Below are positions 1-64,000 of a stretch of DNA of 64,000 nt, in pieces. Each line of letters starts with the position of its first letter. Position 1 is the stretch's first letter. The stretch covers positions 7,071 through 71,070 of the forward strand of contig JBHPJW010000003.1 of assembly GCA_042567505.1 (NCBI GenBank), read 5' to 3'. The position numbers and the translations under genes are program-made. This DNA is from Fibrobacterota bacterium (lineage in GTDB: Bacteria > Fibrobacterota > Fibrobacteria > UBA11236 > JADFYW01). A model generated the notes under the pieces. It worked only from the letters and a program-made list of their open reading frames with translations, ran no database searches and was not told the DNA's origin.

Positions 1-602
1 TCCAGGGAATCGGTATAGAAATAACCCCGGACAGCCAGCACCTCATCCAGCCAGGGAATGATCATCCTGCAGGCGAGACACGCGTACTGACCGCTGGTGT
101 CCCTGACGGCGGCTGCCATGGTGGTGTCCCCGGTCTCCTGATTGACAGCCCTTATGTGTCCGCAGGGTTCGGTAAGACATGCATACCCGCTCCTCTCCAG
201 CCGGTATGTCTCATCACCACTGGGATCTGTTACCATGACTTCGCCAACCTGAACGGGCAGGGGCCGGACTTCAGGATATGGTTCAGTATCGCAATAAGGA
301 ACTTCCACCTGAAATACCTGGTAAATCTCCGGATAAAGGGGTGGGCTGGAAAAGGAAACCTCTGCGCCTGACGGGCAATCGCAGGCATTTATGGCGCCTT
401 CCACTTCATAACTCAGATAGATGCCGGTGTCGGTTAGGCTTGTATGGAGATTATGATATATAGTACAGCAATTGTGTCCAGGGTTGGAGAGCTGAAACAC
501 CAGCCAGTCCTGTCCATCAGGGCTTGCCGGAGTTACCGTCAGTTCACCCGCGGCAGACGCAAAAGAAAAAATGCAAAATAAGATACCGGGTACCTTCAGC
601 AT
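1..602 (-). CDS. secreted hypothetical protein, 5' part (gene runs off the left edge)
   Basis: Manual minus-strand translation from the ATG at 602-600 gives MLKVPGILFCIFSFASAAGELTVTPASPDGQDWLVFQLSNPGHNCC... and stays open to position 1. The N-terminus looks like a signal peptide. It is missing from the ORF track only because no stop lies in the window. No family recognised. Confidence 0.45.
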   Translation of the reverse strand, partial: MLKVPGILFCIFSFASAAGELTVTPASPDGQDWLVFQLSNPGHNCCTIYHNLHTSLTDTGIYLSYEVEGAINACDCPSGAEVSFSSPPLYPEIYQVFQVEVPYCDTEPYPEVRPLPVQVGEVMVTDPSGDETYRLERSGYACLTEPCGHIRAVNQETGDTTMAAAVRDTSGQYACLACRMIIPWLDEVLAVRGYFYTDSL

Positions 603-605
603 GAT

Positions 606-615
606 CCCCCCCCCC
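606..615. repeat. C10 homopolymer (G10 on the minus strand) 3 nt upstream of the ATG at 602, with a T9 run at 633-641
   Basis: Read directly: atgatCCCCCCCCCCtttttc. On the minus strand this reads AAAAAGGGGGGGGGGatcATG. Confidence 0.9.
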
Positions 616-838
616 TTTTTCTTTAGTATATATTTTTTTTTAAGAAAATGGGGGGAAAATGGCTTCCGGAGGACGGCAACAACTGATGAGAACCGGAGCG
701 CAGCAGAAGTGCTTCCGGGTATTCTTTCAAGAAATGGAGAGGATCAGCAGTATATCCGCATGAGTGCCATTTCATGCCGGTTTTCGGGCCTTATTTTGAA
801 ACAAGACTTTGGGCGGAAGCCGGCCTGTCCAAGGCCGG

Positions 839-1402
839 TCACCAGGAAACTGAGGAGAGGATCTGCTCTTTGACCCTTTGAGCGGCGCCCCTGTCCGTCA
901 GAATCTCCAGAAGGGTAAAACCAAAGGCCTCGGCGCATCCCGCCCCCCGGGAGGTAATTATCCTGCCGTCAACCACGACTCTGTCCTCACTATATGTTTT
1001 TATGTGCGGCACCAGGTCTGGTTTCACCGAGGGATAGGATGTGATACAGGTTCCGGATAAAATACCTGCCAGGGCTAGTACTTGAGGTCCCGCACAGATG
1101 GCGGCAACCCATTTGTCCCCGTCTATAAATGCCATGAGGAGTTCCAGCACCCGCGGATCGGCTTTCAGGTTGTCCACCCCGGGCTGGCCCCCGGGAACGA
1201 TAACCATGTCATACTCCCCGGCGTGGCATTCGGCCAGGGTTTTTTCAGCCAGGAGCTTGATTTGATGGCAGCCTTCCACGGCCCTGTCCGGACCAATGGC
1301 CGCGGTCTCTACCGTCACTCCCCCGCGCCGTAAAATGTCCAGGGGGATGACCGTTTCCATTTCCTCAAATCCCTGCGCCAGCAGAAGAATCACTTTTTTC
1401 AT
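839..1402 (-). CDS. DJ-1/PfpI family protein
   Basis: MKKVILLLAQGFEEMETVIPLDILRRGG... with the nucleophile-elbow motif AAICAGPQVLA typical of DJ-1/YajL. The start is moved to the MKK codon at 1402, 9 codons inside the tracked ORF. Confidence 0.85.
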   Translation of the reverse strand: MKKVILLLAQGFEEMETVIPLDILRRGGVTVETAAIGPDRAVEGCHQIKLLAEKTLAECHAGEYDMVIVPGGQPGVDNLKADPRVLELLMAFIDGDKWVAAICAGPQVLALAGILSGTCITSYPSVKPDLVPHIKTYSEDRVVVDGRIITSRGAGCAEAFGFTLLEILTDRGAAQRVKEQILSSVSW

Positions 1403-1547
1403 ATCAAGTCTCCGTGGATTAAGTCCCATGCTCTTTATTCAGAAATAATGGTAAAACCTGTCCATAAGGTAATCTCAAAAGGGAGGATAAGTCCAGGGCT
1501 AAAAAAATAAAGGGCCGGAGAATGGGCGGAAGAGGGCGGATCGGGAA

Positions 1548-2012
1548 TCAGGCGATGTGGCGCTTGATGTGCTGGAATTTCTCCGTGGTTTTCTTTTGTC
1601 TTTTCTTGAAGAAATTTTCAATCTGGTAACCTATCACCAGGGTGTCCATGATTTTTCCCAGTGGCCCCAGGCCGACTTCATATTCAATTTCATCCTGGAT
1701 AATGGTTTTTCTGCCGTGAGCCTCAAACCTGTGCCTGTGTATCCATTTCTTAAAAGGGCCTTCCACCAGGGAATCCTCAAAAAACGTATAGGGCTCGAAC
1801 CTGCTGATCTTGGACGTCCAGGAAAGCTTAAACAGCCCGTAGCTCAAATCGAAGTTAATGATTTGTCCCTTCCCCAGCATGAGTTTGGGGGAATGAAAAT
1901 GAAGAGACGGCATGGTTGGTGAAACAGAAATAATATTGGCCGGTTTGGTAATGAACTGGAAGATCTCTTTTGGAGAGCAATCTATGGAAGTGGATTGTGA
2001 TATTACTGACAT
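1548..2012 (-). CDS. SRPBCC (START/cyclase-dehydrase-like) family protein
   Basis: About 154 aa from MSVISQSTSIDCSPKEIFQFITKPANI... with ...GPFKKWIHRHRFEA..., the usual SRPBCC ligand-binding pattern. I take the upstream 52 codons of the tracked ORF to be non-coding. Confidence 0.6.
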   Translation of the reverse strand: MSVISQSTSIDCSPKEIFQFITKPANIISVSPTMPSLHFHSPKLMLGKGQIINFDLSYGLFKLSWTSKISRFEPYTFFEDSLVEGPFKKWIHRHRFEAHGRKTIIQDEIEYEVGLGPLGKIMDTLVIGYQIENFFKKRQKKTTEKFQHIKRHIA

Positions 2013-2208
2013 ATTTTTTTCCGGTTTTGAGGAAAAAGGATTTTTCTGCCTATAAAATAAATTAGAAACCCATCGCAAGGGAATTACTTTCTCTCTATTT
2101 CTTAATATCTTTTCTATTTTTTCAGATCCGGTCGGCGCCGTTATTCGACCTCTGCCGGGGATTTTCAAGCTTGCATTTTTCGTATTAAAGTAATTGCCAT
2201 TAAAAAAT

Positions 2209-3111
2209 ATGAAAAACTCCGCCCAGAAACTCCTGCTCTATGGCAGCAGCCCGGGCCTGCTCGAAATGCTGGAGAACATCGCCGGTGACCTCGGGTTTTC
2301 CGTTCTTCACTCCGGACGGAAAGAGGAAGTTTTTAAGGTCTTGTCCAGACAGGATGTTTTCACCCTGATATTTATCACCGAGACGGAAGGGAACGGGTTG
2401 TTTGACTTTGTCAAACAGGTGAATCAGGCTTATTCCAACCTTCCCATCATACCGGTCCTGGGCCAGAACCAGAGAGAGAAGATAATCGGCCTGTTGAAGG
2501 CGGGCGCCTGGTTATGTTTTGAACAACCTGTGTACGCCGAGGAACTGACCTATTATTTAAAAAAGATGATAGAGGAACGGTTTGAGGCCTATAATCCGTT
2601 TGCCGTCAGATACGAAGAAAGAACTGTTGTGATCCCCAACGATTTTTCTCTGGTCATGCAGGCGGTAAAAAACGTGGTATATAACAGCCTTCCCGCGGAG
2701 GAAAAGAATAAATATCAGTTTGTCCTGGGATTAAATGAGATAGTGAATAACGCCATTGAGCACGGGAACCTCGGAATCAGTTTTGAGGAGAAGAACGCGG
2801 CCTTAAAGGACTCCGCCTTTTTTAACATGGCTTCAGAACGGGCCGCGCGCCAGCCATATAGAAGCCGGGTAGTCACTATTAAGGTCAAGGTTCTTTCTTC
2901 GGCCAGCCGCGTGGAATACTCTGTCCATGACGAGGGAGATGGCTTTGACTGGAAACAGCTGCCGGATCCCAAGACCAAAGTGAACGTACTGAAAGCAAAC
3001 GGCAGGGGCGTCATGATCGCAAAAAAGGTTTTTCATGACGTGGCATTTAATTCAAAAGGCAACAAAGTTACTTTAGTGTATCAGAGCGGGCAGGCGGGTG
3101 GAATTCATTAG
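2209..3111 (+). CDS. pseudo-receiver domain fused to an RsbW/SpoIIAB-like HATPase (anti-sigma-type Ser kinase)
   Basis: The C-terminal half has N-box NEIVNNAIEHGN, G1 HDEGDGFD and G2 GRGVMIAKK, with no DHp/H-box. The N-terminal half has a CheY-like fold pattern but lacks the acidic pocket and the phospho-acceptor Asp (LLLYGSSPG, TLIFITETEG). An ATG at 2209 or a TTG at 2194 could be the start. Confidence 0.6.
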   Translation: MKNSAQKLLLYGSSPGLLEMLENIAGDLGFSVLHSGRKEEVFKVLSRQDVFTLIFITETEGNGLFDFVKQVNQAYSNLPIIPVLGQNQREKIIGLLKAGAWLCFEQPVYAEELTYYLKKMIEERFEAYNPFAVRYEERTVVIPNDFSLVMQAVKNVVYNSLPAEEKNKYQFVLGLNEIVNNAIEHGNLGISFEEKNAALKDSAFFNMASERAARQPYRSRVVTIKVKVLSSASRVEYSVHDEGDGFDWKQLPDPKTKVNVLKANGRGVMIAKKVFHDVAFNSKGNKVTLVYQSGQAGGIH

Positions 3112-3164
3112 TTTCGGCAGGACTTCTGACTTCCCGGCGGATTCTGCCGAAACGATTTAATATC

Positions 3165-4949
3165 ATGTCATACATTGTGTTAGCGCGGAAGTGGAGGCCC
3201 CAGAGGTTTGATGAACTGGTGGGCCAGGATCATATCGCCCAGACCCTCACCAACGCTATCTCTTCGGATAAAATCTGCCATGGATACCTGTTTACCGGTA
3301 CCAGGGGCATCGGCAAGACTTCCGCGGCGCGGATTTTAACCAAAGCCCTTAACTGCGAAAAGGGCCCGACCCCGGAGCCATGCGGGACCTGCGACAGCTG
3401 TAAAGCCATTACTTCCGGAAACTCCATGGATGTTCTGGAGATAGACGGCGCTTCCAACCGGGGGGTGGATGATATCCGGGAATTGAGGGAACAGGTAAAA
3501 TACGCCCCCATGCAGGGTAAATTCAAGGTGTACATTATTGATGAAGTGCATATGCTTACCAAGGAAGCCTTCAACGCTCTGTTGAAAACCCTGGAAGAAC
3601 CTCCGCCGAACGTAGTGTTTATTTTTGCCACCACGGAAATTAGAAAGGTTCCCCAGACCATCCAGTCCAGGGTGCAGCGCTTTGATTTTAAACGGATTTC
3701 CGAAGACAAGATAAGGGAACGGCTGGAATTCATCTGCTCCCGGGAAAAAATAAATCCCGGACCCGAAGCTCTTGAGATATTATCGGTCAGGGCCGGGGGC
3801 AGCATGCGCGACGCCTTGAGCTTGTTCGATCAGGTGTATGCTTTTTCCGGACAAAAGCTCACGACCGAAGCGGTGCGCAAAGTATTGGGCATTCCGCCTG
3901 ATGAGCTCTATGATGAATTGTTCACAGCCATTAAGGAGCAGGACAAGAGGGCCTGTTTTTTGATCCTCGATAAGTTTTATGACCGGGGTATTGAGATTTT
4001 GGAACTCCTCAACGGATTTGGCCAATACCTGCGCAACGTGCTGTACACCAAGGTGCCGGAGATGCCGCTTTCGTCTCTGGGTATGAGCGAATCGCGTTGC
4101 GAACGTCTGAGGACCATGGGGGACGGCTTACAGGATGGCGACATCTTGCGCTACGGTAAAGTGGTATCAGACCTGCTGTTTGATTTAAGGTCCGCGCCTA
4201 ATCCAAGACTTACCCTGGAAATGGGATTGGCCAGAATGGCAAGTCTGGACCGGGTGGTCCATATATCCCGGCTTTTAAATGAAAACCCATCTGTTCGGGA
4301 AGAGACCTTAAAAAAAAAAACCGTCTCAGCTCCAAAAAACCAGGTAATCCCTGAGTCCGGTGCTGCCCCGCCAGAAGTGGGAACATCGGAAGAAGAGCCT
4401 CCGATTCCCCCTCCACCTCCACCTCCACCGCCTCCGGAACCGTCCCGGAATCCAGGCGGCATGGATGATGAAGGCCTGGAATCAGTTTCTCCCACCGGAA
4501 ATGATAATGCTGCCGGATCGGTCACAAGGCTGAACTCGCTTTCGCAACTGATTGATGTGTGGCCTGATTTGATATCGGAGATCATGGAAGAAAATCCCAT
4601 GCTGGCCGGCCGGTTCCTGGATACCTTTATTGAAATCGAGGACATCAGTCCTCCGCTTTTAAAAGTTGTTTTTAAGAAGGAGCCTCAGTTTGCTCTGGTA
4701 AGCCAGGACAAGTCCTGCCAGCAGATAATCAGGGGGATAATCAATAAAAAGCTGGAAAAAAGCCAGGCCTTTCAATTGGAAGTCGAGTTGAGGCAGGATC
4801 CTCAGATGGCGGAAACAGAAGCCATTCCGGCAGAACTTTCAACCGGCCGGGGACGGGACAGCAGGGTTCTGGATGAAGATGAGTTGGTCCGCCGTGAACC
4901 CATTATCGGACATGTGCTGAATCTCTTTGATGGAAAACTGGTGGATTAG
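3165..4949 (+). CDS. dnaX: DNA polymerase III subunit gamma/tau
   Basis: WRPQRFDELVGQDHI, Walker A GTRGIGKTS, a Zn module CGTCDSC and SRVQRF. A Pro-rich linker (PPIPPPPPPPPPPEP) separates the clamp-loader part from the tau-specific C-terminus. Confidence 0.95.
   Translation: MSYIVLARKWRPQRFDELVGQDHIAQTLTNAISSDKICHGYLFTGTRGIGKTSAARILTKALNCEKGPTPEPCGTCDSCKAITSGNSMDVLEIDGASNRGVDDIRELREQVKYAPMQGKFKVYIIDEVHMLTKEAFNALLKTLEEPPPNVVFIFATTEIRKVPQTIQSRVQRFDFKRISEDKIRERLEFICSREKINPGPEALEILSVRAGGSMRDALSLFDQVYAFSGQKLTTEAVRKVLGIPPDELYDELFTAIKEQDKRACFLILDKFYDRGIEILELLNGFGQYLRNVLYTKVPEMPLSSLGMSESRCERLRTMGDGLQDGDILRYGKVVSDLLFDLRSAPNPRLTLEMGLARMASLDRVVHISRLLNENPSVREETLKKKTVSAPKNQVIPESGAAPPEVGTSEEEPPIPPPPPPPPPPEPSRNPGGMDDEGLESVSPTGNDNAAGSVTRLNSLSQLIDVWPDLISEIMEENPMLAGRFLDTFIEIEDISPPLLKVVFKKEPQFALVSQDKSCQQIIRGIINKKLEKSQAFQLEVELRQDPQMAETEAIPAELSTGRGRDSRVLDEDELVRREPIIGHVLNLFDGKLVD
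4310..4320 (+). promoter_or_regulatory. A11 slippery run inside dnaX (candidate gamma/tau recoding site)
   Basis: The sequence is TTA AAA AAA AAA ACC, covering codons 382-386. The -1 frame stops at 4352-4354 (TGA) and the +1 frame stops at 4345-4347 (TAA). I read both frames by hand. Confidence 0.5.
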
Positions 4950-5040
4950 GTTTTTGAATTCCGGATCAGTATTTAATAGATAGTTGATATTAACAATGGC
5001 TACTATTTTTTAGCAAGGTTTTAAAAGAAGGATAACTGTT

Positions 5041-5346
5041 ATGAACATGCAGAAGATGATGAAGAACGTGCAGAAACTGCAGGGACAGATGAACCGCATG
5101 CAGTCCGAATTGGAGGAAAAGGTTTTTGAGGCCGAGGCGGGGGGAGGAATGGTGAATGTGAAGATGAATGGAAAGTACGATCTCCGGGGCATTCAGATTG
5201 ATCCTGAAGTGGTTGACCCGGATGATGTTGAGGCCCTTGAGGACCTGATTCTGGCTGCTTTCAGCAATGTCAAGACCCAGATAGATACTGAGTCCCAGCA
5301 GAAAATGGGAGGGTTGACCCAGGGACTGAAGATTCCCGGGATGTAG
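5041..5346 (+). CDS. ybaB: YbaB/EbfC family nucleoid-associated protein
   Basis: 101 aa: MNMQKMMKNVQKLQGQMNRMQSELEE...GGGMVNVKMNG...IDPEVVDPDDVEALEDLI. It shows the conserved synteny directly after dnaX. Confidence 0.9.
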   Translation: MNMQKMMKNVQKLQGQMNRMQSELEEKVFEAEAGGGMVNVKMNGKYDLRGIQIDPEVVDPDDVEALEDLILAAFSNVKTQIDTESQQKMGGLTQGLKIPGM

Positions 5347-5486
5347 GACAGAGACAATAGATATCACTTCGATATTCGATAGTTATGTATTCCGCATAGG
5401 TAAATGTTCGCTATGATGGGCTGCAGGGTGTACCTGATACACTTACTGGGACGACAACGATAAAATAAGCACTACATTATCTACCT

Positions 5487-5753
5487 ATGCAGAACCAAAA
5501 ATCTTCAAACGCGAAAACAAACAATCCGGTTCAGGAGTTGGACCTGACGGGAGTGGAATGTCCTCTTAATTATGTGAAAATCAAGGTGAGGCTGGCGAAA
5601 CTGGAAGTGGGAGAACGGATAATGGCAATTATTGAAGGGGAAGAGTCCCTGAAAAGCGTATCGACTTCTCTGGATATGGATGGCCAGAAGATTGTCTCCA
5701 TGGACCCGATTGGAAACGAAAAACACGCGCTGATTGTGGAAAAGCGACAATAG
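5487..5753 (+). CDS. TusA/SirA-like sulfurtransferase family protein
   Basis: 88 aa. LDLTGVECPLNYVKIKVRLAKLEVGE matches the DxxGxxCPxP-type active-site loop and the size of the TusA family. Confidence 0.7.
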   Translation: MQNQKSSNAKTNNPVQELDLTGVECPLNYVKIKVRLAKLEVGERIMAIIEGEESLKSVSTSLDMDGQKIVSMDPIGNEKHALIVEKRQ

Positions 5754-5759
5754 GTAATC

Positions 5760-6722
5760 ATGACGAGGATCACTGTGGGAAGCAGGGGGAGCCTGCTGGC
5801 GGTCACTCAGACTGAGTGGGTTATAAACAGGCTGCGAAAAGCGCATCCAAACCTTGAGTTGGACCACAAGATCATTAAAACCACCGGAGATCTGGATCAG
5901 AAGACCAGGCTGGACAAGCTTGCCGGCATGGGCGTGTTCGTCAAGGAGCTACGCACGGCCCTGCTTAACGGAGGCATAGACTGCGCTGTCCATTCCCTGA
6001 AAGATGTGCCGGAAGAAGAGCCGGAGGGGTTGACTCTGGCCTGCTTCCCGGAAAGAGAAGACGCCCGGGACGTGTTCATTTCCAGAGGCTGCAGGTTTTA
6101 CGAACTGTCCGCCGGAAGCAGGGTGGGGACGGGCTCCCCAAGGCGGGTACTGCAGCTTGAGAAAATCAGGCCTGATTTAAAATATGTGTCTCTGCGAGGC
6201 AATCTGGACACCAGAATACGCAAAGTCCGGGAGGGAAAGTTGGACGGCATTGTGGTGGCGGCCGCAGGGGTAAAAAGGCTGAACCGGGCGGAAGAAATTA
6301 TCCATTACTTTTCCTTTGAGCAGATGATACCCGCCATTGGCCAGGGGGCTTTGACCATTGAGTGCCGCAGCGCGGATACGCAGAGCCTAAGGACTGTGAA
6401 AATCATCAATGATGACCTTACCGAGGGCGCGGTGAGGCTGGAACGGGAATTCATGAACAGGGTGGGAGGGGGGTGCAAGGCACCCATGGCCAGTCATGTC
6501 TACTTTACCGGCGGGGGCCTTCGCATGATGGCCATACTGGGAGATCTGAAGAAAAAAAAATGGAGCAGGAGTGAAAGGACAGCCGGCCTGGATGGAACAG
6601 AAGAACTGGTAGAGGAGATAAGCGGAAACATCATTGAAGATTGCAGGGACCGCGGCATTCCCCTTCCCAGGGACCTTCCGGAAAACGCGCTGTTACAAGG
6701 AACCGATTCGATTGACGCCTGA
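5760..6722 (+). CDS. hemC: hydroxymethylbilane synthase (porphobilinogen deaminase)
   Basis: ITVGSRGSLLAVTQTEWV, KIIKTTGD, AVHSLKDVP and LRGNLDTR are characteristic HemC blocks. Confidence 0.95.
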   Translation: MTRITVGSRGSLLAVTQTEWVINRLRKAHPNLELDHKIIKTTGDLDQKTRLDKLAGMGVFVKELRTALLNGGIDCAVHSLKDVPEEEPEGLTLACFPEREDARDVFISRGCRFYELSAGSRVGTGSPRRVLQLEKIRPDLKYVSLRGNLDTRIRKVREGKLDGIVVAAAGVKRLNRAEEIIHYFSFEQMIPAIGQGALTIECRSADTQSLRTVKIINDDLTEGAVRLEREFMNRVGGGCKAPMASHVYFTGGGLRMMAILGDLKKKKWSRSERTAGLDGTEELVEEISGNIIEDCRDRGIPLPRDLPENALLQGTDSIDA

Positions 6723-6723
6723 G

Positions 6724-7476
6724 GTGACCATAGTAAATACCAGGCCGGAAGGCCGGTCGGCCGGCCTCACCCTGTTGCTCCGGCAAGCTGGTTTTAAGAG
6801 CATTGAAATTCCCATGATCGCCATCACACCGTTTGAAGGCGAGGATGTTTCAAGAGTCCCTCACGAGACCTATAACGGAGTTTTTTTTTCCAGTATCAAC
6901 GGAACAAATATGTTCCTCAGCCGGTTGGCGGAAGATAAGATGAAACCATGGCTGGCGAAGCCGGTTTATACTCTGAGCCCACATGTGGCGGAGAAGTGGA
7001 TAGGCCATGGGGGACCGAAGGGGTTTTGTTCAAAGAGAGGTTCTCTTCGGGGGTTTCTGGATGAATATACATCTCTGGAGAACAAACCGGGACAGGTATG
7101 GCTGCATCCCTGTTCCCTGATGACCCGTTTGAACGTGCAGCAGTTCCGGGAAGCGGGAATTGCCATGCGTAACCTTCCCGTCTATGTTCCCGCGCTGCCT
7201 GAGGATTCCGGGGAATTGCTGCGGGAGAAACTGCCCGGGGCACACGGCGTGATATTTACCTCGGGTTCGGCAGTGGACAACTTTTTCAATTTTTTGATGA
7301 GGAGCGAAAAGGATAAAATTTCCGATATCATCAAAGCGAAGGCGTTCTTTGCGCTCGGTCCGTCAGCTTCTGAGGCTCTGGAGCGCAATGGAGTCTCAAA
7401 CGCGCATCAGGCGGAGAGACCGAAAAATGACAGTCTCATTGAAACGGTTAAAACTTACTATGGAGAAGGAACATGA
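6724..7476 (+). CDS. hemD: uroporphyrinogen-III synthase
   Basis: (M)TIVNTRPEGRSAGLTLLLRQAGF... and ...GVIFTSGSAVDNFF are HemD-like, and the gene sits between hemC and hemL. The tracked ORF starts at 6634 inside hemC. I prefer the in-frame GTG at 6724, 1 nt after the hemC stop, but the start is uncertain. Confidence 0.8.
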   Translation: MTIVNTRPEGRSAGLTLLLRQAGFKSIEIPMIAITPFEGEDVSRVPHETYNGVFFSSINGTNMFLSRLAEDKMKPWLAKPVYTLSPHVAEKWIGHGGPKGFCSKRGSLRGFLDEYTSLENKPGQVWLHPCSLMTRLNVQQFREAGIAMRNLPVYVPALPEDSGELLREKLPGAHGVIFTSGSAVDNFFNFLMRSEKDKISDIIKAKAFFALGPSASEALERNGVSNAHQAERPKNDSLIETVKTYYGEGT

Positions 7477-8750
7477 CGGAACAGATGTTTGAAAAAGCAA
7501 AAATGTTGATTCCGGGCGGAGTTAATTCTCCGGTCAGGGCCTTTGCATCAGTGGGCAGGGACCCGGTCTTTATCGCTTCTGCCGGGGGGCCTTATGTTTA
7601 TGATAACCAGGGCAAAGAATACATAGATTATGTCGGTTCCTGGGGCCCGATGATACTGGGCCATAATCATCCCGCCGTGCGCGAGGCGGTTATCAAGGCG
7701 GCGGAGAAGGGAACCAGTTTTGGCGCCTGCACCCAAGCGGAAGTGGAATTCGCCGACATGATTTGCGGGATCATGGATTCCATACAGATGGTACGGCTGG
7801 TGAATTCCGGTACTGAAGCCACTATGAGCGCTGTCAGGCTGGCCAGGGGGGTCACGGGAAAGGACCTTATTATTAAGTTCCGCGGGTGCTATCATGGGCA
7901 TGGAGACAGTTTTCTGATTGAGGCCGGTTCCGGGGCGCTGACTTTTGGCCAACCCTCCAGCCCGGGGGTGACCAAGGGCACGGCCCAGGGGACCCTGCTG
8001 GCGGATTACAATGATCTGGTATCTGTGGAGCGGTTATTCGATAAGTATGGCCAGGACATTTCCTGTGTCATTCTGGAACCTGTGGCCGGAAACATGGGAG
8101 TGGTGCCTGCGGAGCGGGAGTTCCTGACCGGTTTAAGGAAGCTGTGTGATATAAACGGCAGTTTGCTGATTTTTGATGAAGTAATGACCGGTTTCCGGGT
8201 GGGCTTGCAAGGGGCTCAGGGACTTTATGGCATCAGTCCCGATCTGACCGCCATGGGAAAAGTGATTGGCGGGGGCCTTCCGGTGGGCGCTTATGGCGGC
8301 CGCAGGGAAATCATGGAGCAGTTGAGTCCGGCCGGACCGGTCTATCAAGCCGGCACCCTCTCGGGAAATCCCCTGGCGACGGCCGCGGGAATAGCTGTGC
8401 TCAAGCAACTTCAACTCCCCGGCTTTTACCAAGGCCTTGAAGAGCTGGCGCGAAAGTGGGAAGGGGACCTGCGCGCGGTCCTTGAGGCTTCGGGAATATC
8501 CCATACCATCAACCGGGTGGGGTCCATGATGACGCTTTTCTTCACGGATGGTCCGGTTGGCAACTATGCCGACGCGGTGAAATCAGATACGGAAAAATAT
8601 GCCGGGTGGTTTCGTGCCATGATGGATAATGGCGTTTATCTGGCGCCTTCGCAATTTGAGGCCGGTTTCCTTTCCTCCGCCCATGATGAATCAGTTCTGG
8701 AAAGAACAGCCGAGGCCGCGGCGAAGTCGCTTGAGACGATGAAAAAATGA
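7473..8750 (+). CDS. hemL: glutamate-1-semialdehyde 2,1-aminomutase
   Basis: LIPGGVNSPVRAF, VNSGTEATMSAVRLARG, FDEVMTGFR and GTLSGNP. ATGA start/stop overlap with hemD. Confidence 0.95.
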   Translation: MTEQMFEKAKMLIPGGVNSPVRAFASVGRDPVFIASAGGPYVYDNQGKEYIDYVGSWGPMILGHNHPAVREAVIKAAEKGTSFGACTQAEVEFADMICGIMDSIQMVRLVNSGTEATMSAVRLARGVTGKDLIIKFRGCYHGHGDSFLIEAGSGALTFGQPSSPGVTKGTAQGTLLADYNDLVSVERLFDKYGQDISCVILEPVAGNMGVVPAEREFLTGLRKLCDINGSLLIFDEVMTGFRVGLQGAQGLYGISPDLTAMGKVIGGGLPVGAYGGRREIMEQLSPAGPVYQAGTLSGNPLATAAGIAVLKQLQLPGFYQGLEELARKWEGDLRAVLEASGISHTINRVGSMMTLFFTDGPVGNYADAVKSDTEKYAGWFRAMMDNGVYLAPSQFEAGFLSSAHDESVLERTAEAAAKSLETMKK

Positions 8751-8951
8751 CGTGTTGGAGAGCGAAAATTCATTTGTCCTGAGGTCATCATGGTTGGGGC
8801 CTCATTCCCCGGAGGAAGCACGTCCTTATAAGCAGAAACCGGTAATCAGTTCGGAAAGGGGATTGAAAAAAACAGATTCCGTTCTGCTAAGGGCGCCTGC
8901 CGAGAACTTGAGGTGTCCATGGCAGCTGTCTGCAAGCCCGACTGCCGGCCA

Positions 8952-10142
8952 TTACTCAAGGGATCGTAAGTAAGCCAGACGATCGGAAATAAGGGACAGG
9001 GAATAGTCTATCAGACGGGTGGCGATGAGGATAAATGCGACAGAGTAGAAAAAGGACATGACGATGAACCTGGACCAGTGTTCGTAGGTCGCCCCGGTCT
9101 TCATCAGTTCCAGAAAGCTCGGGAGCACGAGCAGACCGCCCGCCAGGAACAGCAGGATGGGAACATACCAGAACAGCCTGCTGGAGAAAAACGGCGCCAG
9201 CAGTTTATGAATAATGCTCTTTTTCCTGTTTCTGGAAAGGGTGATACCCACAATTTTTCCGGCCAGGTAACTGTAACAGAAAATTAATAAGGAGACCGTC
9301 CCCAGGAGATTGCTTACCACGAACCTGTAGATCATCCATTCCAGGACTTCCCGGTGCTGCAAATAGTAGAACGTGGGCATTATCATCAGCAACAACGCTG
9401 TTACAAAAGCCAGGACGCCGATTATGTTCAAGGGACGGGAGGGCTTGTAGAGCAGGGACGCGGACAGAATCACCTTAAAGAAATTAATGCCGTCCTTAAT
9501 TGCGCTTAACTTAGATTCTCCTTCGCGTTCGTGGTAGGGCATGTCTATCTCTGATATTTTTATGTTGCCGCTTAAAATGGCCCGGGCGCTCATGGCCGGG
9601 GTAAAATGGAGGCCATTGGGAAGGGGCATGAGCCTGGCAAGGATGTTTCTGCGGACGACCCTCATGCCGCTGGCAGTGTCGCGGACCCGCTTGGAAGAAA
9701 ACAGGGTCAGCATTATGGAGAAGATGATATTTCCCGTTTTCCTGATAAGGGGCATCTTGCTGTCCGGGTTTAACCTGCACCCAAGAACCACGTCCGAGTT
9801 TGTTTCTTCCAGCAGATTGCACAGTTTGATGAAGAACATGGGGTCACAGGTTCCGTCGGCGTCCAGGAAACTCAGCAGGTCGGCATCGGACTGTTCCCAT
9901 CCCTCTTTGATGGCCGCGCCGTAACCCCTGTTGTGTTCAAACACGATAATAGTAACTTGATCACGGAATGAATTGGCCAGTTCCACGGTCTTATCGGTAG
10001 AGCCGTCGCTCACGACCGTGATATCCACCGAGTCCACACGGGTGCCGGCAATAATATGCTCACGGGCGTCCAGTGTCCTCCGGATAATGCTTTCAATGCT
10101 TTCTTCCTCATTATAAGCCGGAATAACGATTAAAAGTTTCAT
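8952..10142 (-). CDS. family 2 glycosyltransferase with C-terminal polytopic membrane domain
   Basis: MKLLIVIPAYNEEESIESII...VVSDGSTDKT...LDADG is the GT2 (GT-A, DxD) signature. The C-terminal ~140 aa are hydrophobic helices. Confidence 0.85.
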   Translation of the reverse strand: MKLLIVIPAYNEEESIESIIRRTLDAREHIIAGTRVDSVDITVVSDGSTDKTVELANSFRDQVTIIVFEHNRGYGAAIKEGWEQSDADLLSFLDADGTCDPMFFIKLCNLLEETNSDVVLGCRLNPDSKMPLIRKTGNIIFSIMLTLFSSKRVRDTASGMRVVRRNILARLMPLPNGLHFTPAMSARAILSGNIKISEIDMPYHEREGESKLSAIKDGINFFKVILSASLLYKPSRPLNIIGVLAFVTALLLMIMPTFYYLQHREVLEWMIYRFVVSNLLGTVSLLIFCYSYLAGKIVGITLSRNRKKSIIHKLLAPFFSSRLFWYVPILLFLAGGLLVLPSFLELMKTGATYEHWSRFIVMSFFYSVAFILIATRLIDYSLSLISDRLAYLRSLE

Positions 10143-10368
10143 AGGGTTATTGTTTAAGGATTTAAAAAGAAAACAATTACGTTTACAAGAAAATAAAAAC
10201 TATTCCGGGCCATGGTAAATTTTGTTGAGATGGGAAAAATGAACGGCCTGAGCTGCGCACAGTATCCATTTCCCTCATGCTTTAGTCAAAGCTGTTTTGA
10301 CAATGAATTCAACTCCATTGAAATGGGGACCGCGAGCCGAAAAAGAGCTATATTACCGCATGAAAAAA

Positions 10369-10773
10369 GGAAAGCGGGTTGGATGATTGCTGTCAGGTTT
10401 ACTTCTGATGGAGGAAAGTCCGGGCACCGCAGGACAGGATGCTGGTTAACGGCCAGTCCCGGTGACGGGAGGAAAGTGCCACAGAAAAAATACCGCCGAT
10501 GGACCCGGTTCTTCGGATCACAGGTAAGGTTGAAATGGCGAGGTAAGAGCTCACCGCGCTCCTGGTAACAGGTGCGGCAGGGCAAACCCCATCCGGTGCA
10601 ATACCAAATAGAGGGGAAGATTCCGGGTTTTCCCGGGGTCCCGGGGCGGTCCGTCCCGGCAAACTCCCGGGTAGGTAGCTTGAGGCTGGTGGCGACATCA
10701 GTCCCAGATGGATAATCATCCCGGTTCCCGCATAAGGAACCGTGACAGAACCCGGCTTATAGACCCGCTTTCC
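10369..10773 (+). ncRNA. rnpB: RNase P RNA, bacterial type A
   Basis: Conserved blocks: GAGGAAAGTCCGGGC (10411-10425), ACAGAAAAAATACCGCC, GGTAAGGTTGAAATGGCGAGGTAAGAGCTCACC, GGCAAACCCCATCCGGTGCAA and ACAGAACCCGGCTTAT (10745-10760). A perfect 11-bp P1 pairs GGAAAGCGGGT (10369-10379) with ACCCGCTTTCC (10763-10773). End coordinates are +/- a few nt. Confidence 0.9.
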
Positions 10774-10988
10774 TATCTCCTTCATGATTCTTCAGCTATT
10801 ATTTTGACGGTGGATTCGCAATGACCGTCTATGTGTCTCCGGGTCAAGCCTGGGATGACAATCCCGGGCTGTGTCAGATGTCTGGTTCCTTTGGATTGGG
10901 CTTTTGATATGCTTTTGTCACCGGGATTTTTTTGTAATTTGTAGGAACTGTTGAGGAATAATAAATAGAAGATTTTGGATCGCAGAGC

Positions 10989-12845
10989 ATGGATTGTAGT
11001 AAGTTTCCCCTTTTCCCTCCCGTAGGCGGAATTCATGAATTCCACCTACGGGAGGGGGGTGGCCATGCTCTTTTACTATCCCTGATAATGGTTTTCTGTT
11101 TGGGTTCAGATATTTATGCTAAAGAGACCAGGGCATTTAAGGCCACACCGGGCGCGGTCCGGGCGGAAACTCTTCCCGAGGACTTCTCAACAAGGGTGGA
11201 TTCCATCGCTTTTCGGATATTTGACGCTTTTGACGGATCCCGGGTAAACACCTCAGTGGAGGAAGAAATATTTAAACTTGGCAATCTCCTGCACATAGAG
11301 TCTTCTCAGGTAACAGTCCGGAGAAGGCTGCTGTTTGAAAAAGGCGATGTTATCAACAAGGAATTGTTGATGGAAACGGAAAGACTGCTTCGCAAAGAGG
11401 AATTTCTGGCCGAAGCCATTCTGGAAGTCCTGCAAAACAAACAGGGGGGAGCCGGAATCATAGTCAATACCTTTGATCAGTTTTCAACCATTCCGGCCTG
11501 GGGTTTTGGGAAACCCGCTGAGGAATGGGAATACTGGTTCGGGCTGGTGGAAAGCAACCTGGTGGGAACCGGACAGAAAATAGGCATGTTCTACAGTCAT
11601 GACATAGACAGGAATACCTATTGGGGGCTGTATGAGAATAAGGCCTTTCTCTTTAAAAACCTCCATCTTTCCGGATTGCTGGGCCGTTCCAGCGACGGAT
11701 ACAAGTACAATTATACCTTCGCCAGGCCCCTGGTATCTAAAAAACAGGAATGGGGATATTCCGTTTCTGGAGAAAGTAAAAAAGCCACTCAATTCTATTA
11801 TCTGGATGCGGACGTACCGGGAGAAGCGCGGCGGCGGGCCGATAATCCAGTGCAGGTAACCTCCATGCTGGTGACCCAGGAGGTGCCGGCTTCGGGGAAG
11901 TTGTATGAGTACCGGGACGTGGTAGACCATAATTTTTCCGGGAGCATCACCCGTTCTTTCGGTATCAAGCACAAATTCAATCTCATGTCGTCTTTCGTAT
12001 GGAACGAGAAATATCAGTCCGGTGATCCGGATGGTTATTATGCATTATCGACCCTGTATGACAGTACAGAATATGATCTCGGTTACCTTCCCCCCAAATA
12101 CCAGCTGGATTTCAGAAGGGATTTTCTGCTTGGTTTGTCGCTGTCTTATTTTCAGGTTAACTACAAGACCGTAAAAAACTTCAGGAATTTAAAGTGGAGC
12201 GAAGATATCGAGGTCGGCTTTAGAATTACCAACAGCATATCCCGGAACATGAAAGCGTTGGGAGCCAAGAATTCCGATCTCTACTTTACCCACACCCTGG
12301 TTTATAAAGATGTTTGGACTTCGGCGCATTTTTTAAGCACCAGCCTTTCTTCAAATTACTTTCTGGATTACTCGGGAAATTTTGAGGATGGGAGCATCAC
12401 CCATGTGGCCGAGTATCAAATGAAACCCATGCCCGTGACATCCACCTATTTTTCTTCAAACTGGACCAGTTACTTTGCCAGAGAACCAAGCTCCCAGTTG
12501 CTGCTGGGAGGTGAAGAGGGATTAAGCGCCTATCCCAACCGGTTCTTTGCCGGGCAGGCGAGGCTGTTCATGCAGCTGGAACAACGCTATTTTCCCAATC
12601 TGGAATTCGCTACCGGAGTTCCCGCTTTCGCGGCCTTTCTCAACGCCGGGGACGCCTTTTCGTCATACCGTCAATTCGAGTGGAACAGCCTGCATTATTC
12701 AGCCGGAGTAGGAGTGAGGATAGGGGCCACCCGTTCGGTCCAGAAGATCGTGAATCATTTGAATTTCTCTTTTCCCCTGGATCCGAAATACAGAGATATC
12801 CTCTCCAGCTGGCGGTTCACGGTGACCGCCAAGGCCAATTTATGA
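10989..12845 (+). CDS. Omp85/BamA-superfamily outer-membrane protein (one POTRA-like domain plus beta-barrel)
   Basis: POTRA-like segment VDSIAFRIFDAF...VTVRRRLLFEKGDVINKELLMETERLLRKEEFLAEA. The long C-terminal region has alternating-hydrophobic strands and ends ...SWRFTVTAKANL. The start is uncertain because a 42-bp palindrome lies 26 nt after the ATG. Confidence 0.6.
   Translation: MDCSKFPLFPPVGGIHEFHLREGGGHALLLSLIMVFCLGSDIYAKETRAFKATPGAVRAETLPEDFSTRVDSIAFRIFDAFDGSRVNTSVEEEIFKLGNLLHIESSQVTVRRRLLFEKGDVINKELLMETERLLRKEEFLAEAILEVLQNKQGGAGIIVNTFDQFSTIPAWGFGKPAEEWEYWFGLVESNLVGTGQKIGMFYSHDIDRNTYWGLYENKAFLFKNLHLSGLLGRSSDGYKYNYTFARPLVSKKQEWGYSVSGESKKATQFYYLDADVPGEARRRADNPVQVTSMLVTQEVPASGKLYEYRDVVDHNFSGSITRSFGIKHKFNLMSSFVWNEKYQSGDPDGYYALSTLYDSTEYDLGYLPPKYQLDFRRDFLLGLSLSYFQVNYKTVKNFRNLKWSEDIEVGFRITNSISRNMKALGAKNSDLYFTHTLVYKDVWTSAHFLSTSLSSNYFLDYSGNFEDGSITHVAEYQMKPMPVTSTYFSSNWTSYFAREPSSQLLLGGEEGLSAYPNRFFAGQARLFMQLEQRYFPNLEFATGVPAFAAFLNAGDAFSSYRQFEWNSLHYSAGVGVRIGATRSVQKIVNHLNFSFPLDPKYRDILSSWRFTVTAKANL
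11015..11056. repeat. 42-bp near-perfect palindrome (20 of 21 arm positions pair)
   Basis: CCCTCCCGTAGG-c-GGAATTCA|TGAATTCC-a-CCTACGGGAGGG, read directly. It contains two EcoRI sites. Confidence 0.9.
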
Positions 12846-12906
12846 GTGTTGGCAAGCGGTCAGGGGATATGACGCGCGAGCAGGCAGCGGCTGGAATGAC
12901 AGCCGT

Positions 12907-12934
12907 TCCTGACCCCTGACCACTGATCCCTGAC
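12907..12934. repeat. heptamer stutter tCCTGAC CCCTGAC CACTGAT CCCTGAC, with a complementary GGTCAGGGG at 12858-12866
   Basis: Read directly in the convergent spacer between the Omp85-like gene and the CDP-alcohol transferase gene. Confidence 0.85.
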
Positions 12935-12952
12935 TACTATTTATTCCCAATC

Positions 12953-14188
12953 TCATAGATACTTCTTCAGCACTTTCAAGTTGCCCACAATATAATCCAA
13001 TCCGGAAGCCAGCGTTACCAGAGTCACACCATACATGAGGGTGTAGGGTATCATTTCCCAGGCCTGCCTCCAGTATGGCAGGTTGGGCCAGTTTCGCATG
13101 ATAACAGTATCGACTATGGCTCCTATGAGGATCGTGATTACTACCCCGACCTGGATACCGGTCTTCCATTTTCCGCTTTTGCGGGCGTCTATGATTATGC
13201 CTTCACCGGCGGCCAGTGTGCGCAGGGTCTCCACGGTGGCCTCCCTGAAATAGATAAGAGCTATCATCCAGACATTGGCGTAGTCAGAAGCGAGGAAGCA
13301 CAGGAAAATACTCATGTTGGAAATCTTGTCCGAAAAGGGGTCCAGGTACTTGCCCAGTTTGGAAACCTCGTCGAATTTGCGCGCCAGATATCCGTCCAGG
13401 CCATCGCTGACGGCGAAGAAAATGACCATCAACAGGGCCACTGTCTTGAAGATGAGATTATTGTCCTGATAGGTCAGGTCGTTGTCATAAAAAAAGACCC
13501 AGATAAAAATAGGGCTGAGGATTATCCGGCTGAAAGTTAATTGGCTGGCCACGGAAAAGGGCTTCCTGTGATCAGGGTCTCGGTAATAAAAATACAGGTA
13601 ACCGATGCTGGTGGCGAAAATCAAGAGCAGGGAAATGACCATGCTTATGTCGGAAAGATTCCGTACCTCCTTGGCGATCTTCCAAACTTTTAGGGTAACC
13701 TGCTCTACTCTGAGCGCATGGAGAATCATGGTGATGTTTAAAGAAGCGGTGGTTATTTTGCCCCAGAGGGAATGAAGGGGCAGGGCTTTCTCCTCCTTGA
13801 ACAGGCTTACCGAAAACGCCAGATAAAACAGGTTACGCATGGTGATGGCGATAAGTCCAAAGCACAGGATAGTGGGAAAATCACCGGTAGGGCGCCATAC
13901 AATCCTTAAAAACAGGATAAGGAAAATGGTGTTGGCCAGGGACTTTTCCAGCAGTCCGAACCAGAACTTATGCAGCGGTTTTTCGATATCCTCCTGGTGC
14001 AATTTAAAAGAGGTATAAAATCCCATCATCAGGGAGACACAGAGAAGAATCGTGGCCGGGATATTTTTATCCAGCATCAGACAGGCAATTGCTCCCACAA
14101 AGGCGCCCAGTTTGCAGGTCAGCCAGACGCGGCCGGCCTTTCTTTTTGGCTCCAGAGTTGATTCTAATTGCGGATTTGGGTCAGTCAT
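12953..14188 (-). CDS. CDP-alcohol phosphatidyltransferase family protein with ~200-aa N-terminal polytopic extension
   Basis: Complete catalytic motif DGLDGYLARKFDEVSKLGKYLDPFSDK (D-G-x2-A-R-x8-G-x3-D-x3-D) at about aa 255-281 of 411. The N-terminal half is hydrophobic helices carrying a degenerate copy of the motif region. Confidence 0.8.
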   Translation of the reverse strand: MTDPNPQLESTLEPKRKAGRVWLTCKLGAFVGAIACLMLDKNIPATILLCVSLMMGFYTSFKLHQEDIEKPLHKFWFGLLEKSLANTIFLILFLRIVWRPTGDFPTILCFGLIAITMRNLFYLAFSVSLFKEEKALPLHSLWGKITTASLNITMILHALRVEQVTLKVWKIAKEVRNLSDISMVISLLLIFATSIGYLYFYYRDPDHRKPFSVASQLTFSRIILSPIFIWVFFYDNDLTYQDNNLIFKTVALLMVIFFAVSDGLDGYLARKFDEVSKLGKYLDPFSDKISNMSIFLCFLASDYANVWMIALIYFREATVETLRTLAAGEGIIIDARKSGKWKTGIQVGVVITILIGAIVDTVIMRNWPNLPYWRQAWEMIPYTLMYGVTLVTLASGLDYIVGNLKVLKKYL

Positions 14189-14197
14189 AAAGAATCC

Positions 14198-15877
14198 TTA
14201 TTTCTTTGTAAGCAGCTGCCTGGCGTGTTTTAAGGTCGCCTGTGAAGTTTCATCACCCATCATGCGGGCGAGTTCCGGGATCCTTTCGGCTTCGGTAAGC
14301 AGTTTTACCAGCGTCAGGGTTCGTCCTCCTGAGGAGGATTTGAGTACTTTTACCTGGTGGGAAGCGCGTGCCGCCACCTGGTGGAGATGGGTGATTACCA
14401 TAATTTGATGATGGTCAGAGAGTTTCTGCAGGGCCTCCCCGATCCGGTTGGCGGTGATTCCGCCGATGCCTAAATCAATCTCGTCAAAAACCATCAGCGG
14501 AACCGGATCCGCCCCGGCCAGGGCCGTTTTTATGGCAAGCATAATCCTGGAGGACTCTCCTCCGGAGGCGACACGATGAAGGGGTTTAAAACCCTCTCCA
14601 GGATTTGCCGACAACAGGAATTCCAACCGGTCCATCCCTGAGGGGAACAGGGATCCCGCTTCCATCATGAGAGGTTCTCTCTCTTTCCACTGGCAGGTAA
14701 AATCGGCTTTCTCCATCCCCAGATGGGAAAGGTGGGAGTTGACCAGTTTTTCAAACGCTTTGCCGGCTTTTTTTCTCCTTGCGCTCAGAGCCCGGGCCGC
14801 TGCGCACACAGAAGCAAAGGCTGTTTCTATTTCCGATTTGAGGCTTTCACCGTCGCCTTTATAATCGAGAAGCATATCCAGGGCATGTTTCCGTTTCTCT
14901 CTGAGTTCAATCAGCCCGGCGGTGCGGAGTTTGTACTTGGACTTCAGCTTTTGCAGAAAGGCCAGCCTGGCGTTTAATGCATCAATGGTTTCCGGATCCG
15001 CTTCCTGGGGAATTTCATAAGCCTGGATTCTTCTCAGGATATCCGTGAGGCCGGCTTTGGCATCTTCCATTTCCCGCACTGTCCCGGATAAAGCGGAGGA
15101 CCGGGATTCAAGGTATGCGAGGGCGTCTCTGAGACTTGAAAGGTTATTCATTATTCCATGCCTGTCGTCTTCCAGGAGGGCCAATCCGGCCCGCACCTGT
15201 TCAGTGGTTTTTTCCAGGTTGGAGAAAACGGCCAGACGCTCTTCAATTTGCTCTTCTTCACCCATGCGCAGACCGGCTTCCTCCAGTTCTTTATATTGGA
15301 AAGAAAAAAAGTCCTGCTGTTCCCTGGTTTTTTGGAAGGTATGCTCCCTTTCCTCCCAGGTTTCCAGCAGGGATTTCCATCCCCGGTATTTTTCCGCAAA
15401 AGCCTGTTGGAGAGCTTCCAGTTTCCCAAAGCGGTCTATATAGGAAAGGTGTGTGGCCTGGTCCAGAAGGGACTGCTGCTTATGCTGTCCATGAAGGTCC
15501 AGCAGGCAGCCGCCGGCTTTTTTCATGGTAGCCAGGGAAACAATGGATCCGTTTATGCGGCAGCGGTTCTTCCCGCCCCGGAACAATTCTCTTTCCAGAA
15601 TGAGTTCGTTTTCGCTGGTGTCAATTTCCTGGATATCCAGGAGGCGGGAAAGTTCATCGGATTCGGGAACATCGAACACAGCCTCAATGTTAAGTTTATC
15701 AGATCCTTTTCTTATTAATTCCGGATCGATTCTGGCCCCGCTGATGGTTTTTAAGGCATTGATGATAATAGTTTTTCCCGCTCCGGTTTCTCCCGTGATT
15801 ACCGTGAACCCGGTGTTCCAGTTGAGATGCAGGGAATCAATAATAGCGAAGTTGCGGATTCTCAGTTCAATCAGCAT
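14198..15877 (-). CDS. recN: DNA repair protein RecN
   Basis: MLIELRIRNFAIIDSL...ITGETGAGKTIIINAL, a long coiled-coil middle, and C-terminal SGGESSRIMLAIK...MVFDEIDLGIGG. Confidence 0.95.
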   Translation of the reverse strand: MLIELRIRNFAIIDSLHLNWNTGFTVITGETGAGKTIIINALKTISGARIDPELIRKGSDKLNIEAVFDVPESDELSRLLDIQEIDTSENELILERELFRGGKNRCRINGSIVSLATMKKAGGCLLDLHGQHKQQSLLDQATHLSYIDRFGKLEALQQAFAEKYRGWKSLLETWEEREHTFQKTREQQDFFSFQYKELEEAGLRMGEEEQIEERLAVFSNLEKTTEQVRAGLALLEDDRHGIMNNLSSLRDALAYLESRSSALSGTVREMEDAKAGLTDILRRIQAYEIPQEADPETIDALNARLAFLQKLKSKYKLRTAGLIELREKRKHALDMLLDYKGDGESLKSEIETAFASVCAAARALSARRKKAGKAFEKLVNSHLSHLGMEKADFTCQWKEREPLMMEAGSLFPSGMDRLEFLLSANPGEGFKPLHRVASGGESSRIMLAIKTALAGADPVPLMVFDEIDLGIGGITANRIGEALQKLSDHHQIMVITHLHQVAARASHQVKVLKSSSGGRTLTLVKLLTEAERIPELARMMGDETSQATLKHARQLLTKK

Positions 15878-16769
15878 CAGGTCCCTTCAATGCGTGAGAA
15901 CCGCTCCAACCGAGTTTGTTGCGAATGGATTTTAAGAAAGAAGAACCTCTGGGCCGCAGGATATGCGCGCTTTCTTTATGTTTCGTGAAGCAGGCTGTGT
16001 AGCTGGGGCGTATGCGGAATTCATGGCGTCCGTCAATTACCATTTTCACGAATTTTTTTCGGTCATTTTCACTGGTTATGCTGATTTTATGCTCAGCCGG
16101 AAGAATGATGGGACGGACCGAAAGCGGTTTGGGATTAATGGGCGTGAGCAGGATGGATTCTGATACCGGGTAAATAATGGGACCGCCGGCAGAAAGGGAA
16201 TAGGCTGTGGAGCCTGTTGGCGTGCTTACCAGCAGACCGTCCACCCAGTAATTGGACAGGTATTTGCCGCGCACCTCTACCTTGAGATCGATAAGCTCCA
16301 ATCCCATTTTACCGGTGAAGACAACATCATTCAAGGCCAGGTCCTCAAAGACCTTTTTCCGGTTTTCGAACACCCGGACTCTCAACATCATTCTTTTGGT
16401 TAGCGTGTACCGGCCTTTTTCAATCAGATCCAGGGTGTTTTTTAAATTGTCGAGCGTTACATCAGATAAAAACCCCATCCTGCCGAGATTGACGCCCAGC
16501 AGAGGGATATCGCTGCCGCTTATCAGCCTGGCAGCCGACAGAAAAGTCCCGTCACCGCCAAGAGAGAGAATCAGGTCTGCGTTTTTTTTCAGATACTTGT
16601 CACTCCTGAGGATCAGTGATTTCGAAGCCATGTTTTTCAGGTTTTTATGAAGTAGCAGCCTGACCTTAGGATGACGCGCGGACCATTTGTCAATGATGGT
16701 GAGGGCGGGCGCCACCTGGTCTATCTCCTTGTATGCCACTATGCCGATGGTGTTAATTTGCTTTTTCAT
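15867..16769 (-). CDS. nadK: NAD kinase
   Basis: MKKQINTIGIVAYKE..., GGDGTFLSAAR, NLGRMGFL and STPTGSTAYSLSAGGPI. The start is moved to the MKK codon at 16769. It overlaps recN by 11 nt and nnr by 17 nt, and nadK-recN synteny is conserved. Confidence 0.9.
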   Translation of the reverse strand: MKKQINTIGIVAYKEIDQVAPALTIIDKWSARHPKVRLLLHKNLKNMASKSLILRSDKYLKKNADLILSLGGDGTFLSAARLISGSDIPLLGVNLGRMGFLSDVTLDNLKNTLDLIEKGRYTLTKRMMLRVRVFENRKKVFEDLALNDVVFTGKMGLELIDLKVEVRGKYLSNYWVDGLLVSTPTGSTAYSLSAGGPIIYPVSESILLTPINPKPLSVRPIILPAEHKISITSENDRKKFVKMVIDGRHEFRIRPSYTACFTKHKESAHILRPRGSSFLKSIRNKLGWSGSHALKGPDAD

Positions 16770-18351
16770 CTTCGATTTCCCTGATGACAGCCGGGATGTG
16801 GTTGAGCACATCCGAGGCAGTCATGCCCAGGATGCCGGTTTGATGACGGGCCAGGTCGGCGGACGCGCTGTGGATATACACTCCCAATCCCGATGCGGGC
16901 ACAGGATCCAGAAGGCAGAGAAGCGCGGTGATGATTCCGGCCAGGACATCCCCGGATCCGGCGGTTGCCAGGCCGGGATTTCCGCTGGGGAGTATGGTGC
17001 TGGTGCCGTCGTGTGAAGTGATGATGGAAGTGGGTCCTTTTAACAGGACATTCAAACCATATTTTTTGGAGATGGATTTCGCATGCTGCAGGTGCTGCAA
17101 GGGAGAGTCATACCTGTATGTTCCACCCATGCGTTTGAACTCTCCGGCGTGCGGGGTGGCTATCACCTGTTTAAAGGATGAAGAAGCACGTCCGATCCCC
17201 TTGTTGGCCGCCGGACAGAAGAACTGCAGGCCGTCCCCGTCGACTACCAGTCTGGTGGAAATTTCAGGTACCAGCTTCAGCAGGAATTTGATGGTGTCCG
17301 CGTGTTTTCCCAGCCCGGGACCCAGCAGCACGGCATCCGCCCATTCAATCAGGGGCAGCAGTTCCTTTACATGGCTTTGGGAAAAGTGGGGGGCGTCTTC
17401 GCCTGTTTTCCCTGATGAGGTCTTTCTCTTTCCTATGGGAAGAGAGATGATTTCAACAGTATGATGGCAGATTTCATTATGCAGGCCGGAAGGGACCGCC
17501 AGCTTAACCATGCCGGCCCCCGCTTTTAGGGCGGCGTGCGCCGAAAGCACAGCTGCGCCGTGCATGCCTTTGGAGCCGGCTATTATCAGGACCTTTCCGG
17601 TGGAATATTTATGGGCGTCATAGGCTCTTTCGGGGTAAACCTCGTATGCGTCTTCTTTTCTGAAAAGCTCTGTCCGGGACGGCTGTAACCGCAGCTGGCT
17701 TTCGGGAAAACACAGGCTGTCAAAGTAAATTGACCCGAACCTCTGGCAGGAAGGATAAAAAATTGCAGATAGTTTCAGCGTACCCAGGCTCATCGTGGCC
17801 ATGGCATGCACATGCAGGCCCACTTCAGATTCATCGGTAAAAAGTCCGGAGGGGATATCAATGGAAAGCACGGGAAGGGTACTCTGGTTTATCAGCCTGA
17901 TACAGTCCGCTGTGATCCCGGCGGCCTCTCTGGTGATTCCGGCGCCCAGAAGCCCGTCTATGACCAGGGCGGTGTTCTGTGGAAATTGCAGGTCTTCAGC
18001 CTTTTTTACCGGCTGGATTTTCAGTTTAGCCCTTTTTATTTTATCATGCAGCAGCCTGGTTTCCGGACTGTAGCCTTTTTCAGAGAACAGCTGAAAGACC
18101 TTGACTTTAAATCCCCGGGACCGGGCCAGAAGGGCGGCCTGGATTCCGTCGGCTCCATTATGGCCTTTGCCGCATACGAATACCCAGGGGCGGGAACCGG
18201 GACGGGCATAGGAAGAATGAAGGGACCTGGCTGTATTAAAAACAGCCTGTCCAGCTTGAGCTATCATGTTTGATTCGGAAATACCGCATTTTTCTCTGGT
18301 CCAGGTTTCCACCTGTTTCATCTCAGAAGCAGTTAAAACGGCAAGAGTCAT
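16753..18351 (-). CDS. nnr: bifunctional NAD(P)H-hydrate repair enzyme (epimerase/dehydratase)
   Basis: YjeF-N part (CGKGHNGADG) followed by a carbohydrate-kinase-like part (GSKGMHGAAVLSAHAALKAGAGMV, GPGLG, GSGDVLAGII). Confidence 0.9.
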   Translation of the reverse strand: MTLAVLTASEMKQVETWTREKCGISESNMIAQAGQAVFNTARSLHSSYARPGSRPWVFVCGKGHNGADGIQAALLARSRGFKVKVFQLFSEKGYSPETRLLHDKIKRAKLKIQPVKKAEDLQFPQNTALVIDGLLGAGITREAAGITADCIRLINQSTLPVLSIDIPSGLFTDESEVGLHVHAMATMSLGTLKLSAIFYPSCQRFGSIYFDSLCFPESQLRLQPSRTELFRKEDAYEVYPERAYDAHKYSTGKVLIIAGSKGMHGAAVLSAHAALKAGAGMVKLAVPSGLHNEICHHTVEIISLPIGKRKTSSGKTGEDAPHFSQSHVKELLPLIEWADAVLLGPGLGKHADTIKFLLKLVPEISTRLVVDGDGLQFFCPAANKGIGRASSSFKQVIATPHAGEFKRMGGTYRYDSPLQHLQHAKSISKKYGLNVLLKGPTSIITSHDGTSTILPSGNPGLATAGSGDVLAGIITALLCLLDPVPASGLGVYIHSASADLARHQTGILGMTASDVLNHIPAVIREIEDEKAN

Positions 18352-18472
18352 TTTGGTCCCAAAGATTTGAATATGCAGATAAAATAGAAAAAACCGGGCA
18401 TTGTAATTTGGAAAAGGTTTAGATCTCCCAATTTCCAGTTGCCATGGAACGGTTATTAAGTGTATCCTTTTT

Positions 18473-18565
18473 AGGATTGAGGATTAAAAAGCCGAGAGTA
18501 GGGAGAAAGGAGTATGGAGTGTTAAAACTCCACTCTCCCCGCTCCCCACTCCCTACTAAAAAAAA
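18473..18565. repeat. stutter hairpin: AGGATTG AGGATTA, then (NNNGGAG)x3 facing (CTCCNNN)x4, then A8
   Basis: TAGGGAG AAAGGAG TATGGAG tgttaaaa CTCCACT CTCCCCG CTCCCCA CTCCCTA ct AAAAAAAA, read directly in the divergent nnr / STAS-gene spacer. Confidence 0.85.
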
Positions 18566-18608
18566 GCTCAGTACTCCAAAGGAATATGGCCTATGGAGAA
18601 TGTAAGCT

Positions 18609-19751
18609 ATGACTTTTCGAATAAGAACGAGCCGCAAGAATAATTTCCGTGTGTTCCATTTGAGCGGAACCTTTGATACTCAAGCCTGCTTTGATTTAAA
18701 AGAATCTCTGGTGGATCCGCTTAAAGATGAGTATTACAGTATTTGTCTGGATCTGACAGCTGTTCCCCACATTGATCACAGCGGTTTCAGGTTTCTGGAG
18801 AATATTCAGAAAAACCTGGAGAGGTCCGGGCGCAGTTTAGTGGTGTTCGGGGCCGGCGCGGAAATCCTGGAGGTGATGAAGACCCAGGGAATGGAAAAAC
18901 GGGTGAAACATTATCAGTCTCTTTATGAATTTGAAAGCACATTCAACGCGGAAGAGAAGAAAACCAGAAAGAAGTATTATGAACTGGCCGTCCCGGCCGG
19001 GACGGTAAGGAAACTCGCTCTCAACTGTCCACTCTGCCAAACAGAGGGGCTTTCCGGATATTTCTGTGATGAATCCCAGCATGAATACTTGTGGGAAGAT
19101 TCTGAGATTACTCCTCAATGGCGTCTGAAGGAAAACCCTGAAAACCAGATTGATTTTGAATTATATGAGGTGGCTGTCTGCCATAAATGTTTTTTTTCCT
19201 CCTGCAAGCTGGACCATTTCATAGTGTCCTTACCCGAGGGAACCATCCCTTCCGTATTAACCCATGAACAAAAGGAAGGGCTGCAGAAAAATTCCTCGCA
19301 CAGGAGCAACGCCCTGTCTTCCTATCAGCGCCAGAACGCGAAATCATTTTTTTCCATGCCCCGGGACGGCAATGCCGGATACCTGTCCTGGCTGCTGTAT
19401 GACAAGACTGTGCGCGATTTGGCCAAGGACCGGGCGCATACTAATTCAATCGAGGTAGCCCGCGCCAATATTTTATCAGCGAAATATTCAAGTAACAAAT
19501 TGGACAGGAACAATGCCTTTACCACGGCCCATGTCTGGCTTTCCGATATGATAAATAACCCTGACGGTTACACAACCAGTGAACTGGTCATGGGGAACAT
19601 CTACCTTGTCAGTGTGAGCATGGCCATAGATAAAATGAAGGAAGCGAAGAAGATCTATCAGCATTTCTTGGAACAGTATGGCAATGACGGATACTTTACC
19701 TTCTGGACGCGAAGGGCCAAGGAGCTGGCACGGGAGTTCGATAGTCCCTAG
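18609..19751 (+). CDS. STAS (anti-sigma-factor-antagonist-like) domain fused to a DUF2225-like zinc-ribbon/helical domain
   Basis: The N-terminal ~105 aa are SpoIIAA/RsbV-like (VFHLSGTFD..., DLTAVPHIDHSGFRFL, with a Ser in the DxSG position). The next segment, LNCPLCQ...IDFELYEVAVCHKCFFSS, matches my memory of the DUF2225 CPxC...YxVxVCPxCGYA pattern, followed by a helical C-terminus. Confidence 0.6.
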   Translation: MTFRIRTSRKNNFRVFHLSGTFDTQACFDLKESLVDPLKDEYYSICLDLTAVPHIDHSGFRFLENIQKNLERSGRSLVVFGAGAEILEVMKTQGMEKRVKHYQSLYEFESTFNAEEKKTRKKYYELAVPAGTVRKLALNCPLCQTEGLSGYFCDESQHEYLWEDSEITPQWRLKENPENQIDFELYEVAVCHKCFFSSCKLDHFIVSLPEGTIPSVLTHEQKEGLQKNSSHRSNALSSYQRQNAKSFFSMPRDGNAGYLSWLLYDKTVRDLAKDRAHTNSIEVARANILSAKYSSNKLDRNNAFTTAHVWLSDMINNPDGYTTSELVMGNIYLVSVSMAIDKMKEAKKIYQHFLEQYGNDGYFTFWTRRAKELAREFDSP

Positions 19752-19770
19752 AACGCGGTTTATAGTAATT

Positions 19771-19860
19771 TGTCATTAGCACCCTCGCTTCGCGGGACGC
19801 GTCATTAGTCTTGGGTTATCGGTGTTTTTAAATGACGAACGACTAATGACCAATGACGCG
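19771..19860. repeat. GTCATTA/AATGAC stutter hairpin
   Basis: tGTCATTAGc (19771-80) and cgcGTCATTAGTC (19798-19810) face AATGACG AACGACT AATGACC AATGACG (19831-19858). A perfect 10-bp inverted repeat pairs 19801-19810 with 19841-19850. Confidence 0.85.
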
Positions 19861-19909
19861 CCCAAAGCCCCGGATATAGAGCAACAGGGCGTTAATCACA
19901 AATGATAAA

Positions 19910-20692
19910 TCATCCCTGCGTATTGAAATAGGGTGCAAAAGTATCCACAACCTCTTGATGCAGCAAACCGTTGGTGGCCAGGCCGCTTCTGTCAGAGAGG
20001 TAATCCCCGCCTTTTAACGAGGTAAAGGTTCCGCCGGCCTCCGGTATGATCACCGCCATGGGAGCCATGTCCCATATCTCAACAATGGGATCGACCATAA
20101 CTTCGGCCCGTCCGGAAGCCACCAGTAAATATCCAAAACAGTCCCCCCATCCTCTGGCCAGGAGGGATTTGGACCTCAGTTCCCGCCAGGGCTTTGCCAG
20201 GCCCATGTTTTCCATGGTTGTGGCACTTCCATCCAGCAGTGTTGCCCCCGGCAAGTCACCGATTTGAGATACACGGCAAGGAGCGTCGTCAATAAAACAA
20301 CCCTGCTCCTTCACCGCCCAGACAGTGATGTTCAAAGCGGGAAATCCGATTAATCCCATCACCGGTTCCCCGTCTTTAAGCAGGGCCAGGAGTGTCCCGA
20401 ACAGGGGGACCCCATGAATAAATGATTTTGTCCCGTCAATGGGATCGATGACCCACTGGTGCGGAGTTTCACCGAGTTTGCCCCCGCATTCCTCTCCGAT
20501 CACGCTATAGCTGGGGGTATGTTCATCGATGACCCTGCGCATGATTTCTTCAGCTTTTTTATCAGCTATGGTTAACGGTGACTGGTCAGGTTTTACTTCA
20601 ACCTTCAGCTCTGTCTGGTAATACTTCATTATTTCCCGTTTGGCCAGGTCCAGCAGGTGCTTTCCCAGTTGAAGCTCTTCGTTATAATCCAT
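19910..20692 (-). CDS. inositol monophosphatase family protein (IMPase/HisN-like)
   Basis: WVIDPIDGTKSFIHGVPLFGTLLAL and WDMAPMAVIIPEAGG are the two IMPase-family signature regions. Confidence 0.85.
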   Translation of the reverse strand: MDYNEELQLGKHLLDLAKREIMKYYQTELKVEVKPDQSPLTIADKKAEEIMRRVIDEHTPSYSVIGEECGGKLGETPHQWVIDPIDGTKSFIHGVPLFGTLLALLKDGEPVMGLIGFPALNITVWAVKEQGCFIDDAPCRVSQIGDLPGATLLDGSATTMENMGLAKPWRELRSKSLLARGWGDCFGYLLVASGRAEVMVDPIVEIWDMAPMAVIIPEAGGTFTSLKGGDYLSDRSGLATNGLLHQEVVDTFAPYFNTQG

Positions 20693-20739
20693 AGTTTTTT
20701 CCAGTTTTGAGTTAATGACAATGCCGCCGGACTTGTTAT

Positions 20740-20827
20740 TCAGGAGTCAGGAGTCAGTTGTCAGAAAGAAATCTCTACAGAACCAGTTCATGAATTTGCC
20801 CAGCATGAGAGACTGACTCCTGACCAC
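20740..20827. repeat. GAGTCAG stutter hairpin
   Basis: TCAG GAGTCAG GAGTCAG TTGTCAG (20740-20764) faces GACTGACTCCTGACCAC (20811-20827). A perfect 11-bp inverted repeat pairs 20740-20750 with 20813-20823. Confidence 0.85.
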
Positions 20828-20872
20828 TATCACCCGAGCCTCCCTATCTTTGAGTAAAAAAAATAGATTTTT

Positions 20873-22204
20873 CTAAGAATTTGAACTGACCATCCGGCAG
20901 TAAAATTCCCAGAACTTATCAATTGAATTTTCATAGGTGAATTTAAGGGCCCTCTGTCTGGCCTCTACCTTGAATTCCTCCAGTTTGTCTGGATTATCAA
21001 CGAGGAAAAGCAGCTTTTCTATAAAGTCCTGTACATCATCGGCATGGAAAATAAGCCCGCTTTTATGGTTTTCAATGATTTCCTGAGGACCTCCCTCATC
21101 GGACACGATGCAGGGAACGCCGCAACCCAGGGCCTCTATAACCGTATTTCCAAACGTGTCGGTGGTGCTGGGAAACACCATGATGTCTGCGGCGGCAAGG
21201 ACTCCCGCCAGGTCGTTTCCCCTCAGAACCCCGGTAAATCCGACTTTCCCGGTGGGCTTTAACCTGGATTCCATTTCTTTCCGGTAGGGGCCCTCGCCAA
21301 CCAGAGTCAGGTTTATTTCATTTCTCATTTCAAGGAGCCTGGGTAAAGCTTCCACCAGGATGCTGAGATTTTTTTCCCGGGAAATGCGCCCCATATAGAT
21401 AATCCTTGTGCCCGGCAGGTCTGAAGTGAACCGTTCCCAAGCCCCATTGTTTTTTTTGTCCGGATGAAACATGGTTGCATGCACGCCTCTGGGCAGTTTG
21501 AATATGTTTTTAGCGGGGACTCCCATGTCAATGATCTTTTTCTTGAAGGCATTGGATGGTACTATTACAGGACCTCCATAGCGGGTAAAACAGGTCACCC
21601 AGGTCTTCAGGGCGCTTCTTCCCAATCTGTTGTGTATCAGTTTTTTAAAATAAGCCGGCAGATCCGTGCGATAGTGCGTAACTGTTTTGATTCCGATGAT
21701 CCTTGCCGTCAGCAGGATCAGCATCCCTACGCCGCCCGGCGATTCCAGTTCAATCAAATCTATAGGGTAGCGTTTTAATAGCCTCAGCATCAGACTGATG
21801 TTTGGTATTGCGGATTCACTTCCCTGATACCCCACCTGTTCCATGGAACAACGCGCAGGGAGCATGATGATATTGCCGCCGTGCGCGGTTTCCATGCGCG
21901 CCGGTTTGTTGTGGAACGCAACGCCTATCAGAAAGACCGGTCTGTTTTTCCTGTGCATGGCCCTGACAAAAGAACGGGTGGAAAGGGCGATGCCGTTTAC
22001 TTCATCCAGATTATCTCCTATCAGGGCTACGTTAGGCCTGGAAGGATTTGTTTTTCTAGTTTTATAAAATCTGTTCATGGAATAGAGGGCAGGTATATTG
22101 GAAATGAGTTCGTAGAAAAACCAGAACGTGATTTTCACGCTGCTGATAAAGGAAACAGGATAGTGATTGTGCTGTCGCTGATTTTTTGATTTTATGTTCA
22201 CCAT
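20873..22204 (-). CDS. family 4 glycosyltransferase (GT-B, 'group 1')
   Basis: C-terminal GT4 pattern: YMGRISREKN...LVGEGPYRKEME, FPSTTDTFGNTVIEALGCGVPCIVSDEGGPQEII. The N-terminal ~40 aa may be a membrane anchor or a miscalled start. Confidence 0.8.
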   Translation of the reverse strand: MVNIKSKNQRQHNHYPVSFISSVKITFWFFYELISNIPALYSMNRFYKTRKTNPSRPNVALIGDNLDEVNGIALSTRSFVRAMHRKNRPVFLIGVAFHNKPARMETAHGGNIIMLPARCSMEQVGYQGSESAIPNISLMLRLLKRYPIDLIELESPGGVGMLILLTARIIGIKTVTHYRTDLPAYFKKLIHNRLGRSALKTWVTCFTRYGGPVIVPSNAFKKKIIDMGVPAKNIFKLPRGVHATMFHPDKKNNGAWERFTSDLPGTRIIYMGRISREKNLSILVEALPRLLEMRNEINLTLVGEGPYRKEMESRLKPTGKVGFTGVLRGNDLAGVLAAADIMVFPSTTDTFGNTVIEALGCGVPCIVSDEGGPQEIIENHKSGLIFHADDVQDFIEKLLFLVDNPDKLEEFKVEARQRALKFTYENSIDKFWEFYCRMVSSNS

Positions 22205-22288
22205 TATAATTTAGCATTTTGAACAAACAAACAGAACGCACGGGATGCGGTGGAAATTTTGCGCTGCGGATCCGGTTACGGGCATTTC

Positions 22289-23506
22289 ATGATTTTTCTT
22301 GATATTAATACCTTTTACTGCCCCAGAGCCGGAGGAATCCGGACGTATCACCTGGAAAAAATTGAGTATTTTAAAAGCCATTCTGAGCATACCTATTACC
22401 TGGTATTTCCCGGGAAGAAACGGGAATCCACAAATCCGGCCTCAAACATACACCTGGAAAAAGTATTTGGGATTGCCGCCGGCAGGGATCAGGATGGATA
22501 CAGGCTTATCCTGGATTACCTGTCTGTGTTTTTATTAATTAAGGAAACAAAACCAGATATTGTGGAAGCCGGAGATCCCTGGCTCACCGGGCTTTTTTGC
22601 ATGCTCTCATCTTTTCCCGAGGGAACGAAACGGACATCGTTTTACCATGCGGATCCCGTTGACACGTATTTCAAACCCTGGTCGAACACCGGGAAAGTGG
22701 GTTTATCACTTAAAAAAATCCTGGCAGCTTACGCAGGAAAGGTTTTTTACGGCCTGCAGAAAAGATATTTTTCCACACTGGTGACTTCAGACCTCATGCG
22801 CCGAAAGCTGTCGGAAAAAAAAATTCCCAGGGTAGCGCTTCTGCCATTCGGAATACATCCTGTTTTTTTGGAACAGGGTGAACTCAGGGGAACTTACCTT
22901 AAAGAGGAAAGGAAAAAGATAAAACTTCTGTATGCGGGCAGGTTGGATAAGGAGAAAGGTATGGACCTCCTCATCGAGGCGGTTCCCAAACTGTTAAACC
23001 GGCATGATGTGAGCCTCACCGTCGCCGGCCGGGGGAAATTCGCCGATTACTTCTCCGGGATGAGAGGCATGGGCCTGGATTATTTGGGATTCATAGATTC
23101 ACGCGAACAAATGGCTGAGGTTATCGCCAATCACGATGTATTTCTGGCGCCAGGACCCAATGAGACCTTTGGCATGGGGGTTCTGGAGGCCCTGGCCTGC
23201 GGTCTGATTGCGGTAGGTCCCGACAGCGGAGGTACTGGTGAGATATTAACCGGAATGGGCTCTGATTTTATCTTTAAGGCGGGTGACGCGGACAGTTTCT
23301 ATGAAAAAATCCGTATGGCAATCAAGTGTAATCTCAAAGAAGAGTTTACCCGGTCCCGGAAAGCGGCAAAGGCCTTTGGCAGCTGGGACAGGGCAATTAA
23401 CAGGATGGTGAGGTATTATGAGGACTTGAGACGGGATCAGCCGCCGTCGTCCCGCCTCCGGCGGCATTATGGCGGGCCAGGGGAGTCAGAGGGAATGAAA
23501 TTATAA
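22289..23506 (+). CDS. family 4 glycosyltransferase (GT-B)
   Basis: YAGRLDKEKGMDLLIEAV...VAGRGKF...APGPNETFGMGVLEALACGLIAVGPDSGGTGEIL. The ATG at 22289 (MIFLDINTFYCPRAGG) is preferred over the tracked GTG at 22250. It is divergent from the previous GT4 gene. Confidence 0.8.
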   Translation: MIFLDINTFYCPRAGGIRTYHLEKIEYFKSHSEHTYYLVFPGKKRESTNPASNIHLEKVFGIAAGRDQDGYRLILDYLSVFLLIKETKPDIVEAGDPWLTGLFCMLSSFPEGTKRTSFYHADPVDTYFKPWSNTGKVGLSLKKILAAYAGKVFYGLQKRYFSTLVTSDLMRRKLSEKKIPRVALLPFGIHPVFLEQGELRGTYLKEERKKIKLLYAGRLDKEKGMDLLIEAVPKLLNRHDVSLTVAGRGKFADYFSGMRGMGLDYLGFIDSREQMAEVIANHDVFLAPGPNETFGMGVLEALACGLIAVGPDSGGTGEILTGMGSDFIFKAGDADSFYEKIRMAIKCNLKEEFTRSRKAAKAFGSWDRAINRMVRYYEDLRRDQPPSSRLRRHYGGPGESEGMKL

Positions 23507-23536
23507 ACAATCAAACATTCAAACAATCAATCATTC
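23505..23536. repeat. octamer stutter AAACAATC AAACATTC AAACAATC AATCATTC
   Basis: Read directly. It begins within the stop codon of the GT4 gene (23504-23506). Confidence 0.8.
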
Positions 23537-23632
23537 GATTGACGAAGTGGAAGTTAGGAAGCAGACAGATGGAAAATGATGAAGAGGACGATTAAAGTGT
23601 TCTCTCTTCAGGTTTCCTTAGGACTATATCTC

Positions 23633-23681
23633 AATTAAAAATTGAAAATTTAGGATTAACCACACCTCACAACTCACAACC
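23633..23681. repeat. seven consecutive 7-nt units abutting a start codon
   Basis: AATTAAA AATTGAA AATTTAG GATTAAC CACACCT CACAACT CACAACC, followed immediately by the ATG at 23682. Confidence 0.8.
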
Positions 23682-24431
23682 ATGAATCCCAGATTTTTAT
23701 TCTCAGTCCATGACGTGGTGCCGGTGCATCTGCCAAGACTGCAATTGGCGGAGAAACTGATAGAGGAGCTTGGCATTTCCAGGGTATGTTACCTGCTGGT
23801 GCCTGACTTCCATAACTCCGGGGCCTCAAGCAGCAACCGGGAATTTGTGGATTGGTGCCGGAAGCCCCGAAACTTTTCCGTTGAATGGTTTTTACATGGA
23901 TTCAGCCATCTGGAGGCTGGAAAAAAGAAATATTCCGGGAAAAAGGGAATATACAACGCTATCAGACGTTATCTCTTTACTGACGGTGAGGCGGAGTTTC
24001 TGGAGCTTAACAGAGAAGATACCAGCCGGTTGCTGGTAAACGGCACAAAGGAATTTAAAAAGTGCCTGGGGGAAATCAGTCCTCAGGGTTTTGTAGCCCC
24101 GGCCTGGCTTTTTAATCAGGATTTATTGCCATGTCTGGCCCAGGCAGGTATTAGCCTCACAGAGGACCACAGGTTTATCTATGATGTCCGGAAAAATGAA
24201 AAAACCAGGTGCCCTGTGATTACCTGGGCCACGAGGACCGCTGTGAGGAAATATGGTTCCTTTCTGGTATGCGGGATACAGGAGCGTTTATGGAAGAATA
24301 ATCCCTTGATGAGAATTGCAGTTCACCCAAGTGATTTTGAACACCGGGTAACTGTGGCTAATATCAGGAAAATTCTGGAAAGAACCTTGAGGATCAGGAC
24401 GGCCGTAAGTTATTCATCCTGCCTCCATTGA
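23682..24431 (+). CDS. DUF2334-type predicted polysaccharide deacetylase
   Basis: MNPRFLFSVHDVVPVH... and ...WFLHGFSHLE match the HD-x-x-P / LHG-x-x-H pattern I associate with DUF2334 (COG3233). It follows two GT4 genes. Confidence 0.6.
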   Translation: MNPRFLFSVHDVVPVHLPRLQLAEKLIEELGISRVCYLLVPDFHNSGASSSNREFVDWCRKPRNFSVEWFLHGFSHLEAGKKKYSGKKGIYNAIRRYLFTDGEAEFLELNREDTSRLLVNGTKEFKKCLGEISPQGFVAPAWLFNQDLLPCLAQAGISLTEDHRFIYDVRKNEKTRCPVITWATRTAVRKYGSFLVCGIQERLWKNNPLMRIAVHPSDFEHRVTVANIRKILERTLRIRTAVSYSSCLH

Positions 24432-24616
24432 TAAGGCCGTGTGAGGCGTATCACATAAAACCTCAAATTCCTAAAAGGAATTGGCTATTTTCGCCTGACG
24501 GCTAAAGTGGCTTTGCTTATTTCACGATATATATAATATAGCGTTTCTCACTGAATTCTTAATAAAATTGCGAAAAATGGAAATTTTCACCTTTTAACGC
24601 TTTTGAGGTATAAAAA

Positions 24617-25147
24617 ATGACGATTCCCTATTTGAATTTGAGGCTGGGACACTGGGACATCTTGAATTTCAGCATTAGGGATTGGCTGGTATCGCAAATA
24701 ACCGGCCTTTTTATTTTCAGGACCGCGAAGACGGAACAAGTGCAGGCCCAAGCCAGCGCTGGAAAAGACTCTATTTGCGGGGGCGCCCGAAAAAGCCGCT
24801 TATTTGTGGATCCGAAAATAGGAATCTCATTATTACCCGAAGGAATGGAGGAGCAGGATGGCCTGGCCCTGATCAGCGCCTGGGATAAAGTCAAAAAAAG
24901 AGTGAAAAATCCCTCTCAGACAGATATATATGGTTTTCTCATGTGCTGGTTTTATGAGAACTGGAAACATCAGGTCTCTGAAAAATTCAATGAGAAGATC
25001 ACCTCTGATTTCGGGGGATTAATGGTCTCCATCACTGAATTTTTGTGGGAAAGAGAACTTGAGGAGAATATGGAAAAGGGTTGTTCCAGACGGATACGGA
25101 ACAGGGCCGCCAGGGCTCGTATCAGAAAAATTGCCATGCAGGCGTAG
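24617..25147 (+). CDS. hypothetical protein
   Basis: 176-aa ORF with an arginine-rich C-terminus (SRRIRNRAARARIRKIAMQA). No family recognised. It is the only long ORF in a 920-nt gap, and coding status is unproven. Confidence 0.35.
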   Translation: MTIPYLNLRLGHWDILNFSIRDWLVSQITGLFIFRTAKTEQVQAQASAGKDSICGGARKSRLFVDPKIGISLLPEGMEEQDGLALISAWDKVKKRVKNPSQTDIYGFLMCWFYENWKHQVSEKFNEKITSDFGGLMVSITEFLWERELEENMEKGCSRRIRNRAARARIRKIAMQA

Positions 25148-25177
25148 TCTAGAGAACAGAGCTCTGAATAATTTTTT

Positions 25178-25351
25178 ATTCTGGATTTTAAATTTTGAAT
25201 TGAGCGCAAGTCTTAAAGAAGTCTGGTAAAATACCAACTTCTCTTCCCGGTTTCCTCATAAAAAATTAAGGCTAAAAAAAAAGAAGCCGGATTCTATAAT
25301 GACCCGGCTCCCATAATCTAGAATTCAAAAGTTAAAATTTAGAATTATTGT
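25178..25351. repeat. long-range stutter inverted repeat (ATTNNNN x4 facing NNNNGAA/AAA x5)
   Basis: ATTCTGG ATTTTAA ATTTTGA ATTGAGC (25178-25205) versus TCTAGAA TTCAAAA GTTAAAA TTTAGAA TTATTGT (25317-25351). 18 of 21 positions are complementary between 25179-25199 and 25324-25344. Confidence 0.75.
25274..25310 (-). terminator. Rho-independent terminator of the DUF362 gene
   Basis: Minus strand reads GGAGCCGG-gtcattatagaat-CCGGCTTC followed by T9 (plus strand A9 at 25274-25282). It lies about 45 nt downstream of the stop at 25356. Confidence 0.7.
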
Positions 25352-25355
25352 ATCC

Positions 25356-26819
25356 CTAATTCAGGACAATCTTTCCAGTACCCGATTGGCTTTTTCCGCG
25401 TACTTTGACTACATAAGTCCCGCTTCTTACAAAACCGCCTTTGCGGTTACGTCCGTCCCACAGCAGCCTTCCGCTCAACTGGGATTTGGGCATGAGCTTG
25501 CGCACCAGGTTTCCCCGGGCATTGTAAATGGACGCGGAAAGGATTTTATCCGAGCTGGAAAAGGGTATTTTTATCGCTTTTGAGCGGTATTTTCCGGCGA
25601 TCAGGTGCAGAAAAAGGACGTTCTTCTTTGCCGGGGGCTGTGGGCTGGAGACCGTGTAGTCCCGGGTCACCAGTCCGACTCCCCTGCCTTCATTCTCATC
25701 CGGTGACATTGCGATGAAATTGTCCCGGTCGCTTTCCGAGTATCCGAAAGCGGTCAGGAACTCTTCCGCATAATCGGTATGGCTGGCGCCCATCTCCTCT
25801 TCCCTGATGAGCTTGACGGTGGCATAGTCGACTGCAGGGCCGAAGGTGCCCATGATCATGGCATAATTGAGGTTGTCCGGTTCCCCCATGGGCCCGCCGG
25901 TCATGGAGTAAATGGCATCCATTACGACCAGCTGCTGCCTGGGCACATCTCCTCCCAGGATGGCGCCGCTTTTATTGATGGAGATCAGGTAGTTGAATTG
26001 CTCATCGTTATTGCCATCGTGACCGGGACTTGGGTCAAAAGTGCCGAAATGGTTTTTCATGCTCAAGGTGCAGCGGCCCCGCGAGTCGGTGTGTCCTTTA
26101 TTAACTGCGAAATTAACCAGGATATCAATACTCCCATTGGCCAGGTCGCCCGTGCATTCGGCCGTACCGTCCCAGGGGCGCGGGACATCGGTAGATTCCA
26201 TGTCTCCCAGAAGGCCGTTGCCGTTGCTTATCCGGACCCCATCCGGCAGCCCGTTCCCGCCCTCGTAGGGGCTGTATTTGGAATTTCCCGAAGCATTGTG
26301 CCTGCCGTCAAAAATAATCATGTTGGCAAAGGGCACCCCCGGATCCTGGCCTTTGTCACGGTTCAGCTCCAGGCATATTTTTTCAATCATGGTGATTTTT
26401 GTCTGGACCTGGGTTTCAATGCAGTTCACCTTCATGGCCACCCGCAGCTCCTGCCAGGTTTTGTCCGGGGGTTTCATGAAAAGAGTGTCCCAGGCTGTGT
26501 CATTATCGTTTTGCTGGGTGAGGTACCTGGCCATGGCATCCATGTTGGCATGGACAATGTCCCGGTCCATGTTATCGTTGACATCGCTGAAATCCCAGGA
26601 AGAGGGAACGTCGTTGAGAATCATGTCGGGGTCTCTGACCATGGCCACTCTCAGATTATCGACCTCGGGGTTGATTTGCAGTTCGGAATTATCCTCCGGC
26701 CACTCCTTGGCAGCGGCTTGAGAGTCTGTTGTGGTAATTTTACAGGCGGCAAGACCCGCCAGGCCGAGCGCTGAAGACTTCAAAAAAGTCCTCCGGCTTT
26801 TACATACTTTTTTTGACAT
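25356..26819 (-). CDS. Tat-signal DUF362-like protein with C-terminal FlgD-Ig/T9SS-type sorting domain
   Basis: The N-terminus KSRRTFLKSSALGLAGLAA is a textbook twin-arginine motif. The central CTLSMKNHFGTF resembles the DUF362 ...LKNxFG block. The C-terminal LLWDGRNRKGGFVRSGTYVVKVRG...GKIVLN resembles FlgD-Ig/Por secretion tails. Confidence 0.65.
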   Translation of the reverse strand: MSKKVCKSRRTFLKSSALGLAGLAACKITTTDSQAAAKEWPEDNSELQINPEVDNLRVAMVRDPDMILNDVPSSWDFSDVNDNMDRDIVHANMDAMARYLTQQNDNDTAWDTLFMKPPDKTWQELRVAMKVNCIETQVQTKITMIEKICLELNRDKGQDPGVPFANMIIFDGRHNASGNSKYSPYEGGNGLPDGVRISNGNGLLGDMESTDVPRPWDGTAECTGDLANGSIDILVNFAVNKGHTDSRGRCTLSMKNHFGTFDPSPGHDGNNDEQFNYLISINKSGAILGGDVPRQQLVVMDAIYSMTGGPMGEPDNLNYAMIMGTFGPAVDYATVKLIREEEMGASHTDYAEEFLTAFGYSESDRDNFIAMSPDENEGRGVGLVTRDYTVSSPQPPAKKNVLFLHLIAGKYRSKAIKIPFSSSDKILSASIYNARGNLVRKLMPKSQLSGRLLWDGRNRKGGFVRSGTYVVKVRGKSQSGTGKIVLN

Positions 26820-27079
26820 TAATCGCGTCCCTCCCTTAGAAAGATTAAAAATCTTGAAAAACAGTGGATATAACTTTAATATATCCTTTTTGGATAATAA
26901 TGCTTCCCGTTTAATAGTACAATATAACCACCATTATGGCGGGATAACCACTTATCTGGGCAATTTGAAGCCTCTTTAAATAAAAGTTATTTATAAAAAA
27001 GGCTTCCGATGCTGTTCAGGGTCCCTCTCATATAAAGCGCCCGGGGACAATTCCCTTGTTATTAGCCAAATTTGAAGAA

Positions 27080-30000
27080 ATGTATCCCATTGTAAGACTG
27101 ATCTTCCTCTTCTGCCTGCCAATCCTGGCGGTACATTCCTGTTCTAAGTTTACCCTTTTTCAAAAAGAACCGATGGAAATATATGTTCCTGTCAAAGACA
27201 CCTCTCTGCGGATAAACATCAGGTCACTGCCGGAATTAAAAATCAACCGGAAAAAAGAAAAGAAAAGGCAAAAGCAGGAGGCGAAATACAGATTGCGGTT
27301 GAAGGAACTCTTTCAACCGGAAACTTCACCGATGGGGGCATATAAAAAACTCAAATCCGAATTTAGTGACGCCAGAAACAGTGGGATGCTGGCGGCTTTG
27401 TTTTCACGCTTTGCCGAAGCCCCCTGTTTTATCAGGCATAGAAGAAAAGGGCCTGAGTTTACCGAATTTCTGGGTCTCTGGGTTAAGGACGCGCTGGTGC
27501 AATCCGATGACGACATCCGGCTGCTCTATTCGGATTTCTATTACAAAATCCGCCCGGTCAGCCTGGCCTGGAGGCCTTTTATGCTGAAGAACAACAGACT
27601 CAGGCCGGGAGACTCACTTGAGCTGTCCTCTCATGCCCTGAAAAAAGGTGAATCCGGGAAAGGGACCTTTCAGGTGAAGGTGGAGCGGTTGTCTTTAGAT
27701 GATAAGGGAAAAGCCGGAGGGTACAAATCATGGCATAATGAAACACTGACGGCCGGAACAAGAATATGCAGGTACATGAGAAGCATGGAAACCAGCGGTT
27801 TATACAGGGTGAGTATTCACAATCGGTTCTTTTTCCAGCAGTTTTATTTTCAGGTTTCCTGGCTGGATGTAACGGTGAAAACAGATGGAGGGCTTTTGTT
27901 GATCTGGGGTTCCTCATATAAAAATTTCCTCCCTCCCCCCTATGAACTGTACCTGTACCGTGAAGACGGCAGGAAGTATAAACTGGATACCGATTCAGCC
28001 GGTCTTTGCGTTCTCATAAGGCGAAGCACTGATTACAGTCTTTCGGAAATGTTCAGGCTGCTGGTGACGAAGGACGGAAATTTCGCTTTTGCTCGGGGGA
28101 GTATGCAGGCTTTATCTGAAAGGCGGGATGACTGGTTTCTGGATATCCACACTGACAAAAGAGAGTACCGGAAAGGACAGAAAGTTCATTACCGGGGCAT
28201 TCTCATGAAGAAATCAGCCGACGGGTACATGCCTCCGGAAGTGGACATGATTAAGATTGGTATTTATGACTTCAAGGACAGGGAAATCTACGCAAAATTT
28301 CTGCTCGTTGACGATATCGGCCAGTTTGGAGACTCGCTGGAACTTCCGGTCTCGGCGGAGACGGGAGAGTACCGCATCATGCCCCGCTATGTCAGGAGAA
28401 AAAAATCCGATGACGAAAGAGAAGAACTCAGGCTGGAAGGATCCGTCCCTTTTTATGTGAAAGCCCAGAATAAATCATCTTTCACCCTTTCGGTTTCTCC
28501 GTCCAGGAAAAAGCAGAAAGCGGAAGAACCCGTCAGGGTGGTCATAAAGGGACATGGGCCGGGAGGAGTGGAAGTGGGCATGCCGGTTGTGGTGCGCTGG
28601 TATGAGTCCCCGGCATCGATCCTATCCGATCTTTCCTCCCCGGGCAAGACTTCCCTGGCCTTCCGGCCTGGAGACAAAAGGACGTTATTGCGCGTGGATA
28701 CAGTGAGATTCTCGCCCCTGGGGTTTTTGAAACTGGCATTCGATGCCACGGTTTTGAGCTCCGGCAGCTTCCTGGTTGTGGAGGCCGAAGCCATGGTTTC
28801 CAACCGGGTCAGGGCTGTCGCATCGGCTTTTGTCCAGGTGGCCAGGCACGACCTGTATATCTGGACCCAATTGGAAAATCATGAGGTCAAAACTGGAGAA
28901 AAGGTAAACATCACCTACCATCTTATTCCGGTTTTTAAGCGGTTGGATGTATCCGATGTATGTGTCAGAGTCTTCCAGGACGCTGATACGGTCCTTGAAG
29001 AGACATTAATGCCGGACAGCATTGGCAGCGGTCTGTTCGCGTTCCAGCCCCGGCGCAAGGGCGCTTACACCATTGAGTTCGCGGCGGAAGCCGGCGGGCA
29101 GGAAACAGTTTCGGCAAAGGAAAACGTTTATGTCTATGACAGGCTTGGAGAAAACTGGGGGGAAAATACCCTCCGCATCAGCTCTGATAAGCGGGTTTAT
29201 CAAAGGGGAGACACGGCCAGGCTGGTGGTGAACACGGGTTTGGAAGGCGCCTGGGTACTGTGTACCGTCGAAGACATAAAACTGCTCTATTTCCGGGCAA
29301 GATACCTTTCCACCGGCCGGACAGAGTTCCTCCTGCCGGTCGACAGGCTCGGGGATGCCGGCGGGATATGGTTTTCCTGTTCCGGCCGTGAAGCCATGAT
29401 AAGGAAAAACTTTTCTCTGGAAATCACTGACACCAATACCTCGGTACAGATAGGGCTGTCCGGAGGACGAATTCTCAAGCCGTCAGAGGAATTTGTTGGT
29501 AAGGTAAAAATTACCGATTATCAGGGCAGACCGGTATCGGCGCAGTTCTCGGTGGCTCTGGAAAGGGCAGACAAACAAAGGCAGAAGCCGGGCGCCGAAC
29601 CGGGGCAGAGGAGAGTGCAGCCCGGCGGCGGGGTTTTAGGTTCTCCGGTGAAGAATATTCTGAACTTCCGGGATCGCCGGGGAGTCCGTTCCTTTTCCGG
29701 AAGTTATTACGGATCAGATCTGCCCTTGATAAAAGGGCGGTTTCCAAAGGACTGGCCGGGGCTTCTTGATCCTCCTGTGACCGCGCCTGCTCCTATTGTG
29801 GAAGCTGATTATGTTCAGGAAAAGAAATGGTCCCTGCAACAAGCCGGCGGTTCTGAGGGTGATGGATCCGGTGTCATCCAAAGAGGCCTGGAAAGCCTCC
29901 TGAGAGACAAAACTCCAGATCAGTTCGACGGCGTGTGGCTGCCGCTGATTGCCACCAATGATTCCGGGGAGGCAATTTTGGAATTTTCTGTGCCTGATAC

Positions 30001-32041
30001 ACGTTGTGTCTGGGACATGATTATTACCGGAAACACCTCTGACGGCGCATTCCGGTATGAGGACAAAATCCGGGTGGAACAGAGCCTGAGAGTTGATTTG
30101 CAGACACCTCAGAGCTTCACCGCCGGAGATGAAGCCATGGTCCTTTCCGAGCTCTGGAATTATTCCTCCTACCCCCTGAGTGTCCAGGCGGTTTTGACCA
30201 AGGACTTTCCTGAAAACAGCATAGTCATATCCGGAGACTCCATTCAATCGGTGAGTATGGATCCGGAGACTCATACGGTATTACAATGGCCGGTGAGGTT
30301 CACCGGAGCGGGAACAGGGAAGTTGGCTCTGCACGCCTTTGCCGCTCATCACGTGCATCAGGACAGCGAAGTGGTTATAGTACGTAATTTGGGGAGACCG
30401 GGCGCGAATTCTCAAAGTAATTTGATACGGAAAGATAAAACTAAGTCAAAATTATTTTACCGCCTGGATTTAAATATGCCTGAAGGATCGGATTTTTTTT
30501 CCAGAGAAATGGAGATTGAGTTTTTTCCCACAGCAGTTCTTTCCGCCCTGGATGCTCTTAAGGGCCTGGAGTTGAAAGGAAATCCAAGCCTTGAGATGCT
30601 CATCAACAATTTTCTGCCCCATCTGGAATTAGCCGAAAGCCTTCCCTTCAAGCCCGGGAGAGACAGCCTTTTTAAGCAGGCCGGGCACAGGGCCATGCAG
30701 GCCATGAAGTCGCTCGTTCAATGGCAGAATCCGGATGGGGGCTTTGGGTGGTGGGTCCCGGACGATACTGATCCCAGAATGACTTCCCTGGCCATACAGG
30801 GCATGACCGGGGCCCGAACAGCACTTGGAGACGAATGGAGCGCGGCCATGGGAAATATGTACAGGCGGGGCATAGAGTCCGCTCTGTCTCAATTGAAACA
30901 AAAAAAGCTGGACGACGGCATTAAATCCTATCTGGCTTTTGCCGTCTGCAACACGCCCGAATTTAAAAAGACCACCAGGAGCATTTTGGAGGTATATAAA
31001 AAGCGCAAACGGCTTTCCTCCTACTCTCTGGCGCTGCTGTATGAATGCCTGTACAAATTAAAGCTCAAAGCGGAGGCCGGGGAGGTTCGGGCCCTGCTGG
31101 TTGACCGGGTCTTGAAGATTTCTTCCGAAGCGTCCTGGAGCGGCGATTACCGTTATGCCTGGTTCAACCAGTCCATAGAAACAACGGCCCAGGTCCTTTA
31201 CGTCCTGGCCAGAAATGATCCTGATCACGATTTCATATCCAGGATTATTCCTTACCTGAGCAGGAAAAAGTCCAACGGCGGATGGGTTTCTCCCAAAACC
31301 ACAGCCATGGTGATCCGCGCCATAGCGGCCTGGGCTCCGGAGCATGAGGAATGGGACCTGGAGTATACCGGGAAAATCTTTTTAAACAAAAAGAAGTACC
31401 ATGAGTTCCCGGTGGCGGAAGCACTGCTGCGGGACTTTGCCGGAGTGTTGAACGTCCCCTTGCCGGACATCAGCAGGGAAAACAGGATTGTGCTTGGTTT
31501 TGAAGGACAGGGCAGGCTCCATTATTCGGGCACCCTCAGGTATTTCCTGCCCATGCAGTCCATTCCTGCCTCCGGTCGGGAGTTTACCCTTGCCAGGGAG
31601 TACCACCGGCTGGTTTATTCCGAAGACGGCAAGGGCGGCTGGGACCTGCAGCTGGTTCCGGTGGAACGGGAAGTTCAGGAAGGAGATGAGCTGGAAGCAC
31701 GCATCACCATAAAAACCTATAAAGGTTATGAGTTTGTAAAAATAGAGGATTTTATCCCCCCTGGGTTTATTCATGTGGAAAAAACCCGGGAGTGGTATGG
31801 GAAGTGGATGGAAAACTGGAACTGGAGCCCAAGCAGTATTGAGAAGAACGGCGACAGGCTGGTGATGCATGTCAACAGAATGCCTGAAGGCGAACATACC
31901 TACCGCTATCTGATGAGGGCGGAAACCCCCGGGAGTTACCGGATCTGGCCGGCCGAGGTCTCCCTCGCGTATAATCCAGAAGTAAGGGGCAACTCGGCTG
32001 ATGAGATGATTATTGTGACGGAAATTACTTCCCGTCAATAA
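27080..32041 (+). CDS. alpha-2-macroglobulin family lipoprotein, thioester-less
   Basis: ~1,650 aa. The N-terminus MYPIVRLIFLFCLPILAVHSC is lipobox-like. There are many MG-type beta-sandwich stretches and an alpha/alpha-toroid TED-like region (QWQNPDGGFGWW, SRKKSNGGWVSPKTTAM). The position of the CxEQ thioester reads PSLEM. The ATG at 27080 is preferred over the tracked TTG at 27056. Confidence 0.85.
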   Translation: MYPIVRLIFLFCLPILAVHSCSKFTLFQKEPMEIYVPVKDTSLRINIRSLPELKINRKKEKKRQKQEAKYRLRLKELFQPETSPMGAYKKLKSEFSDARNSGMLAALFSRFAEAPCFIRHRRKGPEFTEFLGLWVKDALVQSDDDIRLLYSDFYYKIRPVSLAWRPFMLKNNRLRPGDSLELSSHALKKGESGKGTFQVKVERLSLDDKGKAGGYKSWHNETLTAGTRICRYMRSMETSGLYRVSIHNRFFFQQFYFQVSWLDVTVKTDGGLLLIWGSSYKNFLPPPYELYLYREDGRKYKLDTDSAGLCVLIRRSTDYSLSEMFRLLVTKDGNFAFARGSMQALSERRDDWFLDIHTDKREYRKGQKVHYRGILMKKSADGYMPPEVDMIKIGIYDFKDREIYAKFLLVDDIGQFGDSLELPVSAETGEYRIMPRYVRRKKSDDEREELRLEGSVPFYVKAQNKSSFTLSVSPSRKKQKAEEPVRVVIKGHGPGGVEVGMPVVVRWYESPASILSDLSSPGKTSLAFRPGDKRTLLRVDTVRFSPLGFLKLAFDATVLSSGSFLVVEAEAMVSNRVRAVASAFVQVARHDLYIWTQLENHEVKTGEKVNITYHLIPVFKRLDVSDVCVRVFQDADTVLEETLMPDSIGSGLFAFQPRRKGAYTIEFAAEAGGQETVSAKENVYVYDRLGENWGENTLRISSDKRVYQRGDTARLVVNTGLEGAWVLCTVEDIKLLYFRARYLSTGRTEFLLPVDRLGDAGGIWFSCSGREAMIRKNFSLEITDTNTSVQIGLSGGRILKPSEEFVGKVKITDYQGRPVSAQFSVALERADKQRQKPGAEPGQRRVQPGGGVLGSPVKNILNFRDRRGVRSFSGSYYGSDLPLIKGRFPKDWPGLLDPPVTAPAPIVEADYVQEKKWSLQQAGGSEGDGSGVIQRGLESLLRDKTPDQFDGVWLPLIATNDSGEAILEFSVPDTRCVWDMIITGNTSDGAFRYEDKIRVEQSLRVDLQTPQSFTAGDEAMVLSELWNYSSYPLSVQAVLTKDFPENSIVISGDSIQSVSMDPETHTVLQWPVRFTGAGTGKLALHAFAAHHVHQDSEVVIVRNLGRPGANSQSNLIRKDKTKSKLFYRLDLNMPEGSDFFSREMEIEFFPTAVLSALDALKGLELKGNPSLEMLINNFLPHLELAESLPFKPGRDSLFKQAGHRAMQAMKSLVQWQNPDGGFGWWVPDDTDPRMTSLAIQGMTGARTALGDEWSAAMGNMYRRGIESALSQLKQKKLDDGIKSYLAFAVCNTPEFKKTTRSILEVYKKRKRLSSYSLALLYECLYKLKLKAEAGEVRALLVDRVLKISSEASWSGDYRYAWFNQSIETTAQVLYVLARNDPDHDFISRIIPYLSRKKSNGGWVSPKTTAMVIRAIAAWAPEHEEWDLEYTGKIFLNKKKYHEFPVAEALLRDFAGVLNVPLPDISRENRIVLGFEGQGRLHYSGTLRYFLPMQSIPASGREFTLAREYHRLVYSEDGKGGWDLQLVPVEREVQEGDELEARITIKTYKGYEFVKIEDFIPPGFIHVEKTREWYGKWMENWNWSPSSIEKNGDRLVMHVNRMPEGEHTYRYLMRAETPGSYRIWPAEVSLAYNPEVRGNSADEMIIVTEITSRQ

Positions 32042-33269
32042 TCCGTATAGAGGCTCCAGAGGACATTTTCTGTGGCAGAGACCTCTGTCCCAACAGGTTG
32101 AGAGAAGGAAACTCTCCTGGATTATTTATCAAAATCAGAACGGGAGAGTACCTCTTCGGTTCCCGTTTCAGCCGCAGGGAAACGGACACAGATGCCGCGT
32201 CAAAGAGGCTGATTTCGCCTCTGTCCGGTATCGCATCGTAGTAGGCGAAAGAGGCGCCGCTTTCCTGCACCGGTACCACTGTCTGTTGGATCGTGTCCTG
32301 GACTACCAGCACGCTGGCCCAGGTGCCAGGGACCTCTGTTTTCAGGGTGAGGGGATAATTAAAAATGGAGTCGGGCATGCCGTCCGTAAGGGTCAGCTGT
32401 ATTTCTGTCTCCCGGGCAAAGAGTACATCCAGTGCGGCTTCCCGCCTCTCGATGATGTACCTGACCAGTTCGCCGAAGGTGGCGCTCCAGATTTCGTCCG
32501 AGCGGCTGGCGATGTAGCTCCAGTGCTGCTCGCAGAAGGACATGGACAAGGGCTCCCAGCCTTCCTCTCCCTGGCCGTGGAACAGCTCATTAAACCAGGT
32601 GCCCTCGTTAATGGCCTGGTCCACCCATCCATTGGCAACGGCCACAGCCGTACCGCTGGTCAAGACCTTCCTCCTCGAGTGCAGGAGTTCATCGTCCGTG
32701 GCTTCCAGAGAGTTGAAGCCGTCCGAACCGGTGCGCACGGCGTAATGCCGTTCGGCGGCCTTGGCGATGGCGGGTTCGCCCACGCTGCTGAAAGGGCCCA
32801 TCAGGGCGATGGTGTAATAGTTGGGGATATTGGCGTCAATTAGCTCTTTGGCGTAGTTAATCTGGAGCTCCAGCGAGTCTGGAGAGTCATCTACGCTCGG
32901 CAGATTGGGGTGTGTGTAGGTGTGGTTTTGCACGTCCAGGTGGCCTTCCTCAATCCTGGCGGCCCATTCAGCCCAGGTGCCGTGGTAACGTCCCACATTG
33001 GGTGGATCGCTGGGGGTGATGCCAATGTCTTCCACCCAGCCCACGGTAAGGGCCACAGTGCCCTTTAGATCAAATTCCTTCCACAGTGAGTCGAATACGG
33101 TGACGGATTCGTAAAACCCGTCATCGGAAACCTGCACAATCGCGGCCTGGCGGTTTCCCTTGGCCCGGCAGATTTCCGTATCTCCCGAAGCGGCCAGGCT
33201 GATTCCGGTGCCTAATTGGATCCCCCCCAGGAGCACAGTAAGGAATAGGATATCCGTACGATGCTGCAT
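32025..33269 (-). CDS. secreted polysaccharide deacetylase (CE4/NodB-like)
   Basis: Signal peptide MQHRTDILFLTVLLGGIQLGTGISLAA, NodB motif 1 VQVSDDGF and motif 2 QNHTYTHP. Its 3' end overlaps the A2M 3' end by 17 nt (convergent). Confidence 0.7.
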   Translation of the reverse strand: MQHRTDILFLTVLLGGIQLGTGISLAASGDTEICRAKGNRQAAIVQVSDDGFYESVTVFDSLWKEFDLKGTVALTVGWVEDIGITPSDPPNVGRYHGTWAEWAARIEEGHLDVQNHTYTHPNLPSVDDSPDSLELQINYAKELIDANIPNYYTIALMGPFSSVGEPAIAKAAERHYAVRTGSDGFNSLEATDDELLHSRRKVLTSGTAVAVANGWVDQAINEGTWFNELFHGQGEEGWEPLSMSFCEQHWSYIASRSDEIWSATFGELVRYIIERREAALDVLFARETEIQLTLTDGMPDSIFNYPLTLKTEVPGTWASVLVVQDTIQQTVVPVQESGASFAYYDAIPDRGEISLFDAASVSVSLRLKREPKRYSPVLILINNPGEFPSLNLLGQRSLPQKMSSGASIRIIDGK

Positions 33270-33374
33270 ACTTATCTTTTATATAACAAAAAAAGACCTT
33301 AATAGTAAGGTTAAGGGCTATTTTTCCCGCGCTGTTCTCAATTTAAACGTAAGGAAGCAGAGCCCTAAGAAACC

Positions 33375-34874
33375 CTAATATACAACAGCCACCGGCATTA
33401 GCCTGAATCGTTTACCCGACGCCTGGATGTACGGCACATAGATCCCTCTGGATAACCCGGTTTTTCGCAGGCTGTGTTTGTCCAGGAAACCCTCCGCTTC
33501 CCGGGCCGACAATCTCTGAGATAAGACCAGATCTCCCTGGACAGAATAGAGGAAGACATCAACTTCCTTTTTGTCCGCGAGAAAAGCCGCGGGCGGGTAC
33601 GGAAGCGCCGCCACCGTTTCTGAGCCGTCCAGGTCGGCAGCGTACTCTATGGTCTGTCCGTCCACTATCCAGTCGGATTCAATGGTCAGGATGGGGTCGG
33701 CCCCGCCTGCCGCCACTGCGCAGATAATGCTTTCCCCCGGGGCCAGGTTTTTGAGGGACTCAGCCGCCCGTGTGCCGTTTACCGCCACATGGGCATCGTA
33801 ATAAAACGGAGCCACTCCCTCGTTGGTCACCTCCACCAGGGACTCTCCCGGGCCGGACCGGAAAGCGGTAATCCGGAACTTATATCCGCAGGCCAGTCCC
33901 GCTTCCACCATCCGGGAGGCAGGCCAGTACTGGGGCTGAGCGTTGCCTAGCATATAAGAAATGCCGTGTTCCTCCGCGGATTCCTCAAAGGTCTTTCCGT
34001 TGGGGCCTCCGTCCGGATTGAGCACTTCCGGCTGTTCACCCGCGTAATAACTGAATTCCCCGCCATGGGGGGCTCTGAGGAACCGTGTCTCGTGATCCAG
34101 GGCGTCCCACCAGGTCGCGTTATTTTGTTCGTGGGCTCCCTGCATGAAAGAGTCGTCAAACAGGCCGAAGGCCATGTTCAGAATTTCCTCGTTTTCAACT
34201 ATAGGACTTCGGCTGCTGCTGTAGGAGTCAATGGAAACGCTGAAATGGAGGCGCTCAAACACACTGTCCAGATGAAAGAAAAACTGCTCCTGGTATTCCA
34301 GACTGGGAAATGCACCGCCCAGGAAATTATCTCCGTCATAATCCCAAGCGTGGTATTCTCCCCATAAGCCGAATCCGACTTGCACAAAGGCCAGGCGCGG
34401 ATCGCCATCATATCTCTCCGCCATGTTGGAGTAAAACTCAAGAGTGAATCTCTGCAGTTCCTCGTGTGACCAGTCGGGATACCAGGTGCTCCTTCCATCG
34501 CCCTGCGCCTGCTGCTCCTGGTAATCCGGCAGATCTTTTATGTAGTCTGGAACAGTGGTTTGGCTTCCCGGGTTCACGTACCTGAAACGGAATATGGCGC
34601 TATGGCCCCTGCCTTCCACGCCGTCCAATATCCCGTCCGCGCCCGACCAGTCGTATTGTCCCTGGCCCTCCACCACATCATTGAAATCCATGTATGCATA
34701 CTCTAGTTGAACAAAATTTTCGGTATTGTAACCGCTGGTTGTCCAGAAGGTAATTCCCGTCATGGGCTGCACATTTTCAATGCTGCTCTGCAGGGCAATG
34801 CCCTGCAGCTGAGCCTGAATCGCGGCCGCAAACAGGAGCATAAGTATTCCTGAAAATATGCTGTGATGTTTCAT
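33375..34874 (-). CDS. secreted glycoside-hydrolase-like TIM-barrel protein (DUF4874/DUF4832-like) with T9SS-type C-terminal domain
   Basis: Signal peptide MKHHSIFSGILMLLFAAAIQA. LEYAYMDFNDVVEGQGQYDW...RFRY...VQVGFGLWGEYH resembles the DUF4832 family as I recall it. The tail is VDVFLYSVQGDLV...GIYVPYIQASGKRFRLMPVAVVY. Confidence 0.5.
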   Translation of the reverse strand: MKHHSIFSGILMLLFAAAIQAQLQGIALQSSIENVQPMTGITFWTTSGYNTENFVQLEYAYMDFNDVVEGQGQYDWSGADGILDGVEGRGHSAIFRFRYVNPGSQTTVPDYIKDLPDYQEQQAQGDGRSTWYPDWSHEELQRFTLEFYSNMAERYDGDPRLAFVQVGFGLWGEYHAWDYDGDNFLGGAFPSLEYQEQFFFHLDSVFERLHFSVSIDSYSSSRSPIVENEEILNMAFGLFDDSFMQGAHEQNNATWWDALDHETRFLRAPHGGEFSYYAGEQPEVLNPDGGPNGKTFEESAEEHGISYMLGNAQPQYWPASRMVEAGLACGYKFRITAFRSGPGESLVEVTNEGVAPFYYDAHVAVNGTRAAESLKNLAPGESIICAVAAGGADPILTIESDWIVDGQTIEYAADLDGSETVAALPYPPAAFLADKKEVDVFLYSVQGDLVLSQRLSAREAEGFLDKHSLRKTGLSRGIYVPYIQASGKRFRLMPVAVVY

Positions 34875-34900
34875 TCTCTTCCTCCCTCTTCATCTTATGG

Positions 34901-34914
34901 ATGGTGTATGGTGT
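34901..34914. repeat. exact tandem heptamer ATGGTGT x2 (preceded by ATGG)
   Basis: Read directly in the spacer upstream of cutA. The tracked 178-aa ORF starts inside it. Confidence 0.85.
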
Positions 34915-35122
34915 TGTGGTTTTCTCCCTTTCAGGAGTCCAAAGACCTGTGGTATGTCAGAATAGAAAAAAGCGGGTGATGCCGAAGTCCCCCCTCACTC
35001 TAAATATAGTCCCATTTTTCATTTTACACTCACGATTTTACGCTGCGTATGGCGTAAAAAGTATATTCTGGAAATGTGGACAAGGTTTGCATGCGTCGGA
35101 TTTATACCCTGAAGGGAGGAAT

Positions 35123-35437
35123 ATGGAGTATTCTCTGGTATATATGACTGCGGGGAGCCAGGAGGAAGCGTCACGGATGGCAAGAACCCTGGTTGAGGAA
35201 AAGCTGGCGGCCTGTGTGAATATCATTCCGGGGATGAAATCCATTTACCGGTGGAAGGGGAAATTGGAGGAGGGCGCTGAGACCGTGGTAATAGCCAAGA
35301 CCAGGGAATCGCTGGCCGCTCAACTCACGGAAAGAGTGAAAAGCCTGCACAGCTATGAGTGCCCCTGTGTTGTTTCAATACCCATTCAATCGGGAAACGG
35401 GGCGTTTCTGGATTGGATCGGGAGTGAAACAGGGTAG
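35123..35437 (+). CDS. cutA: divalent-cation tolerance protein CutA
   Basis: 104 aa: MEYSLVYMTAGSQEEASRMARTLVEEKLAACVNIIPGMKSIYRWKGKLEE...YECPCVVSIPI. GGAGG lies 5 nt upstream of the ATG at 35123. The tracked ORF is 74 codons too long. Confidence 0.9.
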   Translation: MEYSLVYMTAGSQEEASRMARTLVEEKLAACVNIIPGMKSIYRWKGKLEEGAETVVIAKTRESLAAQLTERVKSLHSYECPCVVSIPIQSGNGAFLDWIGSETG

Positions 35438-35460
35438 CCTTTTAAGATGCGTATATACAT

Positions 35461-35578
35461 AATTACGAATTACGGATTAAAGATTACGGATTAAAAGAGA
35501 GAAAGTCGTTGACATTGAATTAATAAAAGGAAAGTCGGCAAATAATTTATAATTCGGGCTGTCGCTAAATTCGTAATT
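35461..35578. repeat. AATTACG/GATTAAA stutter with distal inverted copy
   Basis: AATTACG AATTACG GATTAAA GATTACG GATTAAA (35461-35495). A perfect 11-bp inverted repeat pairs AATTACGAATT (35461-71) with AATTCGTAATT (35568-78). Confidence 0.85.
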
Positions 35579-35586
35579 TATTGTCC

Positions 35587-36549
35587 TCAATCCATGGCCT
35601 TGATAACCGGCCTGGCCAATTCCTGAATAAAGGCCGGCCGGCCTGTCCTCTTCAGCAGCCATTCCCGGCTGAGCCGGGGTACGAGCTTTTTGTGGTTGGA
35701 TGAGCACCAGTGCAGCGCATAGGTTTCCCTCGGCAGGGCTACCGGGGGGCCATGGAAGAAACGGAAGGTCTGGCTGGGGGGGATGAGGTAGAAGTGATTA
35801 CTGCTCAGCCGGGTCAGCGCCGGTTCTGTTGAGCGGTCCCATATTCCATTAACCAGCATGGGGCCCAGGCTGAACCTGATTCCCGGGTCTGTCCCGGGTA
35901 CGGCGCGGAGAGCCTCATGGAAAAAGGAATTTCCGGGCTCGCAGGCCAGCACCGCGTTGTTGAGTTTTTTTTTGCTCCACAGGTTCATGAGAAGCCGGTT
36001 ACACCGGTTCCAGAAGGCGCTGTCGCCCAGAAAGCGGCAATTCAGAAAGGAGCCGTAGTAACTCAATCCGAAGAGCGCCCCGAAAGGAATTAAAGAAAGC
36101 CCGGCTTTTCCGGATACCCGATCATCATCGCATCTGAACACAGCTTCTTCGCCGGCGAATCCCTTATGGCTGAGCAGGGGACGGAAGTCCTTTACCGTGA
36201 TGGTATCAAAGTCGATGTATATGCCTCCTTCCCTGTGAAGGATCAAATACCGGAGCACATTGCTTTTTCCCGCCGGGTAGGAATCTGCCACGGCCCGGTA
36301 GGCGGTCAGAAGTTCCCGTTTGTTTTTCCGGTCCGTGGAAAACTGTTCAATCAGCTGTTTCTCTTCCATCCGCCTGATCTCCACCCGGGAGGAGAGCGCG
36401 TCCCAGTCCCTGTTATGTCGTGGCGGATCCTGGCAGTGGACGGTTATTGGGGCATCCGGATTGGTATGGAGAAGGGACTCCACCGCCAGCCGGTTGGCGA
36501 AGTGGAACTCGCTGCCCATCCAGACGAGGTGGAAATGGTAAGGTATCAT
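35587..36549 (-). CDS. GT32-like glycosyltransferase (DXD sugar-binding region)
   Basis: MIPYHFHLVWMGSEF... and KSNVLRYLILHREGGIYIDFDTI match the Gly_transf_sug/OCH1-type pattern (IHxIWxG ... RYxxLxxxGGxYxDxD). Confidence 0.7.
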   Translation of the reverse strand: MIPYHFHLVWMGSEFHFANRLAVESLLHTNPDAPITVHCQDPPRHNRDWDALSSRVEIRRMEEKQLIEQFSTDRKNKRELLTAYRAVADSYPAGKSNVLRYLILHREGGIYIDFDTITVKDFRPLLSHKGFAGEEAVFRCDDDRVSGKAGLSLIPFGALFGLSYYGSFLNCRFLGDSAFWNRCNRLLMNLWSKKKLNNAVLACEPGNSFFHEALRAVPGTDPGIRFSLGPMLVNGIWDRSTEPALTRLSSNHFYLIPPSQTFRFFHGPPVALPRETYALHWCSSNHKKLVPRLSREWLLKRTGRPAFIQELARPVIKAMD

Positions 36550-36594
36550 GCTGGGATCATTCCGTCTGTTTCCTTAAGATAGTAATCCTGGGTG

Positions 36595-38241
36595 TTAGAA
36601 ATTTGCCTGTAATTTGCCTCGATAATACAGGTCCCGGGAAAGATCTCCCTCATGCCACGGGATTTTCAGGCTCCAGTCCAATTTTATCTTCCCCGACAGC
36701 GTCCAGGTCTGCAGGAACAGGAGATCGATGTATTCCCGGAAGTTTACTATATCCCTGGTCTGCACTTTCACTTTAATGCGGTATTGTCCGGGCAGATTCA
36801 AACCGGTCTGCAGTTCCAGTACGCGGGGATAGGTTCCCCGGTAATGCCCTGATTTATGGGCGTAACCCAGGAAAAGGAGATAGTTTCCAGGCTGTCCCCC
36901 AAGCAGATTTTTCATGGTGATGAACCGAGAGGAATCTGTGGCAGTGGAATACAGGCCTGCTTTATGAGAAAGGTAGTCCCAGCAGGTATTCAACGAGAGA
37001 GTGAGCCTGCGGTAATTAACCTGAGTGTCCAGAGCCGTCCAATGGAGGACTGTGGAGAGGTCCAGGCTGGTCTCCAGAGATCCGGTTAAGGGACCCGGGC
37101 CCGGCTCATGGCTGAGAAGGGGAAGGCTTGAAACCATGTGGAATCCGCCTTCTCCTCTTCCCTTCCTGCGGATCCCTCCAGGGGTGGTGTCCGTGGTTCT
37201 GGCGGAATAATCCATGAGCGGATTTGTCCAGTTATTTCCGGCCTGGAATAGTTTTACCCAGGATTTTCCATCCGGCAGGAGGATAATGGATTCTCCATAG
37301 AGGCTGCTTCCCACCAGAGAGGAACCGTTAGCATCCATCCCGGAGTTCCAGGAATGGGCGATTCCCACCTGGAAAAGGTTCAGCACCTTCTCCTTCATCA
37401 TGACCCCGTTCACCAGGTTCAACTCATTTTCCCTTAAGTAAAACTCAAATCGACTGAGGTTTACCTGCAGGGTAACGTCTGTCCAGTCCGTGGTGAGACC
37501 GCTCAGAATTCCATAGGTCACGGCATCCAGGGTATCGCTCCCCGAGACATTTTTATTCCAGGTGCCGGAACCCTGAAAAAAATGGTGTTTACCCCGATGT
37601 AGTATCTGAAATCCGTTGAGCAGATTGCGGCTGGTGAACATTAATCCCGTGGAATCGCTTAAACTATGCTGGTCCAGCCAGAAATTACGCCCGGTTACAA
37701 ACCTCAGGTTAGAGGCTGCCGTCAAGTTTCCCGCGATGATTTTAAGGTCTTTGAATTCATACGAAAACTGCCTTTTTCCAACTTTAACCGCCTCAGAATT
37801 GAATTCGGCATACCCGTTAAAAGAAGGGGCCAGAACAGTTGTTTTAACGAAAACAGGCTCGTTGCCGGCCTTTTTCGGATAGATATTGTGGTATGCCGAT
37901 GTTTTGAATTTCACAGTTTTTAGAAAAAAAGGCCTTTTCCCGGCGGAAGGGTCCTTTCCGGGAATATCACAATGGCTTTTCAGCAGGTCCCGGATTTCGG
38001 GAGTGGAGATTCCCGTCAGTCCCGTGAGGTCTTTAATCTCATCACAATTTGGTTCCTCTTGGAGTTCATTTATAGTATACTGGTACTGTGAGTAGGAAAT
38101 GAGGCCTTCTGAGAGCGATTCATTGAGAATTTCTTTTAGTTCGCTTACCAGTGCCGGGGTGGAAAAAGATAACTCCCAGATTAATCCAGGAATTAAAAGG
38201 GCCTTGGCGGCAGCTATGTGTTTTCTATTTCCGATAGTCAA
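36595..38241 (-). CDS. hypothetical protein, possible outer-membrane beta-barrel
   Basis: 548-aa ORF rich in short alternating strands, ending ...YYRGKLQANF (aromatic C-terminus typical of OMPs). The N-terminal DLTGLTGISTPEIRDLL is faintly helix-hairpin-helix-like. TTG start, with only 23 nt to the divergent gene. Confidence 0.4.
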   Translation of the reverse strand: MTIGNRKHIAAAKALLIPGLIWELSFSTPALVSELKEILNESLSEGLISYSQYQYTINELQEEPNCDEIKDLTGLTGISTPEIRDLLKSHCDIPGKDPSAGKRPFFLKTVKFKTSAYHNIYPKKAGNEPVFVKTTVLAPSFNGYAEFNSEAVKVGKRQFSYEFKDLKIIAGNLTAASNLRFVTGRNFWLDQHSLSDSTGLMFTSRNLLNGFQILHRGKHHFFQGSGTWNKNVSGSDTLDAVTYGILSGLTTDWTDVTLQVNLSRFEFYLRENELNLVNGVMMKEKVLNLFQVGIAHSWNSGMDANGSSLVGSSLYGESIILLPDGKSWVKLFQAGNNWTNPLMDYSARTTDTTPGGIRRKGRGEGGFHMVSSLPLLSHEPGPGPLTGSLETSLDLSTVLHWTALDTQVNYRRLTLSLNTCWDYLSHKAGLYSTATDSSRFITMKNLLGGQPGNYLLFLGYAHKSGHYRGTYPRVLELQTGLNLPGQYRIKVKVQTRDIVNFREYIDLLFLQTWTLSGKIKLDWSLKIPWHEGDLSRDLYYRGKLQANF

Positions 38242-38264
38242 TTAACCTATCTTTCAATTTTCAT

Positions 38265-39374
38265 ATGCCGGAAACAGATTTTAACAAACTACTTCTTTCA
38301 GGAAAAACCAGGAAGAGATCTTCCCGGTTCCGCACCATAAATTTCCAGCTTCAGGCAATGGTGGTAATAGTAACCATTGGTTCCCTGCTTTTGTTGGGGA
38401 TTTTGTTTCAAATTACTCAAGATATCTCCATAAAAACCAGCATCCTTTCCAAATCAGCTGAGTTAAACAGTTTGGTAAAGGAATGGGAAACAGAGTTAAG
38501 TATCGGAACTCGTTCTAAAATCAAATTCATTTCCCTAAAAAAACCCATTTTCAACACGAATTACCTTAATTCCATCAAGCGCATTGACGGGCTCTATGAG
38601 CAGATTCGAAGGTTTGAGTCGGATTTCGGCAAAGGAGTGATGGATTCCCTGGAGTCATTCTGGAGACATCACAAAGAATACCGGTCCCTGGCCGGGGCCT
38701 TGAAAAGTAAACTGGCCCATCGGAATGAGCTGAAGAAGCATGAAGAGTTATTAAAAGAAAAGGAAGGGATAATCAAGAACGGTTTGCAGTTTTTCCAGCA
38801 TGAAGTTATGGTATCTGTTCGCAAGGAAAATTTAAAGAGCATGGAAACAACCATGTCTTCTTCAAAAAAACTTGTCCTGATCGCGATGGGTTGTTTTGTA
38901 GTCATTAATGTATTCATATGGCTTTTGATGAAAGTGAAAATTCTGGCTCCCTTGAAAAAACTTGAAGACGGCGCCATGCGGATAGGAGAGGGCGATCTGG
39001 GTCATCAGGTTTCGGTCAACACCAGAAATGAAATCGGGGATTTGGTGGATGTGTTGAATAAAATGTCCATTCAGCTGAAGCGGAATCAGGATGCCGAAGT
39101 CAAACTTCAGAGACTGGAGACCATTGGCCAGGTAGTGACCAGCGTAAATCATGAGATAAATAATCCCTTAATGATTATCAGCGGGAACGCCGAATATTTA
39201 TCCAAAATGCTGGGTGAGGGTAATGAAAAAATAGGGAAAAAATTAAGTGTGATAATGGCGGAATGCCGCCGGATTTTTGAAGTGACCCAGAAACTGAAGA
39301 CGATTAAAGATCCGGTGGTCGAGAGGTATGTCGGAGAAGAAACAACCATGATTGATTTAAAAAGGTCAAATTAA
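38265..39374 (+). CDS. membrane sensor with HAMP and DHp (HisKA) domains but no ATPase domain
   Basis: Two TM helices flank a ~150-aa external region. HAMP: LAPLKKLEDGAMRIGEGDLGHQVSVNTRNEIGDLVDVLNKM. H-box: VTSVNHEINNPLMII. The protein ends ~55 aa later, and the next gene starts 10 nt downstream. Confidence 0.7.
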   Translation: MPETDFNKLLLSGKTRKRSSRFRTINFQLQAMVVIVTIGSLLLLGILFQITQDISIKTSILSKSAELNSLVKEWETELSIGTRSKIKFISLKKPIFNTNYLNSIKRIDGLYEQIRRFESDFGKGVMDSLESFWRHHKEYRSLAGALKSKLAHRNELKKHEELLKEKEGIIKNGLQFFQHEVMVSVRKENLKSMETTMSSSKKLVLIAMGCFVVINVFIWLLMKVKILAPLKKLEDGAMRIGEGDLGHQVSVNTRNEIGDLVDVLNKMSIQLKRNQDAEVKLQRLETIGQVVTSVNHEINNPLMIISGNAEYLSKMLGEGNEKIGKKLSVIMAECRRIFEVTQKLKTIKDPVVERYVGEETTMIDLKRSN

Positions 39375-39384
39375 CAGAGCCGGA

Positions 39385-39939
39385 ATGAAATTTATTTGTT
39401 TTGCTTTATTGCTGGCGCTTGCCGGCTGCAGTTCTCAAAGGAGGACCTATACTCCGGGGCCTTCCCGTTTAAAGATTGAAAGGCCCGGAAGGGGAGTGCA
39501 CCTGGAAAATGATCTGGCCAGGCTGATGCTGGCCGGCAAACGGATTCAGGCCATGCGGCTGTGTAATGATATCCTGTTCTCCAGCCGGTCCAAGAAGGAC
39601 CGGGAGACAGCCAATTACTGGAGAACGGTATTGATGGCTCTGGAAGAAATCGATGAAGACAACCATGACAAAGCGGCTGACGTCATCAGAGAGGGAGCTA
39701 AGTGGTGGAACAGCTCCAGCAAGGAATATCATGCCAAGCTGATAATAGATATACTTGACAGTTTGAAAGAGAAAAGCTCTTCCATCAGGACCTTAAACCG
39801 CAGAATAAAAAAGTTGAAAATTTCCCAGAAAGTGCGGCAAGAGAGCATGACTCAGGATTTGATGGAAGAAATGAAGGAATTAAAGAGAAAAAACCGGGAA
39901 CTGGAAAAGCTGCTGCAAGAACTCGAAAAGGTAAAATAG
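39385..39939 (+). CDS. lipoprotein, helical/coiled-coil, function unknown
   Basis: MKFICFALLLALAGCSSQ (lipobox LAGC). The C-terminus is charged and coiled-coil-like. Confidence 0.55.
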   Translation: MKFICFALLLALAGCSSQRRTYTPGPSRLKIERPGRGVHLENDLARLMLAGKRIQAMRLCNDILFSSRSKKDRETANYWRTVLMALEEIDEDNHDKAADVIREGAKWWNSSSKEYHAKLIIDILDSLKEKSSSIRTLNRRIKKLKISQKVRQESMTQDLMEEMKELKRKNRELEKLLQELEKVK

Positions 39940-39951
39940 TTCCCAGTAATA

Positions 39952-39993
39952 TTAGTCAGGAGTCAGTGGTTAGACAACTCATAACTCAATACT
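39952..39993. repeat. six 7-nt units: TTAGTCA GGAGTCA GTGGTTA GACAACT CATAACT CAATACT
   Basis: Read directly in the spacer before the uridine-kinase-like gene. Confidence 0.8.
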
Positions 39994-40023
39994 TTTAAAC
40001 CTAACAACACGAAAGCAGGAAAA

Positions 40024-40677
40024 ATGAGAGGCGATAAACTGGTTATCCGGGAAGAGCATATCAGGGCGGCTGAGTTTATCAGAGACTCCCTGCTTGAAGA
40101 AATCACCAGGAGCGAGAGGCTTTTTATCATAACCATCGCTGGAGAATCCGGAAGCGGCAAGTCTGAAATCGCCTCGGCCTTTGGTGAACTTCTGGAGAAA
40201 AAAGACGTGAAAAGCGTGATTCTGCAGCAGGACGATTATTTCTCTTATCCGCCCAAAACCAATGCCGAGATGCGTGTTTCGGATATCACCCTTGTCGGCA
40301 TGTCTGAAGTGCGCCTGGAACTGCTTGAACAGAATCTCAAGGAAATCCAGGACGGCAATAAAGAGATTGAGAAACCTCTGGTGGATTTTGATAATGACTG
40401 CATTGAGAGAGAGACTTTAAGTCTGGACGGGGCCGGGGTGATTATCGTCGAGGGTACCTATACCACTGTTCTGAAAAACGTCCATCGGCGGGTTTTCCTT
40501 GATATCGATTATTTCGGGACAAAAAAAGCCCGGGAAAGAAGGGCCCGGGAAGAGCAGGACGAGTTTCTAGAAAAAATCCTGAAGATAGAGCATGAGATAA
40601 TCTCCACCCACAAACCTATGGCAGACATTATCATAGACACCAATTACGCCGGAAGGATGCAGGACAGGACTGAATAA
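40024..40677 (+). CDS. uridine kinase/phosphoribulokinase-family P-loop kinase
   Basis: Walker A ITIAGESGSGKSEIA, QQDDYFSYP, GVIIVEGTY, VFLDIDYFGTKKARERRAREE and ADIIIDTN parallel Udk blocks. Confidence 0.65.
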   Translation: MRGDKLVIREEHIRAAEFIRDSLLEEITRSERLFIITIAGESGSGKSEIASAFGELLEKKDVKSVILQQDDYFSYPPKTNAEMRVSDITLVGMSEVRLELLEQNLKEIQDGNKEIEKPLVDFDNDCIERETLSLDGAGVIIVEGTYTTVLKNVHRRVFLDIDYFGTKKARERRAREEQDEFLEKILKIEHEIISTHKPMADIIIDTNYAGRMQDRTE

Positions 40678-41121
40678 TCATAAACTCTAAATTCCGGATT
40701 TAAAGCACGCCGCCTTGCCAACCCAATGCTCCAGGCTTCATTAAAGCAAAAATTTTAAATCTGTCATTGTTGTATGGTTAAGCTCACTTGCTTTTTCCTC
40801 GAACTTGGGTAAGTAAGCATCATGAGTCAGTATTTTTTTTCTTTAACCGGGCACTACTGATAATCTGTAATCCATCCGCAGATTGCAGAACTCCAAAGGA
40901 CTATTACTTACCCATATATTTTTATTGAGGAACCAGACGATCCAATGTCCTTTAAAAGAATCCCTGGTATAAAGGGCTGGGTGTATTGCCCGGAAAAGGC
41001 CGGGGCTGCCTGCAGAAAACACCGCTGCAGGGACTGTTTTTCCTGTCAGGTATGCAGTGATACCCGTTGCAGAACCTGTCTCAAGAAAAAGAAAAAGAAG
41101 AAAAAACGGGGAAAACCCGGG

Positions 41122-42501
41122 TCAATCAGTTAAGACCAGTTTCCGGTGGTAGGCGCTACCATTGATCTTCAGCGTAACGATATAAAGTCCCGGAGGTTCT
41201 GAGGAGGCGTTCCATTTCACCGTGGAACGCCTGAGGTCTTTTATGCGGGCGACCTTTGCTCCGCGGGAATCCGCTATGCTTATTTCAAATTCCTTTCCCG
41301 GCGGCAGGTCTACTTGGAAGGTTAGTTCCCGGCTGGAGGACAGGGAGAAATGAAATGGCGAATCTCGTTCAGGTTTGTCCCGCTGCACGAATGCGTAGGT
41401 CGCATAGGTGTGGGTGGTTTTTTGGTAGTTTGTCCAGGCCATGGCTTCAAAAATCTGCTGAATGATCTCTATCCTGTTTCCAGAAGCGTCATAGGTGAAC
41501 ATGATTCGGTCATAATCCAGCCACGCGCCCTGATTCCAGACCTGCATGGTATTTCTGGTTTCCTGGCCGGAGAGGTCATATTCGTAAGCCGCCTTGGAAT
41601 AGTTTTCCCATGCCGTGCTGTTCCATAACTGGAGGGTGGACTCGAGCATTAAACCAAGGGCGTCATACGCATAGACAATCCGTGCGTCGTCAAACCAGGC
41701 GTCCACCTCCCAGTATTGATCTAAAAATTGCGTGCGGTTGCCGCCGGCGTCATAGGTGTAGGTGGACTTGTAGTAGTTTGTCCACGCCTCATTATACCAG
41801 ATTTGATCAAGGGCTTCCGTCATGTTTCCATTGGCGTCATACACATAGGTGGATCGGTAATCATTTGCCCAGGCCCCCATCATCCAGATCTGATCGATGG
41901 TTTCCTGCAGAGCTCCATTGGCATCGTAGGTTTTGCTTCCTTTCCATACATGACCCCAAAAGTTGTCGACGTAGGCCTGGAGGAAGGCGCCGATTGGGTT
42001 CCCATTGGCATCGTAGGTATAGGTAGTCTTCAGCGTGTCTATCCAGACGCTGGTCCGCCAGACCTGGTCCAGGGCCACCGTCATGTTGCCGCCGGCGTCA
42101 TACGCGTTGATATACCGGTAAAAGGGAGTCCAGGCGCCGTCCTGCCAGATCTGGTCCACCGCGTTTACCGTATTCCCATCGGCATCGTAAGCGTAACTGG
42201 TCTGAAAGTAGTTCGACCAGGCGCCCAGCGTCCAGACCTGCATGAGAGAAGCAGTTAATCCAAATCCAGTTTGCTCCTGCCCGGGGGCGCTTGTTTTCAG
42301 CAATCCGGGTACCGGGCCGACGTTCTGGAAGGACCTTTCAAAGGCCTGAATCCTCCGGTTCCGCAGAGAGAGCCTTTCCTTTTCGTCAGCGGAAAAATAG
42401 GAATTCCATCCCCTGTGGATTTCGGCTAATCTGGCACCGGCTGAGACATCCACCGCGATGCCCGCACACAGCAGACCCACCGTACTTATAATTCTTAGCA
42501 T
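41122..42501 (-). CDS. secreted repeat protein (about ten 29-aa QxW...W...YxYDxxGN units) with T9SS-type C-terminal domain
   Basis: Signal-like N-terminus, then repeats such as QIWMMGAWANDYRSTYVYDANGNMTEALD and QIWYNEAWTNYYKSTYTYDAGGNRTQFLD. The tail is ...GLYIVTLKINGSAYHRKLVLTD. Confidence 0.7.
   Translation of the reverse strand: MLRIISTVGLLCAGIAVDVSAGARLAEIHRGWNSYFSADEKERLSLRNRRIQAFERSFQNVGPVPGLLKTSAPGQEQTGFGLTASLMQVWTLGAWSNYFQTSYAYDADGNTVNAVDQIWQDGAWTPFYRYINAYDAGGNMTVALDQVWRTSVWIDTLKTTYTYDANGNPIGAFLQAYVDNFWGHVWKGSKTYDANGALQETIDQIWMMGAWANDYRSTYVYDANGNMTEALDQIWYNEAWTNYYKSTYTYDAGGNRTQFLDQYWEVDAWFDDARIVYAYDALGLMLESTLQLWNSTAWENYSKAAYEYDLSGQETRNTMQVWNQGAWLDYDRIMFTYDASGNRIEIIQQIFEAMAWTNYQKTTHTYATYAFVQRDKPERDSPFHFSLSSSRELTFQVDLPPGKEFEISIADSRGAKVARIKDLRRSTVKWNASSEPPGLYIVTLKINGSAYHRKLVLTD
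41395..42243 (-). repeat. 87-bp in-frame coding repeats (about 9.7 units)
   Basis: The period follows from the 29-aa repeat in the supplied translation. The antisense ORFs 41610..42026 and 41728..42258 are by-products of this periodicity. Confidence 0.8.
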
Positions 42502-42684
42502 AACCTCTCCCGGGAAAAGTCTTGATTATTATAATATATTACCTCTCTTTTGAATTTAAGGGTAGTTTTAACAGTTTTTTTCCTGCAAATCCGTTGAAAA
42601 ACGGAAAAAAACAGACGGGGCGAAGCAGTCAGTCAAAAACCTATATTTGAGGAAAAATTTGGAGAAACCCGGGGAGAAAAAGCC

Positions 42685-44076
42685 ATGAGCAAATTCCGTT
42701 TTGAGAGAGATTCCATGGGGGAGGTAAGGGTCCCTCAAAAAGCATTATATGGAGCGCAGACCCAGAGGGCCGTGAATAATTTTAAACTGAGCGGAATAAC
42801 ATTTGGCCGCAGGTTTATTGAGGCGCTCGGGCTGATAAAGCAAATAGCCGCCAAGGTGAATGGTGAGTTGGGTTTGATTCCTGAGGGAACCTCTGATGCG
42901 GTCCAGGAGGCGGCCAGGGAGGTGCGGAAGGGTAAATGGGACAGGCATTTCCCCCTGGATATTTATCAGACCGGCTCAGGTACCTCCACCAACATGAATG
43001 CTAATGAGGTCATCGCCAGACGTGGCATGGATTTGGCGGTTCTTTCCATCCCGGAGGAGATCCACCCCAATGACCATGTTAATTTTGGACAGAGCTCAAA
43101 TGATGTCATTCCCACGGCCATAAGGGTTTCCGCCTATATAAGCTGCCAGAAAGACTTGGTACCCGCCCTGGAAAAACTGAGAAATACCGTTCTGGAAAAA
43201 GGCAAGGAATATAGCCAGGTAGTAAAGACCGGCAGGACCCATTTAATGGACGCCATGCCCGTCTCCTTTGAACAGGTATTCAGCAGTTACCTTCGGCAGC
43301 TGGACCTGGACGTCCACAGGATTTATGATGTCCTGGAGAGGATTGCCGAGCTTCCCATGGGAGGGACGGCGGTAGGCACGGGCATCAATACTCATCCGCA
43401 GTTTGCCGGGAACTTTGCTATGGCGATTGCGGAGGAAACGGGATATCCTTTTGTGGAAGCCAGGAACCACTTCGAAGCACAGGCGACGGTTGATTCCCCT
43501 GTGGAGCTAAGCGGTGTTATGAAAACCATAGCGGTGGGCCTGTTGAAAATCGTAAACGATTTGCGCTGGATGAATTCAGGTCCCAATAATGGCCTGGGGG
43601 AAATCCGGCTGCCGGCCCTGCAACCGGGGTCTTCCATCATGCCGGGAAAAACCAATCCCGTGATCGAGGAGTCTGTGGCCATGGTTTGCGCTCAGGTTAT
43701 CGGGTATGACGCAGCCATCAGCATCGGCGGACTTTCGGGAACCTTTGAACTAAACACCATGCTCCCCCTGGTGGCCCATAATCTCCTTGAGCAGATCAGG
43801 CTGCTGGCCGGATCCTGCCGGCACCTGGAGGAGAAGTCGGTTTCTAAGCTCACGGTAAACGTTGAGCGCGTTAAGGGGCTCCTGGAAAGAAATCCCATCC
43901 TTGCCACGGTCCTGAATCCTCTCATCGGATATGATAAGGCCGCGGAAGTGGCCAAAAAGGCGTTTGCGGAAAACCGTTCTATAAGAGAGGTGGCGGAGGA
44001 AATGACCGGAATATCCAAAAAGGAACTGGACAGGATCTTTAATCCCATGCGCATGACCTGGGGAGGATTGCTGTGA
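42685..44076 (+). CDS. fumC: class II fumarate hydratase / aspartase-family lyase (fumarase C most likely)
   Basis: The signature GSSIMPGKTNP, YGAQTQRAVNNF and FPLDIYQTGSGTSTNMNANEV are FumC-like. NPV after the signature is more aspartase-like, so substrate assignment is tentative. Confidence 0.8.
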   Translation: MSKFRFERDSMGEVRVPQKALYGAQTQRAVNNFKLSGITFGRRFIEALGLIKQIAAKVNGELGLIPEGTSDAVQEAAREVRKGKWDRHFPLDIYQTGSGTSTNMNANEVIARRGMDLAVLSIPEEIHPNDHVNFGQSSNDVIPTAIRVSAYISCQKDLVPALEKLRNTVLEKGKEYSQVVKTGRTHLMDAMPVSFEQVFSSYLRQLDLDVHRIYDVLERIAELPMGGTAVGTGINTHPQFAGNFAMAIAEETGYPFVEARNHFEAQATVDSPVELSGVMKTIAVGLLKIVNDLRWMNSGPNNGLGEIRLPALQPGSSIMPGKTNPVIEESVAMVCAQVIGYDAAISIGGLSGTFELNTMLPLVAHNLLEQIRLLAGSCRHLEEKSVSKLTVNVERVKGLLERNPILATVLNPLIGYDKAAEVAKKAFAENRSIREVAEEMTGISKKELDRIFNPMRMTWGGLL

Positions 44077-44107
44077 TGGGGGCTGTGAGATAACGTACCG
44101 GGGCCTC

Positions 44108-44133
44108 CGAATATCGAACAATCGAATAACGGA
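44108..44133. repeat. CGAA stutter: CGAATAT CGAACAAT CGAATAA CGGA (period 7-8)
   Basis: Read directly in the convergent fumC/gpmI spacer. Confidence 0.7.
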
Positions 44134-44200
44134 CCGAAGACCGGAAGGTATCGGCGCTTACACTTTAAAAACCTGAGTTTGCTAATCTTGTTACCTGGAG

Positions 44201-45760
44201 CTATGTCTCCATGATTAAATTGACCGCAGACATTTCCTCCGGGACTTCAATGCCCAGCAGGCTGAGCACGGTGGGGGCGATATCGGAAAGTTTGCCTCGG
44301 GCAATCAGCTTTTTGCCCGGAGAGTCCTTTGCCACGTAAATAAATTCCACAGGATTTAAAGTGTGACTGGTTTTTGTCATGCCGGTCTCATGATCGATCA
44401 TTTCCTCCGAATTTCCGTGATCCGCTGTGATGAGAACATGAGCATCCAGCTGCAGCAGGTGGTCAACCAGTTTACCAACGCATTCATCCACCACGCTTAT
44501 TGCCCGGGTGGCGGCTGCCAGGTCGCCGGTATGTCCCACCATATCTCCATTGGCGAAGTTAACGGCGATAAATTGGTAAGGATTGTTTTTCAGGCGCTTT
44601 GCTACCTCTTCAGTTACGATATATGCCTCCATCTCCGGATGGCTGGCAAACGTTGCGGGGTCAAACCTTCCTTCGATGCGCACCTGGTCTTCATTGGAGC
44701 TGGGAGTGGTGGCTTTCCCGTTAAAAAAACTGGTGACATGAGGAAATTTCTGTGTTTCGGCGATGCGCAGCTGTTTCATTCCGGCCCGGGAGATGACCTC
44801 GCCAAGCAGGTTTTCCATCCCGCCACCAGAGTCTATGGGCCCCATCATGTAGGCGGAGAACTCATCATAATACCGGGTGAGACCGGCATAGGTGATGTTC
44901 GGCCTGGCCTTTAGGGTTCCAGGATACTTTTCCTCCAAAAAGGCCATGGAGAGCTGTATGGCGCGATCCTGCCTGTAATTGGTATGCAATACGCAGTCCC
45001 CGTCCGTTATCCCATCATAGTCTGCAATGCAGTGGGGTTTGATGTATTCATCAAACATATCGACGTTATCCGGGGTTTTGTCGTTTTGATAGGATGCCCG
45101 AACGGCCTCCATGGGATCCGCGCTTTTTTTGCCTTCCCCGCCTACCAGGCAGTGATAAGCGGTGTCTGTCAAGTCCCAGTTTTTGGACCGGTCCATACCG
45201 TAATAACGGCCCATGATGGTTCCTATCCGGCAACGGCCGGTTTTCTTCATGATGTTATTGAGTTTGGAAAGATATTCGAGGGAACTGCGCGGAGGAGTGT
45301 CACGCCCGTCCAGAAATGGATGAATAATGATTTTCCCTTCCGGATTTTCTTCCCTGGCGCGGCGCATGATCTTAAACAGGTGCTCCTGGTGTGCGTGTAC
45401 TCCTTCATCCTGGAGAAGCCCGAGAAGGTGCAAGCGGCTTTTGTTTTCCTTCCAGTTGCGTACCAAATCTTTCCACTTTTCCGCCTCGAACAGGGTCCCG
45501 TTGCTCAGGCCGTCATCTATGCGCTTGAGCTCCTGGATGACAATCCGGCCCGCTCCCATGTTCAGGTGGCCAACTTCGCTGGATCCTTGATATCCCTCCG
45601 GCAGGCCCACCGGTTCGCCGGAGCAGTCGAGAATGGTCCAGGGATATTTTTTCTTATAAGCTTCGATGTTGATTGTGTCGGCGGCTGCCACCGCGTTTCC
45701 ATCAGTATTTTCACTCAATCCCCATCCGTCACGAATAATCAGGGCTACCGGTCTCTGCAT
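44201..45760 (-). CDS. gpmI: 2,3-bisphosphoglycerate-independent phosphoglycerate mutase
   Basis: MQRPVALIIRDGWG..., SEVGHLNMGAGR, DGRDTPP and ITADHGN. The start is moved to the ATG at 45760. The 20 upstream codons of the tracked ORF cover a GTTAGGA GTTATAA GTATGAC stutter. Confidence 0.95.
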   Translation of the reverse strand: MQRPVALIIRDGWGLSENTDGNAVAAADTINIEAYKKKYPWTILDCSGEPVGLPEGYQGSSEVGHLNMGAGRIVIQELKRIDDGLSNGTLFEAEKWKDLVRNWKENKSRLHLLGLLQDEGVHAHQEHLFKIMRRAREENPEGKIIIHPFLDGRDTPPRSSLEYLSKLNNIMKKTGRCRIGTIMGRYYGMDRSKNWDLTDTAYHCLVGGEGKKSADPMEAVRASYQNDKTPDNVDMFDEYIKPHCIADYDGITDGDCVLHTNYRQDRAIQLSMAFLEEKYPGTLKARPNITYAGLTRYYDEFSAYMMGPIDSGGGMENLLGEVISRAGMKQLRIAETQKFPHVTSFFNGKATTPSSNEDQVRIEGRFDPATFASHPEMEAYIVTEEVAKRLKNNPYQFIAVNFANGDMVGHTGDLAAATRAISVVDECVGKLVDHLLQLDAHVLITADHGNSEEMIDHETGMTKTSHTLNPVEFIYVAKDSPGKKLIARGKLSDIAPTVLSLLGIEVPEEMSAVNLIMET

Positions 45761-45999
45761 TTCTTTCCTTTCTCTTTGTCGGGTTTGATAGTTAGGAGTT
45801 ATAAGTATGACATCTGTCATCAGTGCCCCTTTTCATAATTCCTTCGGAATTGGGCACTAATGATAACTCACAAATCTCCTATCCCTCTACGTCGCGCGAA
45901 AATATAGTTATAAAAAATTCTTAAAAACCGGGAAGGGAGCTGGTATTTACCCGACTTGAGGACGTTTTATGTCCCGATTACGGCTGCGAGACAAAACGC

Positions 46000-47007
46000 T
46001 TACTGACAGGGAGGTTCTAGGCAGGGAAACAGGCTTTCGTCCGGGGACGGAATGGTGGGGTCAGGAGGTAGAGGGTCGTCTTGATTCATGTACCAGTAGT
46101 AGGCTCCCGCCCCTCCGCCGATTAAGACCACGGCCCCTATCCCCATGTACACCCATTTAGCCGAACCGCCTTTTTCACTGGGCTGGGGATAACTGTAATC
46201 TTCAGGGCTTTCTCTCTCAGCGGGTCGTCCAAGCGGCATGATGGTTTCCTCTGCGGTCAGGTCCTGGTTATCAACACCGTAGATGTCAATAAAGACTTTC
46301 TGGGGCTCCTTGGCCATATCCATGAGCAGCTCCTGATGAGAATGAAAAATCAGTTTTAAATAAGGTTTGCCTATGGATGAAACACCGGTGTTTGAAACAA
46401 AGTCGGAAATCAGATTGGAAACAGGCGCCTTCAAGGCACCTTCATCAGCTTCCGCATTATGAAAAACTCCTATAATTTGTTTTTTATCTATTGTGAGGAA
46501 AACGCTCTGGTCTTCCAGGTTATTCTCAAAATCAAAGTTGGCGGAAAGGCTGTTTTTTTCCTGTGATGTGTAATTGATTTTTTTGAGTTTGTTCGGTTCT
46601 CTATCAGCTGTCCTCTGGATCCAGGACAGGCTGACCTCGATGCTTTTGTCATTAATTTTGTGCTTAAAGTCAACTTTTTCCTCTAAATACACCAGCACTT
46701 CCATTTGTTTACCGCTTACCAGGTCCGGAGGAAATATTTGAATATGCTGGACTGGTCTGGTTACATCCGTTTCAGCTATCTGGTCGAAGGCTCCTCCCTG
46801 TAGTGTCACAGCCATCACTGTGATGTCGGTCTCATTTCGAATGGACACCTTATATTCAGGCGCTTGTTTATCGAATTCAAAAACCAGTTTAACGAAATTC
46901 TGAAGCCCCACCAGTTGTATTCCGGTCAGTTCGGCCGGTTGAGTCCAGGCAGAGGAAATCAGAAAGCAGAAAATAATCGATAAAATGTATGAATCTTTTT
47001 TATTCAT
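46000..47007 (-). CDS. hypothetical single-pass membrane protein with AMIN-like beta domains
   Basis: Signal peptide MNKKDSYILSIIFCFLISSAWTQP and a C-terminal TM WVYMGIGAVVLIGGGAGAYYWYM. LVGLQNFVKLVFEFDKQAPEYKV is weakly AMIN-like. Confidence 0.45.
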   Translation of the reverse strand: MNKKDSYILSIIFCFLISSAWTQPAELTGIQLVGLQNFVKLVFEFDKQAPEYKVSIRNETDITVMAVTLQGGAFDQIAETDVTRPVQHIQIFPPDLVSGKQMEVLVYLEEKVDFKHKINDKSIEVSLSWIQRTADREPNKLKKINYTSQEKNSLSANFDFENNLEDQSVFLTIDKKQIIGVFHNAEADEGALKAPVSNLISDFVSNTGVSSIGKPYLKLIFHSHQELLMDMAKEPQKVFIDIYGVDNQDLTAEETIMPLGRPAERESPEDYSYPQPSEKGGSAKWVYMGIGAVVLIGGGAGAYYWYMNQDDPLPPDPTIPSPDESLFPCLEPPCQ

Positions 47008-47254
47008 CTAAATGAATTTCCTAGCGTTAATGTTCCATGTACCAGGTAAAAAAATACCGGGGCCAAGGTATCTCCCTTTTGCCCTTAATCCCTAATATAT
47101 ATTATAACAACCTGGCGGGAGAAAGTCTTTCTTTTGATAAAAAGGCCGGTTTATAGGGAAAATGCAGGTTTTTTTATTGTCGGTTATCATAGAAAGACGG
47201 CCCTGCCGTAGGATAAAATAGCATATTGTATACAAATGAGCGGGAAAGGCGATT

Positions 47255-48457
47255 ATGCAGCGTTTGATACCTGAAAAGCAGTCCTCGCTGAAAAATTGCG
47301 TCCACTGCGGCCTGTGCCTGGATGTCTGTCCTACCTATCAGCTTTCCGGAAATGAAAATAACTCACCCCGGGGCAGATTATATGCCTGGCGGGCCGTTTC
47401 TGAAGGCAGGGTAAAAACCAACCGGGAAACGGACGCTTATCTCAATGAGTGTCTTGGGTGTCTGGCCTGTCAGACGGTCTGTCCCTCAAACGTCCCGTAT
47501 GGCGACCTGCTCAATACCATAAAAATGAACAGGACACGTGAGGGAGCGGATGTCCATCCGGTAAATAGAATAATCGGCGGTTTGGTCCGGCATGCGGGTC
47601 TGCTTCCACTTCTGGGATTTCCTGTGAGGATGCTGAGAAAATCCGGATGGACAGGTCACAGATTTTTCTTTCCCGGCGGGCCTGCGGTTTTTCTTTCGAC
47701 TTCTGCCTATGCAGAGAGGTTGACGGGCATGTTTAAGCCGACCGGTCCGAGCGTTACCCTGTTCACAGGGTGCGTAATGGAAAGTTTTTTCCGGGAAATA
47801 AATTTTGCTACAGTGCGCGTATTACTCGCCAACAACATACGTGTGCACGTCCCTCGCGGCCAGGCATGTTGCGGAGCCGTGCTGGAGCACAATGGATTGC
47901 CGGGAAAAGAAGAATTGGTCCGGAGAAACCAGGAGGCGTTTTTCTCCTCCAGGTCATGGCCGGTTTTAGCCAATTCCGCAGGTTGCGGATTGTCTCTGAA
48001 GTCATATCTGGATCAGCAGGTACAGGATGTGGTATGCTTCCTGGATGGTTTGGAGCTTAAACGGGGAGAAAAACTTGAATCCGGGGAGGTTTATCTGGAT
48101 ATTCCCTGTCATCTCTACCATGGCCAGAAAATTCACAGTCTCCCCGCCAGAGTGTTTCAGGCTCTTGGAACCCCTTGGCGCACGGTGCCGGAGGCAGATG
48201 CCTGCTGCGGCTCAGGCGGTACGTACCATTTGACCCATTCTCATAATGCCGAGAAAATAATCAAACAAAAAAGCGCCTTTCTGTACCGGATTGAAGCGTC
48301 AAAGTGTGTCCTTGCCACCTCGAACCATGTATGCATGATGCAGTGGAATTCCGTTATCAAACAAGGTCCCCTCAGGAAGAAAGTGTCGGTGAAGCACGTG
48401 ATTCAGCTGCTGGATGAGTCTTATCAGGGAGCGGGATTGTATCCTGGTGATGTTTAG
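47255..48457 (+). CDS. (Fe-S)-binding CCG-domain protein, GlcF/LutA-like
   Basis: Two ferredoxin motifs (CVHCGLCLDVCP, CLGCLACQTVCP) followed by two Cys-rich CCG-type segments (QACCGAVL, ACCGSGGTY). Confidence 0.8.
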   Translation: MQRLIPEKQSSLKNCVHCGLCLDVCPTYQLSGNENNSPRGRLYAWRAVSEGRVKTNRETDAYLNECLGCLACQTVCPSNVPYGDLLNTIKMNRTREGADVHPVNRIIGGLVRHAGLLPLLGFPVRMLRKSGWTGHRFFFPGGPAVFLSTSAYAERLTGMFKPTGPSVTLFTGCVMESFFREINFATVRVLLANNIRVHVPRGQACCGAVLEHNGLPGKEELVRRNQEAFFSSRSWPVLANSAGCGLSLKSYLDQQVQDVVCFLDGLELKRGEKLESGEVYLDIPCHLYHGQKIHSLPARVFQALGTPWRTVPEADACCGSGGTYHLTHSHNAEKIIKQKSAFLYRIEASKCVLATSNHVCMMQWNSVIKQGPLRKKVSVKHVIQLLDESYQGAGLYPGDV

Positions 48458-48473
48458 CCCATCGCCACAATCA

Positions 48474-48728
48474 TCACAGCTTATTACCTAGAAACGACTT
48501 AAAGAAACCTTTACCACCTTTTTTTTTATCTGTCCTCCCCTCTGGATTTTCTACTTCAGGCTCGTGTTTCAAGCCGGATACCTTTCCCATGCTCTTCAGG
48601 CCTTCATTCACCATCCGCTGTTTTTCTTCCGGACTTAGGTTATTAAATTCAGCACCTGAAAAGGCCTTCTTTTTTTCAATTTGACTGAAAAGTTCCTGAA
48701 GTTTCTCTTTGCTTGCCTTTTTCATCAC
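48474..48728 (-). CDS. small lysine-rich hypothetical protein
   Basis: 84-aa ORF. No family recognised. Confidence 0.3.
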   Translation of the reverse strand: MMKKASKEKLQELFSQIEKKKAFSGAEFNNLSPEEKQRMVNEGLKSMGKVSGLKHEPEVENPEGRTDKKKGGKGFFKSFLGNKL

Positions 48729-48895
48729 GTTCCCCGCTTTGTTCCTGTTTTAATCCCCATCCTGATGAATACTTCTATTGTACCACGGTTTTAACTCCAT
48801 TTTTAATATAATTTGCCATTTTTTTTAAAACCTCTAAAGTCTTCTAATAAGATGCCGATAAATAAGCTAGGCTAACTTCCAGGGAAAGGAGAAAT

Positions 48896-49072
48896 ATGGA
48901 ACTCAGTTCATCAACAGACGTAAAACAGAGTGAAGTGCAGGCCTCGGTACAGATGGCCGTTCAAAAGAAATCATTGGAGCAGGAAGAAACCCAGGCAATG
49001 AAATTGGTGAACAGCCTTCCTCAAACAAAGAACGCTCCCGGGGGCAAAGGGGGAGTGGATATAACCGCTTGA
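48896..49072 (+). CDS. YjfB-like small protein ('putative motility protein' family)
   Basis: Not in the ORF track because 58 aa is below its apparent ~60-aa minimum. Hand translation: MELSSSTDVKQSEVQASVQMAVQKKSLEQEETQAMKLVNSLPQTKNAPGGKGGVDITA. AAGGAG lies 7 nt upstream. The ...V.KK.L..QE.....L........G..VDI.A pattern matches my memory of PF14070. Confidence 0.55.
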   Translation: MELSSSTDVKQSEVQASVQMAVQKKSLEQEETQAMKLVNSLPQTKNAPGGKGGVDITA

Positions 49073-49655
49073 TTATCTCTGCCTGCCTCGAAGAGCCAGG
49101 GGTTTATCGAGAATAGTTTTTAATATAAGAGCTTCTCTTACAGAATCGCTCAACGCCAATTTTCTAAGAAGTTCCGATTTTTTTCGGATTTTTAGACCTT
49201 TTTCAGCAGGAAACGCGTCAACAAGCGGTTTTCTGTCTTTAAGGTAGGAGAGGGGTTCATTCTCGGTTTGAAAACGGGGAGATCTTACCGTTTCGTCTGG
49301 TTTTTGAGATATTGATACAGGTATCTCTTCTTCAGGATTGTACTGGATACCGGGTTCCGGTCTTGGTTCCGGCGCTTTTTCATTGATTTGCAGATTCAAT
49401 CCCAGTTCCCTAGCCATCTCATCCAGAAAGTTTTTACCGGCCCTCATAGTCTTTTCAATAGCGGGAGAGGACTTTCGGACGGGTTTCCCGGGTGTCCGGT
49501 TGAATACCAGGTCCGGTTTTGGAAACGCCGCACCCCCCCCCCGCTGGCTTCTGCTCTGTTTGCCGGGCCTTCCTCTCCCTTTTCTTTTTCTGGTTCTTGG
49601 CAATAATGGAAGCGATAATATTCAGGGCAATAATTATGAGAATAAATTTTTCCAA
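49073..49655 (-). pseudogene. membrane-anchored hypothetical protein interrupted at a G10 tract (frameshift or phase-off state)
   Basis: The TTG-started ORF 49655..49455 (MEKFILIIIALNIIASIIAKNQKKK...PAGGG) and ORF 49603..49073 (...RGGGAAFPKPDLVF...) differ by one frame and meet at G10 (plus strand C10, 49543-49552). Removing one G gives GCG GGG GGG GGT GCG GCG TTT CCA, a continuous 193-aa protein. Confidence 0.55.
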
Positions 49656-49674
49656 ATTCAGCTTCCTTATTTAA

Positions 49675-49695
49675 AATCAGGGATCAGAAGTCAGA
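49675..49695. repeat. heptamer stutter AATCAGG GATCAGA AGTCAGA
   Basis: Read directly in the spacer between floA and the split gene. Confidence 0.8.
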
Positions 49696-49753
49696 AAGGA
49701 ATGATGTTTCATACTTTAATGCCTGTCAATGATTGCTGTCCTTAGATTTACTC

Positions 49754-50740
49754 CTACCTATCGGGACTTTTTGGTTCGTTTCCATCAGAGTCTTCGGCGA
49801 TACGGTTGCGCATTTCCGTGTCCGCTGCCACGTTTTTCATGTTATAGTAGTCCATTATTCCCAGGTTTCCGTTCCTGAATGCTTCTGCCATGGCTTTGGG
49901 CACCTCGGCTTCCGCCTCCACTACCTTGGCGCGCATGTCCTGGACCTTGGCTTTCATTTCCTGTTCGGCGGCTATTGCCATTGCTCTTCTTTCCTCGGCC
50001 TTGGCCTGGGCTATTTTTTTGTCTGCCTCAGCTCTGTCCGTTTCCAGTTCCGCACCGATATTCTTGCCAACGTCCACATCCGCTATGTCAATAGAAAGGA
50101 TGTCATAGGCCGTCCCGGTGTCCAGGCCTTTGGCCAGCACCGATTTTGAAATAGTATCAGGATTTTCCAAAACGTTTTTGTGATAGGCAGAAGAGCCGAT
50201 AGTGCTGACTATGCCTTCTCCAACTCTGGCGATGACAGTCTCTTCCCCGGCCCCGCCTACCAGCTTATCCAGGTTGGCTCTTACCGTGACTCTGGCAATG
50301 GCCTTTAGCTGAATCCCGTCTTTGGCCATAGCTACGATCTTGGGCGTTTCAATCACCTTGGGATTAACGGACATCTGTACAGCCTCCAGTACGTTCCTTC
50401 CGGCCAGATCAATGGCCGCGGCTCTTTGAAAATTCAGAGGGATATTGGCTTTATCCGCCGCCACCAGGGCTTGGATTACTCTGGCAACATTACCGCCGGC
50501 CATGTAATGGGCTTCCAGAGGACTGGTTTCTAACTCAATTCCTGCTTTTACTCCCATGATTTTTCCTTCTACAATAATTCGGGGAGGTACTTTTCTGAGC
50601 CTCATTCCAACCAGTTGAAAGAGAGAAATATCCGCTTTTGAAAAGAGCGCCTGCAGCCATAAATTAAAAAACGAGGCGATCACCAGGAGAATCAATAACG
50701 CGAAGATTCCCAGGATAATTAAAAAGATTCCAGTAGGCAT
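49754..50740 (-). CDS. floA: flotillin-like protein FloA (SPFH domain, UPF0365/YqfA family)
   Basis: N-terminal TM, then [52 protein letters not shown] and [11 protein letters not shown]. This is collinear with B. subtilis YqfA as I recall it. Confidence 0.95.
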
Positions 50741-50754
50741 AGTATGTCTCCTGT

Positions 50755-51237
50755 TCAGGGTTTGTTAATAGGTTCCACGATTATTTTGTTTCCCACCACG
50801 TCGATTACTGTAATGTCCGTATCTTTTTCAATAATGCCGATTTCACTGTGGACTTCAAACAGCCTGTTGTTAATCAGGGCTTTTCCTGCCGGTCTTAACT
50901 GGGAATCCACCCGTCCTGTCATGCCCATCAACTCTTTTCCGGGCAGAACAGTGTTCTCCAGGCCGGTCCCGTGGTCAAGTTTTTTTCCATGGGCCAGGGG
51001 GGAGGCTTTCAGCATGGAGAAAGCGACTTTGATAAACACAGGCACCAGTATGGCGTCGGCGATGAAAAAGCCCCAGGCCGCAGCTTGCGGGAGGTGCGAG
51101 ATGATGTAATACCAGGAATAGCCCAGCAGACCCAGGGCGATGACGGTCAGCATGCCGAAGGAAGGGATAATTATTTCAGCCACCCCTACCAGTATGGCTC
51201 CCAACTGTAAGACGATTGGCACCCAAATGTTCGTCAT
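50755..51237 (-). CDS. NfeD-family membrane protein (short form, C-terminal OB fold)
   Basis: Three TM helices, then [52 protein letters not shown], the NfeD OB-domain pattern. Its start overlaps the upstream stop (TGATG). Confidence 0.8.
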
Positions 51238-52805
51238 CAGGTTATTTCTTTTACGGTTATTTTATTTCCCTGCACCGATGTGACCTTTACCTTCCTGTGT
51301 TCCTCAATATAACCGCTGAAAGCGGAAGCTTCATACCGGCGGTTGTTTATTTCAATTTTTCCAAAGGGCCTTAGCATGGATTTGGTAATGCCGGTTGTGC
51401 CGACCGCTATCTCCGGATGCTCCTGTTCGATAGAGGTGGCATGGGCGTCTTTCAGGGTTTCGCCTGAGATCACTTGTATCGGTTTGGGCAGGTGAGGCAG
51501 AAGATATTTTGCTCCCAAAAAGGGAATGATGAGGCTGGCGATGGCCATGCTCAGGACAATGAGGATGTTATCCATGAATATGTCTTTTTCCCAGGGAAAG
51601 TCGGGATTGGGGATGGTAAAGGTCTGCATGGAAAGGATCAGGCTCAGGGTGATTAGTACCAGGCCCAATCCCCCGAATATCAGGGTTCCGGGCATGACAT
51701 AGATTTCAGTAAACAAGAGGGCTATACCCGCCACCAGTAAAATAAGTTCGGTATGGTTTGCCAGGCCCGCCATATATTTGCTTCCGAACACAATAAGCAG
51801 GCAGACAATACCTATGAACCCAAAAATTCCAAATCCCGGTGTCTTGAACTCCATGTATAAAGCCCCAAATCCTATGAGCATTAATAGAGGAGCGAACCTG
51901 CCGATGGTGCGGACCAGTTCTTCCGACCAGTTCACTTCAATGCTTGAAGCGACGTTCCAGTTACGGGAGGCTATGAAATCATCCAGGCTGTTAAAAGAAT
52001 CCAGAGAGAAACCGTAATCCCGCGCTTCAGTGTCGGTCATGGTAAGCAACTCGCCCTTGGCCACAACGGTCTTTTTTCCCTTGAAGGTTTTCTTTTCCTC
52101 CTTTTCCATATCCTCCCAGTCCTGCTTGGTGATATATTCGCTCTGCCCCTCTTTTTCCACACGGAAAATGTGCATGTCGATACTTACCATGGATTGGGCA
52201 AGCAAAGGAGGATACCCATTTTTTTCCGCCAGATTGCGGAATTTGGCCCTTAAGGGTGATTCCACTTTTTCACCTGCCATGACAATTCCCTGCTGTCCCT
52301 GAATGATGGGAGCGCAGTCGCCTATGGTCGTTCCCTTCTCCATCACAATACGGTTGCAGGCCAGGGAAATCAGTGCCCCGGCAGAGATGGCTTTCTGATA
52401 TACATAAGCATAGGTGCTGCAGTTTTTTATTTCAGTTATGGCGTCCACTATTTCGAATGCCGCGTCCAGTCTCCCCCCGAAAGTATTGATATTAAAAATG
52501 ATAATCTCTGGATTCTGTTTTTCCGCTTCGGAAATGGCCCTCTTGATGAAATATGATAAACCCGGGTCGATCTCCTTTTCTATTTTTATTATCACCGCAC
52601 GAGGGATGTTAGCGCTGATATGGCTGTCGGAATCCGGCTGGGAAACGAGCGAACGGTCTAACGCGGAGGATAGGGAAGATACGGGATGAATGAGAGAATC
52701 ATTCTTCATTGATGCCATGAAGGGCTTCTCCATGGCAAAGGCATAAGCTCCCAATAAACCAAAGAGTATCAGTACCAGGGGTTTAAGATGAGGAAATGGT
52801 GTCAT
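51237..52805 (-). CDS. membrane-bound ClpP-class serine protease NfeD (long form)
   Basis: A ClpP-like N-domain (IIIFNINTFGGRLDAAFEIVDAI...ISAGALISLACNRIVM), a central TM block and a C-terminal OB domain. It sits upstream of floA, as in the yqeZ-yqfA arrangement. Confidence 0.85.
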   Translation of the reverse strand: MTPFPHLKPLVLILFGLLGAYAFAMEKPFMASMKNDSLIHPVSSLSSALDRSLVSQPDSDSHISANIPRAVIIKIEKEIDPGLSYFIKRAISEAEKQNPEIIIFNINTFGGRLDAAFEIVDAITEIKNCSTYAYVYQKAISAGALISLACNRIVMEKGTTIGDCAPIIQGQQGIVMAGEKVESPLRAKFRNLAEKNGYPPLLAQSMVSIDMHIFRVEKEGQSEYITKQDWEDMEKEEKKTFKGKKTVVAKGELLTMTDTEARDYGFSLDSFNSLDDFIASRNWNVASSIEVNWSEELVRTIGRFAPLLMLIGFGALYMEFKTPGFGIFGFIGIVCLLIVFGSKYMAGLANHTELILLVAGIALLFTEIYVMPGTLIFGGLGLVLITLSLILSMQTFTIPNPDFPWEKDIFMDNILIVLSMAIASLIIPFLGAKYLLPHLPKPIQVISGETLKDAHATSIEQEHPEIAVGTTGITKSMLRPFGKIEINNRRYEASAFSGYIEEHRKVKVTSVQGNKITVKEIT

Positions 52806-53045
52806 AATGGAGAAAAACCTTTAAAAAGTCAAATATAGCTATGCTTCAAGGTCCTCAGTAGGTAATAAAATTCAATGACAAAAAAGGAAATCCGAATAAA
52901 AAAGGTAATAAAATACACTACATGCTTACTTAAAAATATGATATATTAGTTAATATAAAAAATGCAGATTAAACAATTGTTTTGGAATTACACCACAAAT
53001 TCGGGATATTCTGCATTAGCAATGATGTTTTAACCGGAATAAAAA

Positions 53046-53891
53046 GTGAACCCTATCTTTGACTATACCAATTACCGGAAATATTTGCAGGACTATTATC
53101 AATGGGCAAAGGTGAATGTGAGAGGATTCTCACACCGGGCCTTTTTAGCTAAAGCGGAAATGTCAGGCCCTAATTATTTAAAAAGAGTAATGGAAGGCGT
53201 ACACAATTTAACCGAGAGCAGCATTTCCAAATTTGCCAAAGCCCTGGATTTATCAGAGACCGAAGCAACCTTTTTCAAATACCTGGTGTTTTTTAACCAG
53301 GCCAGGACCCTGGATGAAAAAGACAGGTATTTTGAAATCCTGATTCATTTAAAATCACCCCACTCTCAGCACGTTTTGGAAAAATTCCAGTACGATTATT
53401 ACAAAGACTGGTACAACATTGCCATACGTGAAATACTCTCTTATTTCCCGTATAAAGATAAACCTGCGGAGTTGGCAAAGGAAATTGCGCCGCCGATATC
53501 TCCCAAGAAGGTAAAAAAGGCTTTGGAATTACTGGAACGCTTGGGACTGATAGAAAGAAGGGAAGGAGGATCTTATGCTCTGACCTCCCGGGCCATAACC
53601 ACCGGTTCGGAAGTCCGTTCCCTGTTGGTCCCGAAATTCCATATCACCATGGCCAAGCTGGCCGCTGAGGCGGTAACGCGCTTTCATAAGGATGAAAGAT
53701 ATTTCAGTTCAATCAGCATGAGCTTTTCGGAAGAAGGCTACCGGGAAGTGATCCGGCTGATTCGGGACCTGAGGAAAAAAGTTATTCAAAGGGTGGCGGA
53801 AGAGACAGACCCGGACAGGGCCTATCACCTTAACTTACAACTGTTTCCCATGAGCAGACCCAAGTCTAAAAGACGAAGAAAAAATGGGTGA
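53046..53891 (+). CDS. TIGR02147/DUF4423-type protein (putative HTH regulator)
   Basis: (M)NPIFDYTNYRKYLQDYYQWAKVNVRGFSHRAFLAKAEMSGPNYLKRVMEGVHNLT matches the N-terminal signature I associate with TIGR02147 (Fibrobacter/Bdellovibrio/Leptospira family). GTG start. Confidence 0.7.
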   Translation: MNPIFDYTNYRKYLQDYYQWAKVNVRGFSHRAFLAKAEMSGPNYLKRVMEGVHNLTESSISKFAKALDLSETEATFFKYLVFFNQARTLDEKDRYFEILIHLKSPHSQHVLEKFQYDYYKDWYNIAIREILSYFPYKDKPAELAKEIAPPISPKKVKKALELLERLGLIERREGGSYALTSRAITTGSEVRSLLVPKFHITMAKLAAEAVTRFHKDERYFSSISMSFSEEGYREVIRLIRDLRKKVIQRVAEETDPDRAYHLNLQLFPMSRPKSKRRRKNG

Positions 53892-54933
53892 GAAACAGAT
53901 GCGCCGGGCTTTTGGGCGGGTTTTGAGAGCCGGCGCCCTTGCCTCTGTGTCGCTTCTGTCCCTTTGCTGCGTTTTCGCCTGTCTGTTCGGAACTTCCACC
54001 GAAACTGAGAATGCCGATTCCGGCACCTGCACGGAAACAGAAAACTGCATCCAGATAGTAAGGGTGGAGATCCGGCCGGGTCAGGACATGAAAACGCCTC
54101 TGGATCAGATTGCGGTGCTTGGAGAAGACAGCACATCGGTCAGTTTTGACACGAGTATTTCCGCCTTCATGGTGGCGGACATAGCCGGTTCTGATACCAC
54201 AAGCCAGTTGTACGCCATGGACTCGGAGGGATTGGTCTCATCTCCCACTTTTTCCGAACCTGAGGGCGCACCGCTCACCAATGTCAGAATATACATTGTG
54301 GATTTGATTGCCCTTATTGTCGATACCCAGAGGAGGCCGGTTTCCAATATGAAAGTGAGCGTGCGGAACGCGGAAGCCATGCCGGGCGTGTGGTCTGAAA
54401 ATGATATCGCTTTTGTGACTTCAAGCGACAGCAGCGGCTACATAACCATACAGGATCTGGCAGAAGGAGAATATGTGCTGGCCGGGCGTTCAAGCGGGGA
54501 CAATCAGCTGAGGTTTTTTGATAAGTTCAAATTTAAAGACTCTCTCAAGCAGTACCGGGAAATCGCCTTTCAGGAAACCAGGCGCTTCACAGGCGCTCTT
54601 TCCCGTCAATCCGGGCTGCCGGTTGATTCCACGCGCATTTTCTTAAAAGGGACCGACCTGGACGCCTATGCCGATGGGTCGGGCAGGTTTGATTTCGGCG
54701 AGATACCCGCCGAAGTTCCAGGGATTGGATTTGAGATAAACACTTTAAAAGTCGATGTGGACACCGGTTTGTCTCCAAACACCCTGGCGGATTCCGTAAA
54801 GGCCGGTATTTGTCAGTTGAAGGACTACAGTGATGAAGGGGCCATAGAGCTTGAGTACGCTGAGGGTTCTCCCTACCCTGGGGAGCAATCCTTTATTATC
54901 CTGGATGTGGATCTGAGCTCCTGCCGGGAGTAA
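53884..54933 (+). CDS. secreted or lipoprotein hypothetical with carboxypeptidase-regulatory-like beta-sandwich segments
   Basis: Signal or lipobox-like ALASVSLLSLCCVFAC. SGYITIQDLAEGEYVLAGRS and DGSGRFDFGEIPA resemble CarboxypepD_reg repeats. 8-nt overlap with the previous gene. Confidence 0.45.
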   Translation: MGEKQMRRAFGRVLRAGALASVSLLSLCCVFACLFGTSTETENADSGTCTETENCIQIVRVEIRPGQDMKTPLDQIAVLGEDSTSVSFDTSISAFMVADIAGSDTTSQLYAMDSEGLVSSPTFSEPEGAPLTNVRIYIVDLIALIVDTQRRPVSNMKVSVRNAEAMPGVWSENDIAFVTSSDSSGYITIQDLAEGEYVLAGRSSGDNQLRFFDKFKFKDSLKQYREIAFQETRRFTGALSRQSGLPVDSTRIFLKGTDLDAYADGSGRFDFGEIPAEVPGIGFEINTLKVDVDTGLSPNTLADSVKAGICQLKDYSDEGAIELEYAEGSPYPGEQSFIILDVDLSSCRE

Positions 54934-55031
54934 GCCGCTAATAATTCTGAATTGAAATCAGAAGTGTCCGGCTAAATTCCTCACAATTTGCGATAGGCCT
55001 ATGAAATACTGTGGGTTAGCGCATTTTTTTA

Positions 55032-55100
55032 ACAGGATGTACAGGATGGAATGGATTTAAGAAATCATGTATATCATCCATTTTATATCCTTTATATTGT
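55032..55100. repeat. nonamer stutter pair: ACAGGATGT ACAGGATGG AATGGATTT facing ATCCATTTT ATATCCTTT ATATTGTAT
   Basis: Read directly inside the 588-nt ORF-free spacer. Further stutters lie at 54943-54963, 55286-55306 and 55504-55524. Confidence 0.75.
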
Positions 55101-55521
55101 ATCTGCCAGGTTATATTATGATATATGTTTCGTAAAATATTCAAAATTAACTTTATGAATATCATCTAGTGTTACGTCCAGTTAATTCATGTTCTTCCTG
55201 ATTCCGGACAAGCCGGAATGACTTTTCCGGGGCATATAACATGAAAAAACTTATTGGATAGTTCACTAGTTAGGTGAGCATTGGCGGATTTTGGGTTTTT
55301 GATTTACTGGAGGTGAAACATATCATGTTTACTACTCCATCCAGTCTAAAAAACAAGATTTTACCCGGACACTACTGAATTGAAATAATGAATATTTTCT
55401 CGCCCTCCGAAGCTGGACCAGCCGCGGCGAAACGCAGTGGAGACGGGACAGTGAAGGAGAACGGCATTGGTGATATAAAGTAAGGGCTCGTAATTTAAAA
55501 TCCGGAAGTTGGAATTAAAAA

Positions 55522-56865
<1,344 letters not shown>

Positions 56866-56900
56866 GATATTGTTTATTCAGACCGCGGATGGCCGCGGTT

Positions 56901-57118
56901 ATGGTAATAACGAAATTTCACTAAATCTTTACCTGTTTATAAGGATAGCTCTTTTTTGATTTCTGAAAAAGGTTTGACTTGAAGGAAAAAAGCTCCTGGG
57001 AGATTTGGAGGGGAATTGTTCTCATAGATTGAACCTGAAAGACCGGATTGTGTACAGTATTGATGAGGAAAAAAAGATTATATACATCAAACGAGCGTAT
57101 ACGCATTACGGCAAGTAA
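56901..57118 (+). pseudogene. decayed YoeB/Txe (RelE-superfamily) toxin gene
   Basis: Hand translation of 56978-57118: LEGKKLLGDLEGNCSHRLNLKDRIVYSIDEEKKIIYIKRAYTHYGK*. Its C-terminal portion, from GDLEGNCSHRLN onward, follows the YoeB C-terminal pattern ...G.LSG.WSRRI...HRLVY.V.....I..I......HY. The frame is closed upstream by TGA (56975). N-terminal fragments (MVITKFH*, ..NFTKSLPVYKDSSFLISEKGLT*) lie in the two other frames. No antitoxin ORF is present. Confidence 0.5.
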
Positions 57119-57138
57119 AAAGAAACGGCAGGAAACCA

Positions 57139-58386
57139 TCAATCGGGACGATTTCCGGGCATGGTAACGGTAAAGCGCGCGCCTTGTGGTTTAACCTTCT
57201 CAGCCCGGATGGATCCTCCGTGCAGTTCCGCTATTTTTCTGCAAATGCTGAGTCCCAGCCCGGTGCCGGTTTTTGATGTAGTGGTAAACGGTTGAAAAAT
57301 AGTTTCCAACCGATTGTCCGGAATGCCTGGCCCTTCATCGCACACCTGCATGCAAACTTCATGTTCCCTGTTTACGGTGATCACCCGTATGTTTCCGCCC
57401 CCGTGTTTCCGGGCGTTTAACAGCAGGTTCCTCAGCAGCTGGGTAAACCGCAGGGGATCATAAGAAACATTACCTTTTCCCGAAGAGTTGAATTCCACTC
57501 CGGGAAAATCTTTCAGAATGTGTTTGATATGGGTTTCTAAATCGATACTCTCGGGATGTACGGTTATATCCTTTGAAAAGGTGAGGTAATCGTTTATAAT
57601 CAAATTCAGCTTGTCGATTTCCTCATAGATATATGAGAAAATCTCATCATTTTTTTTACCGTATTTTTTTTCAATCAACTGAGCGGAACTCTTGATGATG
57701 CCGAGGGGATTTTTGATTTCATGAGCCATGGTGGCGGACATCCTGCCCATGAGCGTGAATTTATCATTTTGCTCCTTTTCGGCCCGGGACCTGTCGAGTT
57801 TCTGGAGAATGGAAAAAGAAAACAAGAGAACCCCGAAAAACAACAGGGTAGAGATGATGACGCCGGACATATATCTTGTTTTCATTTTTTTCAAGCTATC
57901 GAGATAACTCAGGTTGATATCCATCATTACCGTTCCCCGTTCCAGTCCGCCGGTTACAGGCACCATGACCGTCTTGAATTGCGAACCCTCCAGGTTTACC
58001 AGGGGGCGGATGTAAACATCGCCTCCGCTAAGGGAGCTTTTTTCTTCTTCCGACAGTTCCGCATGAACCCTTTCGTCCAGATCCAGGAAAGGATTGGTGG
58101 TGCTGGTGATTTGGCTCAGCATGTCCAGGATGTGGATGTTCTCCAGCGCAAAAGCCTCTTCGATTTCAGATAGCGCGTCAGTGATGTCATCGTTCCCAAG
58201 ATCGAACAGTTGTCCGGCATGCGGGGACGATTCAAGTATGGTCTGAACCGCTCTGGCAGTGGTGGAAATGCGGGCCTGCAGCTCCCTGTCCACCGCTCTT
58301 GATGAATGCTGGTAATACTGGAACGCCAGGAACAGGGTCCCGGCATACAGCAGGAGTATGGGAATGGCTATGCGGGCGAATTTCAT
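57139..58386 (-). CDS. sensor histidine kinase (two TM, HisKA + HATPase_c)
   Basis: H-box MSATMAHEIKNPLGII, N-box LLLNARKHG, G1 DEGPGIP and G2 GTGLGLSICRKIAELHGG. Confidence 0.9.
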   Translation of the reverse strand: MKFARIAIPILLLYAGTLFLAFQYYQHSSRAVDRELQARISTTARAVQTILESSPHAGQLFDLGNDDITDALSEIEEAFALENIHILDMLSQITSTTNPFLDLDERVHAELSEEEKSSLSGGDVYIRPLVNLEGSQFKTVMVPVTGGLERGTVMMDINLSYLDSLKKMKTRYMSGVIISTLLFFGVLLFSFSILQKLDRSRAEKEQNDKFTLMGRMSATMAHEIKNPLGIIKSSAQLIEKKYGKKNDEIFSYIYEEIDKLNLIINDYLTFSKDITVHPESIDLETHIKHILKDFPGVEFNSSGKGNVSYDPLRFTQLLRNLLLNARKHGGGNIRVITVNREHEVCMQVCDEGPGIPDNRLETIFQPFTTTSKTGTGLGLSICRKIAELHGGSIRAEKVKPQGARFTVTMPGNRPD

Positions 58387-58406
58387 GGCTTTGGATTAAT
58401 ATAGCT

Positions 58407-58480
58407 ATTGAGGATTGAGTATGTGCTCGGGTAGATGCCTTCCCCCTACTGACTCAATCATGCCAATCCCAAACCCTAAA
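58407..58480. repeat. ATTGAGG ATTGAGT stutter facing CTCAATC ATGCCAA TCCCAAA CCCTAAA
   Basis: An 8-bp inverted repeat pairs GATTGAGT (58413-20) with ACTCAATC (58452-59), in the spacer between the beta-barrel gene and the kinase gene. Confidence 0.8.
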
Positions 58481-60107
58481 ACCTGTATGCCAGCTCCGCA
58501 AACAGGGATCTGTCCTCAATGCTGTTCTGCTCCTGGAATCCCGGGAAGGGAATCTCTATATCCAGGGAAAGATTGAGTTTGCCGGTGAATGGATAAAAGA
58601 GGTACGCGTGCATCATCAAAGACTTGATGTCGGTGTTGGCGGCCTCGGCGCCGCTGGTATAATCGATAAAATCATATTCCAGGCCCAGGGAGCCGTCCAG
58701 GGACTTTTTTTCATACCGCAGAAAAAAAGACCATCCCATGTTGAGATAGGAATCTTCCTTGGGTACGAAGTAAGTGGACAGCAGCATGTTCAGTCTTTGC
58801 CTGAGCTTGAGGTTTAAAAGCTCCCCTTTCAATCCCGCTTCCATGCTGAAATACTTGGTGAACGAGAATGCCAGGCCCGGCTCAAGTCCGGTACGGATGG
58901 TGGCGTACAGGGTTTTGGCAGTGTCATTGAGGGTGGGGATGCTGTCGAACTGGGTGTAATCAATGGTCTCAGACCGAAACAGAAGATTAATGGAGCCGGC
59001 CGCCGGCAGAAGGCTTAACAGCACTTCGATGGTCCGGCTGTTTTCTTTGTCAGGCCCCAGGGGATAGTTGATATAGGTCAGGTATTCCCGGCTGTAAAAC
59101 AACTCTAGGCTGGCATTGTCATTGAGAAAATACCGCCAGTCAAGGGTGAGGCCTCTCAGTGTATAATTATTTTCCGTGGAATCCGGGAAGCGTTTTCTGG
59201 AGCCGGCAAGGTCAACGTCCAGATCGGTCCGTTCTCCCATGTAGGCATAGGTTGCCTGGACGAGGGCCTTGGTAAAATCCTCGTAACCGGATTTCTGATG
59301 GTTATGACGCTTTATTTCGCCAGTGTAATTAAGCCCTATCCGATAGGACGCCCTGGATTGAAAGAAAGCGCCCGGTTTGAAAATGATGTTCCGGAAACTG
59401 GTGGCATTATCGGTGTGGTTCTGTTTTACTCCCACAATACTGTTGAGATTAAGATTCATATTGCCGTTGAAGAGTTCTCCTCCAAAGTCATTCTCCAGCC
59501 GTTCATACAGGTATTCGTTTAAAACTGTCAGCTTGTTATAGGTGTACCGGAAAAAGGAGTTCGCGTTCCTGGTTTTAAACACATATTCAGACCCATAGGT
59601 CAGGTCCCTGGTTCCTGGAATAACGTTTGACGAATCGGGGTCCGATGGATCGTACTCCAGTTCCAGGTCCTCTTCATCGCTGCCATAATAGTCGGCCTGC
59701 ATGGCGATGATGTTGTCAAAAGTACGCTGTGGTTTTTCCGGCAGGCTGTCTTTTTTCAGGGCTTCAGCGTCACGGATGGTTTTTTCCAGCAGGGATTCCA
59801 GTTCCTTTAAATCTTCTTGTGATTCCAAGGCGGTTCGTTCCTTCTCAGGCTCCCCTTCCACTTCCCAGGAGGAAAGCAGATCCAGGGCCTGTTCGCAATC
59901 GCCGCTTTCGGCAAGCATACGGGTTTTTTCAAGCAATCCGGGGATTTGGGCGGAATCGTGTTTGATTTGAAGTGAATCCCTCAATTCCAGGTAGGTTTCG
60001 CAGTAGAAGTCCCCGGCATCAGGGATCTGCGTCAGGCCAGGCACCATAGCAGAAAGGGTGATGAGAACAAGAGGGAAACCGCGGTATTTAGATAAAAGAC
60101 AATTCAA
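58476..60107 (-). CDS. hypothetical outer-membrane beta-barrel protein with helical N-terminal region
   Basis: Signal-like N-terminus and acidic helical first ~130 aa, then strand-rich sequence ending ...SLFAELAYRF (OMP-type C-terminal Phe). No family recognised. Confidence 0.45.
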   Translation of the reverse strand: MNCLLSKYRGFPLVLITLSAMVPGLTQIPDAGDFYCETYLELRDSLQIKHDSAQIPGLLEKTRMLAESGDCEQALDLLSSWEVEGEPEKERTALESQEDLKELESLLEKTIRDAEALKKDSLPEKPQRTFDNIIAMQADYYGSDEEDLELEYDPSDPDSSNVIPGTRDLTYGSEYVFKTRNANSFFRYTYNKLTVLNEYLYERLENDFGGELFNGNMNLNLNSIVGVKQNHTDNATSFRNIIFKPGAFFQSRASYRIGLNYTGEIKRHNHQKSGYEDFTKALVQATYAYMGERTDLDVDLAGSRKRFPDSTENNYTLRGLTLDWRYFLNDNASLELFYSREYLTYINYPLGPDKENSRTIEVLLSLLPAAGSINLLFRSETIDYTQFDSIPTLNDTAKTLYATIRTGLEPGLAFSFTKYFSMEAGLKGELLNLKLRQRLNMLLSTYFVPKEDSYLNMGWSFFLRYEKKSLDGSLGLEYDFIDYTSGAEAANTDIKSLMMHAYLFYPFTGKLNLSLDIEIPFPGFQEQNSIEDRSLFAELAYRF

Positions 60108-60789
60108 TGAGCATGTGCCGGGAAAGTTCTCTGGTAAATATTCCTTTTTTCAAGGCCAGTTTAAAATACTTTCTGGCTATTTCTCCGTCTTTAGAAGACT
60201 GGGGTACAAACCAGAGGCTTCCTCCTAATTCGTATTTCATTTTATGGTACAGGCCCAGTCCGAAGTAAGCGTCATACTGGCCGGGGGAATACATGAGGCA
60301 TTCCCTGAGCAGTTCAAATCCCCTGCGACCGAATTTATAAGCAGACAACATTTTATGTTCCTCCACCAGGAAGAGAGCCATCAGACCGTTCCACAAGCCG
60401 CACAGAAACCGGGCATCGGGAGGTCCACCTTCTTTTCTCTGTTTGAATTTTAAAATCTGTTTTTTAACATTTTCCCCAAAAGCTTTCATTTTCAGGGAAT
60501 CATTTTCCTTTAACTGTATCCAGCTCAAAAGGAAATCAGACAGGTCTTTCCGGTTTTTACTGCCCGCGAGGATGTATTGCCGGGCTTCCTCAAAATTATT
60601 ATCAAACACTTCTTCTATGCCCCTGTTGATAAGGGAGGTATCTATTTGTTGGGGAAAGGAAATACTGAACCAGAACAGGATAAGCAGCCAGATGCGATGG
60701 GGGAAAAAAATCAAGTGAGAAGGAGGAAGTTTGTCACGCCGGGCGGAGCTTGCCCCGGGCCTCGATCCTGGGCCCCGGCGTCTTTCCAT
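60088..60789 (-). CDS. hypothetical exported helical protein
   Basis: Hydrophobic segment IWLLILFWFSISF, then helical TPR-like text. The tracked GTG start at 60888 lies in a CTCACTT stutter, so I use the ATG at 60789, but the start is uncertain. 20-nt overlap with the next gene. Confidence 0.4.
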   Translation of the reverse strand: MERRRGPGSRPGASSARRDKLPPSHLIFFPHRIWLLILFWFSISFPQQIDTSLINRGIEEVFDNNFEEARQYILAGSKNRKDLSDFLLSWIQLKENDSLKMKAFGENVKKQILKFKQRKEGGPPDARFLCGLWNGLMALFLVEEHKMLSAYKFGRRGFELLRECLMYSPGQYDAYFGLGLYHKMKYELGGSLWFVPQSSKDGEIARKYFKLALKKGIFTRELSRHMLIELSFI

Positions 60790-60883
60790 AGCAAATCTTG
60801 GTTCGAGTGTTCTTTGGAACGATTCAGGGTCCCGGCTGTCGCCGTGGCAGGCAAACCCGGAATGACAGAATTGTCCCATACTT

Positions 60884-60968
60884 CTCACTTCTCACTTTAA
60901 TTCTACCCTCTGAATTCCAAAGGTCTTTCACTTAATTCAGAATCCATAATTCAGAATTCATAATTATA
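60884..60968. repeat. CTCACTT CTCACTT ... AATTCAG AATCCAT AATTCAG AATTCAT AATTATA stutter block
   Basis: Read directly. An exact tandem heptamer lies at 60884-60897 and a five-unit AATNNNN array at 60934-60968. Confidence 0.85.
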
Positions 60969-60988
60969 TTGATTCCCGACTCCTGTCC

Positions 60989-62359
60989 TTACTGTTCCTC
61001 TGACATTCCTTCGATATCCGTGTCCTCTTCCAGTTCCGGGTTTGAGCGGTTGTTCATCACATGCACAGCTTTTTCGCTGAGCGCGGACGCTTTGAACAGG
61101 TGCTGCAGGGCGCGCTTGTATTGCTTTTTGGCAACCAGGGCCTTGGCCCGGGAGAGGTGCTTGAGCGCCTGCTTTCCCAGGGCCTGAGCCCTTTTATTAT
61201 CAGACGCTTTAATCCGCTCAAGATTGGATTTCACTTTTTCCTTGATCCTGGCCAGTTCCTCCTTCACCTCTTCGGCCACCCCGGGATCATTTTTTACTCC
61301 CACATGAACGGCCTTGCCCAGCAGCCGCACCGCCAGTTTGGCTTCCTTGGCTGCCTCGGTATTTTTTCCCTCTGCGGCCAGTGCTTTGGCCGTCTCAAAA
61401 TGCCTGCCGGCGTTTTGGTAGGCCTTGTTAGCTTTTGCGTCCTGGCTGCCTTTTATCATGTCGCCGACCCGCGCGTATCTTTTTTCCAATCTTTCCAGGA
61501 CCCGGGATACGTTCTTTACCGCGGACGCTGTCTTCACGATTTTTCCCGCTATTCGCTGGGCCTTTTTCAAGTGGACCAGGGCCTTTGCGTCCTGTCCCTT
61601 CTGGTGCAGGGCTTCAGCGCGTTTCAATTCGACTTTGGCGGTTTCCACAAACCCGGTGATATCGGGATTTCCTGATTTTTCCGCCAGGGCCGCCGCTTTA
61701 TTAATGGCTTTTTGGGTTCTTTTATAAAGGGAGGTTACGCGTTTTTTCACAGCTTCCTTTTCATCGGGATTCAAGACGTCTTTCCCCAGGCCGATAAGGT
61801 GCTCCCTGCAGGCAATCGCGTTCCGCCAGGATTTCCGGTATTCCTTTTCCGCCAGGGCGTTTTTGGATTTTTCATGCAGGTTCAAAGCGATTTCATATAC
61901 TTTCTTCATACTCTCATCATCCAGTCGTCCCTGGACTTTTTCCAGGACGGTGTTATTTCTCCGCAGGTATTTCTGGAGCCGCTTTCCATCGGAAAACCTT
62001 CTTCTGATTTCTTTCCTGGTTTTCTTGCCTATGGCTTCTATTTTGGCAACGATTCTGATTGCCTCTTCATACTCTCCGGCCTCATTTTTCTCTTTAGCCC
62101 GTTGCAGAAGCCCGGTGACCCTGTCGAGAATAGCTTCCATTTTCTGCAGCTGTTCGCCTTCAAGATCCTGGATGAGTGAGCTGACCTGATCGACTCTTTT
62201 TTCAATCCTGTCCAGGCGGGAGGCTATTCTCAGCCTGGCATTATCACCCAGTTCGGCTCTGATGGCTTCTATTGACCAACAGTTCAGGCCCAGTGAAAAA
62301 ATGAACAAAATGGTTAATATTTTTCTTGTCATGGGATTCCTCCTGATAATGCTCTTCAT
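60989..62359 (-). CDS. secreted all-helical repeat protein
   Basis: Signal peptide (MTRKILTILFIFSLGLNCWS). Five copies of a ~33-aa motif, e.g. LLQRAKEKNEAGEYEEAIRIVAKIEAIGKK, LKRAEALHQKGQDAKALVHLKKAQRIAGKIVK and LSRAKALVAKKQYKRALQHLFKASALSEKAVH. Confidence 0.5.
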   Translation of the reverse strand: MKSIIRRNPMTRKILTILFIFSLGLNCWSIEAIRAELGDNARLRIASRLDRIEKRVDQVSSLIQDLEGEQLQKMEAILDRVTGLLQRAKEKNEAGEYEEAIRIVAKIEAIGKKTRKEIRRRFSDGKRLQKYLRRNNTVLEKVQGRLDDESMKKVYEIALNLHEKSKNALAEKEYRKSWRNAIACREHLIGLGKDVLNPDEKEAVKKRVTSLYKRTQKAINKAAALAEKSGNPDITGFVETAKVELKRAEALHQKGQDAKALVHLKKAQRIAGKIVKTASAVKNVSRVLERLEKRYARVGDMIKGSQDAKANKAYQNAGRHFETAKALAAEGKNTEAAKEAKLAVRLLGKAVHVGVKNDPGVAEEVKEELARIKEKVKSNLERIKASDNKRAQALGKQALKHLSRAKALVAKKQYKRALQHLFKASALSEKAVHVMNNRSNPELEEDTDIEGMSEEQ

Positions 62360-62452
62360 ATAATAAATGCAATAACCATACCAGTCGATTTGACTGATAA
62401 AATCCCTGATATATCATAATTTCCATGCACACTTACCACTTAAAAAGTTCTC

Positions 62453-62482
62453 GTGTACCATTTAGTACACTCTGCCTGTACC
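62453..62482. promoter_or_regulatory. GTAC-box array A (GTAC at 62455, 62465, 62478), upstream of the gene starting at 62359
   Basis: gtGTACcatttaGTACactctgcctGTACc. The first two boxes form the hairpin GTGTAC-cattta-GTACAC. Confidence 0.5.
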
Positions 62483-62552
62483 AGGAGGTTCAAAGCACCC
62501 ATTACCACGGAAACTAAGGGGGCACATGATGGCTGATGACACTTCACGCCTA

Positions 62553-62586
62553 ATAAAAAACAGGGCCCTGAAAGAGCCCTGTTTTA
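62553..62586. terminator. bidirectional Rho-independent terminator (serves the minus-strand gene ending at 62610)
   Basis: AAAAAACAGGGC-cctgaaaga-GCCCTGTTTT. The minus strand reads hairpin then TTTTTTATT. Confidence 0.75.
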
Positions 62587-62609
62587 GCGTTCCGAAGATT
62601 AATGGATAA

Positions 62610-63173
62610 TCAGTTTTTTCGCTTTCTTTGATTGTGCTTTTTCCGGTATATGTTCTTGCCGGCTTTATTCCGCTTTTTTTGGATTTTCCCTCGTTCTTTT
62701 TTGGTTACCTTGCCGTCTTTCCTGGCTTCCCTTTTTGCCTTTCTTATTTCTTTCTGTTCTCTTGACAATTGTCTGGCCTCTCCGCGGGTCAGCTCACCGG
62801 ATTTCACTCCCTGGACGATGCGTTTTTTCTGTTTCCTGCTGCGTTTCCGTTCCGGATTCTTTCCCCGTTCCTGGTTATCGTGCTTTTCCTTGAATATATG
62901 CGTACTGGCCTTGTCCTGCTTTCTTTCGAGGATGACCTTTTCCTTTCTGGACAGCTCTCCGTCTTCTTCAAATTTTTCTTCAAGTTTGTCGATTTTTTTC
63001 TGTTCACGAACGAGCTTCCTGGTTTCATTTCCGGTAAGTTCGCCGTGTTTTACACCGTCTTTGATTCGAGCTTCCTGTCTGTCCTGCCGTTCGTCCACCC
63101 GGTCTTCTGAATAGGCGGTCATGCTGGCGAGGCCGGCGATGAGTGATGCAAATATCAGTCTTTTCAGGTTCAT
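62610..63173 (-). CDS. secreted highly charged protein made of two ~75-aa tandem units
   Basis: Signal peptide MNLKRLIFASLIAGLASMTAYS. Unit 1 is ...RIKDGVKHGELTGNETRKLVREQKKIDKLEE...DGELSRKEK...KASTHIFKEKHDN. Unit 2 is ...RIVQGVKSGELTRGEARQLSREQKEIRKAKR...DGKVTKKER...KAGKNIYRKKHNQ. Confidence 0.6.
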   Translation of the reverse strand: MNLKRLIFASLIAGLASMTAYSEDRVDERQDRQEARIKDGVKHGELTGNETRKLVREQKKIDKLEEKFEEDGELSRKEKVILERKQDKASTHIFKEKHDNQERGKNPERKRSRKQKKRIVQGVKSGELTRGEARQLSREQKEIRKAKREARKDGKVTKKERGKIQKKRNKAGKNIYRKKHNQRKRKN

Positions 63174-63312
63174 GTTCTGCTCCTTTTTTTAATTGTGATT
63201 TGGTTATACTCAATGAAACGGGATTGTGCAAGAGTTATGCCAAATGGAAATGGGGCGGAGAAACCGGATTTTCACCATAATACCATCTTTTCCGCTTTAT
63301 TGAAAAAGCACT

Positions 63313-63354
63313 CTGTACCGGTTAGTACCCCTCTCTGTACCCCGGGGTACAGAG
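63313..63354. promoter_or_regulatory. GTAC-box array B (GTAC at 63315, 63325, 63337, 63347) including a perfect 22-bp palindrome
   Basis: ctGTACcggttaGTACccctctctGTACcccgggGTACagag. The palindrome CTCTGTACCCC|GGGGTACAGAG spans 63333-63354. It lies in the divergent spacer between the genes starting at 63173 (-) and 63426 (+). Confidence 0.6.
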
Positions 63355-63425
63355 AAGCGTGTTCAGAGCTAACCAGCGAAAACAGTGGAAAAAGGCAAAA
63401 AAAAATTCCATAATATAAGTGTCAT

Positions 63426-64000
63426 ATGGAAGACGGCGGATATTTTTTAAGGTTCGGAGTCGCTGTGGCAATTGGCGTGCTGGTGGGGTTCCAGCGGCAG
63501 TTTGCCATCGCCTCTCCCGACAAGGAATGTGCTCTGGGCGTGCGCACCTTCGCCTTGCTGGGACTCATCGGCTGCAGCGCCGCTCTGATTTGCGACATAT
63601 TGAAATCCCCGCTTCCTTTGGTAATCACCATTCTGGTAGTGGGAGTATTTCTGGCGGTAGATTACTACATAGAAGCCTCCAAGGAAAAAATCGGCTTGAC
63701 CACTGATGCCGCCGCCATCCTAACGGTGCTGGCCGGCACGCTGGCCTACTGGAACCATCTCACGCTTGCGGTAGCGCTGGGAGTGATAACCACGGTTCTG
63801 CTCTCAGCAAAGACGGAAATGCATAATTTCGCCGCAAAAATGACGCGGACCGATATTTTCGCCTCGCTGAAATTCGCCGTGATCACGGCCATCGTGCTGC
63901 CTGTTTTGCCCAATAAAACTTATGGAATCGAACCTTTTGACATATTCAATCCCAGGAAAATCTGGCTTCTGGTGGTTTTTATCTGCGGTATCAACTTCGT
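63426..64000 (+). CDS. MgtC/SapB-family membrane protein (DUF4010-type), 5' part running off the right edge
   Basis: Hand translation from the ATG at 63426: MEDGGYFLRFGVAVAIGVLVGFQRQFA...LGVRTFALLGLIGCSAALI...TDAAAILTVLAGTLAYW... stays open to 64000. It is not in the ORF track because no stop lies in the window. The tracked 63419 ORF is in the wrong frame. Confidence 0.7.
   Translation, partial: MEDGGYFLRFGVAVAIGVLVGFQRQFAIASPDKECALGVRTFALLGLIGCSAALICDILKSPLPLVITILVVGVFLAVDYYIEASKEKIGLTTDAAAILTVLAGTLAYWNHLTLAVALGVITTVLLSAKTEMHNFAAKMTRTDIFASLKFAVITAIVLPVLPNKTYGIEPFDIFNPRKIWLLVVFICGINF

Follow-up and report, generated by a model that had tools for sequence, protein, structure and literature searches.

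Degenerate heptanucleotide arrays in the intergenic spacers of a Fibrobacterota bacterium

The intergenic spacers of the window, a 64-kb chromosomal stretch of one genome from an uncultured bacterium with ~6.8 kb of spacer DNA, carry imperfect tandem arrays built on a 7-nt step. We read these as degenerate heptanucleotide simple-sequence-repeat arrays which may arise by 7-nt-register replication slippage seeded at hairpins and whose function is secondary at most, an interpretation to which we give about an even chance of being correct. In their form, i.e., tandem, heptanucleotide, intergenic and imperfect, the arrays resemble the cyanobacterial STRRs, as proposed in an earlier note on this sequence.

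Over a baseline of ~0.268 at other lags (SE 0.0055), base identity in the spacers climbs to 0.310 for lag 7 and 0.293 for lag 14; the corrected gene map gives z-scores of 7.5 and 4.1, respectively. Among lags 4 to 13, none but 7 rises above background. By the same lag-k identity measure, the coding DNA of the window exhibits period 3 only. A diagonal-score scan with 100 dinucleotide shuffles as the null identified 12 period-7 arrays at a score of at least 8 (0.9 ± 1.0 in shuffles) and 11 at a score of at least 10 (0.13 in shuffles), while array numbers at periods 4–6 and 8–12 were at or near the shuffle background. Independently, TRF reported period-7 arrays at 12908, 18527, 19831, 20740, 23661, 35461, 60880, and 60934, all within spacers except 60880, which marks a spacer boundary. 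Identical 4-mers spaced 7 nt apart occur 139 times (38 ± 8 expected). Scanning coding and non-coding DNA separately thus bears out the claimed period-7 enrichment. The earlier count of five exact tandem heptamers in non-coding DNA is likewise correct: five exact 7+7 duplications lie wholly inside spacers (5368, 12908, 20740, 23666, and 35461), where 0.54–0.65 are expected and five were reached in 0 of 500 shuffles. Two further cases are borderline, one at 60880 overlapping a called start and one at 34901 inside a probably mis-extended CutA1 ORF. Coding DNA contains two such duplications versus 3.5 expected. The loci, with the results of a reverse-complement test for inverted partners, are as follows.

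5368–5381: TTCGATA x2, exact duplication abutting the called start (5367) of minus-strand ORF 4990–5367; no partner.
10931–10943: TTTGTAA TTTGTA, score 6.
12908–12938: CCTGACC CCTGACC ACTGATC CCTGACT ACT, in a convergent spacer (MFE z = −3.35), where it lies on the right arm of a two-tier hairpin; left partner GGTCAGGGG at 12855–12866, marginal (p = 0.085), the array running past the paired part.
18470–18485: weak units TTTAGGA TTGAGGA, directly upstream of the next arrays.
18496–18557: AGTAGGG AGAAAGG AGTATGG AGTG, loop, CTCCACT CTCCCCG CTCCCCA CTCCCTA CT, inverted array pair (p = 0.005) occupying the divergent STAS-yjeF spacer.
19831–19857: AATGACG AACGACT AATGACC AATGAC, convergent spacer (MFE z = −3.15); complements at 19765–19779 and ~19797–19812 (partner p < 0.005).
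19894–19913: AATCACA AATGATA AATCAT, weak second array in the same spacer.
20740–20764: TCAGGAG TCAGGAG TCAGTTG TCAG, between two minus-strand genes; partner ACTGACTCCTGAC at 20812–20824, two units only (p < 0.005).
23505–23539: AAACAATC AAACATTC AAACAATC AATCATTC, period-8/16 array (TRF score 57) overlapping the stop codon of 22250–23506.
23633–23680: AATTAAA AATTGAA AATTTAG GATT and, adjoining, CACACCT CACAACT CACAAC, separated by 1 nt from the ATG at 23682; no partner for the arrays at 23633 (p = 0.19) and 23661 (p = 0.98).
25171–25201: ATTCTGG ATTTTAA ATTTTGA ATT, AT-rich left arm of inverted pair 25171–25346 in a convergent spacer.
25315–25346: AATCTAG AATTCAA AAGTTAA AATTTAG AATT, AT-rich right arm; the two arms enclose ~110 nt with inner hairpins (partner score 16.5 vs 8.7 ± 1.2, p < 0.005).
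34898–34914: ATGGTGT x2 where the longest ORF (34901–35437) begins, probably 5' spacer since the CutA1 domain begins only at residue 79.
35461–35495: AATTACG AATTACG GATTAAA GATTACG GATTAAA, convergent spacer; single-copy partner AATTCGTAATT at 35568–35578 (p < 0.005).
39954–39993: AGTCAGG AGTCAGT GGTTAG, then AACTCAT AACTCAA TACT, between two plus-strand genes; no partner (p = 0.63).
45790–45824: weak AGTTAGG AGTTATA AGT and TGACATC TGTCATC, left arm of hairpin 45786–45880 upstream of iPGM (start 45760 according to NCBI's 519-aa product).
47030–47048: ATGTTCC ATGTACC AGGTA, weak; no partner.
49675–49696: AATCAGG GATCAGA AGTCAGA A, three units with a common TCAG core; no partner (p = 0.13).
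55032–55056: 9-mers ACAGGATGT ACAGGATGG, in the same 588-nt spacer as the next array.
55286–55305: GGATTTT GGGTTTT TGATTT, weak (score 7); no partner.
58407–58422: ATTGAGG ATTGAGT AT; complement ACTCAATC at 58452–58459, marginal (p = 0.09).
60880–60897: ACTTCTC x2.6, exact, overlapping the called start of 60088–60888; partner p ≤ 0.005.
60909–60916: complement TCTGAATT, in the 60880–60965 locus.
60934–60965: AATTCAG AATCCAT AATTCAG AATTCAT AATT; partner marginal.

Taken one by one, several of the loci originally listed (10931, 45791, 47076, 55286, and 58407) do not exceed chance, with scores of 6–7, and the 8-mers described at 47076 were detected by neither TRF nor the diagonal scan. Arrays of 8-mers and 9-mers are not enriched as classes in that scan (2 vs 0.7 and 3 vs 0.8 expected, respectively), 23505–23539 being the sole strong array with a period other than 7. 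The statement that almost every spacer contains arrays fails for recognizable ones, detectable in only 13 of 30 spacers of at least 60 nt, but holds for a diffuse signal: lag-7 identity exceeds that at other lags in 25 of 30 spacers of at least 80 nt, and the excess persists with all arrays masked (z = 3.5), which points to a pervasive, decaying signal.

Each unit consists of a ~4-nt core (TCAG/CTGA, AATT, GGAG, or TGAC) followed by three variable bases, and CACA is a further core among the arrays. The arrays at 20740, 39954, and 49675 fall into one word family (D7), with 20740 also in I21. No dispersed element family was found within the 64-kb window, and the many unrelated words favor a process over a single recognition sequence. 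Mismatches between units cluster in certain columns, so that the core is kept while about three positions vary (p ~0.0006, subject to ascertainment caveats as the phases were picked by the analyst). As neutral decay of once-perfect arrays predicts no such clustering, this is a hint that the cores are constrained.

For roughly half of the strong arrays, a significant reverse-complement partner lies no more than 150 nt away; the proposed hairpin architecture holds for about half of the strong loci but not for all of them. Literal pairs of arrays with reverse-complement words, which had been described for many spacers, occur in two only (18496/18528 and 25171/25315); at the other loci with a partner, this is a lone complement of 8–15 nt. 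In older inverted repeats, usually one arm only gained whole 7-nt units. At 19797–19862, reverse-complementing the left arm yields the right arm except for exactly 7 additional nt in the latter, CAATGAC, which adjoin TAATGAC, and at 20740, 12908, and 35461 one arm bears extra whole units lacking any complement. This one-arm expansion supports hairpin-seeded duplication.

The data show a duplication process with a strict 7-nt step at work throughout non-coding DNA; in coding DNA a 7-nt indel shifts the frame and is removed. The confinement of the strict step to spacers (lags 7 and 14 only, 12 arrays vs 0.9, no coding excess) supports the slippage reading. On that reading, duplications would frequently begin in one arm of a pre-existing intergenic hairpin and add whole 7-nt units to it, the likely cause being slipped-strand mispairing as replication stalls there. 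The arrays would then decay by point mutation, and the diffuse lag-7 excess seen across almost all spacers would be their remnant. At a few loci, an array may have been mirrored onto the opposite arm through intrastrand template switching or selection for pairing, yielding long hairpins with one mismatch every 7 bp. We know of no mechanistic explanation for the 7-nt step in any organism.

Three observations count against the slippage reading, the first being the column-clustered mismatches. Secondly, some hairpins fold distinctly better as RNA from one strand: hairpin 18494–18559 reaches −40.5 kcal/mol (z = −6.4) on the minus strand, with five G-U pairs, versus −31.5 and none on the plus strand, and the two strands of hairpin 45786–45880 reach −32.5 vs −24.7 kcal/mol. 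Such a one-strand advantage through G-U pairs suggests selection on a transcript. Thirdly, the 25171/25315 arms agree at 21 of 24 positions, more than neighboring units do, so that pairing was either maintained or recently copied. Any function would be secondary and lie at the hairpin level, as RNA 5'-leader or 3'-end stem-loops, rather than in the words; the suggested terminator or insulator role gained no support from a simple terminator scan.

The host is not a cyanobacterium, in agreement with the earlier note. An NCBI contig (89,842 bp) labeled "Fibrobacterota bacterium" encodes a protein 100% identical to RecN and is matched by iPGM as well, and the next-nearest RecN relatives are Fibrobacterota or Fibrobacteria MAGs. 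Gene content is in line with this (DUF4423, a sigma-54 activator, a weak Por_Secre_tail match). The order DnaX...aminotransferase-RNase P RNA-hypothetical-CDP-OH transferase-RecN-NAD kinase-YjeF-STAS is common to other Fibrobacterota contigs, and because the 12908 and 18496 arrays sit within this conserved block, a chimera with cyanobacterial DNA is excluded.

Array density is lineage-specific, with 1.6 arrays per kb of spacer in the window versus 0.25 in nine Fibrobacterota relatives and 0.35 in control loci of other lineages (fumarase- and RecN-anchored loci L001–L161 except L081). Lag-7 z exceeds 2 in only 2 of 105 control loci. Array positions recur in relatives; their sequences do not. 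The convergent CDP-OH transferase/hypothetical spacer forms a plain hairpin in L081, the closest relative, where hairpin arms stutter in 8–9-nt steps, and in L162 contains a TTTGGGA array with inverted partners. In the window, the STAS-yjeF spacer is 257 nt long and carries the array hairpin, versus 129 (L164) and 71 nt (L168) without a hairpin. Along with the unrelated words and the lack of a dispersed family, recurring positions and lineage-specific density count in favor of slippage, as does the proposal that 7 nt is a polymerase-favored slippage register (Mrazek et al., 2007, as cited in PMC4679880 and PMC4692102).

Heptanucleotides are described, according to the same citations, as the commonest long simple-sequence-repeat class across diverse bacteria (Mrazek et al., 2007, via PMC4679880, PMC4692102). 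Intergenic heptamer arrays of the same kind as those here are known from Xanthomonas and Nostoc, some as inverted pairs (PMC4692102), and from Beggiatoaceae, Thiocystis, and five Bacteroidetes (PMC4679880), which contradicts the suggestion that such repeats were unreported outside cyanobacteria. Within the literature collection searched, no paper mentions both "Fibrobacter" and "heptanucleotide", and the host phylum alone appears new for this kind of repeat. Since the same kind has already been described elsewhere, the arrays extend a known, poorly understood kind of repeat to a new lineage rather than constituting a new system.

The gene map of the window, which comprises the long ORFs and the RNase P RNA at 10371–10775 and sets the iPGM start according to its 519-aa product and the CutA1 start at a probable late position, leaves ~6.8 kb of spacer DNA. 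Lag autocorrelation across these spacers gives a base identity of 0.310 at lag 7 and 0.293 at lag 14, over a baseline of ~0.268 at the remaining lags within 4–20 (SE 0.0055). This corresponds to z values of 7.5 and 4.1 with the corrected gene map (overall lag-7 z 7–7.5). Coding DNA exhibits a period-3 signal only and lacks a lag-7 excess by the same statistic. An earlier note on this DNA had described window-wide heptamer arrays resembling the STRRs (short tandemly repeated repetitive heptanucleotide sequences) of heterocyst-forming cyanobacteria, and the comparison of coding with non-coding sequence which it proposed as a check comes out in its favor within the window.

Arrays, i.e., tandem imperfect 7-nt units in an intergenic spacer, named here by their start coordinate, were identified by a single-diagonal local score (+1/−1) and compared with 100 dinucleotide-preserving shuffles per spacer. 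The scan revealed 12 period-7 arrays with a score of at least 8 (0.9 ± 1.0 in shuffles) and 11 with a score of at least 10 (0.13 in shuffles). The period is strict, with periods 4–6 and 8–12 at or near background in the same scan of the spacers. The 8- and 9-mer arrays of the earlier note are therefore not enriched as classes, although 23505–23539 is a good 8/16-nt array, and several of its two-unit heptamer loci are individually at chance level. Independently, TRF identified eight period-7 arrays, every one of them in a spacer or at a spacer edge. Identical tetranucleotides at a distance of 7 nt occur 139 times (38 ± 8 expected), compared to 88 at lag 14 and 30–64 at the non-7 lags among 4–13. 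Five exact 7+7 duplications lie wholly within spacers, as had been counted from the sequence, and two more at uncertain gene starts; ~0.6 are expected in spacers and 0/500 shuffles attained five, whereas coding DNA contains 2 (3.5 expected). The period-7 pattern in the window spacers is thus real. It is also pervasive and weak: after masking of all segments scoring at least 7, the spacer lag-7 z is still 3.5, and 25/30 spacers of at least 80 nt have a higher identity at lag 7 than on average at the remaining lags. Recognizable arrays, which had been attributed to almost every spacer, are restricted to 13/30 spacers of at least 60 nt. The arrays consist of 2–5 imperfect units (14–35 nt), and the longest perfect runs reach 2.6 units. 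Excess over composition and confinement to non-coding DNA are the defining features of heptanucleotide simple sequence repeats (LSSR, 5–11-nt class), where the confinement is due to a unit length that is not a multiple of 3. The window arrays are heptanucleotide SSRs, a kind already established, though neglected.

The repeated words are diverse but form a few classes by their core:

12908, 20740 with 20812, 39954 and 49675: xxxTCAG / CTGAxxx class, five spacers
23633, 25171, 25315, 35461, 58407 and 60934: (A/G)ATTxxx class
18496–18557: GGAG / CTCC class
19831: AATGACx class
23661: CACAACT class
60880: CTCACTT class

The TCAG-core class is the only one recurring across window spacers. Recurrence at lag 7 was found 10 times for CTGA/TCAG (0.12 expected), 10 times for AATT (1.1 expected), six times for GTCA/TGAC (0.07 expected) and six times for CTCC/GGAG (0.19 expected). 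Unit-to-unit mismatches pile up in the same columns, so that each unit has roughly four constant and three variable positions; the summed squared mismatches per column amount to 78 against 63.5 ± 4.5 expected (p ~0.0006, subject to ascertainment), in agreement with the 4–6-nt core that had been noticed by eye. The arrays occur in both orientations and also 3′ of stop codons. Those at 5368, 23661, 34898, 60880, 58407, 47030, 45790, and 39976 lie 0–50 nt upstream of called starts. However, called starts are those of the longest ORF and biased upstream, which makes this proximity unreliable. In fact, the longest ORFs 44201–45820 and 34901–35437 extend at their starts into repeat-bearing spacers: the NCBI product of iPGM has 519 aa and starts at 45760 rather than 45820, and in the 178-aa ORF 34901–35437 the CutA1 domain is not reached until residue 79. 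The arrays therefore represent an annotation hazard, yielding mis-extended start codons as for iPGM and CutA1 as well as spurious small ORFs, e.g., the 72-aa ORF 18419–18637 over the hairpin at 18494–18559.

The host belongs to the Fibrobacterota. RecN (14198–15877) is identical to a protein on an NCBI “Fibrobacterota bacterium” contig, followed by a 62% identical relative on a JGI metagenome contig and by Fibrobacterota and Fibrobacteria MAGs at ~50%. iPGM matches the same NCBI contig; as it is ~75% identical across several phyla in a homologue search, it does not discriminate between relatives. The order YjeF, NAD kinase, RecN, CDP-alcohol phosphatidyltransferase, a hypothetical protein of ~600 aa, RNase P RNA and aminotransferase is common to the relatives, and in two of them the conserved order reaches from HemD to DnaX. 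Also encoded in the window are a sigma-54 activator along with its histidine kinase and a DUF4423 protein like those adjoining RecN in relatives, and there is a weak Por_Secre_tail match. The view that the host is not a cyanobacterium is therefore confirmed by the RecN and iPGM matches together with the conserved gene order. The arrays 12908 and 18496–18557, two of the best, fall inside the syntenic block. A chimera with cyanobacterial DNA is ruled out by this location and by an even G+C content across the window (0.43–0.56).

Several further elements of the window were recorded alongside the arrays. The RNase P RNA (bacterial class A, plus strand, 301 bits) has syntenic counterparts in two of the Fibrobacterota loci, L081 (8267–8666) and L162 (15378–15820), and the ORFs 10212–10568 and 10399–10785 which overlap it are spurious. 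It is the only Rfam match in the window at gathering thresholds, no known RNA family being found over any array, and a tRNA scan of the window revealed none. Downstream of it, a 42-nt near-perfect palindrome at 11015–11056 (24-nt arms, 96% complementary, CCCTCCCGTAGGCGGAATTCATGA / TCATGAATTCCACCTACGGGAGGG) falls within the initial 70 nt of the longest ORF 10989–12845, and the true start of this ORF may therefore be located further downstream. A 236-nt spacer without heptamer array at 603–838 folds well (MFE −83.9 kcal/mol, z = −2.9) and has no Rfam match at the gathering threshold. Finally, coding repeats with 87/174-nt spacing at 41403–42223 on the minus strand (families D1 and D10) belong to a 459-aa protein with RHS repeats and a weak Por_Secre_tail; these are protein repeats with no relation to the heptamers.

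Control loci were drawn from a fumarase scan of a genome collection (80 loci; best match 60% identical in Balneolaceae, no close relative) and from a metagenome scan using 40 aligned RecN proteins of Fibrobacterota, which relied on universal motifs (TGETGAGK, DLHGQHxQQ) and gave matches of at most 38% identity. For the 105 control loci whose spacers total 1 kb or more, z at lag 7 averages −0.7 (SD 1.5) and exceeds 2 in 2/105. Array density per kb of spacer is 1.6 in the window, 0.35 in the control loci and 0.25 in nine Fibrobacterota relatives. Among the lineages sampled, the dense period-7 habit is specific to that of the window.

Scattered arrays are nevertheless present elsewhere. Locus L038 of an uncultured Phycisphaerae MAG carries (TTCAGGG)4.7 and (CTGAACC)4.3 at 3208–3303, a perfect inverted pair 33 nt apart and immediately 5′ of a 549-aa ORF, in which the variant unit TTCGGGG is mirrored as CCCCGAA on the opposite arm. 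This pair matches the window in architecture and CTGA core, though the phylum is unrelated. A Bacteroidales MAG (L014) contains (CACCCAT)13 with a 21-nt super-period at 144–234, just 5′ of a fumarase gene starting at locus position 251. Within the Fibrobacterota, L162 (RecN 51%) has TTTGGGA TTTGGGA TTTAGGA with AAATCCCAA complements in a spacer syntenic with that of 12908, L166 has four units of GTCTGGA, and L170 four of CGCCCGA and three of GAGTGAA. In the closest relative, L081 (RecN 62%), hairpin arms stutter in 8–9-nt steps at 783–857 and 8700–8815, with CTCTGCGTA CTCTGTGTT CTCTGTGGT opposite CCACAGAGAA upstream of yjeF (CTCTGTG-type) and CGCAAAGA CGCAGAGGA CGCAAAGA opposite its complement beside the RNase P RNA (CGCAAAG/CGCAGAG-type). 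The stutter-armed hairpin habit is thus common to L081 and the window, whereas the step length differs. In L081 and L162, hairpins of different sequence occupy syntenic positions. The divergent STAS-yjeF spacer measures 129 nt in L164 and 71 nt in L168, both without a hairpin, compared to 257 nt with an array hairpin in the window. Array positions tend to recur in relatives; their sequences do not.

STRRs comprise a few heptamers (CCCCAGT, TTGGTCA, i.e., STRR2, and CAACAGT) with roughly 100 copies each at many genomic loci. The window word AATGACC is the reverse complement of a rotation of the STRR2 word, and AATTACG, GAGTCAG, and ATTGAGG presumably resemble Nostoc words. To our knowledge, neither origin nor function of heptanucleotide repeats is known in any organism. 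Like the STRRs of Calothrix, Nostoc, and Anabaena, the window arrays are imperfect, non-coding tandem 7-nt units at many loci per genome with no known function. They differ in their Fibrobacterota host, in being short (2–5 units), in their many words, mostly locus-specific as far as the 64 kb shows, and in a documented association with hairpin arms. STRRs are used for fingerprinting in Nostoc (PMC5088731), and three tandem heptanucleotides are on record for Calothrix PCC 7601 (PMC4692102).

Other heptamer systems resemble the window arrays in individual respects. The GGGAATC repeats of Xanthomonas and GGGGA(T/C)T repeats of Nostoc PCC 7120, written (GGGANTN)n, are likewise intergenic and heterogeneous with conserved and variable positions, form some inverted pairs capable of stem-loops, and vary in both length and sequence when identical intergenic sites of close relatives are compared (Rehm et al., 2015; PMC4692102). 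In contrast to the window, where no word dominates, G-tracts are few and arrays have at most 5 units, they are G-rich and G-quadruplex-capable with one dominant word per genome and up to 26 units. Indeed, the at least four units of three or more G each that a quadruplex needs are not found in the window, where the minus strand of 18528–18557 has only three G3–4 tracts and the other arrays are not G-rich. The TAACTGA repeats of marine Beggiatoaceae, Thiocystis, some Cyanobacteria, and five Bacteroidetes (MacGregor, 2015; PMC4679880) also appear as 2–6 direct copies in spacers of non-cyanobacterial hosts, including the sister phylum Bacteroidetes, often just 5′ of starts, and share the CTGA core of the commonest window word class. 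There, however, a single exact word keeps a constant orientation toward the gene that follows, whereas the window has a variety of words, in either orientation and often on hairpin arms. At least two exact forward copies in tandem just 5′ of a start are not found in the window, where TAACTGA/TCAGTTA occurs as 1 + 3 single copies, never in tandem; the related CTGA-core words are tandem. According to Mrazek et al. (2007), summarized in PMC4679880, heptanucleotides are the most abundant long SSRs in genomes rich in 5–11-nt repeats (Burkholderia, actinobacteria, Xanthomonas, and cyanobacteria), are sporadic across phyla, and have been attributed to polymerase slippage, with units that are not multiples of 3 absent from coding sequence. 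The class is defined there on perfect, statistically long repeats, and most window arrays are degenerate and below such thresholds.

The suggestion that such a repeat system is unreported outside cyanobacteria hence does not hold, given the descriptions in Xanthomonas (PMC4692102) and in Beggiatoaceae, Thiocystis, and five Bacteroidetes (PMC4679880). For the Fibrobacterota, no report of heptamer repeats was found in a literature search that most subscription-journal papers lay outside, and a tree-of-life STR survey mentions neither heptamers nor Fibrobacter nor cyanobacteria (PMC12699852). What the window usefully adds are footprints of 7-nt insertions in one hairpin arm and a CTGA/TCAG core that recurs in arrays of several phyla.

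The relation between arrays and hairpins was assessed by matching the reverse complement of each array within 200 nt against 200 shuffled flanks. An inverted partner is significant (p ≤ 0.005) for 18496/18528, 19831, 20740, 25171/25315, 35461, and 60880 and marginal for 12908, 58407, and 60934, while none was found within 200 nt of 23633/23661, 39954, 49675, 5368, 47030, and 55286. The expectation that a second array of the reverse-complement word accompanies the first in many spacers applies to two spacers only; elsewhere, a multi-unit array lies opposite a single complement, which indicates that one arm of an older inverted repeat was lengthened, and several arrays have no partner. The arms differ by whole units. 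At 19797–19862, the right arm reads GACTAATGAC-CAATGAC-GCGCCC and the reverse complement of the left arm GACTAATGAC-GCGTCCC, the difference being an exact 7-nt insertion which copies the adjoining TAATGAC. The left arm of 20740 has at least one TCAGGAG unit more than the right, and the surplus units of 12908 and 35461 sit outside the paired part.

With moderate confidence, we favor a mutational origin of the window arrays, in which 7-nt duplications, often seeded by hairpins, are followed by decay and occasional mirroring. A duplication process with a strict 7-nt register would act on all non-coding DNA and would often start in one arm of a hairpin already present between genes, at which stalled replication would favor slipped mispairing. 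The duplicates would then decay through point mutation, and an array may now and then be mirrored to the opposite arm, either by template switching or by selection for pairing. Directly demonstrated are the strict, spacer-restricted period, the weak signal throughout the spacers, the variety of words, arms that differ by whole units with one clean 7-nt insertion, divergent sequences at syntenic sites and the lack of a mobile-element family in the window. We infer slippage as the process, hairpins as its seeds and a reason for the 7 nt, for which Mrazek et al. suggested the length of DNA held by the polymerase (cited in PMC4679880 and PMC4692102). Three observations pull toward function, namely the conserved core with its variable linker, the one-strand G-U pairing in the best hairpins, and the arms of 25171/25315, which are more identical to each other than their units are. 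For these reasons two functional explanations are retained.

The first, which appears unlikely on the whole, holds that the hairpins are selected structural RNA of 5′ leaders and 3′ ends that stabilize, terminate, insulate, or serve as processing sites, with the heptamer periodicity merely a way of building arms. The array spacers 12846, 18352, 19752, and 25148 fold much better than shuffles (z −2.9 to −4.1). The minus-strand RNA of 18494–18559 reaches −40.5 kcal/mol (z = −6.4) with five G-U pairs and 6–12-bp helices parted by two single mismatches 7 nt apart, as opposed to −31.5 kcal/mol and 0 G-U pairs on the plus strand. Four strong array loci are placed in convergent spacers 3′ of two stop codons, and hairpins recur at the syntenic sites of L081 and L162 despite their different sequences. 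However, half of the arrays have no partner or significant fold (23633/23661, 39954, 49675, 5368), surplus units usually lie beyond the paired region, and the strongest hairpin, 18494–18559, occupies a divergent promoter region, where no gene precedes it whose transcription it could end. The transcribed strand folds better at 20738–20830 and 45786–45880, the non-transcribed strand slightly better at 58405–58465 and 60903–60950; with two larger differences in one direction and two small ones in the other, this bias is not decisive for selection at the RNA level. Nor do the arrays resemble intrinsic terminators: a U-tract is missing after most array hairpins, several arrays are in divergent or 5′ spacers, and a consensus terminator scan of 12000–27000 gave 26 sites (19.5 ± 5 expected), of which a single partial match overlaps an array hairpin.

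The second functional explanation, by analogy, would make the arrays cis-regulatory sites coated by a single-strand nucleic-acid-binding protein with a footprint of ~7 nt that might control translation or mRNA decay; we consider this improbable. Candidates could be cold-shock-domain or S1-type proteins or a ring protein such as HutP, which binds UAG triplets at 7-nt spacing. The model follows the proposal for the Beggiatoaceae TAACTGA repeats; cold-shock proteins bind heptamer repeats with one protein per unit (PMC4679880). Spaced contacts would produce the pattern of a 4-nt core and three variable positions, and the TCAG/CTGA core of the five window spacers is the same as in TAACTGA and in the CTGAACC array of the Phycisphaerae MAG. 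The positions of several arrays shortly 5′ of called starts would fit as well, yet start proximity is unreliable with starts biased upstream, and arrays in both orientations and 3′ of stop codons argue against such a role. Furthermore, one sequence-specific protein cannot account for at least five unrelated cores. A further reading, which we consider less probable still, sees the arrays as the trace of a dedicated trans-acting system. Its protein would recognize, propagate or use 7-nt-periodic single-stranded sites, and the system would have been passed horizontally between cyanobacteria, Beggiatoaceae, Bacteroidota, Planctomycetota, and the window lineage of Fibrobacterota. CTGA/TCAG-core heptamers in all those groups (TAACTGA; CTGAACC in L038; CCTGACC and CTCCTGA in the window), a kept 4-nt core with variable linkers, and a trait dense in the window genome and nearly absent from sister Fibrobacterota fit this idea.

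That the hairpins are decayed miniature foldback transposable elements with heptamer-built terminal inverted repeats is very unlikely. Inverted arms around a 6–120-nt interior and an insertion-like STAS-yjeF spacer, 130–190 nt longer than in the relatives, would agree with it, and AAAAAGC flanks the 18497–18557 hairpin at 18486–18492 and 18561–18567 like a 7-nt target-site duplication, which may be due to chance in this A-rich context. Conversely, no two loci share an interior, the two arms usually differ in length by entire 7-nt units, many arrays are partnerless, and no transposase is encoded nearby. The 64-kb window contains no dispersed non-coding family with a conserved interior, the sole dispersed family being the TCAG array, and thus no mobile-element family.

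Changes in heptanucleotide copy number modulate expression in Haemophilus influenzae. The SSR classes catalogued for this species include heptanucleotide repeats (PMC2651432), and several window arrays lie near starts between divergent or tandem genes. Phase variation (contingency) loci, in which heptamer copy number in promoters or leaders switches flanking genes on and off, are nonetheless scarcely credible here: 2–5 imperfect units with perfect runs of at most 2.6 are well under the lengths giving high switching rates, and the genes flanking arrays (yjeF, iPGM, inositol monophosphatase, CutA) are housekeeping rather than surface genes. Chance, assembly artefact or a cyanobacterial chimera, in whose favor there is nothing beyond the two-unit loci at chance level, can practically be discounted in view of the shuffles, the 105 control loci from other lineages, arrays short enough to lie well inside one read, their position in a block syntenic with other Fibrobacterota contigs and the even G+C content.

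Heptanucleotide repeats are the commonest longer SSRs in bacteria and the basis of cyanobacterial STRR fingerprinting, and the window provides a dense and well-resolved example in the distant phylum Fibrobacterota. As a confirmation in a new phylum this is unsurprising to the specialist, and by itself the case does not make the question of origin testable. In practical terms, cyanobacteria-like repeat words in a MAG are no evidence of contamination. The single 7-nt insertion footprints in one palindrome arm, together with sister lineages almost without the trait, offer a comparative handle on the generating mechanism and raise the question of which replication and repair genes differ between lineages with and without dense arrays.
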